NCBI RefSeq assembly: GCF_036321535.1
Contig: NC_087469.1
Coordinates: 13,454,001-13,518,000, forward strand
Reading direction: 5' to 3'
Source of the DNA: Camelus dromedarius
Taxonomy: Eukaryota
DNA length: 64,000 nt
The notes beneath the pieces are model-generated. The model worked only from the letters and a program-made list of their open reading frames with translations. It did no database searches and was not told the DNA's origin. How positions within the stretch are numbered: position 1 is the first letter of the stretch; every line of letters begins with the position of its first letter. Shown here one piece after another: positions 1 to 64,000 of the stretch. A program made the position numbers and the translations under genes.

Positions 1-2
1 CC

Positions 3-500
3 AGCATTATGCTTGGTTCACACCTCCTGGCATCTTCTGGTGCCATGGCTCTCCCTGGATGCATGCTAAGATTGGCTTTCTGTGATGCAAGTACCATCAA
101 CCACTACTTCTGTGACATTTTCCCTCTGCTCCAGCTCTCCTGCACCAGCACCTATACCCCCGAGCTGGTAGCTTCCATTATAGCCAGAATCGATGTCACT
201 GTGCCCAGTATCACCATACTTGTCACTTATGGTTTCATCCTCTCCAACATCCTCCATATCAGCTCCAGGTCCAAAGCCTTCAGTACCTGCAGTTCCCATA
301 TAACTGCTGTTTCTCTCTTCTTTGGAGCAATTGCATTTATGTATCTCAAACCATCTTCTTCTGTGTCTATGGATGAAGGAAAAATCTCTTCTGTCTTTTA
401 CACCAATACGGTTCCCTTGCTGAACCCCCTAATTTACAGCTTGAGGAACAAAGACGTAAAACTTGCTCCGAGGAAAATCCTGAGTAGGAAAACGTTTTGA
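3..500 (+). CDS. Olfactory receptor family 8B-like, 3' half only (TM4 to C-terminus; 5' part outside the window); possibly degenerate
   Basis: Motifs [22 protein letters not shown], [14 protein letters not shown] and [16 protein letters not shown]. There is an in-frame 9-nt deletion before RSKAF (HISS-RSKAF versus the usual xSxEGRSKAF) and several non-consensus residues (ALPG, GAI, APRK). Confidence 0.88.
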   Translation, partial: SIMLGSHLLASSGAMALPGCMLRLAFCDASTINHYFCDIFPLLQLSCTSTYTPELVASIIARIDVTVPSITILVTYGFILSNILHISSRSKAFSTCSSHITAVSLFFGAIAFMYLKPSSSVSMDEGKISSVFYTNTVPLLNPLIYSLRNKDVKLAPRKILSRKTF

Positions 501-1440
501 TCAGAAAGCATCTGTGTAGTGCAGCTAGTTACAGGACAGGGAGATTCTGTGTGTTTAATTAAATATTTTACTGACAGCTTTTTAATGCTATTTTTTTCTG
601 AACATGATTAAGACAATTTGTGCCTTCTCTCAATAACCTATTCCAATTTTTATAGCTGAGACTTCTTTCTAACCACTTGCACAATATCTACTCCATCATT
701 TTTCCTGCTTAGTAATAAACACCAAATTACAAATACTTTGTCTCCTTTTTTACCATTGTCATTTAGAACTTTTAAAATTTTTATTAGAAAGAGGAAATGG
801 TCTCCAAACAATCAAATTTGAGACCCTTTATCTAATGAGAGATCAATGATTAAGAGATCAATGAGCTGAGTGAAAGAAAAATGAGCTAGGTAATACTAGA
901 GCGACACTGTTTTACTGGAGGTGCACTTATTGCTAATAGAAGCATGAATCAGGTACTCTGTTTCTACCCCCATCTTTGCATTCTGTGGGAAGAATATGTC
1001 TCCTTTAAATGCCAGACATTGAAGGTTCCTTTAAGACTACTGACTAGAATCCATTTTGCACCGTAAATATTTTGCATCAAGCTTATTTCAGCAGAGTTTT
1101 CCTTTTGACCTTTGTACAGTGAAACCAGGACATAACAGGCCATCAGAAAAGATTCATTCATAGATGGGAAAATGAAGCTCAGAATGGTTAATAACTTACT
1201 TAAAGTCACACAGCTTCATAAAGAAAAGGTTGAGACTGCACTCTTACCCTTCCAATTTCTACTCTACTATTCTCTATAGTCTACTTACATCTATTTCATT
1301 ACAGTATATTCTTTTCGGTAAGACTGTAGGATGAGAAAATATTTCAGTGTGAGGTTGACTGTTCTTTGCTGCAGAGTGATATATGAATTTCTCTCATGCT
1401 CTGTGTTACTTTTTGTTTGTGTGTTTAGGCAAAGAGTTTC

Positions 1441-2063
1441 ACAGTACATGTATAATTTAAAGAGAAGTACAGTAATCTGAGATTTACCCTGTTTTGGGTA
1501 TCAAATGTCCTATCAATGACTTATAGGAAAAATGTTTCCTCTGAGATTTGCTAGTTCATAAATTGTCCACACCATCAATAGCATAGCTCTTGGTAAAGGA
1601 AAGAATTTGGGAACACTAGGTCTTGAGGGGAAAGTCTTACAATTTCAACTGTCCTAAAGTAAGGCTTTCTTCTGTATCAGAACTACAACAGTGTGTGAAA
1701 ACTGAACTGTGTTAATTCTCCCTATGAATTATGGGATGTGAATTAAGGGACAGTTATGTGGTCTAAAACAGTCCCTGTCAGTGAGGGGAATTATCCTTTT
1801 GGAACTTGTCTCAGCTATATTCTAAGTAAACAGCTCCCTCTGATGGGGACTTTTCTCTTAGACAATATTTGAATTAATTTAAAAGAAAAAAGAAATTGCT
1901 CTAAGAAATATCCCAAGAAGGCTTTAGTATATTTTTTAAAATCAAGTAAAGATCCTTGATATATAAGTATTGTTTTTAAAACTGCAAAAATATAATAAAT
2001 TTTAATATGGTGGAAGAAAAGCTAGGTAATTACTTTGCATTTTCCCTTCACTTGCCTTTATCT
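1441..2063 (+). repeat. Low-copy duplicated block, copy 1 (paralog at 44412-45030, about 93% identical)
   Basis: Direct alignment by eye: about 37 substitutions plus 3-nt and 7-nt indels over about 620 nt. Confidence 0.92.
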
Positions 2064-2084
2064 CAACATGAGAATTTGAATTCT

Positions 2085-2612
2085 TTTTTCCCTCCAAATA
2101 TATTGAGGTATAACTGACATGTAACACTGGTAGCTTTAAGGTTTACAATGTGTTGATTTAATAAGTATCTACTGCCATGTGATTACCACTGCAGTGTTAC
2201 CTAACACCCCCATCAAGCTACATACTACCTTTTTTTGGGTAGTGAGAACTTTTAAAATCTACTCTCTTAGCAACTTTCAAGTATGTGATATAGAAGTACA
2301 ATGAAATATTATTGTCATGAGAAAGAATGAAATTTTGCCTTTTGCAATACCATCGATGGTCCTAGAGGACATGTTTTAAAGTGAAATAAAAGAAACAAAG
2401 AAAGACAAATATTGCATGATATAACATGTGTGTGAAATCTTAAACAACAACAACAACAACTAAAACTCATAGAAACAAAGAATAGAAAGGTGGTTGCCAA
2501 GGGAAGGTGGGTTGGAGAAGTGAGGAGATTTTGGTCAAAAAGTAGAAACTTCCAGTTAGAAAACAAGTAAGTTCTGAGGATCTAATGAACAGCACTGTGA
2601 CTACAGACAGTA
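2085..2612. mobile_element. L1 3' end with internal inversion (terminal part on minus at about 2085-2290, upstream part on plus at about 2291-2612)
   Basis: Both halves match the eutherian L1 3'UTR. The minus half continues where the plus half stops (…gactacag, then …tacttgaaagttgctaagagagtag). Confidence 0.7.
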
Positions 2613-2999
2613 TCTGAATTATTTCGAGGAGCGCCAAGAGTTGAAGGAAGCCGCTGTTTCAAAGAGTAGTTAGTTCAAGGAGAGGCACATTTTAAAGTCT
2701 CTTTCTTTTTCCTCCTCACCTTCAATCTTCTGGTTCTGAATGATAAAAATTAATGAAAATAGTAGCTTGAAAGCAACTAACACCACCCCACCTTTGTGTT
2801 TAACTGTTAACCAAGTGGAATAAAAAGCCATGAAAGCAAATACAGTAAAGTACTTATACAAATGACACGTGGAAGAAAACCAAAGAGCTCAAGTGTAGAG
2901 GTAAATTGCCTGCATTTAATTTCATGACAGTCGTAAATACATAACTCATATTTCAGTGAAGAAAATTCAGAAACAACCCCCATGTTTACGGCCACTTGG

Positions 3000-4700
3000 C
3001 ATTGATGCCAAGACTCTTCTGTGGTGAGACAGTAGTCTTTTCAACAAATGGTACTGGGACAACAGAATGTTCACATGGAAAGGAAAGAAACTGGACCCCT
3101 AACTTGCACAGTAAACAAAATTAACTGCAAATAAATTGTAGATCTAAATGTAAGAAGTAGTATAATAAAATTCATTGAAGAAAATATCTAAGAAAATCTT
3201 TGGAATCAAGGGTTGGGCAATGATTTCTTGGATATGACACCAACACAGTACTAGTGACAATAGAAAAAAATATTAGACAAAATGTAATTCAACAGAATTT
3301 GTACCACAAAACATGGTGTATCCACAGAGTGAAGTATTACTTGGCAACAAATGCAAAAGAAAAACAACGAAATGCCTTTAAATTTATAACATGGAGGAAC
3401 CTTGAAAACATTATGCCAAACAAGAAAAGCCAGTCACACACAAAAACCACGTAGTATATTCTTCCATTTATATGAAATACCCAGAGCATTCAAATCCATA
3501 GGGACAGAAATTAGATTGGTGGCTGCCTGGGGTTAGGGTGAGGAATAGGAAACTGATAGCTTAAAGGGTAGGGGATTTCCTTTAGGAATGGTGAAAAGGT
3601 CCTAAAATATACTGTGGCAATGTTTGTACAGCTCAGTGAGTAAAGTGAAAACTATTTAATTCTACAATTATATGGTATGTGAATAATATCAATAAATCTG
3701 TTACCAGAAAAATACTATTAAGTTCTAAAAAAAAATGAAATGAAAAGAAATATCAGAAAGCATTCTGAAATTAATGAAAATGAAAACAAAACTTACCAAA
3801 ATACTTGCAATATCATTTAACAAAATGTTTGCACAGCAATTTAGGCACCTCAGTATCTATACTGGCAAAGAAGAGATAGTTCAAGTCAAAGACAAAGTCA
3901 AAGTCAAATATCTTATCTCATGAAAACACACAAAATAAAAATAAACCCAAAATATGCAGGAAAAAAATAAATGATAAATGTAATGGCAGAAAGCAGTAAA
4001 ACAGGGGGAAAAGCAATTTATAAAATCAATGCACCTAAAAACTGTTTTTGAGATTAATAAGGGTGATAATCCTGTGGCCAGACGGATTAAGCAAAGAAAG
4101 AGAAAGGCAAACATCATAATACAGAAATATTAGAGGTTGTTGCTACAGATTCTATGGACCTAAAAGGAAAGTAAGGGAATGTTATGAATAAATCGGTACT
4201 AAAACTTTCGACAACCAATTAAGTGAATACATTTATTGAAAGATGCAAGCTTCTAAAGCTCACTTAAATAATTTCAATATAAATTTTATAATTATTTGTT
4301 TTAATTCCATGAAAAAACACCATTGGAATTTTAATAGGGATGGAAAAACACCCCCAAATAGCCAAAGAATTCTGGAGAAAGAAGAACAAAACTAGNNNNN
4401 NNNNNNNNNNNNNNNNNNNNNNNNNNNNNNNNNNNNNNNNNNNNNNNNNNNNNNNNNNNNNNNNNNNNNNNNNNNNNNNNNNNNNNNNNNNNNNNNNNNN
4501 NNNNNNNNNNNNNNNNNNNNNNNNNNNNNNNNNNNNNNTGACAAAGAAACAAAGAACACACAATGGGTAGAAGGACAGTATCTACACTAAATGAGTTTGG
4601 GAAAATTGAACAGCGACATGTAAAAGAATAAAATTAGACCAGTATCTTACACCAGACACAAAAACTAACTCAAATGGATTAAAGAATTATCTATACAACA
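3000..4700 (+). mobile_element. Old L1 (L1M-type) ORF2 and 3' fragments, rearranged; includes masked N run 4396-4538
   Basis: Contains ttttcaacaaatggtactggg…, catggaggaaccttgaaaacattatgccaa… and ORF2-like KHPQIAKEFWRKKNK. Boundaries approximate. Confidence 0.8.
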
Positions 4701-6937
4701 CTTAAATGCACTAACAAAAATATTATCTTTCCTCTATTAAAATTTTGCCACGCTTAACTTTTACAATATGTATGTATATCTGTTTTTCTGTTTAACCTTT
4801 TTCAAAATAATCTGAAAGAATAAAACCTAATTAAAAAAATAGTTTTTTCAGAAATTTAAACAGATTTCATTTGTATTTTGAGTCTCATCAAATAAAGGAA
4901 TAATTACAAGTTTTAATCCACTCTTTGGGTCAGTTCAAATAGTAATAAAATATATAATGGACTGAACACACTCTGCAATGTCTAAAAAGATTCCCAAATA
5001 ACACAGGTATTATTTATCTATTAAGATACACTTTTCTTTCAACATAAAAAACAATTTTATCAAAACAACAGACTATTATCAAAAGAAAAGCAAATGAAAA
5101 ATTCAGCCAAGACCAACTGTTTCATACAAATAGAACTATGTTAAGGGAAAATCAGATATATTAATATTGGATCAGGGGCTGGAGTATCAGTAGTCATTTA
5201 AAACCATAAGTCAGGGATTTAGCAACACTGAACATCTAAAAACAAACAAGTAAGCCAGCAACCCAGCTATGCTAAATTTCAAAACGCCTACATACCGAGT
5301 GGGGATTAGAGAGCAGTAAAGTAGTAAATGCTATTGTAGTTACCTTCGAACACGTTCAAATTGTCTCTTGACACATTGTATTAAGGGTTTTGAGTGGTCA
5401 TAATTTTGCCTGTTTTCTCTAAAGAAAAATAACTCAACATTACTTTTAAAAAGATGTTGTAAAAATTAGTTTATTCATCAATTATTTATTTCAAATTGTC
5501 ATTGCTCTCCCAGCTACGATTTGGGGATTTTGTACTTTAAAATCCAAATAAGAATAAAGCCAACAAACCAAGAGTAATTTTGTTGTTTCCATGTCCACCA
5601 GTCCTATGGGTTTAACTTTTTAAATATCAAATAACTTAAGATTTCATCACATCCAAAGATATCCTGTGATACCCATAATATTTTTAGAGCCTTCCAAATA
5701 GGAGAAGAAGGTCATCAAAAGGGCTTTCTTTTCTCATCAGTCTATTTTCTAACTTGAGTTTTGATTACCAATCACTAGTTCTTCTCCTAAAGATGCTGTC
5801 TTCTGTCTACCTGGTTCCGCAACAATGTGGCCATAGCCACTGGGCTTCGTCCCCAAAACCACTGCTAATGTGTGTTCATCGTGTATTATAAGCTTTAATC
5901 AAAGCTATGGAAAGTGGAGGATAATTACAGAGCTCTACAGACTAGGATACAAATTCAAAATGAACTGTGGTTTCTAAACCTTACTGCCATTTCCTAATGA
6001 GGAGCCTCTCATTTATTGGCCTTTTGGGTGTGCTTTTGGGTGACAGACTAAGGACATGTTCCTGGGAATTTTTCCCTCCCATGCCCTGTTCTCTGGATTA
6101 CAGAGAAAACATTTCACTTTATTTTTTGTATGAAGTCAGCTTTTAAAACAGAGATGTTTTCTCATATTTCATGTTCACTAAAATAAAAATAAAATAGAAA
6201 GTATACTACAAAGAGTGGTAGACTGAAAGTCAGGTGGCTAATACCTATTCTAGACTTTTTCATGAAGAAGTTGTGTGACTTTAAGTAAATCATTAACTTC
6301 TCTGAGTTTCGGTATTCTCTTCATGTAATAAATATATATTGACAATCTAATGTGCCACTTTGAATGCAGAAGGCAAATATAAAATCTATGAAGTAAACAA
6401 GAAAGAAGCTTAATGTATGGTGATTACAGCTGCAAAGTGGGGTATATTTGATAGTCCTTATGAAATTGGCTATAATTGTGAAACACTGGCATTTAAATGG
6501 GTCATATTCCTGATCACTGTTGGGGGAAGAGAGAAGGACAGACTACCTGATTCATGCTTCTAATAGCACATTACAAGTGGCAGTTTAGAAACTGCCCCCC
6601 AAATGCAAAAAGTCACATTAGTGTTACTATATTGATCATCAGTGGGACAATTCACCTTCTTCTACAAGGAAAAAAGAAAGACCATAATGACAATAGAAAA
6701 AAGACAAAGATAATTTTTTTTCCTAATGTTATTCTTAAATAGAAAAAACAAACTAAAGGAGATAAAATGGAAATGAAAGGAGGAAGACCTACTCTAAAAA
6801 ACTGGAAACAGATTGAGAGAAGATTAAATTTCTTTCCCCATGGTGAGACAGAAATAAGAAGACTGCCACTAAAAATATTTAATTAAAAAATGGAATCTCT
6901 TGCCCTGTGACTACCTGCACAAAGACACTGATTCTAA

Positions 6938-7870
6938 TCAAAATTTTCTCCTCTCCAGGGTTTTTCTCAGAGCAATTTTAACATCTTTGTTCCGCAAACT
7001 GTAGATGAAGGGGTTAATCATGGGAACCACATTCGTGTAGAAGACAGAAGAGATTTTCCCCTCATCCACAGACCTAGCAGAAGATGGTTTAAGATACATA
7101 AATGCACCCGATCCAAAGAACAGAAAAACAGCAACTACGTGAGAGCTGCAGGTACTGAAGGCTTTGGACCTGCCCTCCCTGGAACTGATGCGGAGGATGC
7201 TGGACAGGATGAGACCATACGAGACAGAGATGGTGAGACTGGGAAAAATTATGTTGATGCCTCCCACAATGAAAACCACCAGCTCACTGACATAGGTGCC
7301 TGTGCAGGAGAGCTGGAGTAGAGGGAGGATGTCACAAAAATAATGGTTGATGGTATTTGCATCACAGAAGGTCAGTCTCAGCAGACATCCAGTGAGCGTC
7401 ATGGTATCAAAAAATGCCATCAAGTATGAACCAAGCACAAGCCTAGAACACACTGCAGGGGACATGGCAATGTTATACAACAGTGGGCGACAGATGGCCA
7501 CATAGCGATCGTAGGCCATTGATGTCAGGACATAGCATTCAGAAACGACAAAAAAACAGAAAAAGTAGAACTGAGTCATGCACCCCATGTAAGAGATAAC
7601 ATTCTTCTTTGATAAGAAATCCGTCAGCATTTTTGGAGTAAATACTGAAGAATAACAGAAGTCTACAAAGGACAAGTTGAAGAGGAAAAAGTACATGGGG
7701 GTGTGTAGGTGTGAACTAAGCCCAATGAGAGTCATTAAGCCCAAATTTCCCAACACGCTGACCATATACATTACTAGGAACAGGAAGAACAAGGGGAGCT
7801 GGAGATCTGGTTGGTCTGTTAAACCCAACAGAATGAATTCAGTCACAAAAGAACCATTTCCAGGAGCCAT
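6938..7870 (-). CDS. Olfactory receptor, family 8 subfamily B-like, intact 310 aa
   Basis: N-glycosylation site NGS; motifs [28 protein letters not shown] and [16 protein letters not shown]; pyrimidine-rich splice acceptor (ttttttctccatgtccacag) ending at 7887. Confidence 0.97.
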
Positions 7871-8699
7871 TCTTCACTAAGGGATTCTGTGGACATGGAG
7901 AAAAAAAGGTACATTAGAAATCAGCTCAGTTCTTCCCCAAATACCTCATCCTATGAGAGAGTATATACTCTAGGAATGTCTGACATTAGCCCAACCTGGA
8001 CTTATAAAATCTGCCTTTACCATTATCATCATGATATTGAGTAACATGGAATTTCTTTTACCAGAATATTAATAAGCTAAATACAGCAAACAAGACCGTC
8101 TGCAAACATGACTGCTGGGAAAAGGGAAGGGAAGAGAGAAGAATAGACCAGGACAGAAAGTCCTTCTCCCACCTCACCATTTCCTCATTCATTTAAGCCC
8201 TTCCCTCACCAGTAAAATTGGAGGCAGAGACTCTAGTTACCCGGTGCTGGCCTCTAATGCACATTAGACCTGGTGGGATGGCAACCAAGAAGACTGTTTC
8301 CAAATAAAAACTACAGGACCAAAGGCTAGGAGAGGTTAAGTTACTATCTCATGTAGAAGAGTGAGAGTCTGTCCATGGAGAGGGAATGTACTGACTGAGA
8401 TACTGCACTTGCTGAGTCTCCTAACCTCTGAACACTTCCTGATCCCCTTAAATACATTATCCTGGAAGTTTCACTTGAATCTCAGGACTGCAGAAAATGG
8501 GAAAGAAAGTGGCAGATCTTATATCCCTGGACTTCCATCTCAAAATGAGAAGGACATTAACATAAACAGAATTCAGAAACTCACCCTCCTTAGGCCAGAA
8601 ACCTTAGTGACTTTGGTGTCCTTGGTATTTACCCCTATGGTCCTGGAAAGGCAATTTCAGGTTCTGAGATTTTATTTCATTTGATTCTAAAAGGATGTA

Positions 8700-9040
8700 G
8701 CTCAGACTTAATTTCAGACATGCCCTGGGAATTTTTCTGAACTACAAATCAATTCTTATTATGACTTTGAGTCTTCTCAAGCAGCAGGGAAAGACAAACA
8801 GCACTGTTACCAGGTTTGTCGCTTAATAACACACAGAAGATTAAATGTGAGTTTAATGATATTGTCCACTTGATTATAAACAGGGTAGGAGCTTTCTCAG
8901 TCTCCCCTACCCCATCTGGAAACAGATTCTATGTGTAAAAGAGAAATAAGGAGATTGCATTTACACTGTGAACCATATTCCCTATTTAGTTCCTTAGGGA
9001 CTCAATATTTTCATCCAGTTTACAGGTCACTCTAGGGACA
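8700..9040 (-). promoter_or_regulatory. Candidate OR promoter with O/E (Ebf)-like and homeodomain sites
   Basis: TGCCCTGGGA at 8721-8730, TCCTTAGGGA at 8991-9000 and TAATGA at 8854-8859, all upstream of a consensus donor (GAGG|GTGAGT at 8584, minus strand). Motif match only. Confidence 0.35.
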
Positions 9041-9409
9041 GTACATCCCCCAAGGCAGAGGCAAAATTAAACTCCCATTTTCCTAACATTTTCACCTCCT
9101 AAAGAAAATCTATTGTATAGGTTCTTTTTCTGTGTCTTCCCATACCATAAATGAAAATTTTTTAGAGTTGCCTGCAGATTTCTTCATATCTTTACCTGAA
9201 AATTTGCAAAAACTCTAGTAACTCATTTCAGTTATTGCATCTCCTAGGTTATTTAAAAAAAAAAAAGTCTATACCTTTCTCCCTTCTAAAGTTTTTACAT
9301 TTAAACACCTACTGGAAATTTCTACCTCAAGATCCAGCTGGGTCCTTAAATGTTATTATTTCATTAACTGAGGTTATCAGTTCCTTCTCCTTATAGACGA
9401 GTAGGGGCC

Positions 9410-9820
9410 ACAGAGTTAGAGGGGATGGGTTTGAATCCTACCCCATGCATTCTCACTTGGACACAGTACTTAAACTCTCTATGGCTCAAGTTCATAATTT
9501 CTAAAATACTGATAATAATAGCATCTCTTTCGTTGGGTTGTTTTGATGATTCAATGAAAAAGTTACCTAAAGTGTTTAGAACAGTACCTGGCATGTAGTA
9601 AACAGTCAGTGTCAGCGGTCATCACATCTGTTCTCAACACTTTCAGGAGGTCCTCAAATAGAACGCTCATCAGAGATTTCTCCTTTAATTTCTGTGTTCC
9701 CCTATAAACTACAAGTTCTGTAAGGGCAAATGTCTCTTCAGTCTTGTTTATGACGTTTCTCATGGTGTTATGGATAGTGCAGAGTACACAGCAGGTGCTC
9801 CATAAACAATGATGTAAATG
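9410..9820 (+). mobile_element. MIR followed by an L2 3' end
   Basis: MIR core (gggtttgaatcc…aaactctct…tagaacagtacctggcatgtagtaa) and L2 tail (…aagggcaaatgtctcttcagtcttgttt…gcaggtgctccataaac). Confidence 0.7.
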
Positions 9821-10574
9821 ACATTCTCTGGATGAAAACCTTTGGAATGTTTTTCACATTTCTCACATGCTTAGTGCTAGAGTCTATAGCCACACTGACG
9901 TCCATCATTTTCCTTCAGCCACTACACAAGCTCAGGTACTCTAGGTTTTAACTGAACTGTAGTGGCTCCAACTATTATTCCAGCTTTGTCAAACATAATC
10001 CCTGTTATGTAGCCATATACACTGCTGCTAGAATGAGCCAGTGTAAGAACTTTCAGTGATTCTCAATTATCCATGGCATAATTGAAACACTGTAATAAGA
10101 GTCTAAGTATCAGAGCCAGATTAAGTTGTAGATAAAATTAAAGAAGAAATAAAATGAGAGTTCAACTTCATAAAAATTGTGAAAGTTCTATTCTCATTAT
10201 TTTAAGTGTTTTGAGCACATTAAGTAGCACACAAATTCTTACTCTACTCAACAAATATAGAAAAGAGAATTGGGAAGAATGTCTATATTTCAGAGACCAC
10301 AAAAAGGTAATGAACAAAAAGTACTAGCCAAGTAAACTGAAGAATATATTTAAAACTTAAGTTCAAATAAGCACATAATCTCTATCAAAATAAACTACAG
10401 GTTTTCTCTTCAATATTTACTGAAAAGCTGCCAGAATATCCTCTCCAACATTCATCTGTTAGAATAACATATTTTTATTTAATATCTCAGGAATGTAACT
10501 TTTAACCCTTGTTATCAGTTAGAAAGTTTCCTGCTTCAATTTACAAAATGCTCAGTTAAAAACTCATTTAAAAT

Positions 10575-10940
10575 AGGCACTTATTTTTCTCACATAATAA
10601 ATCTGAAAGTACAGCGTCCTAGGGTTGGATCAGCAACTAAACACTCTGAAGGACAAAAACAAAGACAACCATCTCCAAAGAATAAAGCAACAGAACAAGG
10701 CAAAACATTGCCCCTCACATCTCTCTCTCTTTATATCATGAAGTGAATCTTCCCCAAAAGCCAGTAGATGACTTCCCTTCATGCCTCTTCAGTCAGGACT
10801 ATGCACATGGCCAACCAAGTTTCAAGGAGTACTGAGAAGATGACAATCTCCCATTTACAGCCACTATCATGAAATGAAGTTTCAGCATTAAGAAGGAGAG
10901 AAATGTCAGCTGAGTAGGATACCTACACAGTCTGCCACAA
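10575..10940. mobile_element. Old MaLR LTR (MLT1J/K-like) fragment
   Basis: cttatttttctcacataataaatctgaaagt… and cccaaaagcc…gacttcccttcatgcctc…cacatggcca resemble MLT1 consensus as recalled. Confidence 0.5.
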
Positions 10941-11184
10941 CGAAAAAGCTTGTGAAAGATGTTTGTTGTAGGAAATCATACTTGTTCAATTTATCTGTAG
11001 AATGTATCTGTTATTTTTAAGTAAATTTACTCTTCTAAGCTTTAAATCAACTCAATACCTTAGTATATTTAAATTATTATATAAATATATGTATATGAAA
11101 AAATGCATATACATAATTAAATATACACTGTGGAGAGAAAAGGACATCATGTTATACTTAATAGAAAGGGCTCCCTTTCTAGTC

Positions 11185-14120
11185 AAAAAGTATAAGACTA
11201 TCTAAATGTTCGACCTGCTGAAAATAAGGAGTGTCTCCAAAAGACACCAAGAAAGTGAAAAAACAACGCAGAGAGTGAGAGAAATATGTGCCAGTCTTCT
11301 ATTTAAAAAGCACCAGAATCCACATCTAATACCCATAATGCATAAGCCACTCTTCAACTCACTAATAAAAGACAAATGACCCAACTTTTAATTGGGCAAA
11401 TTATTGGAATAGATATTTCTCCAAAGAAAATATACAAATGTCCAAAAAGTACATGAAAATATGTTAAAAATTATTAGTTAGCAGGGAAATGGATATTAAA
11501 ACTGCAACAAAATATCACTTCACACACACTAGTAGGATGGCTACAGTAAGAAGACAGATAACACTATTATTGTTGATGAGAATGTGAAGAAATTGGAAAC
11601 TCATACATTGTTAAATGGTATAGTCATTTGGGAAATCAATCTAGCATTTCATCAAAAATGTAAAAATAGAATTACCATATGACCTTACAGCAATGTGTAA
11701 GAAAATATATATCCACATGAGAATTTACATATGCATGTTCATAGCGCTTAATAGCCAGAAAGTATAAAAATCTAAATGTCCATCAGCTGATGAATGGGTA
11801 AACAAATGTTTATATCTATATAATGAAATATTACTGAGCAAAGAAAAAGAATAAAGTACTTTTAAAAGTTACAACACGAATGAACTTGAAATCATCATGT
11901 AAAGCAAGAAAAGTCAATCACAAAAGACCACATATACTATTTTGTTATATGAAATATCCAAACCATTCAAATCTGTGAAGACATGAAATATACTAGGAGC
12001 AATATAAGACAGGATGAGGAAGTAGAGAGGTGATGGTTAAAGGATATGAGATTTCTCTGGGGGATGATGAAATATTCTAAAATTCATTATGGTTATGGTT
12101 GCATAACTCTATGAATAAACTAAAAAACACTTAATTTTATTCACTAAATGTATGAATTGTACATGTGGATAATATCAAGAAAGTTATTACCAGAAAAAAA
12201 TATTAAAATTAAAAAAAAATGAAATAAAATGGGAAATTAGAAAATATTTTGAAATGAATGAAAATATAAACACAACATATAAAAATACATGTAATGTAAA
12301 TACAGGGCTTACAAGGCACTTTATGGCATGTAAGTGCCTACATTGGAAAAGCAGAGGGGTTTTAAATCAAAGACTTAAAATTTCATCTGATGAAACTATA
12401 AGAAAAGTAAAATTAAAACCAAACTAAGCAGAAGAATACAATAATAAAGATAATAGCAAAAAAAATCAATAAAGTAGGAAATAGAAGAACAATATACAAA
12501 ATTAGCTAATCTAAAATTTGTGGTTTTCAGATCATTAAAAGAAGTAATTCTTTAGCCAGACTGCTCAGGACAAAAGGAGAAAAGACACAAATTACCAATA
12601 TCAGAAATATGAGAGTACATTGCAATAGATTCTACACACATTGAAAGGAAAGTAAGAGAATATTATGAACAAATTTATATTAATAAATTTTGCAACCAAC
12701 AAAGGATTAATTTGTTGAAAGATACAAAGTGCCAAAATTCACTGAAGAAGTAGGTAAATAAAATGCCCTTAAGTCTATTAAAGAAATTGAATTTTAATTA
12801 AAAACTTTCCCACACACACACACAAAAATCCTGGGCTCAAATAGCTCTGTTGTTAAAATCTACCCAACATTTACAAAAGAAATAATAGCAATTATACACA
12901 AATCGAAAAAAAATTTAAATAGGAAAATTATACAATTCATTCTATAAAACAAGCATTCCTCTCATACCAAAACCAAAGTAGTTACAAGAAAAGAAAATTA
13001 AAGACCAATACCCTTCATAAACATAGATGCAAAAAGGTATTTTTTTTTAAGTTTTACCAAATTGAATCCAACAATATGTAAAAAACCAATGCATCATGAA
13101 AAACAAGGTTTAATCTTGGGAATGTAAGTTGGTTTAATATTTGAATTAAACCAAAATATCTCATTTTATATCTGAATGTCAATCAATGTAATTCACCATG
13201 TTAAAAGAGTAAAGAAGTAAAACGACGTGATCATCTAAGTAGATGCAGAAAAAGCTTACAAAATTTAAATAGAAGGGAAGAAAATTTCCCTAACCTAAGA
13301 AAAGTCATTTGCAAAAAAAAAGAAAAAAATTTAAAAATAAAACTATATCTAACTTCAATACTTAAAAGTGAAGAGTGAATTCTTTACCCCTAAATGTGGA
13401 AATAACACAAGAATTTCCACTCCCACTACTCCTATTTGACACTGCACTGAAGATAATAGATAATCCAACAGGGTAAGAAAAATAAATGAATAGCAGACAT
13501 GTTGCTAGGGAAAAAAGTATTTATATTAGAAAGGGACATAATTCAATTAAAATTCCAAAAAATCTAGAAAATAATCCTACCAGAAGGTTTCACACTGCAG
13601 AAGAAATAATTAATAAACTTGACAGCATAACAAGAAAAACACAAAGAAAAAAAAAGACTGAAAATAGATGAACAGAGCACTAGTGAACTGTGAGACAATT
13701 ACAAACAACCTAACACTTATAGAATTAGAATTCCAAAAGAAGTGAGGTTATAAAAATATTTAAATAAATAATGGCCAAAATTGGATGAAAATTGTAAACC
13801 GACAGTTCTAAGAATCTCAAAGAACTCCAAGCAGAAAAATATAAAGAAAACTTTCCAAACCACGATAACCAAATTGATTAAAGCCAGTGATAAAGAGAAA
13901 ATCTTAAATGCAATTAGAAGCGGAAAATGTTACATTACATACAAAAGAAAAAGAAAAGAATAACAGGCTTTTCATCAAAAGAAAGTAAGCCAGTTTATAG
14001 TAGAGCAATGCCTTTCAATTATGAAAGAAAAATACTATCAATCTAGATTTCTATTCCCAGCAAAAAGTATCTTCAATAAATTATGAAGAAATGAACATCT
14101 TTAAACATACAAAGGCTGAA
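11185..14120 (+). mobile_element. Mosaic of old L1M fragments (ORF2 C-terminus and 3'UTR, ORF2 N-terminus, ORF1)
   Basis: Contains gatatttctccaaagaaaatatacaaatg, agatgcagaaaaagcttac and ORF1-like KLIKASDKEKILNAIR. No long intact ORF. Confidence 0.8.
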
Positions 14121-14146
14121 AATTTAACTTTTTTTTTATATAACTA

Positions 14147-14362
14147 CAGTTGACCCTCGAACAATGTGGGTGTTAGGGGCACTGACCCTCTGCACAGCTG
14201 AAAATCTGTGTATCGCTTTACGGCATCCCTCTGTATCTGCATTTCCAAATCTGTGGATTCAACCAATCACAGATTCTGTAGTAGTGTAGTGCATATTTAT
14301 TGAAAAAATCTGCATATGAGTGGACATGTGCAGCCAAACCCATGCTGTTCAAGGGTTATTTG
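14147..14362. mobile_element. Tigger2a-like MITE (TcMar DNA transposon)
   Basis: Terminal inverted repeats cagttgaccctcgaaca … tgttcaagggttatttg, with TA on both sides (14145-46 and 14363-64). Confidence 0.85.
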
Positions 14363-14874
14363 TATCCTTTACAGCACATGCAAAGTGTAACGGTAATGGA
14401 ATTGCTCTTCTTTGTATCTCAAGTCAACATTTTGAAAAATTCTGAAATGATGACGACTGAATTGAAGTTTTCTGTTGGTTAATTATGTTGTAACTGTAAA
14501 TTAGAAAGTATAGAGAGTATATTAGACTATCCTTGAGTAGCCTTGCATTAAGAGTACCAAAAGAAGCTGTTAATTACAATTCTTGTGTTATGGTTAACAA
14601 TTTAACTTTGCTTGTTTTAATTTCTAAATCTCTGTGAATAAGAATTTTTTGCTTTTCCATCTTTTTCATCCAAAAGAAATCTTAAATTTAAGCTGCATAA
14701 TGCTGCAATAATATAGACACACATACTCACGCTGGTGTACATTTCATAGCTGAAGTTATAGAATCACTCAGATTATTCTGAATAAAATTTGAATTTGGGG
14801 GGAAAAGCAGTTTCAAAAATAAAATAATTTCATTTATTTATTTTTAGTATGACCACATTTTATTTTATGAATGA

Positions 14875-15400
14875 ATTTTAAAAAAATTTTTATTAAAGTG
14901 TAATTGATTTACAATGTTAGTTTCAGGTATACAGAAAAGTAATTCAGTTAGATATACACATACATATATGTTTTCTTTTCAGATTCTTTTCCGTTATATT
15001 TTATTACAAGAAATTCAATATAGTTCCCTGTGCCGTATAGTAGGTCCTTGTTGTTTATCTATTTTATATATAGTAATGTGTGTCTGTTAATCCCCAACCC
15101 CTACTTTATCCCTTCCCACACTTTCCCCTTTGGTAACCATAGTTTGTTTTCTATGTTTGTGAGTCTGTTTTTTCTTTGTAAACAGAATTTTTGTATCATT
15201 CCAACCCAAATGTCCATCAACAGATACTTGGATAAAGAAGTTATAGTACATTTATAGAATGGAATATTACTCAGCCATTGAAAGGAATGAAATAATGCTA
15301 TTTGCAACAATATGGAGGGACCTAGAGATTATCATATTGAGTGGAGTAAGTCAGAGAAAAACAAATATCATATGATATCATTTATATGTGAAATCTTAAA
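14875..15400. mobile_element. Artiodactyl-type L1 3' end with internal inversion
   Basis: The minus part (about 14875-15200) is the L1 terminus. The plus part (about 15201-15400) is the segment immediately upstream, ending at tgtgaaatcttaaaa. Confidence 0.72.
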
Positions 15401-16019
15401 AGACGTTTCTTTATTTAAACAAAAATTCAAATTCTTCCTTGGATTCCAGTGAAGCCCAACCCAAGAGTTCAGATGATGTGACCAAGGCCCAGTTTCTCTA
15501 GATCTTTTTCTTGGCCCTGGTCCCACAATTTAGGTTCTAATCAGGTTTTCTGCTTATGGTCACAAGATAGTCACTGAATGTTCAATCACCAAAAGTTTCC
15601 AGTCTCTGTCTGTCAAGGGGTTAAAAAATAGCACCAACAAATATATCATATTTGGTGAAACTGATTACCAAATCTATAAAAGGCCACCTTACTCACTATG
15701 ACTCAAGAATAGCCAATACAAACTATCTTTCAAACTCAGTGGTTAACTAGAGAATTCCAAAGAACATTAGAAATAAAAACTCAATTGTCGGAGACAATTT
15801 TTACTAAACAAAAGTTTAGTAAAAAAATAGAATTTTAGCTTTAAATGCTGAGAATAAATAGAAAAATTAAAAATAGAAAATCTGGGAAGGCTAGTGAAAT
15901 AATTTAGGCAGTGAAGATAGATTCAGTTTACGCACTGAAAGATAAAGAAACAATAAGATATACTGAGAAAAGCTGAGAAGAAAATATTAGCTCTAAGTAT
16001 TTGCATCAAAAGCTGGAGA

Positions 16020-16366
16020 TTCAATTATATAAAGAATCTTAAAAGAAAGACAAATGAACTTATTTACAAAACAGAAACAGACTCACAGGCATAGAAAACA
16101 AACTTATGCTTACCAGGGGGTAAAGGGGTGGGAAGGGATAAATTGGGAGTTTAAGATTTACAGTACTAACTACTATATATAAAATAAACAACAAGTTTAA
16201 ACTGTATAGCACAGGGAACTACATTCAATATCTTGTAGTAACCTATAATGAAAAATATGAAAATGAATATATGTATGTATATGTATGATTGAACTATTAT
16301 GCTGTACACCAGAAATTGACACAACATTGTAAACTGACCATATTTCAATTTTTTAAAAATTTCAAA
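16020..16366 (+). mobile_element. 5'-truncated L1 3' end with 12-bp TSD
   Basis: TSD aaaagctggaga at 16008-16019 and 16367-16378. Confidence 0.85.
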
Positions 16367-16819
16367 AAAAGCTGGAGAAAACTCTTCAGTCCTGGGAACC
16401 TGGTTTTTTAAAGTTGTGTATATTTATCTTTATTTTTCATTATTTCTCCAATGATTTCTTTTTGAAAATTCCAGGATGAAAAAACAGTAATAAAAGTAGG
16501 GTCCTAGACAAACAAAAAAAGTTAATTCTATATTCTGAATGGCCAGGTGTAATGGTTCAGATATAAAAATCAAAGGGAGGTAAATCCAAGGGAAATTTTA
16601 GAATGAAAGACCTATACAGATACTTAATCTTATTTAGATTATTTTTCTCTCCAAAATATTCTGTGTACTTTATTTACATAACTCTGCATAATCTTAAAAT
16701 AAATCTACCATGTATTTCATTAAAGGAAACAAGCAAAAACTCACAAAGCTATAATATATAACACCTCACTTTGTAACACTAAATATACCTGTTTATACAA
16801 ATATTTTCCAACAATGAAG

Positions 16820-17960
16820 ACATTCAGCAAAAGCTGAACTATGTACTGAATGCACACAGTCCACTTGCCCTAATTTGGCTAAATAAGCTATTTTAAAACT
16901 TACCTATTGCATATCATTGGGCTAGGTCTCTGAAGACTTAAATACCCACTTGGGGAAAAATATAGCTATAAATACTGAATGAACTGTTCTGGCAATATTT
17001 TATTATCCAAGTAGGGATTGCATTGATTTTGTTCATTATTTATTAAACTATAAATGAATGTTCTGTGAATATTTTAGTATATATGTAATGTTTGATGGTA
17101 AAATTTAAAAACAGTATTTTAATACATATCAAATTAATGTAAATTATTTGAAACTCAACATGCACTTATAATTAAAACAGAATTGTAGTTACTTTATATA
17201 TTAGATAATACTTCCAAATAAAGTATCTTTATAATCCTTACTGAAAATGTGTGCTTGCTTCTGGAACCTAATTTTTCCTATCATGTTTTAAGAAATAAAT
17301 AGCAATTACAGATAAAGTCTTAATAGTTATAACCATATTTTTATGATCACCACAGAAAGAAATATTGAATGTCAAATAACACACAGTGTTAAATCATTTT
17401 TAAAACCATCCAAAAATTTATCATTGAAATCGTTCAAATAATGTAAGAACTTTTCTCTTTGACAAACTTAATGTTAAACCAATCTAGAACAAATTTCATT
17501 TTTTCATTTCAAATTCTTCAAAATAACAAAGAAGCCCTAATCTGCTGAAGGCTTATGGATTCTTAGCGCAATCATACGGCTTTGATGGTACTAAGAGGAT
17601 ACATCAGCTCGGAATGGACCCGTATCTGACATGGGGAGACAGAGGCCGGGCATCTGCCTGGAGCTGTGAACATCAGGATTCCTTGCAGAGCCTCCCACCA
17701 CCACAGTCCTCAGTACCTACAGGTGATCACTGTACTCCTTGGGCACCTGAAACACAAACTCCTCCAGCAGCCCCACAGGTCTCTTGTCCACAAAGGGCGA
17801 CTCCCTCTGCATGTGGCTGCTAGAGCTGGCAACCAGAGGGTGAAGGGCCTCTTTGCCTGGGCTTTTAAAATGCAGCAGTGACTGCCATCTGTCTCACTGG
17901 GCTCGCTTCTTGCCAAAGCCATGGAAGTGCTCTCTTACCAAACCTCATTTATTCTTGCCC
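16820..17960 (+). repeat. Ancient low-copy paralogous block X (partner at about 51420-52510)
   Basis: About 75% collinear similarity, including an identical 31-mer (17743-17773 = 52321-52351). Confidence 0.85.
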
Positions 17961-19571
17961 TCCTAGAAGCCCCCTTCTAGGTTACAAAGGACAGTAGAGT
18001 CTATGTTCTGTGTGACACACACAAAAAAATTGTAGAGCCTTATTTTCTATTGTTTTCATTATAGAGAATCCTTTTTTCTTCTTTCCAAATGATACCATAA
18101 TATCTAATAGGCTTGTTAAAGTGTACATGCTACTATGAAAATTGTGACATGCCTACCAGAGGGGCATGTCCCCAAATTCTTCAGCCTCACCATCCCAGGA
18201 AATGATGACTATTATAAATAGATTGTGATAAATATTTCTCTGTAACTCACGCTGCTTACCCCACTTAATTAAACTTCTCCAGGAATAGGCACATTTTTCT
18301 AGTTGGGCACTGAAGCCTTGCAGAACATCTCTCTGCCATAGCCATCTTGGCTGAGGATATTATTCCCATGAAAACTCCCATTTTCAAGCTTATTCAGAAA
18401 CAACTCGCCAGAAGTTCTTTCTGTTCCCTCACAATTCTTTCTTTCCTTCCATTTCTTCATAATGAACAGTGGATTTAAAAACTGGGCTGTGCAATCTTGA
18501 GCAAGTCACATAACTGTTTCCTTATCTAAAAAATCAGGTAAGGAGACTTGTATTTTAATAGGATTTGTAAAATTGTGGTACACATTACGGACTGCAGACT
18601 TAATCCTTCTTCTGAGAGACAAAAGGGAGGTATCACATTTACATGTAGAAAGAATTAATCCCAACAGAACATGGTTTCCACCATATATTTTTGTTTGTTT
18701 TCTGAAAGCAGAAAACAGATCTTCCTTTGCAAAGGGGAAATCTCTGTCACACACTTAGACAAAGAATCTTGACATTACATGTGACAACCTATTCTGCAGG
18801 CAAGAATATCACTGTATAATTTTCAACCACAATGGCAAACCACAGATACATAGACAAGTTGGTGACAATCTCAATTCCACTGATGACGAAATATCAGCTG
18901 ACAAATACATTAAATAGAAGCATTTGTTACTGGTGAGGATTGAAAAAGGTAGGCGGAATAGTGTAGCTGATAAATTGTCAAGCATCCTCAAGAATAAAAG
19001 AAAGGACGTTGGTTCAACAAAGCATTCAATTCCTTTATACATGCATACTGAAAATCTAGAACAACAGCTAAGAGAGAACCCTAAAAGAGAGAATCCTAAG
19101 AGAATCCTGAAAAATTCTGGAAAATTTTCCAACTTTATCATGCCTACAATTTTTGTCATTCCTTCTCTGTTTTAAGCAGTTGTAGGTAATAAAACCCTTG
19201 TACCAGGAAAGGACTCAATGTAATAAAACCAAGTAAAGAACTTTTCAAATAGCATACCGTGCCATGGCTTACCTTGGATGGGAAAGACACACAAAAAAAT
19301 ATTAGGTAGTGTTATCCTTAGAAAGGTTATCATCCCATTGTCTCCCACTAGTGTGGGCTCACTTAGGGCTCAGGATGACCCTCAAGTCCAAGAATAAGCC
19401 CACAGAGTTACCTTATATGGCAAGAGAAGGAAAGACATTAGAGCAGAAATTCTGCCAAGAAGACTTTAGAAAGACAAATGAAGAGACTTAAGAAAAAAAA
19501 AATAGGAAGAAGAGGAAAAAGTGGACAGGAAGAGAAGAAAAAGCCGGAAAAGGAGGCATAAATGGTTCTGT

Positions 19572-20498
19572 TCAGTTTGTAATTCTCTTCAGGGTTTTCT
19601 TCACAGCAATCTTGACATCTTTGTTCCTGAGGCTATAAATGAGAGGGTTCAGCATGGGCACCACATTGGTGTAAAACACTGAGAAAAATTTCCCCTGCCC
19701 TACAGACCCAGCAGATGATGGCTTGATGTAAGTGAGCAGCCCAAAACCATAGAAGAGACCAACTGTTATTATGTGGGAGCCACAGGTGCTAAAGGCTTTG
19801 GACCAACCTTTAACTGATGGTATATGAAGGATACTGAAAAGAATCAAAGCATAAGAAATAAAGATAATGAGGCTAGATACTATAATAAGTGTGCCCACAA
19901 CAACAGAAACCACAAGCTCGTTGATATAGGTGCTGCTACAGGACAGCTGGAGGAGGGGGAAGATGTCACACATGTAATGGTTGATGATGTTGGAATCACA
20001 AAAGATCAACCTGATCATACACCCTGTGTGGACCACGGCACCAGCAAACCCCATCACATATGAACCAGACATCAGCAGAGAACAGACCTGAGGGGACATG
20101 GTAATTGTGTACATCAGGGGCTTACAGATGGCCACGTAACGATCATAGGCCATGGCTGTCAAGACATAGCACTCAGAGTTGACAAAAAAGCAGAAGAAAA
20201 AGAGCTGAGTCATGCATCCTCTAAAGGAGATAATATTCCTCTCTGAAGTAAAGCTCATTAGCATTTTGGGGGTAAACACAAATGAGTAACAGAGATCAAT
20301 AAAGGACAGGTTGAAGAGGAAGAAGTACATGGGGGTGTGAAGGTGCACGTTTAGACAAATTAGATTAATCAAGCTCAGATTGCCCAACACAGTGATCACG
20401 CAGTTCACCAAAAACAGGAAAAACAGGGGCAGTTGGAGTTCAGGTTGGTCTGTCAATCCCATAAGGATAAACTCGGTCACAGAGGAGTTATCTTCCAT
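19572..20498 (-). CDS. Olfactory receptor, family 8 subfamily C-like, intact 308 aa
   Basis: All OR motifs present. [17 protein letters not shown] and [11 protein letters not shown] recall OR8C-type receptors. Acceptor (tacccctgttcctgcag) ends at 20523. Confidence 0.96.
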
Positions 20499-21570
20499 AG
20501 CCGTTCACTGCACAGTTGTGATCTGCAGGAACAGGGGTAGAATCTGACAGTAACAGTGGATCTTCCCTCTTTGTTTCCAGAGAGAGAGCTAGTTTATAAG
20601 CTCAGAGGTGCCTAAAGACACACAGCAAGGCATCCAGAAAGCAAGACTTAATTATGATTACCACCAGTGATTCCTCATTTTTCTCCTTTACCCTTACTCA
20701 TGTTGTTTGCCTCTGTCTGGAAAGAATGCTGATAGACTCCCAGTGTCTGCACATCATCTCCTCTCTTCTCCTCAGCCTCTGTTAAGGATCAGGGCTAAAA
20801 AAATCAGTAAATAGGAGGTGTTCCAGAATCCTTGATTTACATAGTTTGGGGTTTGAAAGGAAATTAAGACAAAGGTGATTCAACCCTCACCTTCTTTTCC
20901 CTGGATGCCTCACTGCCTCTGAACCTTAATGCTCCTTCTCCCCTACAGTTCTGAGAGGGTCACAGTTTCTGGCAATGAAGGAGGCAAAGTCCATCAACAT
21001 GGTCCTCCATCTTTGACCCACTAGAAGAGGTATGCTGGGGAAGAGGCCATACTTGAGAATTTGAAAATTTGCCAGAAGGTCCTCCACTTCCAAGGAGAAA
21101 AACCACCTTATATGAGCTCCAAAGCAATCTGTTGACTCAAATGAGACTCTATTCCATTTCAGGGAAAACTGATTAGAGGCACAGAAAATTATTCTCTCCC
21201 TCATGATTTCCTTTCACATTAAATGAGCCCACTGAGGGTAGAAGTTACTGAGTTTGTGTCACAGACCTAACATTCGATCCTTTGAGACACAATGTACTAT
21301 TCAGCTCATAATTTCACAATAAGAATTCTTAATCCCCAATTCAGAGGAATGCATGCCTTCCTATGCACTTTCTTCATTATCTCCTAGAGTCTATGCAAGC
21401 TATAAAAAAAAAAGGTCTTTAGCATGATCATCTGCCTTGTCTAGCACTTTCCTAGAGCCTCTAGTATCGCATTAGTGAAAGAGTAAATCATAGGTTTAGC
21501 ACTGTCCATGCTTGTGGATTTCACCTCTGAAAAGAGATGTTGTAGCAAAATGGTTAAGAAAGTGGGAGTG

Positions 21571-22039
21571 TTTATCTATTTTTTAAACATTTTTTTTGAG
21601 TTATAGTCATTTTACAATGTTGTGTCAAATTCCACTGTAGAGCACAATTTTTCAGTTATACATGAACATACATATATCCATTGTCACATTTTTTTTTCGC
21701 TGTGAGCTACCACAAGATCTTATATATATTTCCCTGTGCTATACAGTATAAAAAAATAGATAAACAACAAAGTACACACTATTCAATTTCTTATAATAAC
21801 ATATAATGGAAAAGAATCTGAAAAAAATGTATGTATGTATATGTATAACTGAACCACTTTGCTATATACCTGAAGCTAACATTTTAAATCAACTACACTT
21901 CAATAAATAATAAAATTTAAAAATAAATAAATAAAAGAATATATATGTATAACAATCACTATCCTGTACACCAGAAACTAACACAGCCCTGTGAATCAAC
22001 TATATACTTCAATTAAAAAAATTAAAAATATTAAAAAAA
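21571..22039. mobile_element. Composite of three L1 3' tails inserted into a MIR, bounded by a 15-bp TSD
   Basis: TSD aagaaagtgggagtg at 21556-21570 and 22040-22054. One young tail on minus and two tandem older tails on plus; MIR halves flank the insert. Confidence 0.75.
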
Positions 22040-22232
22040 AAGAAAGTGGGAGTGAGCTCCTCAAATCTGATTGAGTTTAAATCTGGTCATTAAACTTCTT
22101 AATTGTGAGACTGTAGATAATCAAATAACTTATCTGATCCTTGTATGTATATATATATATTTTTTTCTACTTATAAATCTATAAAATGAGGCTAGCAAAG
22201 GAGTTATCTCATAGGGTTGTTCTGAGGATTAC

Positions 22233-25200
22233 AAAAAAGGAAAGTCACAGGCCAATAACTCTGATGAATATAGATGCAAAAATCCTCAACAAAACATTAG
22301 CAAACTGATTCCAAAAATATATAAAAACTATAACACACAATGATCAAGTTAAATTTATTCTACGGTTACAAGGATGGTTCAACATTCACAAATCAATTGT
22401 ATAAACCNNNNNNNNNNNNNNNNNNNNNNNNNNNNNNNNNNNNNNNNNNNNNNNNNNNNNNNNNNNNNNNNNNNNNNNNNNNNNNNNNNNNNNNNNNNNN
22501 NNNNNNNNNNNNNNNNNNNNNNNNNNNNNNNNNNNNNNNNNNNNNNNNNNNNNNNGTACAAATTCACATCTAACAACACACTCAAAGGTGAAAAAATGAA
22601 AACCTTTCCTCTAAATTCAAGAACAAGATGAAGGTACCCACTTTTGCAACTTATATTTAACATGGTATTAGAAGTCCTAGCCACGGCAATCACACAAGGA
22701 ACAGAAACAGAAGGTATCCAAATTGGAAGGGAAGAAGTAAAATTGTCACTATTTGCAAATAATATGATACTTCATATAGAAAACCCTAAAGTCTCCACCT
22801 CAAAACTATTAGAACTAATAAATGAATTCAGCAAGGTCACAGGATACATAAATAACCTACAGAAATCTGTTGTGCTTCCATTCACTAATAATGAACTCTC
22901 AGAAAAAGAGAGCAAAAAACAAATTCCATTTAAAATAGGTTCAAAAAGAATAAAATACATGGGAATAAACTTAACTAAGGATGTGAAAGACCTATCATCC
23001 GGAAACTATAGAATACTGATAAAAGAAATTACATACGATACAAAGAAATGGAATGCTATCCTGTGCTCATGGATTCAAAGGATTAATAGTATTAAAAGGG
23101 TCATTCTACCCAAAGAAATCTACAGATTTAATGCAATCCCTATCGAAATATCTGACATTTTTCACCTAACTAGATCAATTAATCCTAAAATTAATACGGA
23201 ACCACAAAAGACCCCAAATTGCCAAAGCAATCTTGAGAAAAAAGAACAGTTAGAGGTATCACCATCCTTGATGTGGGCTTTGTCCGACAAAGACCCACCA
23301 TGGAAGAGTGAATTACTCATGACTTTATCAAGTCAAGAGAGTGAGAGGGACCCAGAGACCAAATCTAACTCCCTGAGCCCCTTAGAAACCCTTGTATTTA
23401 TTGAGACTAGTCAAATAAAGTATTAAGGTAAAGCATGTCATAGGAATGTGTAAGGGGTATGGTGTACATACAGGTATGTAGGTCAGCAGTTTTGTGAAAA
23501 ACAGAAACATTAGTCTTTATCTACATGTTTAGGGAGTATACAATTGATAATGGAAACCAGGCAGGCAGAAAGACCCAATAAAGATCAAGATTTAACTAGG
23601 TAAGTGAAGAATGCCCTGCTGTTTTCAGCAAGGGCAAAAGGTAACGGTTTTCCAAGAAGCAGAAGCAGCCCTACAGCTAACAACCTACACCTAAGATAAG
23701 CTAGGCATTTCTGCATTGTAGCCCTACAACTTATTAACCAATGAGTGTGCTCCCACACTTGACTTCAGACTATACTACAAAGCTACAGTAATGAAAACAG
23801 TATGGGACTGGCACAAAAACAGACACATAGGTCAATGAAATAGAACTGAGAGCCCAGAAAAAAAACCCACACACTTATGGTCAACTAATCTACAACAAAG
23901 GAGGTAAAAATATACAATGAAGAAAAGACATTCATTTCAGCAAGTGATGCTAGGAAAACAGGACAGCTACATGTAAAACAATGGGATTATAATATTTCCT
24001 GACTGTATACAAAAATAAATTCAAAACGGATTAAAGACCAAAAGGGTAGACATGAAACCATAAAACACCACAAAGAAAACGTAGGTAGAACACTCTTTGA
24101 CATAAATCATAGCAATATTTTTGCATCTGTCTCCTAAGGCAAAAGAAATAAAAGCAAACATAAACGAAATCTAATTAAATGTAAATCTTTGGCACAGCAA
24201 AGAAAATAATCAACAAAATGAAAAGACAATCTACAGAATGGGAGAAAATATTTGTAATGATATGACCAATAAGGAGATAATATCCAACATATATAAACAG
24301 CTCATACAACTCAACATTACAACAAACAAACAACCCAATTTAAAAATGGGAAGAACACCTAAATAGACATTTTTCTAAGGAATCCATGCAAATGACCAAT
24401 AGGCACATAAAAAGATGCTCAACATCGCTAATCATCAGAGAAATGCAAATCAAAACAAAGAGATATCACCTCCCACCTGTCAGAATGGCTATCACTAAAA
24501 ATCTACAAACAACAAACATTGGAGAAGATGTGAAGAAAAGAGAACCCTTGTACACTGTTTTTGGAAATGTAAATTTGCTGCAGCCACAATGGAAAACAGT
24601 ATGGAAATTCCTCAAAAAACTAAAAACAGATCTACAATATAATCCAGCATTTCCACTGCTGTGGGTATATCTGGGAAAAAAATGAAAACACTAATTGGAA
24701 AAGATACACGCACTCCAGTGTTCATAGCAGCACTATTTACAATTGCCAAGATATGGAAGCAACCCAAATGGCTATCAACAGATAAAGGATAAAGATATGA
24801 TTGATTGATAGATAGATAGACAGACAGACATAGACAGGCAGAGGATAGACAGGTAGATAGATATAAAATGGAATATTACTTAACCATAAAAAAGATTAAA
24901 ATTCTGCAATTTGCAGCAATGTGGATGGGCCTAGAGAATATTATGCTTAGTGAAATAAGTCAGAGAAAGACAAACACTGTATGATATCACTTCTATAGAG
25001 AATCTTACAAACAAAAACAAACGAATGTATATGCAAAACAGACACAGACTCACAGATACAGAATACAAACTAGCAGCTGCTAAAGAGCAGAGGGAAGGTG
25101 GCAAGGACAAATTACATGTATGGGACTTAGAGATACAAACTACTGTGTGTAAAATAGATAAGCAACAAGGATATATTGTATAATACAGGGAATTATAGGC

Positions 25201-25316
25201 AGTATCTTCTAATAACTTTTAATGGAGTATAATCTGTAAAAATACTGAATCATTATGCTGTACACCTGAAACTAATTTAATACTGTAAATCAACTATGCA
25301 TCAATTAAAAAAAAAG
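22233..25316 (+). mobile_element. 5'-truncated L1 (ORF2 RT and C-terminus, 3'UTR, A-tail), interrupted by a solo LTR and a GATA/GACA microsatellite
   Basis: ORF 22644-23426 is L1 RT (LFANNMILHIENP, YMGINLTKDVKDL). ORF 24386-24685 is the ORF2 C-terminus. Masked N run at 22408-22555. Confidence 0.95.
23272..23757 (-). mobile_element. ERV solo LTR, 486 bp
   Basis: Termini TGTGGG…CCCACA form a perfect 6-bp inverted repeat. Perfect 5-bp TSD cttga at 23267-23271 and 23758-23762. L1 sequence rejoins seamlessly across it. Strand inferred from a minus-strand AATAAA near 23400. Confidence 0.9.
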
Positions 25317-26050
25317 GGAGAGCAGAGTCTGGGCAATGAAACGAGGGAGGATAGTACAGCTGGTAAGGGAGTGCTGTCCAGCCGCTGACTATGTATCTAA
25401 GGGGGTGGAGCAAGACAGGCATATTTCCACGTGCCTGTCGGCCATTTACACATGTTCCTCTCGGATGTTCTTTTAAATCACTTGCCAATATATGAAATGG
25501 TCCTTTTATCACTGAGATACACTTTAATTATTAAGTTGTTATATATTTTGGGTACCTTTAAGATATATATATATTGCAAATATTCTTTCAGTCTGTGGCT
25601 TGTCTATGAATATTTTATGATAAACAGATGTTTTAATTTTAATAAAGTTTAATCTTCTTTTCCTATAGGGTTTAGTGCTTTCTAGAATATGCAAAAGATA
25701 TCTCTGCCTACACCAACATACTTTTCTATAGCTTTCTTTTGAAACATCTATGTTTAAGTTTTGTGTCTATTGTTTTGATACATTTTAAATTAATTTTTGT
25801 ATATGGCATTAGAGATCAAGTTTAATAGTTTTCTCAAGAACAGTTAGTATTTCCAGCATGAGTTTCTTAGATTTTTATTTCCCAATGGAGCTATTTATTA
25901 GTTGGGTAAAAAGCAATTAACTGTGTAAGTGAGGATCTTTTTCTGAATCTTCTCTTTTATCCATAATTTGTCTATTTTGTAGCAAAACCAATCGGTCTTG
26001 GTTATCTAAACAGTACAGTAAGCTTTAAAACCAGTAATGCAAGTCCTCTG

Positions 26051-26523
26051 TGTCATTTAAAGTTCTCCAGAAGCAGATGCCAAGAAATAATTAGACTTGT
26101 AAGACTTTTATTGTAGCAAACGTCTGTGAAGGATAAAATAGGAGGGAGTGGGGGTCAGTGATAAAGGCCGTCAGACATGGATGAAAGTCTAACATCTAAG
26201 ACAAGACAGAGAGAAGGAAGGATTGGGTAGAAAAATCTCAGACCACAGTGCAATTCTAAACAGTCTCAATAAGGATGATAGGAAGTCCCTAATGAAGACT
26301 GTCTGTTAGGAGACACCTGTGTTACCCAAGAATGGACCAGCTCCAATATGACCCACCGTGCTAAGCTACTGGTGGAGAACATCTCGGAGTAAGCATGACC
26401 TCTGCCTGAACACTGTGGTGTAGCCAAAGCTGAACTGGCTACATGCTTTCAGGGACTGATGCCCCCACAGCTGGTTATCTTGAAGGGGAGCTAAGCAGCA
26501 CATCAACAGCCTCCATAGTCCAC
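26051..26523 (-). mobile_element. LTR16-like (ERVL) solo LTR; paralogous copy at 54566-55026
   Basis: The minus-strand end …gcatctgcttctggagaact…gaca and the start in copy B (tgtagcagccatag) resemble LTR16 consensus as recalled. Confidence 0.55.
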
Positions 26524-26754
26524 CCCCCAAAAATAAATGATACTCTAAAGTTCTTTTGATTTACTTGTTTACTATTGTGATTGGCTATTATATTTCATTA
26601 TTATTTATAAATGATGAAGCTTATTATTTATTATTATTGTTATTATTGTTGTTACTCAATAAGTTTTTCTTATCCTCTAAATACATCTGGCATTTTATAT
26701 ATACAAATGGGACAAGTACCGGAGACACAGGGAAATTAAAGAAAGCTGCATTAC

Positions 26755-27155
26755 ATGGATGCTCCTGGAGAATGTCATTCTAAGTGAAGTAAGCCAGAAA
26801 GAGAAAGAAAAATACCATATGAGATCGCTCATATGTGGAATCAAAAAAAACAAACAAAAACAAAGCATAAATACAGGACAGAAATAGACTCATAGACAGA
26901 GAATACAGACTTGTGGTTGCCAGGGGGGCGGAGGGTGGGAAGGGATAGACTGGGATTTCAAAATTGTAGAATAGATAAACAAGATTATACTGTATAGCAC
27001 AGGGAAATTTACACAAAACGTTATGGTAACTAACAGAGAAAAAAATGTGACAATGAGTGTGTATATGTCCATGTATGACTGAAAAATTGTGCTGAACACT
27101 GGAATTTCACACAACATTGTAAAATGGATTATAAATCAATAAAAAATGTTAAAAA
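26755..27155 (+). mobile_element. Young L1 3' end with 17-bp TSD
   Basis: TSD aaagaaagctgcattac at 26738-26754 and 27156-27172, at a TT|AAAG endonuclease site. The paralogous site (about 55230-55270) is empty. Confidence 0.92.
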
Positions 27156-27208
27156 AAAGAAAGCTGCATTACTTTAAATCTGTTTATTATCTTTGTGGTG
27201 AGGCAAGG

Positions 27209-27535
27209 TGCTGTGGTCAAATGCTGAAATCCTAACACCCAAAGGTGATGATATTAGCAGGTGGGGCCTTTAGGATGGACTTAAGCCATAAAGATGGAAT
27301 CCTCATAAAAGGGATTAGTGCCTTATAAAAGACATTCCATAGAGATCTCCAGCCACAATGAGCACCATGGTGGCATACAATGAGAAAGGTGCAACACAGA
27401 AAAAGGCTCCCACATACTCATGCTGGTACCCTCATCTTAGACTTCTAACCTCCAGAACTGTGAGAGATAAATTTCTGTGTTTATAAGCCACTGCATCCGT
27501 AGCATTTTGCTACAGCAGACCAAATGGAGTGAGAT
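27209..27535 (+). mobile_element. MaLR solo LTR (MLT1A/MST-like)
   Basis: aggtggggcctttagg…gggattagtgccttataaaaga…gacttctaacctccagaactgtgagagataaatttctg…ttataagccac. Absent from the paralogous block. Confidence 0.8.
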
Positions 27536-28537
27536 ATTGGTTTAAATAAGCTCATAAAACACTGCAAGGAATGTAGTTTATTATCATTAATATAAACCTT
27601 TTTATGATAAATCTTATTATAGAAGTAAAACAATGTCTTACATGTTTCTCCTAGCTTGATGTGCAGTATTTTCCTTTAAGTGATAAATAAACTCTGCAGT
27701 AAGAACTACATGCTCTTTTTCAAAATATTTGATGTCATTTTAGATCGTAATCAATGCCAGTGTTATAATAAACCAACCTCTTACTGGGGTCATAAGGTGC
27801 ATATGTATTATCCCTTTAATCATACTGTTAACGCCATCTTTGGCAGTTAAAGGTGGAGCTACATGTATTTTCTTCGATATTAAATGAACTGGGCTGATAG
27901 AGGCTCTCAAAAACAGGTGGTTTATGGTATAGATTTTGCCATACCCAAAGGGAACAAAATATAAAAAGGACAAAATATAAAAGGACAAATATATTAAAAG
28001 GACAAAATATAGAAAGAAAACTGATAAGAAAAATAGAGCAGAAGGAAAAGACCAGGGGATTCGATCATACTTTAAGCTATACAACAGTCTGTATTGAAGA
28101 CATTGTATTGACTCCTCTTCCCTATATCGGTAACAGTATTGATAAGAATGAGAATGCTTATCAAGAAGTATTTGGCACTTCTATGTTTTGGTAAGCAAGC
28201 TGTAATTTTAACTTTCTGTGATTTATGATTCACCATATTTGTCCAGATTAAGAATTACCCAGAAAATAGAAGTATGATAAAATGATTTTTTAAAAAGGTC
28301 AGCATATTGGTTCCTTTCATAAACACATCATTAGTTATTTAGTACACTGACGTAAGGTGCAAGAGATGCAGAGGCCAAATACGAGACAAGATCAGCTACA
28401 AGGAAAATGTTAAAAGAAATCTATTTTACCACATATAATACAATATGTAGAAGCAACATGGTGATAAAGATTCTTCTTGAAAAACACCAATGAAATTAAA
28501 TCATAAATTGAATTTCTTTACAATATTGCTGCTTCAA

Positions 28538-29482
28538 TTAGGACATGCTTCTCCTCTGGATTTTAAACAGGGATTTCCTAAGTGCAACCTTGACATCCTT
28601 GTTCCTCAAACTGTAGATCAGGGGATTGAGCATGGGTCCCGTATGAGTATAGAAAACAGAAGAAACTTTTCCCTGCTCCATAGATCCAGGAGAAGAACAT
28701 TTAAGATACATGAATGCTGCTGACCCATATAAAATAGAAAGAGCAATGACGTGGGAGCTACAGGTACTGAAGGCTTTCGATCTTCCTTGAGCAGATCTGA
28801 TGTGAAGAATGCTAGTGAGGATGAAGATGTAAGAAACCAGGATGGTGACACTGGGTACCGCAATATTAATACTTACCACAATAAGAACTACTAACTCGTT
28901 GACATAAGTGCTGGTGCAAGAGAGCTGGAGGAGTGGGAGGATGTCACACAAGTAATGGTTGATGATATTAACATTGCAGAAGGTTAGTCTGAGCATGCAC
29001 CCGGTGTGGGCAGAGGCTCCGGCAAATCCCATCACATATGCAGCCAGAGACAGCACCACACAGACCCGACGGGACATGGTGACCTTATACAGCAACGGAT
29101 TACAGATGGCCACATAGCGATCATAGGCCATTGAGGTCAACATATAACATTCAGAGATGACAAAAAAGAGAAAGAAAAACAGCTGAGTCATGCACCCGAC
29201 ATAGGAGATGATATTCTTCATGGACACAAAGTTCATCAGCATCTTGGGGGTGAAAACAGATGAGTAACAGAGATCAACGAAGGACAAGTTGAAGAGGAAA
29301 TAGTACATGGGGGTGTGGAGGTGAGAATTCAGACCAATAAGAATGATCAAGCCAAGATTGCCCACCAAGGTGACAATGTAGATCATCAGAAACAAGCAAA
29401 AGAGGGGTTGCTGGAGCTCTGGACGGTCTGTTAACCCGGCAAGAATAAATTCAGTCACTAAGGAGTCATTTCTAGCCAGCAT
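28538..29482 (-). CDS. OR8B3: Olfactory receptor OR8B2/OR8B3-like, copy A, 314 aa (likely start MLARNDS at 29482)
   Basis: [19 protein letters not shown]…KIQRR closely matches human OR8B2/3 as recalled. An acceptor (tcttctgttctcacag) ending at 29499 makes the 115-codon upstream extension intronic. Confidence 0.93.
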
Positions 29483-29867
29483 TCTCAACTTCGGAAATCT
29501 GTGAGAACAGAAGACAACTCCATTAATAGGAACACAGCTCTGTCCTGACAAACTGTCTTTTATATGAGCGTTATGAGAAACAGACTCAGACTGGCAGAAA
29601 TCACAGAAGTCCTCCTTTGCTTCATAGGGTCTGAAGGTACTGCCACACACACCCCTCAGCACTGAAATCACTGCCTTTGGTTGCGTGAGCTGCGTGTTAC
29701 AAAGAACTGCTCTATCTTTACTAGAAGACAGAGGGGCGGAGCCGACGAGGAACGAGCCTACCTGATGGTGAGCTTCAGGAGTGGGGATGCATCCCTGTCT
29801 CTCCCTCCTGTTCATCTGATCCCTCACTTCCTAGTTCCTGGTCATGTTTCCATTACCCTACGAGATA

Positions 29868-30150
29868 AACCTAAACCTATCCTGAAAGAAATACTGAAAG
29901 GTCTTCTCTAAATAAAAAGCAGGAATCTACAGAGCAGAGAAAACCACAATTGGAAATGCAGTAACTACAATAAACAGCAAGAGAATAAACATGAAGATGC
30001 AAAAGGGGACATCAGAATCAAAATGTGGGAGAGGGGAAGCAAGAAAATGGAGATTTTTAAAATTCTTTTTAGCATTTTGAGTCTATATGCTTACCAGCGT
30101 AAAGCAAATAAATACAGTAATGGGTTAACATACTTGAAAAACAGGGTATC
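29868..30150 (+). mobile_element. Internal L1 fragment (ORF1 end plus inter-ORF spacer) between 17-bp direct repeats; also at 58830-59112
   Basis: Encodes KPILKEILKGLL-stop, an L1 ORF1 C-terminus. Flanks are cattaccctacgagata (29851-29867) and catcaccctactagata (30151-30167). Confidence 0.7.
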
Positions 30151-31462
30151 CATCACCCTACTAGATACCTCAGTTCCCCTGTGATGACCTACAACAAAAG
30201 AGAGGATTTCTATGAGGCAGAGACCCATATACATATTTGCTGCCAGGAAGTCTCTCAGTCTATAAGGTTTTCAGATGCTTAACTACAAGAATCCAGGAAG
30301 TCAATGATCAGTAACAGGTACTGAGGTGAACCCTTGGACCCTAAGCTTTGTACTTAATCGTACACTCCAGTGTTTCCACACACTCTCCTCCTCCCTTCCA
30401 TCCTAGCTGGACAGAGAATGAATAAAGGAAGGTGGGTGTGCTTTCCTTGGTTTCGTAGGACAGCATGGAAGAGAAATGTAATTAATTTAATTGCCGATTA
30501 GGTTAGTTGTTATGTTTGTGGAAATATGCCAAGCTGTACACTTATTATGTATGTCAACTTTTCTATATGTATATTTCAACTAAGAAATTCTTAGAAACTG
30601 ATTTCTTCTTCTTCTGACGTTGCTATGTTCTGGGTTTGTCACTTGGAACTGCTACCGTTCTCCTGCTACCAGAATGAGGATGAAGCCAACACAGAGGGTG
30701 TGCTGAGAACAATGCAGGCAGTCGCATCAGAGCTCCACACTTCGGAGTTTCTTGTTTTTCAGTATCAATCCTTTCCCTCATTTTTCAGTAACAGAGAGAG
30801 TCAAAAACAGACACTTGGCTAACTCACTCTGTTTGCACTGAGGAGACTCAGTCCTGGCCCTGTCGGCGTGTTTCACCTCCACTGTCCTGGAAGAAGAACG
30901 GGCTTTGCAGATATCAAGGCTGAGCAGATGTAGTCACAGAGTCTTCTCCCTTTATTGGTAAAAGAATCATAGCCCAGATACCACGGTCTGAATCACAGCA
31001 GTCAGTCTATGGTTCAGATTAACTTTGTGGTTATAAATTTATTAAGAGACTGTGAAGGGAATCCACAGACTTGGTATCTGAGCCACCGTGTCACACAGCA
31101 CATGGCATCTGCTAAAGGCTTATAATTCTTCTGGACCTGATTAGAAATTCAGGTGTAGCTATCCCCCTAGGATCTTCCCCTCACGGTAAGCTTTTCAGGG
31201 AAGAGCAGAGGGTGAGTATTTACACTGCAATTGTGACAGTAAATGTTAATTTTCCATCAGAGATTATATATCCCCCAGAGCATAGAAGAAAGGATCCTTC
31301 CTCTCCTGTCCCTCATAAAGATGCAAATAATTAATGTCATTGAAAATTCACTAATTATAAGTCTAGGTTAACATTATTTTTAAGAATTTAAGTTCATAAA
31401 TATATATGAACATTTCAGAAAAGTTTACTTATTATGGTCCTTTAAAATATTTGAGTCCCTTT

Positions 31463-32310
31463 TTTTTTCATGATTTTCATCTGCTTTATTTTTTTTAAAC
31501 ATTTTTTATTGATTTATAACCATTTTACAATGTTGTGTCAAATTCCAGTGTTCAGCACAATTTTTCAGTCATTCATGGACATATACACACTCATTGTCAC
31601 ATTTTTTTCTCTGTGAGTTATCATTACATTTTGTGTATATTTCCCTGAGCTATACAGTGTAATCTTGTTTATCTATTCTACAATTTTGAAATCCCAGTCT
31701 ATCCCTTCCCACCCTCCACCCTCCTGGTAACCACAAGTCTGTATTCTCTGTCTGTGAGTCTATTTCTGTGCTGTACTTACGCTTTGTTTTTGTTTGTTTG
31801 TTTTTGTTTTTGTTTTTTAGATTCCACATATGAGCGATCTCATATGGTATTTTTCTTTCTCTTTCTGGCTTACTTCACTTAGAATGNNNNNNNNNNNNNN
31901 NNNNNNNNNNNNNNNNNNNNNNNNNNNNNNNNNNNNNNNNNNNNNNNNNNNNNNNNNNNNNNNNNNNNNNNNNNNNNNNNNNNNNNNNNNNNNNNNNNNN
32001 NNNNNNNNNNNNNNNNNNNNNNNNNNNNNNNNNNNNNNNNNNNNNNNNNNNNNNNNNNNNNNNNNNNNNNNNNNNTCCTGAAGTAGATTTCCTTCTGGAT
32101 ACAAGCCCAGGAGTGGGATTCCTGGGTCATATGGTAAGTCTATTCCTAGTCTTTTGAGGAATCTCCACACTGTTTTCCATAGTGGCTGCACCAAACTGCA
32201 TTCCCACCAGCAGTGTAGGACGGTTCCCCTTTCTCCACAGCCTCTCCAGCATTTGTCATTTGTGGATTTTTGAATGACGGCCATTCTGACTGGTGTGAGG
32301 TGATACCTCA
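31463..32310 (-). mobile_element. Young 5'-truncated L1 (ORF2 C-terminus plus 3'UTR) with 12-bp TSD, in copy A only
   Basis: [14 protein letters not shown]…CWRGCGE…HCWWEC. TSD ttgagtcccttt at 31451-31462 and 32311-32322. The site is empty at about 60409-60420. Masked N run at 31887-32075. Confidence 0.95.
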
Positions 32311-32599
32311 TTGAGTCCCTTTAAATTATCAGTTTTTTTTGCAAATTTTACAGACATAAATCGAAGGATCTTTTTATTTGATTTCAGAGATGACTGCCTA
32401 ATAAAACATTTACTGGTACAATAATTCCATGGAAATGGAATTACCTTGGGCTGTTCTGACGCTGTATTTGCTTTTAATAGATTAAAATCAAATCTATAAG
32501 AAAAATCAGTTAATCAGCTTCCATTACAAAGAAACATGACTTTATAATTTCCATGTATGTGTTAACTTATAATCACGCTTGTGAGAAGTCGAATTTTTA

Positions 32600-33440
32600 A
32601 AATTTTCAAATTATTTTAGATTCACAGGAAACTTCAAAACTTAGTGATAGAGTCCCTTAAAATCCACCCAGCCTCCTACCACGGTGACATGTTCTACAAC
32701 CGCAGAACAGCAGCAACACCAGGAAACTGACAGTGGTATAAGGTTAACAGGGTATGGGACTACGGATGTTATTCAGCATTAGGTAATTCTGCACGCAGCA
32801 TGTGTTTGTGTTGTGTGTATGATCCTTTTAATGTGCTGTTGGATTGGTTTGCGAGAATTCCGTTGAGAATTTTTGCATCTATGTTTATCAGAGAGACTGG
32901 CCTGTAGTTTTCAGTTCTCATAGTCTTTACCTGGCATTGTTGTGAAGGCAATTCTGGTTGTAACTGAGTTTGATGGTGTTCCCTTTCTTCAATTGTTGGA
33001 AGCATTTTAGAAGTTTTGGTCTTACTCTTGCTTAAATGTTTGGTACAATTCACAAGTNNNNNNNNNNNNNNNNNNNNNNNNNNNNNNNNNNNNNNNNNNN
33101 NNNNNNNNNNNNNNNNNNNNNNNNNNNNNNNNNNNNNNNNNNNNNNNNNNNNNNNNNNNNNNNNNNNNNNNNNNNNNNNNNNNNNNNNNNNNNNNNNNNN
33201 NCTGTTTCTTCTAGATTATCCAATTTGTTTGTGCATAATTGTTCATAGTAGTCTTATGATCTTTGGTACTACTGTGGTATCAGCTGTAATGTTTCCTCTT
33301 CATCATATCATTACCGTCTTTGTTTCATGCTATAGCTGTCGAGTTAAAGTTTATTTTGTCTGATATAAGTATAGTTACTGTTACTGTTTTTTGGTTTCCA
33401 CTTGTATAGACTATCTTTTTTCACACCCCCATTTTCAGTC
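32600..33440 (-). mobile_element. Old L1M fragments (3' part and ORF2 RT N-terminus)
   Basis: ENYRPVSLINIDAKIL; same sequence at 60700-61538. Masked N run at 33058-33201. Confidence 0.85.
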
Positions 33441-36400
33441 AACATTGTAAACTGACTATAACTCAATAAAAAAATTATAATAGAATATATTTAATATATA
33501 TTAAACTGTCTCACAGAAATTAATATTGATGTTTAAATATGTGTATTATTATTGCTTTATTTGAATTTTTTAATCTAATAAATTTGGACAAGTTTAATGT
33601 GCTAATTTGCATTTACATTTCTTTTGCTATTTGTCCACTGAATGATTTTTGGCTACTTTTTTTATGGGCTACCAGTCTTTTCTGTATTAATTAAAAAGGA
33701 ATCCATGTACTTTTGTTTTGGTCAGCTAAACTCCTTATGCTCTTCTCCACTGGTTCTGACTTTTCCTTGGGGAGTTAAGAGAATCATCCTAATAAGATTA
33801 CTAATGAATATTTTAATCATAAAGTGGGTCTTCTGTCACTTTTCATAAGACTTACTTAGAATTTCTCAGTCATACTTTTTAATTTTGAATCTTTGTCATT
33901 TTTTATTCTATTTATATTCATTATAGACTTGCTTTTTTCCTACACTGATTCGTATCTAGTTTTCTAAATTTCTAGTGTACATGAAAGAGGAATGAAACAC
34001 TCCTTTCTCCTTCCTGATATTCCTCCCATGTGTAGGAATAAGTTACTCTGACACTCCACATCCTGCTTTACACCCTTATACATACCTCCAGGGAAGCTGG
34101 AGTGACTTATCTGATTGGTTAGTTTCAAAGGAGGAACTATTCCCTTTCTTTGCGAGAGTTAGCATATTTCCAGAAAGACTATATTCTTGGTTGGCTTTTT
34201 TCCTATACAGTACCACCTCTACTGGAAGAGACCTGCAGGAAGCTTTCTGTGATCATAGTAGAAAATCTGTCTAATTCTGAGCTTAGTATTAAGAAGTTCA
34301 CTTGCCCCCAAATACACCTTTTCCAACAATAAGGATATAATAAAGATATTTTGGTCTTCACTTGACAGATTGTTAATTTACCTTCTCTATTAGTGCAGAA
34401 CAAGAGCTTTATATTTTACTTCCTCAAACAACTGTACCTTGTGCATTGGACTAGGGTTACAAAGACTTTAACAAGAGAAATAGATTTAGGAGCAAAAATG
34501 CACCTAAGAGTACTGGGCTTCTGATGGGGAGACAGGGTTTTTACCTGAGTGGCATGAAGTGACATCTTTTTTGCAACGTTTTTATAGTTTAGCATAATTT
34601 TTAATTAACAGGATTCCAGCAGGTGGCTATGAGTCTAAAACTCTCACAATGTGGGATTTTAACCTCCAGAGGTGCATCATACTGTGGGTTTGTTCAAAGG
34701 TGAGTAATTTACGTGGGTGCACATTCACTTCTGCAGAGGCCACACTGCTAGTGCTGGGTCTTAACCAAAGGCGAATGCCTCAGCAGAAGTTAAGCTCCTT
34801 GAAAAAAGGGAGCTAAGCGAGCCTCCACATAGCCATGCACCTATGGACCTTGGCAAATGTAGGCTGGGTAAGTTGGACCAGCTTCAGCGAGGGCATGAGC
34901 AGACAGTGCTGCAGCTTAAACTTGGCATGTAGAGGAACCTTTTCCCAAGAAGGTAATGATTTGATTATGAGGAAAACAAAACCTTTATATATACACATAT
35001 ATTTTTTTTTAAGAAAAGAGAGGGTAGAACAATCCTTCATTGTTTTTGCTCTATTTCCAGCCCTATATTCAAGAAATACTAGTTCCAAAACCAGTAGAGC
35101 AGATCGGCCAGGTTGCTGTAAACTGCGTTTGAGACCCAGACGTGAAACTGTGGTGAGCCTCACTGAATTACTGCGGCTTCTGCACAGGCTCAAGAACTAG
35201 TTCCCACCAGGGGTTCACTCAAATTGTCCCTGGATTTGTCAAATACATAAGCTCTGATCAGGACTTTAGATTTTTGTCTTCTACTATGGAGCTTCCCTTT
35301 AAACGGGTGGTAGATTTCATTAATGAGCAAATAAAAATGGGCAGAGGTCTTACTGTGAAAAGAATACTGTACCTTATTACACTAAGAAAGAGAAGTGGGT
35401 CAACTAAAATACTGCAAACCTAAAAGGTAAGAAGTAACTTACAGATATGGATTTGAAACACTCTTTCTAGGTAGCAAGTCTGTTTAGGAAATCAAGTGAT
35501 TTAAAAATGTTGCTTCAGTTTTATAATCATAGTAAGAACAGCAGAAAAAAGAAAAGAAAATAAAGTAGAACAAGTTAATTAAACTGAAGAGAGAGAGAGA
35601 GGGGAGAGGACAGACCACAAACCAATGTATTAGAAAATGGTAACTTAAAGGCCAGGAACCTAGATCCAGGACTCTAGTCACTGAAATATTAAAGCCACCG
35701 AAAAAAAGTTAATAGCACATATTTCCCTTAAAGACTGAATGATCTAACCAAGAGAATGAATATATGAATGGATGTGTGATTTCAACTCCCTTAGTCATCA
35801 TGGCCACAGTCCTCAGACTACCTAAGGAGCTAATGGTCCTTGAAAAGTGATATCCACTGAATAAATTACATTCAAATGGAAGCAGTCTAATCGTTAGAGT
35901 GCAAATAAGTTTTTAAGAATTTTTCTTATTCTAAATACTAAAATGCAGCTAATGCAGACAAGGTGGTCACATTCACTTTTTAAGTAGCTGTACTATTTAC
36001 TTATAGTGACTCTACTGTCATCAAAAATTCTTAATTCTCTGCAGTTAACCAGTCTACCTCACACTTCATTTTTGCAGAAGTATGAATATTACACTATCCA
36101 TGTACATTTTAATCTCATTAAATGTGTTCATCATTCCAGCCTCTAGAGGTCTTTGTGAAGAAACATGATTCTTTCATCCATTAAATTAACTCTTCTCACA
36201 ACTTCACCTCATCTGCAAATCTGATTAAAACTTTTTTTGGTACTCTTCTTCACGTCACTGAACAAAGACAAAACTGCTAAATCACATAGCTTAATTCCCA
36301 GCTGCCTAAGGTATGCATCTCTAAGACAGAATCCTATACTTAAGAGTAGAGTAATCTGGACGTTATGCACTGATGGCTGGAATGATGATGTCCCAGGGCA

Positions 36401-36802
36401 AGGAACCACCAATGAAGTGTGTTTCTGTTCTCCAAGAGAGCTGGATTCCTGCACCAAAGGGAAATGGTGGATACAGGCAAATTCAAAGGATGATTAAAAA
36501 CTAGGACTCATATTGAAGGTAGGAAAGAGCTATACATTCCAGGAGAAAAGAAACAGCATTGCTTTCCTTAAAATGATGACTCTAATACAAAATAAAAAGT
36601 AAGTTCAACTCCCCACGTTGGAGCCACACTCTACTAGACTTTGTACAGAAAAGCCATAGCCTAAGTGATGGCCTCCAAAGACAGGCAATGTGAGACTTCA
36701 GGTTAATTATTGTTCATCCTTACTGAATCTGATACGACTAGGCTAACGGGCATCTCTTATCCTCACCCTCACCCTCACCTCTCACCCTAAACCTAGTGCA
36801 TC

Positions 36803-36804
36803 CA

Positions 36805-36834
<30 letters not shown>
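36803..36834. repeat. (CT)n microsatellite
   Basis: ctctctctgtctctctctctctctctctctc; ends approximate. Confidence 0.85.
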
Positions 36835-36835
<1 letters not shown>

Positions 36836-37337
36836 ACCTACAAGTGGTCCTTCACTATAATTACTGCACCCCTCACAGCTCTGTTGTGATCTTGATAGTC
36901 TCAGTATCACAATATAATGGCTTTGGAAAAGAAAAAACCCTTCCCTTGGAAGTTTAAAGATACCTCTCTTCCTGCCCACCAGGATTTTGAATCAATTAAC
37001 ATCTCTTTTCAAACAGAACCTTAACTCGCTCTCTATTTATCAAGCACTTTCAAAATCTGTATCATCAAGATATTCTCTTGTTTGTTGTTCATTTGCCCTC
37101 CCTCTTCTGTCAAATCCTGTTCCTCTAATACATGTAAATTTTACAAAGATTATACTGACTTTCAGAAAATCTTACCGTTTGATAATCTCCAAAAATGCCT
37201 CAAATATTTTCAAGTACAAAATATACATTTTGTAAATAATGATGAATTTTGTCTCTGGAAGAGAGAAGGAAATTACATGGAGCCCATGACAATTTTCCAT
37301 CTGGTTCACTTTTTCTTCCTCCCTGTGAAAATCTTTG

Positions 37338-38273
37338 TCAGGACTGCAGCCTTTCCCCAACCACCCTCCTCAGTGCATTCTTCACATCCTTGTTCCTCAA
37401 GCTGTAAATCAAGGGATTCAGCATGGGGATCACCGTGGTGTAGAACACAGAGGACACTTTCTCCTGCTCCATATTATTGCCAGAAGGGGGCTTGAAATAC
37501 ATGAATGTTATAGACCCCAAAAAGATCCCCACAGCCACAAGGTGGGAGCTACAAGTGCCACAGGCTTTGGATCGTCCCTCAGCAGAGCGAATACGGAGGA
37601 TACTAGAGAGGATGAACACATAAGAGATGAGTACAGCCAGTGTTGGTGCTAAGGTGTTAACTCCCCCAATGATAAACAACAGAATCTCATTAATGTGGGT
37701 GCTGGAGCAAGAGAAGGTCAACAAGGGGAGAATATCACAAAAATAATGACTGACAGTATGAGACCCACAGAAGGACAACATTGACATCCGGGTGTTATGA
37801 ACTGTGGCCCCAAACAACCCCAGTGAATACACCACAGCCGTCATCATGGAACAGACCCTGTGGGACATGATAACATTGTAAAGCAGTGGGCTACAGATCG
37901 CAACATAGCGGTCATATGCCATGGTAGTCAGAAGGTAGCTTTCTGCAATCACAAAAATAAGGAAGAAGTAAAGCTGAGTCATGCATCCCAGAAAGGAGAC
38001 AATGTTCTTCTCTGACACAAAGTTCACCAGCATCTTTGGGGTAGTGACGGAGGAGTAACAGAGATCAATGAATGATAAATGACTGAGAAAATAATACATT
38101 GGGGAGTGAAGCTGAGAACTGTTGGCAATTAAGAGGATCATACCCAGGTTCCCCACCACTGTGACCACATATATTCCCAGGAACAGGAGGAAGAGTGGCA
38201 ACTGAAGCTCTGGGTGCTTTGTCAGTCCTTCAAGGATAAACCCAGGCACTGAGGAATAATTTAAAGTAGACAT
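37338..38273 (-). CDS. OR8D2: Olfactory receptor OR8D2-like, intact 311 aa
   Basis: [16 protein letters not shown]…[24 protein letters not shown]…[18 protein letters not shown] closely matches human OR8D2 as recalled. Acceptor ends at 38291. Confidence 0.93.
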
Positions 38274-41200
38274 TTCTTACAAGATATTATCTGTAGAAAG
38301 AAATAAGAGAAAATAGGTGCGTCAGAGTTATTTCCTGATTCCCAAAGCAGAATGGCATGTCCTGTCCTGATTGGTTCCATCTCTCATCTGTCCCCATGAC
38401 TTGATCCTTCCCAGAGACCTCTTAAAAGCTCAAGGACAAAGACCAGGAGTGTAGCTCAGAGCCTTGGTTCCACCCAATGCTCAATGCTCCTGTATAAGTC
38501 AGAGCCCTTTCACTGCACTCCCAAACTTACGCTGCTGACTACTTCACTTTGGAAAAAAAAGCACAAAATTTCAGGACCTAATTAGTCTTTCATTACCATC
38601 ATGAAACGATGATTCCCCTTCCCCCACCACTTGTCTGAGTATATACCAACAGAACCTTCAAACTGGGTTGAAACATGGTTTCCAATTTTATAAAAATGAA
38701 ATAAAAGTCATCCATTTTAATTCCTCAATCCATCTACATGAGTCAACATAATTAATATTCTTTAAAACTGGGAATTTAGAAACATAAAAGACTTCTTTCA
38801 AGAGACCATGAGTACCAAAAGAAATTAAGAAATGGCTTTAATCAATGCAGACCCTCATTCTCCCATTTCTGTCCTTTGAAGGGAAAACTTTAATAAGCCA
38901 GGAAATTCTTCTTTTCAATGTATATGTGCTTGACAGAAATGTGGTGTCAAAGGTTGTTCTTAGATTCTATTTTAAACCTTTCTTGTTTAAGAAACAGCAA
39001 AGAAGTAAGACTGGGTTTCAAATGTTTTACCTGAACCATCAGTAACTCACTGTTTCCTTCCCTCTTTCCTTCCATCCATCATTAGAGGCCAAATTCTCAC
39101 TGACCTTTCTCCCTCAAAGCTGTTAGATCAGAACCTGCATATTTTCTCTTAGTGCCATGTCTTCTTTTTTTCCCTTAAATAATTTTAACAAACCTGAAGA
39201 TCACAGTGAAGGCAGGATTTTAAAAGAGGAGGGGAGACGGGACAAAGCTGTTAAAGAAAGCTGAGGACAGCAAGAAGAGAAGTTTAACAGCAAAACAAAA
39301 GAAGCCTTCAGAAAACTATTTTAAAAATAGAAGGAAAAAATCCTCAAATTGCATAGTTATCTAGGCCTTCAGAAAATCTGCACTTACGAAAATGCAGATA
39401 CATACACAAAATAGCTCATGGGCAAAAAATGATTGCCCTGAATCACCAAAAGAACATTTATTTATCTTTAGCTCAAAAAGTCAGGGGAGCATGAAATACA
39501 ATATTTAAATTTCCTATCGAAGTAATTCAGAAAATGAAGCACTTTAAATTTACGCAAGAATAAAATGGTATTTACACGTGTGAAATTTCACTGGGAATGA
39601 AATGTTATACCAAACTAAATGAAAGTAAGCAACTTCTACTTACATAGGTAATATGCTTCTCTGTTGGGAGAAAAAGACCCTACTTTGTTTCCTTCCCAAT
39701 TTTTCTCCCCCATCGCTAGTGTCCTACAATGCTACTGTATTTTAAAGTTGTATAATACAACCAACAGAGAGCACAGAAAGGTGCCAGCTCCCACCTTTGG
39801 GAAGCACAATGGAAGTAGCATCATCAGCTACTCCAGGATGTAAGAATACTGCTCACCAAATCCTTCATCAGGTTACCCAGAAAACATCCAGAATTAAAAC
39901 TGTAAATGTGTATACGTGCGTGTGCATATATATGTATATGTCTGTGTGTATGTGTCTGTGTGCCTAGTTAAAATCTTTGAAAAGTTTTGCTTCTTTAAGT
40001 TAACAGAGATATGCAAATCTAAGACAACCCTCCTTGCTTAATGCCTACATTTTTAAACATAAATCTAGGGAAGATATTAATCTGTTATTTTCTCTCCTAG
40101 AAAGATAACCTCCACTAATAACATTTTCCTAAACTAATCTGTTATAGGATCTAGAATACAGAGCTAGGATTATTGAAGAAATCCTATTTTTATTATCTTT
40201 TCTACAGTGTAACTTCATTTGAGAGAAAATAATAAAATTGGTTAGATATCTGAATCTCAAATATCATTGGGAATGGAGCTACATGTCCCTTTGGGTTCTG
40301 ACAGAGTGGGTATTTTTGTCAAGAAAGTTGAATTCAAAAAGTTCAATCTTCTGGGTAGAGAATAAAGTTTGATTTTTCATGGGATTCAAATACTATGAGA
40401 AGGAGATAATCCTCTCCAAAGCAAATGTTACAAAATATCTGTATAAATTACATCAGAAGAAAATCCTTGTTAATTTAAAATCGTATACCCTACGACTGTA
40501 TAATGACACAGAGTCAGAAGAATGGGCAAAAACACTTGTAGAGTCTGTATGACTAGAGCAAGTTATTTACTCTGAATCTTTGTGTCCTTAACCATAAAAA
40601 GAGGAGCTATGAAGATAAAGAGATCTGTCCTGAGCTTTGAAAACTTTAAACCACTATGTAATTACCAGTTGCCATTTTTTATTATTTCTTACATTTTAAA
40701 AATGAGATTACTTTGTATTACGTCAAAGCTCTGAAGCAGCAGGCACCCTTCCCCAGGGGGCGTGGATGGAGAAGTGGATGAGTGTTCTGAGAAAAGCAGT
40801 GTTTGTTTCTGCATCTGTAGCATCAAGAAGAGCACTCTCTTTAACCCCAAAAAGCAAAAAACTTTAAAAGTTCTTAATACAAGAAGCAGAGTGGACAGGA
40901 GATTTCTGAGGTTCCTCCAGTGACTTTGGAAGAATTGTGAGGAGTTTGGTGCATATTAGAAGCTGTGAATGTAGGACGTCAGGATTTAGATTTAAGAATG
41001 AGCTATATTAGCCATCACATCAACTCTGCTTTTGCTCCTAGGAAAAGCAGTTGCAGTGAACTGCCCAGATAAGCACGCAGGAGCAGCAGGAGGATAAGGT
41101 CATGAAATGCTGTTGATATAACCAAGCATGTTGACCTTTCCCCATCTAAATAGTCTCACCAATTTCCTAAACTTTAACAATGATGGTTAACAGCCCAGCA

Positions 41201-41619
41201 GCGTAAGTTTGACAATTTAACTTGCATGTGTCATTTGTGCCTTTGATAGGACACTGTTTAATTAGAAAATTCATCTACACACAAAAGATCTTTCGGTTAA
41301 GCCAGTGACAGTTAAGCCAGTAACAGAATTCAGGACAAGAGGGATTTAAAATATTGGGCTCTGTGGAAATTGTTTGGCTCACTGGAGCATCTGATAGGAA
41401 ATACTGAAACTGAAATGCAGATAACCGGAAATCAAATCAAGGAAATTGTCACCCAGTGTACAGACTGACAAAAAGCAACTACATAATTACATGTAGAGTT
41501 CAGGATTACCCTTCTCCAGGCAAAGTTTTCAGAGCAGTTGGCCTGTCTTACAATGTATGTTTTTTTGCAGTCATTTAAAAATTAAATGAATACAATCACA
41601 AAAAATAAATGAATACGAT

Positions 41620-41830
41620 AGCATAGTGATTAGAGCTTTAACGCGTCTCTGCGTCCAGTCTTCCCAGAATCATCTCTTGGCTTTGCCACTTAGAGTTGTG
41701 TGACTTTGAGCAAGTTATATTACCTATGACTCACTGTCCTCATCTGTAAAAACCCATCTCATAGGAATTTTTTTGAGTTAATAGAGGTTTTTAAGAAACC
41801 CAGTAAACATTAAGCACTATATAACCCATT
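41620..41830 (+). mobile_element. MIR
   Basis: gcatagtgattagagc…tgtgtgactttgagcaagttat…gactcactgtcctcatctgtaaaa. Confidence 0.75.
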
Positions 41831-42679
41831 GATATTATTAATCTAATATCATGAAGAAATGATTAATTATAGCATTTAAAATAGAATCAGTCCAAACAGC
41901 ATGCAGAATTTTTTCTCTGCTGAGAAGCTGATATCTACTTACCTGAAGACATTTATTTACCTTCAAAAACTGGATCCTGATATTATTTGCAAATGTTAAG
42001 ATGGGGCTTAAAATATATAACAACTAATTCCCAAACGTTTACAAATCTCTCAAGATTTGGCTCTGGGTGCATTACACAATCAATTTTTTAAAAAAAAGCA
42101 AATTAGGTCTCAAAAAGATCTCATCACCCAAGGGATTGGTCTCTATTAGTAAAACTCAGTAATAAAATACACTGTCTTCTGTAACACCTTAGAATTTACA
42201 AAGTGTTGTGCCAAGCCTTTTACCTAGCAATATTTTTTGTCTGAATCTCTACTCTAGTTATCTTCCGACAGCCACACAGAGATTTGCTGTCTGGGAAAGC
42301 TACTGTATTTTTTCCATTTAATAGTCTGTCATAAAATCAATAAGGGAACACAAGGTCTCAAATATAGTTGTTTCTGGAATAAATTTAATTAAAATATTCT
42401 TTCGTGTAATGAATGACTTCAGTAATTTAATTAGTTTAGGCCACTTGTTCAAATTCCAACTTGCTACTTTGTGACATAATGCCAATAATTTAAGTATTTC
42501 CGTGGTACACAATGGAAATAAATTTCTGATGCTTCCAAACACGTGAGATTGCCCTATTAATATTTCTTTCTCATACTATCCTCTTTGGAGTTGAAATCTC
42601 AATATTATTGTAACAATAAAAGGGAGCCATCTCTCTATTTCTGCTCCACAAAAATGTTCACATAAGTCATAGATAATCT

Positions 42680-44070
42680 ATGTTTGAAGTTATGTTAGAA
42701 TTTACATGTAAAACCATCTTAGTATTTGGGGGGAAATAAGGTTTCAAACTACTGATTAAATTTCTTTGTTGTTTAAAGGTTTATTCAGACCATTTTTTAA
42801 ATGAGTTTTAAAAAAATATTTTTGATAAGTTGTGTTTTTACACAAAGTTACCCATTGCATCTAAGTTTTCAAGTTTATGTAAAATTATTCGTGATATCCT
42901 CGGCATGTATTTTACTATATCTGACATTTTCAGTTATGTCTCCATTTTTCACTCCTAATATTTATTTGCATCTTCTCATTTATTGCTTGATTGACCTTTC
43001 CAGAATTTTTTTCTATTTTATCAGCCATTTAAATAGCCAGCTTTTGCTTTTGTCGCTGTTCTCATTTTGTGTATTGTGCTACTCCCTTTTCTAATATTTA
43101 TTAAGTATTACATTATTGTTATATTATTAGTATTGTATTTTTACTGAAGTATTGTTATTCTTTACCTTGATGTTGCCATTCTAACCTTAGTGCATTAATT
43201 TCAAAATGGCATTTTAAAACAAGATTAATTTAAGGACATAATGTCCCTCTAACTCTAGCAGTTATCTTAAATGTTTCAATATATGTGTTTTAATTGTCCC
43301 TCAGTTCTAAATATTTTATCATTTTAACTTCTCATTTTTTTGCCCTATGAAATATTTGGAAGCGTTTCATATGTTCTCAAATGTAAGCACGGTAAATATC
43401 TTTTTGTTTTTTATTTCTAATTTTACATTTTAATCAGAGAATGTGGTCTTCATGATATCAGCTTGTTTGTATTTGAGACTGAATCTGAGGACCTTTCCTA
43501 AATTTTAAAATATTGAGATGAAAATTCTACATTTGCTTAAAAAGATAATGTATGCTCCATCGTTGACTACAAAGTCCTACGCATAGTATCTACAGATCCA
43601 GGTTATTAATTTTTTTTGCTCAAATTGTCTATTTTCCCTTTTAGACTTCAGTTGATCTGTCAATATCTGAGAGAGGCATATTAAAATCTCACAATATGAA
43701 TCTGGATTTGTTGATTTCCTCTTGCAATCATCTTATGTTTTGTATGATATATTTTGAGGCTACACTGCTAAGTGTGTGCAAGTTGAAAACTGTTATACCC
43801 TGTTATTTTGTTATTATGCAATGGCTTCCTTATCTCTAATAATCATATTTAAAGTCTATTTTGCTTGTGTTAATTTAGTTACGCCAGGTGCTTTGTTAGA
43901 TTTTCCGCCTAGTACTTCATTTTCAGTCCTTTATTTTTCTTTGTCCTTCAGTTTTATCATTGTCCCTTGTAAACAACTATTATTGGGGTAAGGGCTGAGA
44001 GTTGTATATGTTTCTCCCCCTTCTCATCTGAAAGTCTCACACTTTCTTTGAGGAAAGACTCTTTTCTTTG
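42680..44070 (-). mobile_element. Old L1M ORF2 fragment
   Basis: gtaaaaccatct…, gatatattttgaggctacactgctaagtg… and similar; degenerate, boundaries approximate. Confidence 0.7.
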
Positions 44071-44411
44071 GGCATCTTCGTACTAACCAAAGCTCCCTAT
44101 TCTGAATAAAATGTGACCATAAAGCTTCAAGTGGACGTTAATATTTTTTCTCTTGGAACTTGAGTAAAGACAGAGAAGCAGAAAAAGGACCTGCCAATCC
44201 ATGACTTATGTGACCAGTGTGTTCAATTCCCAACCCCTGCTCAAAAACAAGTGGCCATGATTGAGAGATGTTCTCTCCTTTCCTCAAATCTTGCCACAAT
44301 TTGTTTTCTAAACAGATCAGAAGGATATAAATCCTTAATGTAAAGGCAATGAACAACTGCATTTCTGAACAACAGAACTCAGGTATGTGTCCTAGCAAAT
44401 CCCACAATGGG

Positions 44412-45030
44412 ACAGTATGTGTGTAATATAAAGAGAAGTGCAGTAATCTGAGATTTACCCTGTTTGGAGTATCAAATGTCCTATCAGTGACTTACAGGAA
44501 AAACGTTCACTCTGAGATTTGCGAGTTCATAAATTGTCTACACCGTCAATAGCATAGCTCTCGGTAAAGAAAAGAATTTGGGAACACTAGGTCTTGAGGG
44601 GAAAGTCTTCTTACAATGTCAACTGTCCTAAAGTAAGGCTTTCTTCTGTATGAGAACTACAACAGTGTGTGAAAACTGAACTGTGTTAATTCTCCCTATG
44701 AATTATGGGATGTGAATTAAGGGACAGTTATGTGGTCTAAAAGAGTCCCTGTCAGTGAAGGGAATTATCCTCTTGGAACTTGTTTCAGCTATATTCTAAG
44801 TAAATAGCTCCCTCTGATGGGGACTTTTGTCTTAGACAATATTTGAATTAATTTAAAAGAAAAAAGAAATTGCTCTAAGAAATATTCCAAGAAGTATATT
44901 TTTTAAAATCAAGTAAAGATTCTTGATATATAACTCTTGTTGTTAAAACTGCAAAAATATAATAAGTTTTAATAAGGTGGAAGAAAAGCTGGGTAATTAC
45001 TTTGCACTTTTCTTTCATTTGCCTTTATCT
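44412..45030 (+). repeat. Low-copy duplicated block, copy 2 (paralog of 1441-2063)
   Basis: See 1441-2063. It abuts an L1 ORF1 fragment at 45031. Confidence 0.92.
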
Positions 45031-46225
45031 TCAAAGAAGCCAAAAGAAAAAAGTTTTTTTTTTACCTATAGGGAACAGAGATAAGAATTTCAGCAGAACT
45101 CTCATCAGAAACCATACAATCAAGAAAAAGAGTAAATGAAATACTTAAAGTGTTGAAATAAAAAATATCACCAACCTGGAATTCTGTATCCAATAAAATT
45201 ACCCTTCAAACTGAAGGTGAAATAATGACTTTCTTAGAAAAACAAAGTCTGAGAGAATTTGTTGCCAGCAGACCTGACTTTCAAAAAATACTAAAAGAAG
45301 TTCTTCAGGCAAAAGGAAACTAATACAGGTCAGAAGCTTGAATTGACAAAAGGAAAAAAAGACATCAGAGAATGAATGAATGGAGGTAAAATAAAATATT
45401 TTCTTTTCTTTATTCTTAATTTTCTTAGAGATAGCTGTGTATTTAAAATAATAATAGTGACAATGCATTGATGTGTATAACACGGATCAATGAAATAAGT
45501 AATAGCAATGTTATGAGGACAGGAGGGAAGAAATATAAATATTCTGAGGTACTTACACTACATACGAAGTGGTACAGCGTTATCTGAAGATGGGTTTAGA
45601 TTAATTTAAAACGTGTATTATAAACTATAAGGCAACTGAATAAATTTTTTTAAAGTATAATTAAAATGCTAAGAGAGAAACTAAATAGAATAATATAAAA
45701 TGCTCAATTAAATATGGAGAATAAAAAAGGAAGAGAAGACACAAAAGAAAAAGGAACATCTGTACAAGCAGAAAGCAGCTCTATACAAGATAGATGTTAA
45801 TCCAACTGTATCATTTTAATCATTTTAAACGTGAATGGTCTAGATCCATCAATAAAAGACAGATTTTCAGAGTGGGTAATAAAACAAGCCCAGCTATAAA
45901 CTGTCTAGAAGAAATTCATTTTAAATATAAAACCTTATGTTAAAAGTAAATAAATACCATGACAACACTCAAAAGCAAGCTGGAGTCACTATATTGATTT
46001 CAGAAAGTAGATATAAGCACAAGGAAGCTTACCAGGAACATTTAATCTTTAATTAAAGAGAGGCAGCACAGAATGATAAGGATCAAGCAGGCAAAAAAAT
46101 CAGTTAAGGATAATATTGTCTGAACAGCACGTCAACTTGGTCTAATTGAAATGTATAGAACTGGGAGACGGACTAGCATCCGACAACAGCAGTATATACA
46201 TCTTCCTCAAGCTCACACACAACAA
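45031..46225 (+). mobile_element. Old L1M ORF1 C-terminus, spacer and ORF2 endonuclease fragment
   Basis: gagataagaatttcagcagaactctcatcagaaacc…caacctggaattctgtatcc…gagaatttgttgccagcagacctg. Confidence 0.8.
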
Positions 46226-46786
46226 GGGATGGATTTCTAGCTCTCCTCACCCAAAGTGCGTATGAAACTAGCAGTCCAGATGCCGGGGGTCAGTTAAGAA
46301 CAAAGGAAAAGGGGCAGGCAGCTTGCTGCAGCCAACACAGCTCTGCGACTGGCTTCCCCTGAGGCTTCCCCACCAGGAGGGAGGGAGAGGAGTGGAGCTG
46401 GCCTTCTGTGTTCTGGCCTTTCCAAGACTTGTCCTATAACCGGGGTTCCTGTAAAATGTGCTCATAAAGCCCGACCTCTGCACACACGTAAACATATTCA
46501 CTCCCTGACTTCTTGATGAATATTATTTTTGATAGAGTCTCGAAATTCAGAGTGAACTAAGAAGATGATTCAAATAAAGAGATTAGTTTTTCAGTAAAAA
46601 TAAGCTTGACAGGTATGCCTTTTTGACTATCAAATTTGATATGAGTATATTCAGCATTATATGAGATGGTTACACCATGAATTTCAACTCTTTAAAAAAT
46701 GCTGCATAGTCTTTAGTAAATAGTTCATTATTATTAAATTTCATGTATTTAGTAGATATTTTATGCATTGGTTTTCTAGGGCGACT

Positions 46787-47222
46787 TAGGTAGCTTAAAG
46801 ATCAGAAATTCACTTTCTCACAGTTGAGAAGCCTCAAGTCCAAGATTAAGGTGTTCTCAGGCTTGGTTTCTCCTGAGGCAATACTCCTTGGTTTGCAGAT
46901 AGCCACCCACTCCCTGTGTCCTCACATGGTCCTTCCTCTGTGTGGACACACTCATGCCCCTGGTGTCTCGCTGTGTGTCCAATTCTCCTCTTCTCAGCTG
47001 AAACGTCTACTCCGAAAAGCCTTCCCTGACCCCCTGTCTTTGTCCATTTGCTCACCGTGCCTCCTCCTCCTGCCCACTTGCACCCCAACTCCTCTTTCCC
47101 ATAGACAGTTAGCACTACGAGAGCACAGACATTGTCTGTCTTGTTCACCGTTGTATCTCTGAAGTTTAAAAGCCAAGCGTGATACAGGATAGGTGTTCAG
47201 TTTCTATCTGTTGAGTAAATAA
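46787..47222. mobile_element. MLT1 LTR fragment (minus, about 46787-47002) followed by an L2 3' end (plus)
   Basis: ctcacagttgagaagcctcaagtccaagattaaggtg…ctgtgtcctcacatgg; L2 tail …gtctgtcttgttcaccgttgtatct…tatctgttgagtaaataaa. Confidence 0.75.
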
Positions 47223-48111
47223 ACTACAACATTTGTACCATGTAACCTCTGGGACAAAGGGGAAAATGAAAATAGTAAGGGAACGTGCTGATTGCTAATG
47301 AATTAGAGTTTTCAAAGTCTATTTGAGGAAAGGACAAAAATTCCTCTACTCATAATTGGTAAACATTTCCAGTAAAATTCTTCCCAGTGAAGACATAGCA
47401 TATCCTATTGCCCACATTTCTTGCCCTTAAGTCTCAAGAGGTAAAACCCAGTGTTGCTTCCTTTATTCCTGACTGCTCTAAACTGTTATTTTAGTCTTCT
47501 CAGGGACTGGGATCAGAAGAAAATCTCCCTTTACCACATTCCCTTGAGACTAAAGTGAGAAGAGATCAGAGGCCAGGGTGAGAGGTGCATCTCCCTATAC
47601 TTTTCCACTTTTGGGGAAACAAAGAAATCTCCCAGACAAAAGCCCCACCAGCACTCGAAAAGACCATCCTCAATGCTCAAACTCAACAGTCTTTCAAAAG
47701 ATGTTTGTTAAATAAATGAGTCAATGACTGAATCTGAAGTCCACCAAAGTCCATATCTCCATGACAAAGCGTCACAGGAATTCTGGACATGACTCAGTCA
47801 AAATTCTCACAATCTTATCATTCCTGGACTCATCCCCATTCAACTTTTTCTACTTAAAACCTTATAATCTCTGAAAATAAGCTGGAGAATGATGGAATGA
47901 ACTGCGTTCCCTACTTTCTATGAAAGGATGAAGGGCTGATCTTCCTCCTTCTTATAGCATTTTTTCCTTGTGAAGTGATTTATACAATGAACTTAATTTA
48001 CTCTCTTATTTAAATCATTTGCATTTCTTTTCTGATTTCTTACTACTTTCTCCATAGCTTTATTCATCATGTGCCCTTATGAGGATTTGGCATCACTAAC
48101 ACAGATTCCAT

Positions 48112-49044
48112 TTAGCAGAACAACTTTTTCCTCAAAGTCTTACTCAGGGCAACTTGGACATCTTTGTTTCTCAAACTGTAGATGAAAGGATTCATCATTG
48201 GCCCCACAATGGTGTAAAACACTGTGGTCACTTTATCTTGATCCAGAGACCCGGCAGGAAAAGGCTTAAGATACATGAATGCTGATGATCCAAAGAAAAG
48301 AGAAACCACAATGATGTGGGAGCTGCAGGTACTGAAGGCTTTGGACCTGCCCTCTGTAGAACGGATGCGGAGGATGCTGGAGAGGATCAAGGTGTAAGAA
48401 ATGGAGATGGTGAGACTGGGCACTATGACATTAATGCCCACCACGATGAACACCACCAGCTCATTGATGTAGGTGCTGGTGCAGGAGAGCCGAAGGAGAG
48501 GAGGTATGTCACACATGTAATGATTGATGACGTTGCCATCACAGAAGGACAGTCTCAGCATGCATCCAGTGTGGGCCATGGCGCCCACAAGCCCCATCGC
48601 ATATGAACCCACAGTCAGCAGGAGGCAGACCTGATGGGACATGGTGACCTTGTAAAGCAGGGGCTTACAGATGGCCACATATCGGTCATAAGCCATTGAT
48701 GTCAAAATGCAGCACTCATCAATAACAAAGAAGGAGAAGAAATAGAGCTGAGCCATGCACCCTGCATAAGAGATTACGTGCTGGTTTGCAAAACTCATCA
48801 GCATTTTGGGAGTTATGACAGAAGAGTAGCAGAGGTCAATGGAGGAAAGATTGAAAAGAAAGTAATACATGGGAGTGTGCAGGTGAGGATTCAGACCGAT
48901 CAGAATAATCAAGCCAATGTTTCCCACCACAGTGACCATATATATTCCCAAGAAAATGAAAAAGAGGGGCAGCTGGAGTTCTGGCTCTTGTGTTAAACCC
49001 AGCAGGATAAACTCAGTCAGTGAAGAGTCATTCCCTAAGGCCAT
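48112..49044 (-). CDS. Olfactory receptor, family 8 subfamily B-like, intact 310 aa
   Basis: All canonical OR motifs; NDS glycosylation site; acceptor (ctttgtcctgttcccacag) ends at 49062. Confidence 0.97.
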
Positions 49045-49520
49045 TCTTTCCTAGGACGTATCTGTGGGAACAGGACAAAGGGTAACATTAAAATGTATCA
49101 AAAACACTAACAGGCAAGTTCTGTAGGGACAAGATTCAGTAACTCTGCGACCACTCATAACTACAGCATCTCTGCTCCACTTCTGCTTCGACAGTTTTCC
49201 AGGCTCACCGAATGATCAACAGTCATCTCAGCAGAAAGAAGACATGTCACTTCAAGGAGTGCTTGGCTTCCATAAATGAGGTTTAGAAGAATAACAGGAC
49301 AGATTAAATTCAACACTTACCCTTTTGCATGGGGACCTCAATCCTGCTGGGTTAACTGAGCTCAAAGAAAATAATTTCCATCCTCCCTGAATGTCACACA
49401 GAGGTCTTCCACGGGCTCTCAAAAAGTCCCTCTCTGCTAAATGCTGCAGAGACTCAGATCAAAACTCAGATCTGGATCAGTACTGAAAGCTTTCAAATGC
49501 CAAAACTGAGGTTAGCTTAC

Positions 49521-49900
49521 CTCATTAACTCTCCTCCACTATTCACACAGACAGGCAAGTGACTGATGAATTTTAGGGGTGAACAATCCAAAACAGAGGT
49601 TTTTGTTATTGTTTGTGTTTTGAATGACTAAGGGAGCCAGAGCACAGACTTCAGTATCCCAGGCTCCGGGATGCCATGAGTTACAGATCATGATTTCTGA
49701 TGGTGGCTATGCCCACAGTGTCCTCTCCAGTCTAGGGGGTAGTAAATACCCTCTACTGGTGCCAAGAGAGCCACCCGCTAATATGACCCATGGGTTTTTA
49801 TGAGTTGGGAAAGCCTAGAGACCTGATTAAAAGCGCGAAAACATATGTTTTCTTACTACCTTCCCCAGAGATCAGGTTTTGAGGCAAGAAGAAATTACCC
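49521..49900 (-). promoter_or_regulatory. Candidate 5' non-coding exon and promoter of the OR at 48112-49044
   Basis: Donor GAG|GTAAGC at 49520 (minus); TAAT at 49779-82 next to CCCATGGG at 49787-94; TCCCCAGAGA at 49862-71. Motif match only. Confidence 0.38.
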
Positions 49901-50649
49901 ACTTTTCCTATTCAGCTCAGATCATGATAACAACATGGACTTATTGAGGTGTACCATTTTACATACATTTTAATTTCCTACCAAATAAGGCACATCCCCA
50001 AATAGAAAAGCAGGATGATCTTTCCTGCATCCACATAGTTTCTTCCTAGCATCTACTATTGTATTAAATACTATACATTTATTTGTTTATTGCATGTTCC
50101 TACTACACATAAACACACATTTATGCACCCACATATATTTGAATCTAAGCTTTAAAGAGACAATCTTGTCTCTTTTCTTCAGTGCAATTTCTGTAGCACC
50201 TTAGAGCAATGCTTGGCATATATTAGATACCAAATAAATATCTGCATAATAAAAGAATAAAGGAATGAGGAATTAAGCAATGAGGATCCCTTTTCTATCT
50301 TTCTTGGAACCCATACTGGATACTACAACAATACTCTCGCCCTACAGGCAAAGGCTTATGCAGTGCCAACATTCTTCTTTGTAGACCTGAGAATGGGATG
50401 AGGAGAACATCACTAAGGCACGTAAAGGTCACTGATAAACTCTGAGATGCCATCTAAGAGCGATTCAGATCAGTTACTGAGCTCAGAGAAAAGAAGTTAA
50501 TTTCCATCGTCCCTGAATTTCACACAGAGGATTTCCACAGGCTCTCAAAAAGGTCCCAATGCCTCTTCCTGCAGGACTACAGCATAGACTCAGATAAAAA
50601 GACAGATTTGGATCAGTATAGGAAGCTCTCAAATGCCAAAATCAAGGTC

Positions 50650-51270
50650 AGTGCACTATGGGAGGCCAGTAGGAACCATTCAAGATTTTTATTTCTTTTT
50701 TACAGGATTGAAATCATCTACATGCACGCTTGGAAAGATTAATACAGCAAAGGCTGGCAGAATGGACTGGTATAAAAGAGACTGAAGGCAGGGTGAGCTG
50801 CAAGAGGTAATTACAATAGTCAATGGATGATAAAAGTGTCCTTAATCAAAAGTGCTACTGTGAGTAATTTCAAGAAATACATAGAAGAGACACTGAAAAG
50901 AAAGATTCATCAGAACTTCTCACAAAGTAGACAGAAATAGACCAAAAAAAATTTCCCAAAGATACTAGCCTAGGTGTTTGGTTACATTATGGGGTTACTA
51001 AAAACAGAGAACTCAGAAAGAACAGAAATAATCATAAACATTCTGCGTTCAGTTTTGAACATGGTGATCTTGAGTCGCCAGCTGAACAACCAAGCAGAAG
51101 TACACAATCTAAGTAAAGCGAAGTAATGCTCAAGAAGAAGACCTGGGTCTGAGAAAAGATTTGGGGATTATTCCAATAGAAGGCAAAGCCATGGAATCAG
51201 GCAGATTCAACGAGAGAAAATAAAAAGAAAAAAGGTAGAGAGTCAAGAGAAATACGTGAGAAATCTTTCA
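50650..51270. mobile_element. Old L2 fragment
   Basis: …gagactgaaggcagggtg…gtaattacaatagtcaa…agttttgaacatggtgatcttgag… resemble L2 internal sequence. Confidence 0.6.
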
Positions 51271-54200
51271 TACGGGTTTTACACACAGGATAGTTGAAAA
51301 TCCAATCGTTACTAAAATGAGTCCCAATTACTATTCTCAGACCCCTCAAAATTAAAAATTACAAGGAAGGGGAGTGGTAGAAAAATACTTGAAGATACAA
51401 CAGCTGAAGACATTCACCTAAAATAAAACTGTACAGTAAATGCCCCCTGACCATGTAATCTAATTTGAGAAGAAAGTTGACTGAATAAGCCATTTAACAA
51501 CCTTCACATCTGGTATTGTTGGGCTAGGCTGCTGGATCTAACTACCCACTCAAAACAGCTAAAAATACCGCATAAAATATTCTACCATATTCTATTTTAT
51601 GAACTGGCTTGTGATTACATAAATTTTGCATTTATTAAACTGCAAATGTATGTTTTATGAACTTTTCAGGGTTATGTTACATTTGCTGGTAGAATCAGAA
51701 AAGTTGGTATATTCATTATATACCATTATAATGTAAATTATTTAAACATCAACAATATGTCTTAAATGAGATTTATGATTTTTTATTAAATAATAATCTG
51801 AAATAAAATATATTTGTAATTCTCAATGAAAATTTGTACTTGCTTCTGGAATATAATTTCTTTGTAACAGGCTTTGTGCTTGAAATAACTGTTTGCAATT
51901 CCTGATCAAGAATTTTTAATGACTATATCTCCAATAGCTGTTGTAATCATCATTAGTGAGAAATTTTGTATGTGTAAGTGATAAGAGTTTAAGTCATTTT
52001 TACCACCATTTAAAACTTTACAATTGAAATCATATGTAAGTAATGAGTTTTCTTTTATTTAAAAATTTAATGTTCAATCAATTTAGCACCAGCCTCACTT
52101 TTTCATTTCAATTATTTCAAATTAACAAAGAAGCTCTTATTTGCAGAAGGCTTGTGTATTCTTAGAGCAATCACACTGCAACTAGTTTAGATGTCACTAA
52201 AAGGATAAATTAGCTGGAGATGAACAGAAGTATCTGAAATGGGGAGACAGAGACTGAGACATCTGCTGGGAGCTATGAACATCAGAATTCCCTGCCTAGC
52301 CTGCCAGCACCACAGGTTGAGCACCTGAAACACAAACTCCTCCAGCAGCCCTATGGGACTCCTGTCCACAGTGGGCACTGCACATGGCTGCGGTAGCTGG
52401 TGTCCAGGTGGTGGAGGACGTCTTTGGTTGGGCTTCTGAAATAGAGCAGTGGATGCCTCACTTGGGTGACCATTCTTGCCTCTGGCCAAAGCATGGTACG
52501 TGCCGCCACACTGGACACATCTGCCTCTTGCCCTCCCAAGAACACCTATCTAGGACATGATCTAGGCTCTGTGCCTTTAACATGTGTTCATATGGGAATT
52601 TCACATGGATAAAACAAACTTTTTTCCCAGTTAAAATAGTATTTATGAAGTACATACAGAAGGATAATAAAGTCATATATGACACTACCCATATCTTAAA
52701 GAAATTCTCCATTTACGAGCATAATATTTCCAAGTACCCTAAAGTTGACTTGAAAATGCTTATTATATTGAAGTAATTTTTACTTCAAATTCCATAATTA
52801 TAGTAATTTTTTAAAAAACTACATTTAAGTGTTTAATCATTTCAGTTTTATGGGAATTGTGATTTTTAATTTCTTATAATGATCACTTTTGCCAGGTTGA
52901 TCAAAAGAATTTAAAGTCAATTTGTAAAATAAGCCTGTTGATTCACAGACCACTCCAGGCACTATGCTGACTCATACTGCCGCCAGGGTGTGCTGGGGAT
53001 TTGGATATCACATTGCAGGCACGTGTCATGACTGCAACTATATTTTGCAGAGACAGCATACTCCCAAAAAGTGTGTGAAACTGGTAAGTCAAGAATATAC
53101 ATGGCTTTTTATTTGCTTGGATGGGACCAACCATTCACGGAGGTGTGTCTCTCTTCCCACATTTTGTTTGCTTGGTTCTTCTACATTTTAACCTCAGATG
53201 AGCTCTCCTCATGTAGTGAAGATAGGACTTCTAGAATCTCTAGATTTAATCTTACCAATTCAGTAACTTCAATGAGAAGAGAAAAGTTTGTTAAAATAAT
53301 TTTGGCAGAAAAGACTATAGCAAAATGACTATTTCTGACTAAATCACTGTCATCAGGGTTTGGCATGTGCTGATTAGATGGGATATGCCTTGTGAGATGG
53401 GCAAGTCAGCCCAACAATATCACATAAAATGTGTTTCCTGTTTCAAATTCTAGTCAAAAAATAGCTTATTTTGAACTTCCTATAAAGGATATTTAAAAAA
53501 GAGAATTGGAGATATATACATAGAAAGGAAAAAAGAGCAAAAGATGAACCAGAGAAAAATATAAAGACAAATGAACTATATAAAATAGCTACCACTCCCA
53601 GGACTGATGGAACAGAAAGAAAGAGGAAGAAGCATAACCAGATTCTAGAATCTTGGAGGAGAAACTCTACAGAATTGGTGTTTGGGTTGGTGGAGGGCTT
53701 GGAGATGCCCCACAGCTGGTGCTTGGATGCCTGAAATCCACCAAGAGGGTGCAGCGTCCAACATGGAGAGAGACCAAGAGGAAAGCCTGACAAGTGCTTG
53801 AGCTACTCAAGGGGCAGAGTCCGGGCAATGCAGTGAGGGAGGATGGTATAGCTGGTATGGGAGTGCTGTCCAGCTACTGACTATACAACTAAGGGGGTGC
53901 AGTAAGTTAGGCACATTTCCATGTGCTTGTTGGCCATTTGCACATGTTCCTTTGGGATATGTCTTTCAAATGACATGCCAGTACAAGAAATGGTCTTTTT
54001 ATCAGAGATACATTTTAACTAAGAATATAGTGTTATATATATATTCTGGAAACTGTATCTTTATCAAATCTATGTATTGCAAATATTCTTCTAGTCTGTG
54101 GCTTGCCTATAAATATTTTTTGATAACTAGATGTTCTAATTCAAATGTTCATTTTATTTTTTTCCTTCTTTTAGTGCTTTCTAGAATATGTCTAAGAAAT

Positions 54201-55857
54201 CTGTGCCTATACCAATATACGTTTCTGTTTTCTTCTAGAAGATTTATACTTAAGCATTAAGTGTATGGTTTTGATCTCCATTTAAAATTAATTTTTGTGT
54301 ATGATGTGAAGTAGAAATCAAAGTTCACTGTTTCCCTCATGAACACATAGTACTTCCAGCATCAATTGCTTAGAAGATTTTTCTTTACCTATAGATTTAC
54401 TTAGTTGTTCAGTCAAAAATCAATTAACTGTAAAAGTGAGGATCTGTTTCTGAATATTCTGTCGTGCCCCATGGATTTATCTGTCTGTATTTATAACAAA
54501 ACTAACCAGTCTTGATTACCATATCCTGCAACTAAGTTATAAAATCAGTTAGTGTAAATCCTCTGCATCATTTAGAGTTCCCCAAGAAACAAATGCTAAG
54601 AAATGCTTAGATTTCCAAGACATTTATTGCGGTAAGTGTCTGTAAAGGATAAAATGGGAGGAAGTGGAGGTCAGTGGAAAACGCTTCAGACCAGGATGAA
54701 TGTGTGATACCTACAAAAGGAAAGCGAGAAGGAAGGATTGGGTAAGAAAATCTTAAGACCACAGTGCAGTTCAAAAAGTCTATTAGGATGACAGGAAGTC
54801 CCCAGGCAAAGATCACCTATCAGAAGACTCATGTTACACAGAAACTGATGAGTTCCGGTATGACCCACTGTGCTAAGCCACTGGCTGAGGACATCTCAGA
54901 GTAAGCATGGGCTCTGCCTGAACACCATGGTGGATCCAAAGGAGTATCAGCTAGAGACAGTCAGTGATGCTCCCACAGCTGGTTCTACTGAAGGGGAGTT
55001 AACAGCACCTCTCTATGGCTGCTACATGCCACTCCCCAAAAGAAATTATACCCCAAAGTTCTTTCGGATTATTTGTTATTGCTATTTATTATTATATTTT
55101 ATTAATCATCCCTTATAACATTAAATGTATTACTACTTTTCAAACAAGGGGATCCAATACGAGAAGTTTTTGACCTAACGCTATATTTGATACTCCAAAT
55201 ATATGAATGGGAAATGCACTGGAGAAATGGGGAAATTATAGGGAAGAGCATCTAGGTAAATATATTTATTATCTTATTGGTGAGGCAACTTTTAAGTAAT
55301 TTCACAAAATGCTGTTGATAGGAATATGGTTTATTGTCTTAACATGCACCTGTTTTTCATGATACATCACTGGAGAAGTAAAACATGGCTAAGATGTTTC
55401 TCCTAACCAAATGTGTAGTATTTTCCTTAAGCAATAAAAAACAAAATTTACAATAAGAATTATATGCTTCTTTCAAAACATTTGGTGTCATTTTAGATAG
55501 TAATGGATGCAGTTGTATAATAAACCACCCATCATGCTTATTGAGTCCTGAGATATGTATGTATTATTCCTCTAACCACCCTCTCTTAATGCTGTGTTGG
55601 CAATAAATGGTGGGCTTTTATGTGTTCTCTTGAATATTAAATGCATTTGGCTGAAAGAGGCTCTCAGAAGCAGGTGTCATGTAAAACAGATTTTGCCATT
55701 TTCAAAGGGAGTAAGAAAAGTAAGAATAATAAAAAGTAGTATGAAAAACAGAAAAGACAACATTAGGAGGATCTGAGCCTACTGCAAGCTGTCTACGCAA
55801 TTTGCAATGAAGACATTTCTTTGAATCCTCCTTGTGTATACCAGTAACAATATTGTT

Positions 55858-57112
55858 TAAAGACATTATAAACCTCTTAGAAGAAAACAGGCAAAACATC
55901 ATCTGATATAAATCTCAGCAATGTTCTCCTAGGGAAGTCTNNNNNNNNNNNNNNNNNNNNNNNNNNNNNNNNNNNNNNNNNNNNNNNNNNNNNNNNNNNN
56001 NNNNNNNNNNNNNNNNNNNNNNNNNNNNNNNNNNNNNNNNNNNNNNNNNNNNNNNNNNNNNNNNNNNNNNNNNNNNNNNNNNNNNGGGCTTAATTTCCAG
56101 AATATATAAACAACTCATACAACTATAAAGGAAAAAACAAACACCCCAATCCAAAAATAGGCGGAAGACCTAAACAAGAAATTTTCCAGTGAAGACATAC
56201 AAATGCCCAATAGGCACATAAAAAAATGCTCAATATTGCTAGTTATCAGAGAAATACAAATCAAAACTACAATGGGGTATCACCTCACACCAGTCAGAAT
56301 GGCCATCATTCAAAAGTCCACAAAGGATAAATGCTGGAGAGGGTGTGGATAAAAGGGAATCCTCCTACACTGTTTGTGGAAATGTAGTTTGGCAGAGCTG
56401 TTATGGAAAACAGTATGGAGATTCCTCAAAAGACTAAAAACAGACTTACCAGATGATCCAGCAATCCCACTCCTGGGCATATATCCAGAGGGAACTTTAA
56501 TTTGAAAAAATGCATGCACCCCAGTGTTCATAGCAGCATTATTTACAATAGCCAAGACATGGAAACAACCTAAATGTCCATCAACAGATAGCTGGATAAA
56601 GAAGTGGTGGTACATTTATACAATGGAATATTACTCAGCCATAAAATATAATAAAGCAATGACATTTGCAGCAACATGGATGGACCTGGAGATTGTCATT
56701 CTAAGTGAAGTAGGCCAGAAAAAGAAAGAAAAATACCATATAATACCACTTATATGAGGAATCTTAAAAAAAAAAAACAGGCAAACGAACTTATCTGCAA
56801 AACAGAAACTGACTCACAGACATAGAGAACAAACTTGTGGTTACCAGGGGAGGAGGGGGGTGGGAGGTGATAAATTAGAGTTTCATATTTCTAGATATTA
56901 ACTGATAAATACAGAGTAAACGAGTTTCTACTTACTGTATAGTGCAGGGAACTATATTTGATATCTTGTAGTAGCTTACAGTGAAAAAGAATATGAAAAT
57001 TAATATATGTATATTCATGTATGACTGAAGCACTGTGCTGTACACCAGAAATTGACACCACATTGTAAACTGACTATACTTAAATAAAAATACATTTATA
57101 CCAAAAAAAAAA
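55858..57112 (+). mobile_element. 5'-truncated L1 (ORF2 C-terminus, 3'UTR, A-tail), in block Y copy B only
   Basis: ORF2 C-terminal motifs ([19 protein letters not shown]) and an A-tail at about 57103-57114. Masked N run at 55941-56085. No TSD seen. Confidence 0.9.
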
Positions 57113-57499
57113 AACCACAGAGAGAATTCTTTTCCAGTATTTGGCACTTTTGTATCTAGATCAGCAAGTTCTAATTTTAACTTCATGTACTTACAAAATT
57201 CAACATATTTGTCCTGATTAGGAATAGCCCAGGAGACAAAAAAGGAGTATGAAAAAAATCAGTTCATATTTCCTTTTATAAAAATGCTATTAGTATTTAG
57301 TAAACTGTTACAAGGTGCAAGAGATAGAGGAAAAAAATGAGACAAGATTGGCTATAAGGGAAATGATGACACAAATCCATTATACCACACATAATACAAT
57401 CTGTAGAAGCAACATGGTTATGAATGAATTCTCACCTTGAAAATCATTAATAAAAATTAAGTACAAAATTGAATGTCTTTACATTATTGCTGTTTCTAA

Positions 57500-58444
57500 T
57501 TAGAACATGTTTCTCCTCTGGATTTTAAACAGGGATTTCTTCAGTGCAACTTTGACATCCCTGTTCCTCAAACTGTAGATCAGGGGATTGAGCATGGGTC
57601 CCACATTAGTATAGAAAACAGAAGAAACTTTTCCCTGCTCCATAGATCCAGGAGAAGAATATTTAAGATACATAAATGCTGCTGAACCAAAAAAAAGGGA
57701 AAGAGCAATGACGTGGGAGCTACAGGTACTGAAAGCTTTTGATCTTCCTTGAGCAGATCTGATGTGAAGAATGCTAGTGAGGATGAAGATGTAAGAAACC
57801 AGGATGGTGACACTGGGTACCGCAATATTAATACTTACCACAATAAGAACTACTAACTCGTTGACATAAGTGCTGGTGCAAGAGAGTTGGAGGAGTGGGA
57901 GGATGTCACACAAGTAATGGTTGATGATATTAACATTGCAGAAGGTTAGTCTGAGCATGCACCCGGTGTGGGCAGAGGCTCCGGCAAATCCCATCACATA
58001 TGCAGCCAGAGACAGCACCACACAGACCCGACGGGACATGGTGACCTTATACAGCAACGGATTACAGATGGCCACATAGCGATCATAGGCCATTGAGGTC
58101 AACATATAACATTCAGAGATGACAAAAAAGAGAAAGAACAACAGCTGAGTCATGCACCCAACATAGGAGATGATATTCTTCATGGACACAAAGTTCATCA
58201 GCATCTTGGGGGTGAAAACAGATGAGTAACAGAGATCAACGAAGGACAAGTTGAAGAGGAAATAGTACATGGGGGTGTGGAGGTGAGAATTTAGACCAAT
58301 AAGAATGATCAAGCCAAGATTGCCCACCAAGGTGACAATGTAGATCATCAGAAACAAGCAAAAGAGGGGTTGCTGGAGCTCTGGACGGTCTGTTAACCCG
58401 GCAAGAATAAATTCAGTCACTAAGGAGTCATTTCTAGCCAGCAT
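57500..58444 (-). CDS. OR8B3: Olfactory receptor OR8B2/OR8B3-like, copy B, 314 aa (likely start at 58444)
   Basis: Same as copy A. The C-terminal [11 protein letters not shown]…KIQRRNMF is closer to the human OR8B3 sequence as recalled. Confidence 0.93.
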
Positions 58445-60699
58445 TCTCAACTTCGGAAATCTGTGAGAACAGAAGACAACTCCATTAATAGGAACACAGC
58501 TCTGTCCTGACAAACTGTCTTTTATATGAGCGTTATGAGAAACAGACTCAGACTGGCAGAAATCACAGAAGTCCTCCTTTGCTTCATAGGGTCTGAAGGT
58601 ACTGCCACACACACCCCTCAGCACTGAAATCACTGCCTTTGGTTGCGTGAGCTGCGTGTTACAAAGAACTGCTCTATCTTTACCAGAAGACAGAGGGGCG
58701 GAGCCGACGAGGAACGAGCCTACCTAATGGTGAGCTTCAGGAGTGGGGATGCATCCCTGTCTCTCCCTCCTGTTCATCTGATCCCTCACTTCCTAGTTCC
58801 TGGTCATGTTTCCATTACCCTACGAGATAAACCTAAACCTATCCTGAAAGAAATACTGAAAGGTCTTCTCTAAATAAAAAGCAGGAATCTACAGAGCAGA
58901 GAAAACCACAATTGGAAATGCAGTAACTACAATAAACAGCAAGAGAATAAACATGAAGATGCAAAAGGGGACATCAGAATCAAAATGTGGGAGAGGGGAA
59001 GCAAGAAAATGGAGATTTTTAAAATTCTTTTTAGCATTTTGAGTCTATATCCTTACCAGCCTAAAGCAAATAAATACAGTAATGGGTTAACATACTTGAA
59101 AAACAGGGTATCCATCACCCTACTAGATACCTCAGTTCCCCTGTGATGACCTACAACAAAAGAGAGGATTTCTATGAGGCAGAGACCCATATACATATTT
59201 GCTGCCAGGAAGTCTCTCACAGTCTATAAGGTTTTCAGATGCTTAACTACAAGAATCCAGGAAGTCAATGATCAGTAACAGGTACTGAGGTGAACCCTTG
59301 GACCCTAAGCTTTGTACTTAATCGTACATTCCAGTGTTTCCACACATTCTCCTCCTCCCTTCCATCCTAGCTGGACAGAGAATGAATAAAGGAAGGTGGG
59401 TGTGCTTTCCTTGGTTTTGTAGGACAGCATGGAAGAGAAACGTAATTAATTTAACTGCTGATTTAGTTAGTTGTTATGTTTGTGGAAATATGCCAAGCTG
59501 TACACTTATTACGTATGTCAAGTTTTCTATATGTATATTTCAACTAAGAAATTCTTAGAAACTGATTTCTTCTTCTTCTGACGTTGCTATGTTCTGGGTT
59601 TGTCACTTGGAACTGCTACCGTTCTCCTGCTACCAGAATGAGGATGCAGCCAACACAGAGGGTGTGCTGAGAACAATGCAGGCAGTCGCGTCAGAGCTCC
59701 AGACTTCGGAGTTTCTTGTTTTTCAGTATCAATCCTTTCCCTCATTTTTCAGCAACAGAGAGACAAAAACAGACACTTGGCTAACTCACTCTGTTTCCAC
59801 TGAGGAGACTCAGTCCTGGCCCTGTAGGCGTGTTTCACCTCCACTGTCCTGGAATAAGAACGGACTTTGCAGATATCAAAGCTGAGCAGATGTAGTCACA
59901 GAGTCTTCTCCCTTTATTGGTAAAAGAATCATAGCCCAGATACCACAGTCTGAATCATAGCAGTCAGTCTATGGTTCAGAGTAATCTTGTGGTTATAAAT
60001 TTATTAAGAGACTGTGAAGGGAAACCACAGACTTGGTATCTGAGCCACCGTGTCACACAGCACATGGCATCTGCTAAAGGCTTATAATTCTTCTGGACCT
60101 GATTAGAAATCCAGGTGTAGCTGTCCCCCTAGGATCTTCCCCTCATGGTAAGCTTTTCAGGGAAGAGCAGAGGGTGCGCATTTACACTATAATTGTGACA
60201 GTAAATGTTAATTTTCCATCAGAGATTATATATCCCCCAGAGCATAGAAGAAAGGATTCTCTCCTGTCCCTCATAAAGATGCAAATAATTAATGTCATTG
60301 AAAATTCACTAATTATAAATCTAGGTTAACATTATTTTTAAGAATTTAAGTTCATAAATATATATGAACATTTCAGAAAAGTTTACTTACTATGGCCCTT
60401 TAAAATATTTGAGTCCCTTTAATCAGTTTTTATACAAATTTTACAGACAAAAATCAAAGGATCTTTTTATTTGATTTCAGAGATGATTGCCTAATAAAAC
60501 ATCTACTGGTAGAATAATTCCATGGAAATGGAATTACCTTAGGCCGTTCTGATGCTGTATGTATTTGCTTTTTATAGATTAAAATCAAATCTATAAGAAA
60601 AATCACTGTTAATCAGCTTCCATTACAAAGAAACATGACTTTATAATTTCCATGTATGTGTTAACTTATAATCACGCTTGTGAGAAGTCGAATTTTTAA

Positions 60700-63600
60700 A
60701 ATTTTCAAATTATTATAGATTCACAGGAAATTTCAAAACTTAGGGATAGAGTCCCTTGAAATCCACCCAGCCTCTTACCACGGTGACATGTTCTACAACC
60801 GCAGAACAGCAGCAACACCAGGAATTTGACGTTGGTATAAGGTTAACAGGGTATGGGACTACAGATGTTATTCAGCATTAGGTAATTCTGCACGCAGCAT
60901 GTGTTTGTGTTGTGTGTATGATCCTTTTAATGTGCTGTTGGATTGGTTTGTGAGATTTCCGTTGAGAATTTTTGCATCTATGTTTATCAGAGATACTGGC
61001 CTGTAGTTTTCAGTTCTCACCGTCTTTACCTGACATTGTTGTGAAGGCAATTCTGGTTGTAACTGAGTTTGATGGTGTTCCCTTTCTTCAATTGTTGGAA
61101 GCATTTTAGAAGTTTTGGTCTTACTCTTGCTTAAATGTTTGGTACAATTCACAAGTNNNNNNNNNNNNNNNNNNNNNNNNNNNNNNNNNNNNNNNNNNNN
61201 NNNNNNNNNNNNNNNNNNNNNNNNNNNNNNNNNNNNNNNNNNNNNNNNNNNNNNNNNNNNNNNNNNNNNNNNNNNNNNNNNNNNNNNNNNNNNNNNNNNN
61301 NNNNNNNNNNNNNNNNNNNNNNNNNNNNNNNNNNNNNNNNNTCATAGTAGTCTTACGATCTTTGGTACTACTGTGGTATCAGCTGTAATGTTTCCTCTTC
61401 GTCATATCATTACCGTCTTTGTTTCATGCTATAGCTGTCGAGTTAAAGTTAATTTTGTCTGATATAAGTATAGTTACTGTTACTGTTTTTTGGTTTCCAC
61501 TTGTATAGAATATCTTTTTCACATCCCCACTTTCAGTCTATGTGCTAAAGCTAAAGTAAGTCTCTTGCGTGCAGCAGGCAACTAGGTCTCTTTTTCGTTC
61601 TGTTTTAATCCATTCAGCCACTCTATGCCTTTTGACTGAAGAATTTAAACCAATTACGTTTACAGTGATGATTGATAGGTAACGACTTACTAATGCCATC
61701 TTAATTGCTCTCTGGCTGTTTTATAATTCCCTTGTTCTTTTTTTCCTCTCTTGGTGTCTTCTTTTGTGACTTGATGAATTTCTCTAATGTTATGTTCCTA
61801 TTCTCTTCTCTTTATCTTTTTGTATCTAATGTAGGCTTTTGCTTTGTGATTACCATGAGACTTACATAAAGTATTTCGCAGGTATAACACTATCTTAAGG
61901 TGATAACAGCTTAACTGTGATCACATACAAAAATATTACCCTTTTCCTCCCTCATTCTGATGTCACAATTTACCTCATTGCATGTTATGTATCCATTAGC
62001 AAATTATTGTAGCTATAGTTATTTTTAATAGTTTTGTCCTTTAACTTTTTCTTGAGTTGAGTGGTTAACACACCACCATCTTACATAGTATTGTATTCTG
62101 AAATTGACTAGATTTTTTTACTTACCAGTGTATTGTATATTTTATGTTCCATGTTACTAATTAGTATTCTTTTGTTTCAGCTTGAAGAGCTGCTTTCAGC
62201 ATCTCTTTTACAGCAGGTCTAGTGCTGATTAATTCCCTCAACTTGTGTTTGTTTGGTAAAGTTTTATCTCACCTTCATTTTTTTTAACACTTTTTATTGA
62301 GTTATAATCATTTATTGAGTATATAATCATATAATAATTTTATTGAGTTATCATATAATCATTGTCAAATTCCAGTGAAGAGCACAATTTTTCAGTTATA
62401 CATGAACACATATATATTCGCTGTCACATTTTTTTCTCTGTGAGCTACCATAAGATCTTGTATACATTTCCCTGTGCTATACAGTATAATCTTGTTTATC
62501 TATTCCACATTTTGAAATCCCAGTTGTGTCCCTTCCCACCCCCCGCCCCCTTGGCAACCACAAGTTTGTATTCTATGTCTATGAGTGTGTTTCTGATTTG
62601 TATTTATGTTCATCACCTTCATTTCTGAAAGACAACTCTGCTGGTAAAAGTATTTTTGGTTAGCAGGGCAGTTTTTCCCTTCAGCACTTGGAGTATATTA
62701 TTTCACTCCCTTCCTGGGCTACAAGGTTTCTCCTGAGAAATCTGCTGATAGTCTAGTGGGGGGTTCCCTTGCAACTGAAGATTATTTTTCCTTTGGCTGC
62801 TCTTAAATTCTTTGATTTTAGACAGCTTAATTACAGTGTGTCTTGGAGAAGATTGTTTTGAGTTGTGATACTGGGTAACCTTTTAACTTCATGAAGCTGG
62901 ATTCCAAAAATCTCCCCAGATTTGGGATGTTCTTAGCCATTACTCTTCTAAATAAGCTTTCTGCCCCTTTCTCCATCTTTCTCCTGCTGGGAAATAATGC
63001 CTACAATGTTTCTCTTAATGATATCCCATAGTAGGCTTATTCATGCTTTTTAAAAAATTTTTTTTCTGGTTCTCTTCTAACTGAATAATTTCAAATGTCC
63101 AGTCTTCTACTTCACAGACTCATCCTTCTGCTTGATCTAACCTGATGCCAATGGTCTCTATCACATTTTTTTTTCATTTCATTCATTGTATTCTTTAGCT
63201 CCAAATTTCTATTTGGTTCTTTTTTATTTCTCTCTATTAAGCATCTCATTTTGTTTCTGTTTTGTTTTCATGATTTCTTTGAACCATCTTTCTGTGTTTT
63301 CTTGTAGCTTGCTGAGCTCCCATAAAATAGCTATTTTAAATTCTTATCAGGCAAATCACAGACCTCCATTTCTTTGGGGTCAGTTTCTGGAAAATTATTG
63401 TGTTCCTTTGGTGGTGTCACATTACACTGATTTTTCAAATTCCTTGAAGACTCTGTTGTTGTCTTCGTATCTGAAGAAGTAGTCATTGCCTCTAGTCTTT
63501 CTGACTGGCTTCAGGAGAGAATTACCTTCTGTCAGTCCTGCTAGTAATTCTGGCACTTTCTGATCTTCTCTAGGTGACATCTGCTCTACATTTCTTGTTC
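60700..63600 (-). mobile_element. Old L1M (ORF2 5' part to ORF1), interrupted by a young L1 tail
   Basis: Continuous degenerate antisense L1. Masked N run at 61157-61341. Confidence 0.8.
62281..62612 (-). mobile_element. Young L1 3' end with 12-bp TSD
   Basis: TSD tcaccttcattt at 62269-62280 and 62613-62624; same family as 26755-27155. Confidence 0.88.
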
Positions 63601-64000
63601 CAACTTACAGCAGAATTCTTAAGCTTGTATGATTAAGGTATAAGGTCTTTCAATCCTGTGAAATTAACTCAGTTGCTGATAGCTTCCTTTTTGCTTTCCC
63701 GAGGGTGGTGTTTCATGCTCAAGCTTGTCATTTCTCCCAGGCCTGCACAGTTGGGCCAGAATTTGACCTGGTCTTACAATTTGTCAAAATTTGATTTGGT
63801 CTTATAATTAGTCAAAGACAAGGGGAACACAGGGTATGTCCCACTGCTCCTCTTCATGAAAATGTACCACATCACCATTTGTGTGTGTAGGTGTACATTA
63901 TGTTTTATTGCTAACACCAAAATATGTAGAGTCACACTTCAGGAGATATCTTATTCAGCAAGATGTGGGAGGATGCAGACAGGAGGCTCCGAGGGCCTTG

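What the first reader, a model, noticed from the sequence alone, without database searches (positions are those of the whole stretch)
1441..61538. A whole multi-gene cassette is present twice, with a patchwork of identities
The same order occurs twice. Unit 1: 620-bp block (1441), OR8B (6938), block X (16820), block Y (25320), OR8B3-like (28538), flank to 33440. Unit 2: 620-bp block (44412), OR8B (48112), X' (51420), Y' (53810), OR8B3-like (57500), flank to 61538. Collinear parts differ greatly in divergence: about 7%, clearly divergent ORs, about 25%, 20-25%, then 7%, 0.5%, 3% and 4%. One duplication event would give roughly one divergence level. The simplest reading is an ancient tandem duplication followed by several localized gene-conversion or unequal-crossover events of different ages.
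Basis: partly seen in the sequence, partly recalled or inferred. Interest (0 to 1): 0.7.

Follow-up and report, generated by a model that had tools for sequence, protein, structure and literature searches.

The report
Old OR8B3 duplicate, patched by gene conversion
In a camel smell-receptor cluster, two copies of the OR8B3 gene come from a duplication older than the camel-deer split. Repeated copy-and-paste repair (gene conversion) has since made a 4.6-kb stretch of them nearly identical; this is a clean, cross-species-checked case of a well-known process, not a new kind of thing.

Summary
The collinear blocks are real, two-copy in the window and far from uniform in divergence (25%, 19%, 0.7%, 3-4%; chi-square p about 1e-144).

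The window is a camel OR8B array with six intact OR genes on the minus strand and one partial OR on the plus strand. Orthologous loci from alpaca, fallow deer and donkey settle the right-hand half:
- Block Y and the gene's 3' end group by orthology (387 sites against 3; trees 100/100). The duplication therefore predates the camelid-ruminant split.
- From codon about 230 of OR8B3 to about 4 kb upstream, the two copies within one species are more alike than orthologs between species. There are 33 species-grouping sites against 0 in the core.
- Derived states shared by both copies occur in camel (9) and in alpaca (17).
- Tracts run in both directions and differ in age. Deer has its own tract, limited to the coding sequence.

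So an ancient duplication plus several gene conversions is confirmed.

The "whole cassette" is not. OR1 (6938) and OR5 (48112) belong to different ancient clades (dS 1.29, as for any other pair), and the ORs at 19572 and 37338 have no partner. X probably belongs to the old OR8B3 unit. The 620-bp block stays unresolved.

Known process, new instance. This scan had noted the coding-sequence boundary before (s1-200372).

The parts
28538..29482 (-). OR3: OR8B3 copy of unit 1, intact 314-aa coding sequence
   Evidence: ORF and translation. 88% amino-acid identity to Bos and Dama OR8B3. The alpaca ortholog is in L001.
57500..58444 (-). OR6: OR8B3 copy of unit 2, intact 314-aa coding sequence
   Evidence: 21 nucleotide and 13 amino-acid differences from OR3; 12 of the 13 amino-acid differences lie after codon 249. 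dS is 0.019 for codons 1-228 and 0.135 for codons 229-314. The alpaca ortholog is in L002.
25322..28141 (.). Block Y: old, unconverted homology downstream of OR3. Partner is 53814-55855. Interrupted by a camel-only LINE-1 piece at 26754-27156.
   Evidence: 70-75% identity. 292 orthology sites against 1 species-grouping site. Tree ((deerU1,(camelU1,alpacaU1)),(deerU2,(camelU2,alpacaU2))) with 100/100 support.
53814..55855 (.). Block Y': partner of Y, downstream of OR6
   Evidence: Orthologous to deer L003 13125-15100.
28150..28736 (.). 3' flank plus last ~66 codons of OR3. Paralog divergence 19%; orthology retained. Partner is 57122-57698.
   Evidence: 95 orthology sites against 1 species-grouping site. 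Tree has the orthology topology, 100/99.
28797..30345 (.). Core conversion tract: codons 1 to about 228 of OR8B3 plus about 860 bp upstream. 99.3% alike between the camel copies. Partner is about 57759-59308.
   Evidence: 33 species-grouping sites, 0 orthology sites. Camel copies are sisters, 100/100. 11 mismatches in 1609 bp over 28737-30345. Alignment is gap-free.
30346..31093 (.). Upstream tract S4: both camelid copies carry unit-1-type sequence, so unit 1 was donor and unit 2 acceptor. Partner is about 59309-60055.
   Evidence: Identity to deer unit 1 is 0.78 against 0.67 to deer unit 2. Tree groups camelids with deer unit 1, 81/84. Mostly species-grouping sites.
31149..32476 (.). Upstream tract S5: both camelid copies carry unit-2-type sequence, so unit 2 was donor. 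Converted before the camel-alpaca split. Contains the camel-only LINE-1 insertion at 31463-32310. Partner is about 60111-60569.
   Evidence: Identity to deer unit 2 is 0.82 against 0.69-0.70 to deer unit 1. Sister to deer unit 2, 93/96. 9 orthology sites, 0 species-grouping sites.
32561..33440 (.). Upstream tract S6: unit-2-type in both copies, with exchange after the split. Homology ends at 33451 / 61549. Partner is about 60654-61538.
   Evidence: Identity 0.75-0.76 against 0.63-0.66. Tree support 83/87. 10 species-grouping sites.
31463..32310 (-). LINE-1 3' fragment inserted in unit 1 only, with a 12-bp target-site duplication (TTGAGTCCCTTT). Absent from alpaca and from unit 2. Holds the N run 31887-32075.
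55856..57121 (+). LINE-1 3' fragment with A-tail inserted in unit 2 between Y' and the gene block, shared with alpaca. Holds the N run 55941-56085.
   Evidence: ORF2 residues 1073-1135, E 9e-24. A-tail seen. Present in L002.
16809..17981 (.). Block X, downstream of OR2. Partner X' is 51398-52554, at 67% identity.
   Evidence: Two-copy. Only syntenic orthologs in about 170 kb of related loci. The ratio of paralog to camel-deer ortholog divergence is about 1.3, as for Y at about 1.2.
51398..52554 (.). Block X', 1.26 kb from Y' and upstream of OR5
   Evidence: Contiguous with Y' in deer L003 13125-17608.
1441..2063 (.). 620-bp block, directly after the 3' flank of the partial plus-strand OR0. Partner is 44412-45030, 92.5% alike (centre about 95-98% by hand count, edges about 88-89%).
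   Evidence: A deer OR0/OR1-type locus, L009, carries a 65-69% homolog together with each camel copy's own left flank.
44412..45030 (.). 620-bp block, second copy. It lies in a 14.6-kb segment (33451-48112) that is absent at the syntenic place in deer.
6938..7870 (-). OR1: OR8B8-like / Olfr145-like clade. Not a partner of OR5.
48112..49044 (-). OR5: its own ancient clade. The deer ortholog is 90% alike (L005 5098-6075).
19572..20498 (-). OR2: intact OR between X and Y in unit 1, with no partner in unit 2
   Evidence: In donkey both OR8B3 units are followed by an OR2-type gene.
37338..38273 (-). OR4: outlier OR (57-61% amino-acid identity to the others) inside 34324-39655, which is absent from alpaca

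Best explanation
Origin (shown). A unit of about 7-10 kb was duplicated before camelids and ruminants separated. It held block Y, the OR8B3 gene and about 3 kb of upstream flank, and probably also block X with an OR2-type gene whose partner has since been lost from unit 2. In fallow deer the two units are still 65-78% alike everywhere outside the coding sequence.

Homogenisation (shown). In the camelid line, non-allelic (interlocus) gene conversion between the two direct copies, 29 kb apart, repeatedly overwrote one copy with the other. The affected stretch runs from about codon 230-249 of OR8B3 to the upstream end of the homology.

Direction and order of events (inferred from the tract pattern):
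- Unit 2 gave its distal upstream part (31149-33440) to unit 1 before the camel-alpaca split.
- Unit 1 gave 30346-31093 to unit 2.
- The core (28797-30345: the first two thirds of the coding sequence plus about 860 bp upstream) went on being exchanged after the split, in camel and in alpaca separately. That leaves the camel copies 99.3% alike.

What was spared. The 3' end of the gene and block Y were never touched, so the two receptors differ almost only from TM6 onward. Gene order and copy number are the same in camel, alpaca and deer, so these were non-crossover patches, not unequal crossovers.
For: (1) Four-taxon sites. In 25322-28736 there are 387 orthology sites against 3 species-grouping sites. 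In 28797-30345 there are 0 against 33. Further upstream, runs of each kind alternate.
(2) Sliding identity. In the core the paralogs are 0.99-1.00 alike in camel and 0.95-1.00 in alpaca, while orthologs are 0.93-0.98.
(3) Segment trees. Y and the 3' end give the orthology topology at 100/100. In the core the camel copies are sisters at 100/100.
(4) Polarised species-grouping sites: 9 derived in both camel copies and 17 derived in both alpaca copies.
(5) Donor polarity from deer: 0.78 against 0.67 in S4; 0.82 against 0.69 in S5; 0.75 against 0.64 in S6.
(6) The deer pair is 65-78% alike in the flanks but 98-99% alike across the coding sequence. This shows an old, uniform duplication plus an independent conversion.
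(7) Run-length permutation test p <= 2e-4 for the camel, alpaca and deer pairs; heterogeneity p 1e-144.
(8) Both copies occur in the same samples of several studies.
(9) A LINE-1 with a target-site duplication sits in only one copy, so the two copies are separate loci.
Against: - Donor direction rests on one ruminant plus a donkey pair whose own history is unclear. Tree support there is only 81-93%.
- The whole-coding-sequence tree inside camelids is a mixture.
- Absolute ages depend on dates and rates taken from general knowledge.
- Whether X belongs to the same event is inferred from collinearity and divergence ratios only.
- No population data were examined, so ongoing conversion is inferred and not seen.
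Confidence: 0.9

Rival explanations
1. One ancient tandem duplication copied the whole cassette 620 block - OR8B - X - Y - OR8B3, so that OR1/OR5 and OR3/OR6 are two partner pairs of the same age.
For: The three independent block pairs (620, X, Y-to-flank) lie in the same order and orientation. Given that the pairs exist, chance would give that order and orientation about 1 time in 24.
Against: - OR1-OR5 dS is 1.29 (pS 0.62, saturated). That equals OR1-OR3 (1.22) and OR3-OR5 (1.23), and is 3-4 times the corrected divergence of X (0.43) or Y (0.30).
- In the coding-sequence tree OR1 and OR5 sit in separate, fully supported clades, each with deer relatives, and no fork joins them.
- OR2 and OR4 have no partners.
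- There is no old homology around OR1/OR5 other than X and the 620 block.
Confidence: 0.08
2. For X and the 620-bp block only: they are relics of interspersed repeats that happen to be collinear, not parts of any duplication unit.
For:
- The 620 pair is an isolated patch; its two copies have no homologous flanks.
- Deer L009 holds a second, inverted 200-bp piece of the 620 sequence, which looks like a repeat.
Against: - Both are two-copy in the window, with no transposon protein domain found.
- In about 170 kb of alpaca, deer and donkey OR-cluster DNA, X occurs only at syntenic places.
- X's divergence ratio matches Y's.
- The 620 block has no terminal inverted repeats, LTR ends, A-tail or target-site duplication.
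- The 620 block's identity is graded (centre about 95-98%, edges about 88-89%), unlike independent insertions.
Confidence: 0.3
3. A recent segmental duplication of about 5 kb placed a second OR8B3 copy in the array. The graded identity reflects uneven mutation or selection, not gene conversion.
For: The block is 95% alike overall and has sharp ends.
Against: - Deer and alpaca have both copies at the same places.
- Old 65-78% homology covers the whole unit in deer.
- Old homology (Y) abuts the block in camel.
- Species-grouping sites in non-coding DNA, derived in both lineages, cannot arise without exchange after speciation.
Confidence: 0.02
4. Assembly artefact: one locus assembled twice, or two loci partly collapsed onto each other.
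For: N runs lie at the same homologous position in both copies (33058-33201 and 61157-61341).
Against: - Copy-specific words of both copies are held at 0.85-0.97 by the same samples (S1, S10, S16) in several studies, and by a second Camelus species.
- The gapless alpaca assembly shows the same two loci.
- The N runs have exactly the alpaca interval lengths.
- A LINE-1 with a target-site duplication is present in one copy only.
Confidence: 0.02

Closest known systems
Interlocus gene conversion among olfactory-receptor paralogs in tandem clusters (human chromosome 17 OR cluster; mouse MOR28 cluster). Recalled from general knowledge; no paper was read here.
   Same: Tandem OR paralogs whose coding regions are homogenised in patches while the flanks stay diverged. 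Paralogs group by species.
   Different: Here the tracts reach about 4 kb into the upstream non-coding DNA, run in both directions, and are dated on both sides of a speciation event. An independent tract restricted to the coding sequence is seen in deer.
Human fetal globin genes HBG1/HBG2: a 5-kb tandem duplicate with a sharply bounded conversion tract. General knowledge.
   Same: An old tandem duplication of a few kb, with a near-identical 5' part, a sharp boundary inside the gene and a diverged 3' part.
   Different: The camel copies are 29 kb apart with one or two other OR genes between them. No boundary element (such as a simple repeat) was looked for or found.
TAAR8/TAAR7 palindrome in the same camel genome (scan note s1-193369)
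   Same: Same genome. A chemosensory receptor duplicate that is old in its flanks and kept near-identical in the genes by conversion.
   Different: That one is an inverted (palindromic) pair. This one is a direct pair, and here only two thirds of the gene is homogenised.

Membership tests
Interlocus (non-allelic) gene conversion / concerted evolution | Over a bounded tract, paralogs within a species are more alike than orthologs between species | tested here: met
   Core 28797-30345: camel pair 0.995, alpaca pair 0.986, orthologs 0.971-0.973. 33 species-grouping sites against 0 orthology sites. Camel copies are sisters, 100/100.
Interlocus (non-allelic) gene conversion / concerted evolution | Flanking homologous DNA keeps the orthology topology, so the duplication is older than the speciation | tested here: met
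   Y and 28150-28736: 387 sites against 3. Trees 100/100 and 100/99, including deer.
Interlocus (non-allelic) gene conversion / concerted evolution | Runs of identity significantly longer than chance among variable sites (Sawyer-type test) | tested here: met
   Longest concordant runs are 197 (camel), 166 (alpaca) and 21 (deer) variable sites. Permutation p <= 2e-4 for each.
Interlocus (non-allelic) gene conversion / concerted evolution | Copy number and gene order are unchanged (non-crossover), as opposed to unequal crossing-over | tested here: met
   Two OR8B3 copies with an OR5 ortholog between them in camel, alpaca and deer.
Interlocus (non-allelic) gene conversion / concerted evolution | Direct observation of transfer (conversion tracts segregating in a population or pedigree) | not testable with these tools
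   OR1-OR5 dS is 1.29 against 0.30-0.43 for Y and X. They fall in separate clades. OR2 and OR4 are unpaired.
Interspersed repeats as the source of X, Y and the 620 block | Many dispersed copies, or transposon-encoded protein remnants | tested here: inconclusive
   Two copies each in the window. No Pfam or LINE-1 ORF2 match. Elsewhere only syntenic copies were seen, except a deer 620 homolog in an OR0-type unit. Genome-wide copy number was not obtainable. Y is ruled out as independent insertions by its continuity with the gene block and by the trees.
OR8B3 orthology of the duplicated gene | Best named relatives across mammals are OR8B3, with a 7tm_4 domain | tested here: met
   85-88% amino-acid identity to OR8B3 of Bos, Dama, Vulpes, Equus and Elephas. 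Pfam PF13853.

The most novel reading that the evidence does not exclude
The homogenisation may not be a passive by-product. OR8B3 duplicates have been converted independently in camels, alpaca and deer, and the donkey pair also shows elevated coding-sequence identity. In camelids the tract takes in the whole upstream (promoter-side) region but always stops before TM6-TM7 and the tail. Selection might therefore favour a modular pair: two receptors with one shared odorant-facing front, one shared regulatory region, and two alternative back ends. A first-reader note (s1-193421) describes a similar-looking pair 10 kb outside this window.
Probability: 0.12. Interest if true: 0.55.

Novelty: new member of a known kind. 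Interest (0 to 1): 0.33.

Why it matters
This is a compact, well-dated example of how smell-receptor arrays evolve. In one 8-kb unit it shows a duplication older than the camelid-ruminant split, conversion tracts in both directions, exchange both before and after the camel-alpaca split, and an independent event in deer.

The practical lesson is for OR phylogenies and copy-age estimates. Identity between the two OR8B3 copies (97.8% in the coding sequence) would date the duplication about two orders of magnitude too young, and gene trees would wrongly show lineage-specific duplications. It also shows that collinear blocks in an OR array need not mean a single cassette duplication.

Tried and rejected
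- Read depth on the 620-bp block (read laying on window 700-3700). No query holding those 50 letters was sent to any search tool afterwards. Local scripts compared fetched loci with the whole window file. From then on those places were masked.\n- Pfam scan of the open frames in X, Y and the 620 block: nothing.\n- My hunch that Y' carries a LINE-1 ORF2 motif: not supported (E > 1 against solved ORF2 structures).\n- tRNA-derived SINE check: no tRNA-like genes.\n- The alpaca ortholog of OR1, wanted for a four-taxon test of the 620 block, is not on record.\n- Deer proteins P0133 and P0158 turned out not to be syntenic (270 kb and 1.2 Mb away). They still gave the deer 620 homolog and showed an OR5-type gene next to an OR1-type gene. 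That deer OR5-type copy is a recent or converted copy of the deer OR5 ortholog, so it does not support an ancient OR5-OR1 cassette.\n- The Bactrian-camel protein XP_010960001.1 (P0114) is an exact OR8B3/OR5 chimera. Later versions of the record are plain OR5, so I treat it as an old assembly or annotation artefact, not a real hybrid gene.\n- Literature searches found no paper on OR8B2/OR8B3 conversion or on camel OR conversion.\n- The donkey loci could not be assigned to unit 1 or unit 2.

Full report
**What the window is.** The 64-kb window is part of a mammalian olfactory-receptor array.
- Six intact OR genes lie on the minus strand: OR1 6938-7870, OR2 19572-20498, OR3 28538-29482, OR4 37338-38273, OR5 48112-49044 and OR6 57500-58444.
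- A partial OR0 lies on the plus strand at the left edge.
- OR3 and OR6 are OR8B3 orthologs, 85-88% amino-acid identical to OR8B3 of cattle, deer, fox, horse and elephant.
- Their 90% cluster holds Camelus dromedarius, C. bactrianus, C. ferus and two alpaca proteins. An earlier scan note also calls this genome camel.
- OR1 belongs to the OR8B8-like / Olfr145-like group.

| Block pair | Identity |
|---|---|
| 1441-2063 ~ 44412-45030 | 92.5% |
| X 16809-17981 ~ 51398-52554 | 67% |
| Y 25322-26741 ~ 53814-55241 | 73-75% |
| 27541-28141 ~ 55291-55855 | 70-71% |
| 28150-31462 ~ 57122-60420 | 94.8% |
| 32311-33057 ~ 60409-61156 | 95% |
| 33243-33451 ~ 61342-61549 | 94-96% |

- From Y to the right end the homology is one continuous stretch. 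It is broken only by retrotransposon insertions present in one unit: 26754-27156 and 31463-32310 in unit 1, and 55856-57121 in unit 2.
- Those insertions are LINE-1 3' ends with A-tails. Two have clear target-site duplications. ORF2 residues are confirmed against solved LINE-1 structures.
- X, Y and the 620 block are two-copy in the window.
- Divergence between the camel copies is 25.3% (Y), 19.2% (28150-28736), 0.7% (28737-30345), 3.3% (30346-31462), 4.2% (32311-33057) and 3.0% (33243-33440). Heterogeneity is overwhelming (p 1e-144; p 1e-7 within the high-identity part alone).

**Gaps and artefacts.**
- Three N runs (33058-33201, 61157-61341, 55941-56085) span exactly as many bases as the alpaca orthologous intervals (146, 185, 145). 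I compared coordinates only and read no letters. The flanks are therefore continuous, and these runs look like exact-length masks.
- The run 31887-32075 sits inside the camel-only LINE-1, and its length matches the paralogous LINE-1 copy.
- The run 22408-22555 sits in another camel-only insertion. The run 4396-4538 could not be tested.
- None touches a coding sequence.
- Copy-specific words of both OR8B3 blocks are held at 0.85-0.97 by the same samples in several independent studies, and copy 2 also by a second species. The duplicate is therefore not an assembly artefact.

**The decisive test.** I fetched the two alpaca OR8B3 loci.
- L001 is the ortholog of unit 1 and L002 of unit 2, at 96-97% flank identity.
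- In a four-sequence alignment, every parsimony-informative site was classed in one of two ways:
  - "orthology" sites, where camel U1 = alpaca U1 and differs from camel U2 = alpaca U2;
  - "species-grouping" sites, where camel U1 = camel U2 and differs from alpaca U1 = alpaca U2.

| Stretch (unit 1 coordinates) | Orthology sites | Species-grouping sites |
|---|---|---|
| 25322-28736 | 387 | 3 |
| 28797-30345 | 0 | 33 |
| 30383-30495 | 2 | 0 |
| 30556-31093 | 0 | 10 |
| 31149-32476 | 9 | 0 |
| 32561-33333 | 0 | 10 |

- The alignment in the densest cluster of species-grouping sites is gap-free.
- With deer and donkey as outgroups, 9 of these sites are derived in both camel copies and 17 in both alpaca copies. 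Exchange therefore happened after the split in both lineages.
- A Sawyer-type run test gives p <= 2e-4 for the camel, alpaca and deer pairs.

**Age and extent of the duplication.** Fallow deer has the same two loci 21 kb apart.
- L003 is the ortholog of unit 2 (with Y' and X' contiguous). L005 is the ortholog of unit 1 (with the OR2 ortholog downstream and the OR5 ortholog 3.9 kb upstream).
- Segment trees for Y and for 28150-28736 give ((deerU1,(camelU1,alpacaU1)),(deerU2,(camelU2,alpacaU2))) at 100/100 and 100/99. The duplication therefore predates the camelid-ruminant split.
- In deer the two units are 65-78% alike over the whole unit outside the coding sequence. This is the roughly uniform level that one old duplication should give.
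- The deer coding sequence itself is 98-99% alike from about codon 1 to 295. That is an independent conversion limited to the gene.
- In the gene tree, OR8B3 paralogs group by lineage. The deer pair and the four camelid genes are each 100/100.

**Direction of transfer.** I used deer as the yardstick.
- Both camelid copies are unit-1-like in 30346-31093 (0.78 against 0.67).
- Both are unit-2-like in 31149-32476 (0.82 against 0.69) and in 32561-33440 (0.75 against 0.64). Trees agree at 81-93% support.
- Conversion therefore went both ways.
- The unit-2-type segment 31149-32476 shows only orthology sites, so it was transferred before the camel-alpaca split. The other tracts were exchanged again afterwards.
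- The 3' boundary of the youngest tract lies between 28736 and 28797, that is, codons 229-249, just after the KAFSTC motif. This agrees with scan note s1-200372.
- The two receptors differ at 13 residues, 12 of them after codon 249. dS is 0.019 before the boundary and 0.135 after it.

**The left half of the proposed cassette.**
- OR1 and OR5 are not a duplicated pair. Their dS is 1.29 (saturated), the same as for all other pairs, and 3-4 times the corrected divergence of X or Y. They fall in different, fully supported clades, each with deer relatives.
- X is probably part of the old OR8B3 unit:
  - It is two-copy.
  - It is present only at syntenic places in the other loci.
  - Its ratio of paralog to camel-deer ortholog divergence (about 1.3) matches that of Y (about 1.2).
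  - In donkey both OR8B3 units carry an OR2-type gene downstream. This suggests an original unit OR8B3 - Y - OR2 - X, with the OR2 partner later lost from unit 2. This step is inference.
- The 620-bp pair is an isolated patch (92.5% alike; centre about 95-98% by hand count, edges about 88-89%).
  - It has no transposon hallmarks.
  - A deer OR0/OR1-type locus holds a 65-69% homolog that also matches each camel copy's own left flank.
  - This fits two old low-copy sequences later patched by conversion.

**Comparison with what is known.** Patchy gene conversion between tandem OR paralogs, and between duplicated genes generally (fetal globins, opsins), is textbook. I state this from general knowledge.
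- Searches of the held library found nothing specific to OR8B2/OR8B3 or to camel ORs.
- The same scan already described conversion in this genome's TAAR cluster.
- This is therefore a new, unusually well-resolved instance of a known process. It has bidirectional tracts of different ages and parallel events in separate lineages.

**Scores.** Confidence in the main explanation is 0.9. Interest is 0.33.

Noticed in passing
window 34324-39655 (OR4 at 37338-38273): A 5.3-kb segment with an intact, outlier OR (57-61% amino-acid identity to its neighbours) is present in camel but absent from the alpaca ortholog (junction at L001 about 6015-6020). The whole stretch 33451-48112 is missing at the syntenic place in deer. 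No flanking direct repeats were found, so insertion in camel and loss in alpaca cannot be told apart.
   Followed up: partly
P0114 (XP_010960001.1, Camelus bactrianus) against window OR3/OR6 and OR5: This older RefSeq protein is an exact chimera: residues 1-141 are OR8B3 and residues 142-311 are OR5. Later versions of the same accession are plain OR5. It is probably an artefact of an older short-read assembly.
   Followed up: yes
window 22632-23423 (+): The 260-aa open frame listed by the ORF scan is a LINE-1 ORF2 fragment (residues 662-836, E 2e-58). It partly lies in a camel-only insertion (22121-23290) that also holds the N run 22408-22555.
   Followed up: yes
L005 5148-6074 and L010 5448-6374 (fallow deer): Deer has a second OR5-type gene 1.2 Mb away, in reversed orientation, directly upstream of an OR1-type gene. 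Its coding sequence is about 97.5% like the syntenic OR5 ortholog, while its flanks are much more diverged. This may be another conversion or a recent duplication.
   Followed up: partly
L007 and L008 (donkey): Two units of flank - OR8B3 - Y - OR2-type, about 14 kb long and 77-84% alike, lie 160 kb apart. Their coding sequences are more alike (89-97%) than their flanks.
   Followed up: partly
window 33058-33201, 55941-56085, 61157-61341: These N runs have exactly the length of the alpaca orthologous intervals, and two of them sit at homologous positions of the two OR8B3 units. They behave like deliberate masks of a particular sequence, not like assembly gaps. No letters were read or filled.
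   Followed up: partly
window 7-590 (+) and 610-1439: The partial OR0 on the plus strand converges on OR1. It is 77% alike to OR1 in inverted orientation, and its 3' flank is homologous to the 3' flanks of deer OR1-type genes in L009.
   Followed up: no

Follow-up and report, generated by a model that had tools for sequence, protein, structure and literature searches.

Nested divergence strata in an old pair of OR8B3-like genes of the dromedary point to recurrent interlocus gene conversion

Introduction

How can two neighboring receptor genes be almost identical along most of their coding sequence (CDS) and clearly different at its end? The question is raised by a 64-kb stretch of DNA from Camelus dromedarius (hereafter the window), which matches the dromedary assembly GCA_036321535.1 in a locus comparison. 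The window contains six complete olfactory receptor (OR) open reading frames (ORFs), all on the minus strand, and two of these, here called copy A and copy B and spaced by 28,962 nt, show the pattern in question. A preliminary description of the sequence had proposed repeated interlocus gene conversion with a nested gradient of divergence, or an unequal crossover creating a chimera, and had considered assembly error less likely. We sought which of these histories, or which other, best accounts for the pair, and why the end of the CDS differs from the rest.

Materials and Methods

The two copies were compared by global alignment (A 28000-31470 against B 56970-60430). Informative sites were scanned in a four-way alignment of camel A and B with alpaca A and B. 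Maximum-likelihood trees were estimated for three segments, i.e., the 5' CDS, the 3' CDS, and the 3' flank, together with the alpaca and fallow-deer loci, and columns 28581-28636 were masked in the tree and pN/pS computations. The Camelus set comprised four assemblies of three species: two dromedary assemblies (that of the window and CamDro3), C. bactrianus, and C. ferus. Dating was scaled by the camel-alpaca flank divergence of 4.0-4.6% and by published dates (PMC5577142), which place the Camelini-Lamini split at about 16 My, the separation of the dromedary from the two-humped camels at about 5 My, and that of Camelidae from Bovidae at 41-43 My, or at 65 My by TimeTree.

Results

The precomputed Pfam matches are 7tm_4 (PF13853) and 7tm_1 (PF00001), and both translations carry the OR motifs [21 protein letters not shown] and [12 protein letters not shown]. 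Each copy is a single-exon ORF, and judged by their sequences A and B belong to the mammalian class II olfactory receptors, family 8 subfamily B (OR8B3-like). The nearest named proteins outside camelids are OR8B3 or OR8B3-like, at ~88% identity, and the exact protein sequences of A and B were found in camelid records only. For the human OR8B3, carvone is given as ligand in PMC10044402. An odd dromedary protein model of 257 aa (P0127) has an alternative tail that is not encoded in the window, and a record look-up for this model found nothing. The coordinates of the two genes and of the segments distinguished within and around them are collected in Table 1.

Table 1. Coordinates of the OR8B3-like gene pair, its putative conversion strata, and private insertions, in positions of the window
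Feature	Coordinates	Strand	Evidence
Copy A, intact OR8B3-like olfactory receptor CDS, 314 codons + stop	28538..29482	-	ORF/translation, Pfam, flank orthology
Copy B, intact OR8B3-like CDS, 314 codons + stop	57500..58444	-	ORF/translation, flank orthology
Putative youngest conversion stratum, copy A (codons 1-234 and 0.88 kb upstream), 0.5% from B	28779..30364	-	Alignment, changepoints, site patterns, Camelus patchwork
Putative youngest conversion stratum, copy B	57741..59328	-	Alignment, changepoints, site patterns, Camelus patchwork
Bracket for the 3' end of probable recent Camelus conversion tracts	28779..28796	-	Site patterns, MaxChi
Intermediate stratum, copy A: last 80 codons (TM6 to C-terminal tail), 7.5% from B, pS 0.12	28538..28778	-	Changepoints, site patterns, trees
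Intermediate stratum, copy B; protein close to other mammals	57500..57740	-	Sequence comparison
Old, probably unconverted 3' flank of A, 23-26% from that of B; orthologous to the deer L012 3' flank	28150..28537	-	Alignment, site patterns, tree
Old, probably unconverted 3' flank of B; orthologous to the deer L011 3' flank	57122..57499	-	Alignment, tree
Older upstream stratum, copy A, 3.3-5% from B; mosaic patches probably converted before and after the camel-alpaca split	30365..33451	-	Alignment, changepoints, site patterns
Older upstream stratum, copy B	59329..61549	-	Alignment, site patterns
Repeat insertion private to A, containing a masked N run	31463..32310	.	Alignment
Downstream flank of B: private repeat insertion that includes a masked N run; interrupts old collinear paralogy	55856..57121	.	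Alignment

The divergence between A and B changes in steps along the alignment. In the 3' CDS (28538-28780), 18 of the 243 sites differ (7.4%), with 7 synonymous and 11 nonsynonymous differences, whereas from 28781 to 30070 only 6 of the 1290 sites differ (0.47%), four of them in the CDS (28925, 29177, 29198, and 29330) and two upstream (29722 and 29764; P = 1.3e-10 for the two segments, Fisher's exact test). The global alignment thus reproduces exactly both counts of the preliminary description, which had also reported a steep drop in identity beyond the stop codon and a stepwise rise of divergence upstream. Both recur here: 84 of 358 sites differ in the 3' flank (28166-28537, 23.5%), and upstream divergence is 3.3% at 30365-31462 and about 5% at 32311-33451, past the insertion private to A. 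The best changepoint model by BIC places breaks at 28505, 28779, and 30365, which gives four segments. Consistently, a MaxChi scan of the pairwise alignment, the kind of breakpoint test that had been suggested for this pair, peaks at 28779, and the observed value was reached in 4 of 2000 permutations. The low-divergence tract had been thought to end at 30070; the tract is present, but the changepoint model puts its end slightly farther upstream, at 30364. The core delimited in this way (28779-30364) is 1586 nt long and has 8 substitutions (0.5%) along with a single 2-nt indel. Its switch to the more divergent 3' CDS had been located just before KAFSTC, and is now bracketed to 28779-28796 (codons 229-235), between the first fixed A/B difference at 28778 and the last species-pattern site at 28797. 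No repeat or motif is visible in the sequence of this boundary, and a search of the window for a third paralog that could have donated the tight A-type cluster at 28724-28736 found none within 5 mismatches.

Purifying selection was considered as the source of the low divergence in the core and was rejected, because the copies resemble each other no less in the 880 nt of noncoding sequence upstream than in the CDS. Farther upstream, the homology of the two copies stops at 33451 (A) and 61549 (B). Downstream, old collinear paralogy of 70-73% identity continues for ~3 kb, down to 25322, and is broken by private repeat insertions. The insertion at 31463-32310 is found in the A copy of all three Camelus species; alpaca A lacks it, as do all B copies.

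In the stretches examined, camel, alpaca, and fallow deer have two same-strand copies apiece, whose flanks are orthologous. The copies are spaced 29.0 kb (camel), 22.5 kb (alpaca), and 21 kb (deer) apart. The camel gene order, i.e., B, a further (g48-like) OR gene, and A, is kept in fallow deer, where the two loci are labeled "8B3" (L011) and "8B3-like" (L012). Among the informative sites of camel and alpaca, those at 28797-30345 comprise 32 with the species pattern and none with the paralog pattern, whereas those of the 3' CDS (28538-28736) comprise 14 with the paralog pattern and none with the species pattern. In the 3' flank, 73 sites have the paralog pattern vs. one with the species pattern. 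When compared with deer, the 5' CDS has 57 lineage-pattern and no orthologue-pattern sites, the 3' CDS has 9 and none, respectively, and the 3' flank has 6 lineage-pattern and 29 orthologue-pattern sites.

The trees of the three segments differ in the same places. The 5' CDS (codons 1-234) groups by lineage, and a clade of A-type sequences is rejected by the AU test (P = 0.0034). In the tree of the 3' CDS (codons 235-314), the camelid A-types are separated from the camelid B-types with support of 100/99, and the deer pair stands apart. The 3' flank of A groups with that of deer L012 and the 3' flank of B with that of deer L011, again with support of 100/99 on each side. Separate trees for the two parts of the CDS, analyzed with their orthologs, had been named as a check on the conversion reading; the outcome was two different and well-supported topologies, not one and the same tree.

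The distances in the 3' flank agree with its tree. The flank of camel A is 21.8% from L012 and 29.8% from L011, and that of camel B is 22.7% from L011 and 29.0% from L012. Because the 3' flank follows true orthology, the duplication that gave rise to A and B is older than the camelid-ruminant split. The deer pair shows the same architecture: its copies differ by 1% in codons 1-234, by 14% in codons 269-314, and by 32% in the 3' flank, and the pairs of bison and donkey are similar at the protein level, having a homogenized N-terminal part and a divergent C-terminal tail.

Without conversion, one would have to assume a young duplication of the CDS and its upstream region, followed by very fast evolution of the 3' part. 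The A-type tail did evolve fast (stem branches in the 3' CDS tree of 0.061 for A and 0.016 for B), which is what such a history would predict. However, the two 3' flanks have different deer loci as their orthologs, so the duplication is old; the noncoding upstream sequence is no less homogeneous than the CDS; and the species-pattern sites need exchange after the camel-alpaca split. A young duplication with a fast tail is contradicted by the flank orthology in particular, and its probability is close to nil.

A single unequal crossover between old paralogs (nonallelic homologous recombination, NAHR) would give a chimera with the 5' CDS and upstream region of one parent and the 3' CDS and downstream region of the other, the strata being later mutation noise. 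This was the other mechanism allowed for in the preliminary description, and it would suit the sharp junction within the CDS, which sets a young 5' block against an old 3' flank; OR clusters are also known to expand via unequal crossover (PMC1995454). Such an event, however, would leave the whole 29-kb interval either duplicated or deleted and would yield a third gene. Instead, homology ends at 33451 and 61549, the interval is unduplicated, and exactly two genes with orthologous flanks and in constant order are present in camel, alpaca, and deer. Neither a third OR8B3-type copy nor a duplicated 29-kb interval was found in the stretches examined in these three lineages. Furthermore, one event could produce neither four significantly different levels of divergence, nor species-pattern sites in two lineages, nor a different mosaic in each camel species. 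The chimera was rejected for its missing third copy and missing duplicated interval, and we consider it very improbable.

An assembly collapse or mis-polishing could, in principle, make two copies seem near-identical over 1.6 kb. Near-identical paralogs are prone to cross-polishing, and at several core sites the difference between CamDro3 and the window resembles paralog swapping. On the other hand, the 3' CDS shows the same 18 differences in 4 of the 4 Camelus assemblies, in each of which the 5' CDS of A and B differ by 0.1-0.6%, and 14 of the 18 are also found in alpaca. Because these differences recur across Camelus and in alpaca, the pattern is not regarded as an assembly artifact. The same architecture is seen in alpaca and deer, with details of their own. 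Among public sequencing runs, 20 from 8 studies contain 85-95% of the words sampled from the A stretch, and 19 carry the window-specific haplotype at 30440-30560 in full. The artifact is thus extremely unlikely, and the initial argument that assembly error is the lesser possibility stands, strengthened by four assemblies of three species.

Within Camelus, no single tree accounts for the patchwork of the core. Species and copies share their states in different combinations at sites 29177, 29198, and 29330; a block at 30082-30207 is specific to the Bactrian camel; and a block at 30454-30548 in dromedary A, carried by the 19 runs, keeps alpaca-like states.

It may be added that part of this patchwork could be polishing errors between near-identical paralogs, with CamDro3 and the wild-camel assembly as candidates. 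One discordance of CamDro3 conflicts with the haplotype carried by the 19 runs, and either polymorphism or polishing could explain the difference between the two dromedary assemblies.

The incongruent trees and the all-or-none site patterns on the two sides of the boundary support repeated interlocus gene conversion with a nested gradient, as had been proposed at the outset. The pair has very probably been shaped by recurrent, non-reciprocal conversion between old tandem OR8B3-type genes, which left nested strata and from which the tail seems to have escaped mainly for mechanical reasons. The 5' three-quarters of the CDS are the anchor of conversion, which in camelids also extends ~4 kb upstream; its tracts stop within the CDS, directly ahead of the KAFSTC motif at the onset of TM6. 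The strata would then record the following history. The 3' flank would never have been exchanged since the duplication. The last 80 codons would have been homogenized for the last time in the camelid stem, after the camelid-ruminant split and before the camel-alpaca split; pS in the tail is 0.12 between A and B, compared with 0.05-0.07 between camel and alpaca and 0.18-0.24 between camel and deer. This stem homogenization would have overwritten an older A-type tail (MDLGK...KDIKV), which is still common to deer and donkey. The distal upstream region, at 3-5%, would be a mosaic dating from around the camel-alpaca split. In the core, exchange appears to be still going on within Camelus, as the divergence of 0.5% would scale to ~2 My, younger than the Camelus radiation.

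The direction of exchange can be read in places. At codons 193-210, alpaca B is deer-like and camel B has the derived A-type, which shows a transfer of this TM5 segment from A to B in the camel lineage. Both camelid upstream regions are slightly nearer to deer L011 (21-22%) than to L012 (about 25%), which hints, if weakly, at a transfer from B to A in the upstream block. A figure of 38% for the proximal 400 nt of L012 represents non-alignable sequence and not extra age. Taken together, exchange seems to have run in both directions.

Discussion

Why does the tail escape? On balance, the most likely cause is mechanical, namely the loss of homology beside the unconverted 3' flank. Conversion tracts must resolve inside homology, and the adjoining 3' flank would offer none, so the end of the CDS would be converted least often. 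Once the tail had diverged by several per cent, mismatches would block further exchange, and camel and alpaca would have inherited the same mismatches. The 3' limit of conversion lies at codons 229-235 in camel, at codons 210-242 in alpaca, where codon 242 is the first tail difference, and at about codons 242-269 in deer. In every lineage, it is in the last quarter of the CDS and adjoins a flank without homology. The mechanical reading is favored because the boundary has no motif and because the limit varies by lineage, yet is always found next to non-homologous flank.

Selection could also fix the 3' limit. If the two receptors need different TM6-TM7-tail modules, then haplotypes with a converted tail would be removed, while the promoter and TM1-TM5 would remain shared. 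Several observations would suit such constraint. Both dromedary ORFs are intact, and the A-type tail has seven derived residues at mammal-conserved positions (I250, L251, Y252, C262, H280, T281, and S314), all of which are kept in camel and alpaca. Between these two species the tails evolve below the neutral rate (pN/pS of 0.43 for A and 0.19 for B). The tail also escapes in deer, bison, and donkey, and the two tail types retain orthology across species, with a tail identity of 85% between P0009 and P0022 vs. 70% between P0006 and P0022. Set against this, the position of the boundary differs among camel, alpaca, and deer, and the overwriting of the ancient A-type tail in stem camelids would mean that the tail was not always protected. 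A boundary shared by camel and alpaca would be expected anyway from inherited mismatches. Moreover, the pN/pS of 0.57-0.92 between the A and B tails is as compatible with relaxed constraint on A as with adaptation. Selection is the main alternative for the escape of the tail, which we hold possible but rather unlikely. If the tail is protected by selection after all, then the pair would offer a simple system for the role of TM6-TM7 and the C-terminal tail in odorant receptor function.

A broader and more doubtful idea is that artiodactyls and perissodactyls have long maintained a "modular" receptor pair, in which conversion keeps the promoter-proximal DNA and TM1-TM5 alike and selection keeps two TM6-TM7-tail modules. 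Camelids would have lost the old second module and gained a new one that carries changes, FFG to LYG among them, at TM6/TM7 positions that are otherwise invariant. If true, the two receptors would share their expression control and the front half of the binding pocket and would differ in activation or tuning.

Gene conversion among OR genes is already established. The mechanism is a textbook one, and the camel pair is a clear but ordinary further case. Mosaics formed by conversion have been described in primate OR clusters (Sharon et al. 1999 Genomics 61:24, as summarized in PMC1995454), where, as far as that summary goes, tandem paralogs likewise swap coding parts, giving mosaic receptors and partial or complete homogenization. 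Compared with those clusters, the camel pair has its flank orthology traced across camelids and a ruminant, with exchange that would date from before the camelid-ruminant split, reaches ~4 kb upstream in camelids, and has a 3' limit mapped to 18 nt. A literature search on OR8B2/OR8B3 gene conversion or on camel ORs found nothing specific.

Similar situations are known from other tandem genes. In the MOR28 odorant receptor cluster of the mouse, the coding regions of neighboring OR genes are reportedly homogenized by conversion and their flanks diverged; in the camel pair, by comparison, conversion spares the C-terminal quarter and takes in the upstream region. The human fetal globin genes HBG1 and HBG2 are said to form a tandem pair with near-identical 5' and divergent 3' parts and a sharp intragenic conversion boundary. 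That boundary reportedly lies at a simple-sequence (TG)n, whereas the camel boundary lacks any visible repeat or motif. The L/M opsins of primates are tandem GPCR paralogs that are mostly homogenized by conversion, with a few functionally decisive sites staying different. Selection on the spectral tuning sites of the opsins has been demonstrated, whereas for the camel OR tail, with pN/pS of 0.2-0.9, selection is a possibility.

The locus provides a well-resolved record of mammalian interlocus conversion, with four dated strata, a bracket of 18 nt for a tract end, and at least one established direction of transfer, and camel, alpaca, and deer offer replicate conversion histories. It also illustrates that OR "orthologs" or "recent duplicates" called from the CDS alone can mislead, since the flanks alone reveal the old duplication here. 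This is of consequence for estimates of birth and death in OR repertoires and for dN/dS scans in camelids.

Two further observations concern the homogenized block as a whole. At 4-5 kb, it is long for one mammalian conversion tract, and it must be either the sum of many events or the trace of one exceptional event. Among the species-pattern sites that could be polarized, which number only 15, seven changes are W>S, four are S>W, and four are neutral. The GC content is 40-45% within the block, which consists of the CDS and the promoter-proximal region, and 30-36% around it.

A repeat insertion private to copy A

A repeat insertion upstream of the copy A coding sequence (CDS) was found in copy A of the dromedary, the domestic Bactrian camel and the wild camel at 97-100% identity, and is missing from alpaca copy A and from all the copy B sequences examined. 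The presence of this element in every Camelus copy A, together with its absence from alpaca copy A and from the B copies, indicates that it was inserted in the Camelus stem. Because it is retained in all Camelus A copies and found in none of the B copies, it has been neither deleted nor copied by conversion, even though sites on either side of the insertion show exchange that postdates the camel-alpaca split.

Repeat and receptor-like features of the window
Feature	Position in window	Orientation	Remarks
Repeat insertion private to copy A	31463-32310		
Relative of the A-private insertion	26776-27164	inverted	91% identity
Olfactory receptor-like sequence	7-1348	+	truncated by window start

Paralog-swapping pattern of disagreement between two dromedary assemblies

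The window and the second dromedary assembly, CamDro3 (comparison loci L004 and L008), disagree in a paralog-swapping manner at 29330-30383 (58292-59347 in copy B) and at 30454-30548. CamDro3 copy B carries the A-type letters at six sites, plus one indel, in the first of these segments, and CamDro3 copy A carries B-type letters in the second. This pattern could reflect segregating conversion tracts or cross-polishing in CamDro3. For 30440-30560, 19 runs contain the complete sequence in the form seen in the window.

Mosaic and modified gene models

An older dromedary protein model of 257 aa (P0127; XP_031299176.1) shows full identity with copy A as far as approximately residue 229, after which it continues into a different TM6 (STEGRQKTFSTCSAH...), and this switch coincides with the conversion boundary. 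No coding sequence for the alternative tail was found within the window, and a look-up of the model returned no locus on record. A superseded C. bactrianus model (P0129; XP_045377611.1) has a tail that is A-type through residue 294 and B-type starting at R295. This would be either an additional mosaic within the 3' CDS or the product of a chimeric assembly of the earlier Bactrian genome.

In the domestic Bactrian assembly GCA_048773025.1, an 8-nt insertion causes a frameshift in the 5' CDS of copy B (L009:3001-3953), at the site corresponding to 57790 in copy B and 28828 in copy A of the window. The C. bactrianus copy B model is labeled "LOW QUALITY" and has two extra residues. The insertion was not found in the dromedary or C. 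ferus copy, and it is either a genuine pseudogenizing indel or an assembly error.

Dromedary copy B is annotated with a 14.5-kb gene range (L006:3001-17549). Its annotation also includes another product, P0122, which is 310 aa long and has its final residues replaced (…KKSLTRRKI). The replaced end points to a predicted splice that leaves the CDS near its 3' end and enters a downstream exon. Splicing out of the CDS is unusual for a single-exon olfactory receptor.

Neighboring olfactory receptor genes

In fallow deer (L012:1-4000), the ortholog of the window gene at 48112-49044 is followed downstream, after only 3.9 kb, by the copy A ortholog. In camel, the olfactory receptor gene at 37338-38273 sits between the 48112-49044 gene and copy A, and it seems to have no counterpart at the equivalent deer position. 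The receptor-like sequence at the window start lies on the strand opposite to every other olfactory receptor of the window, and shares 67-72% identity with the 3' halves of the other receptor genes.
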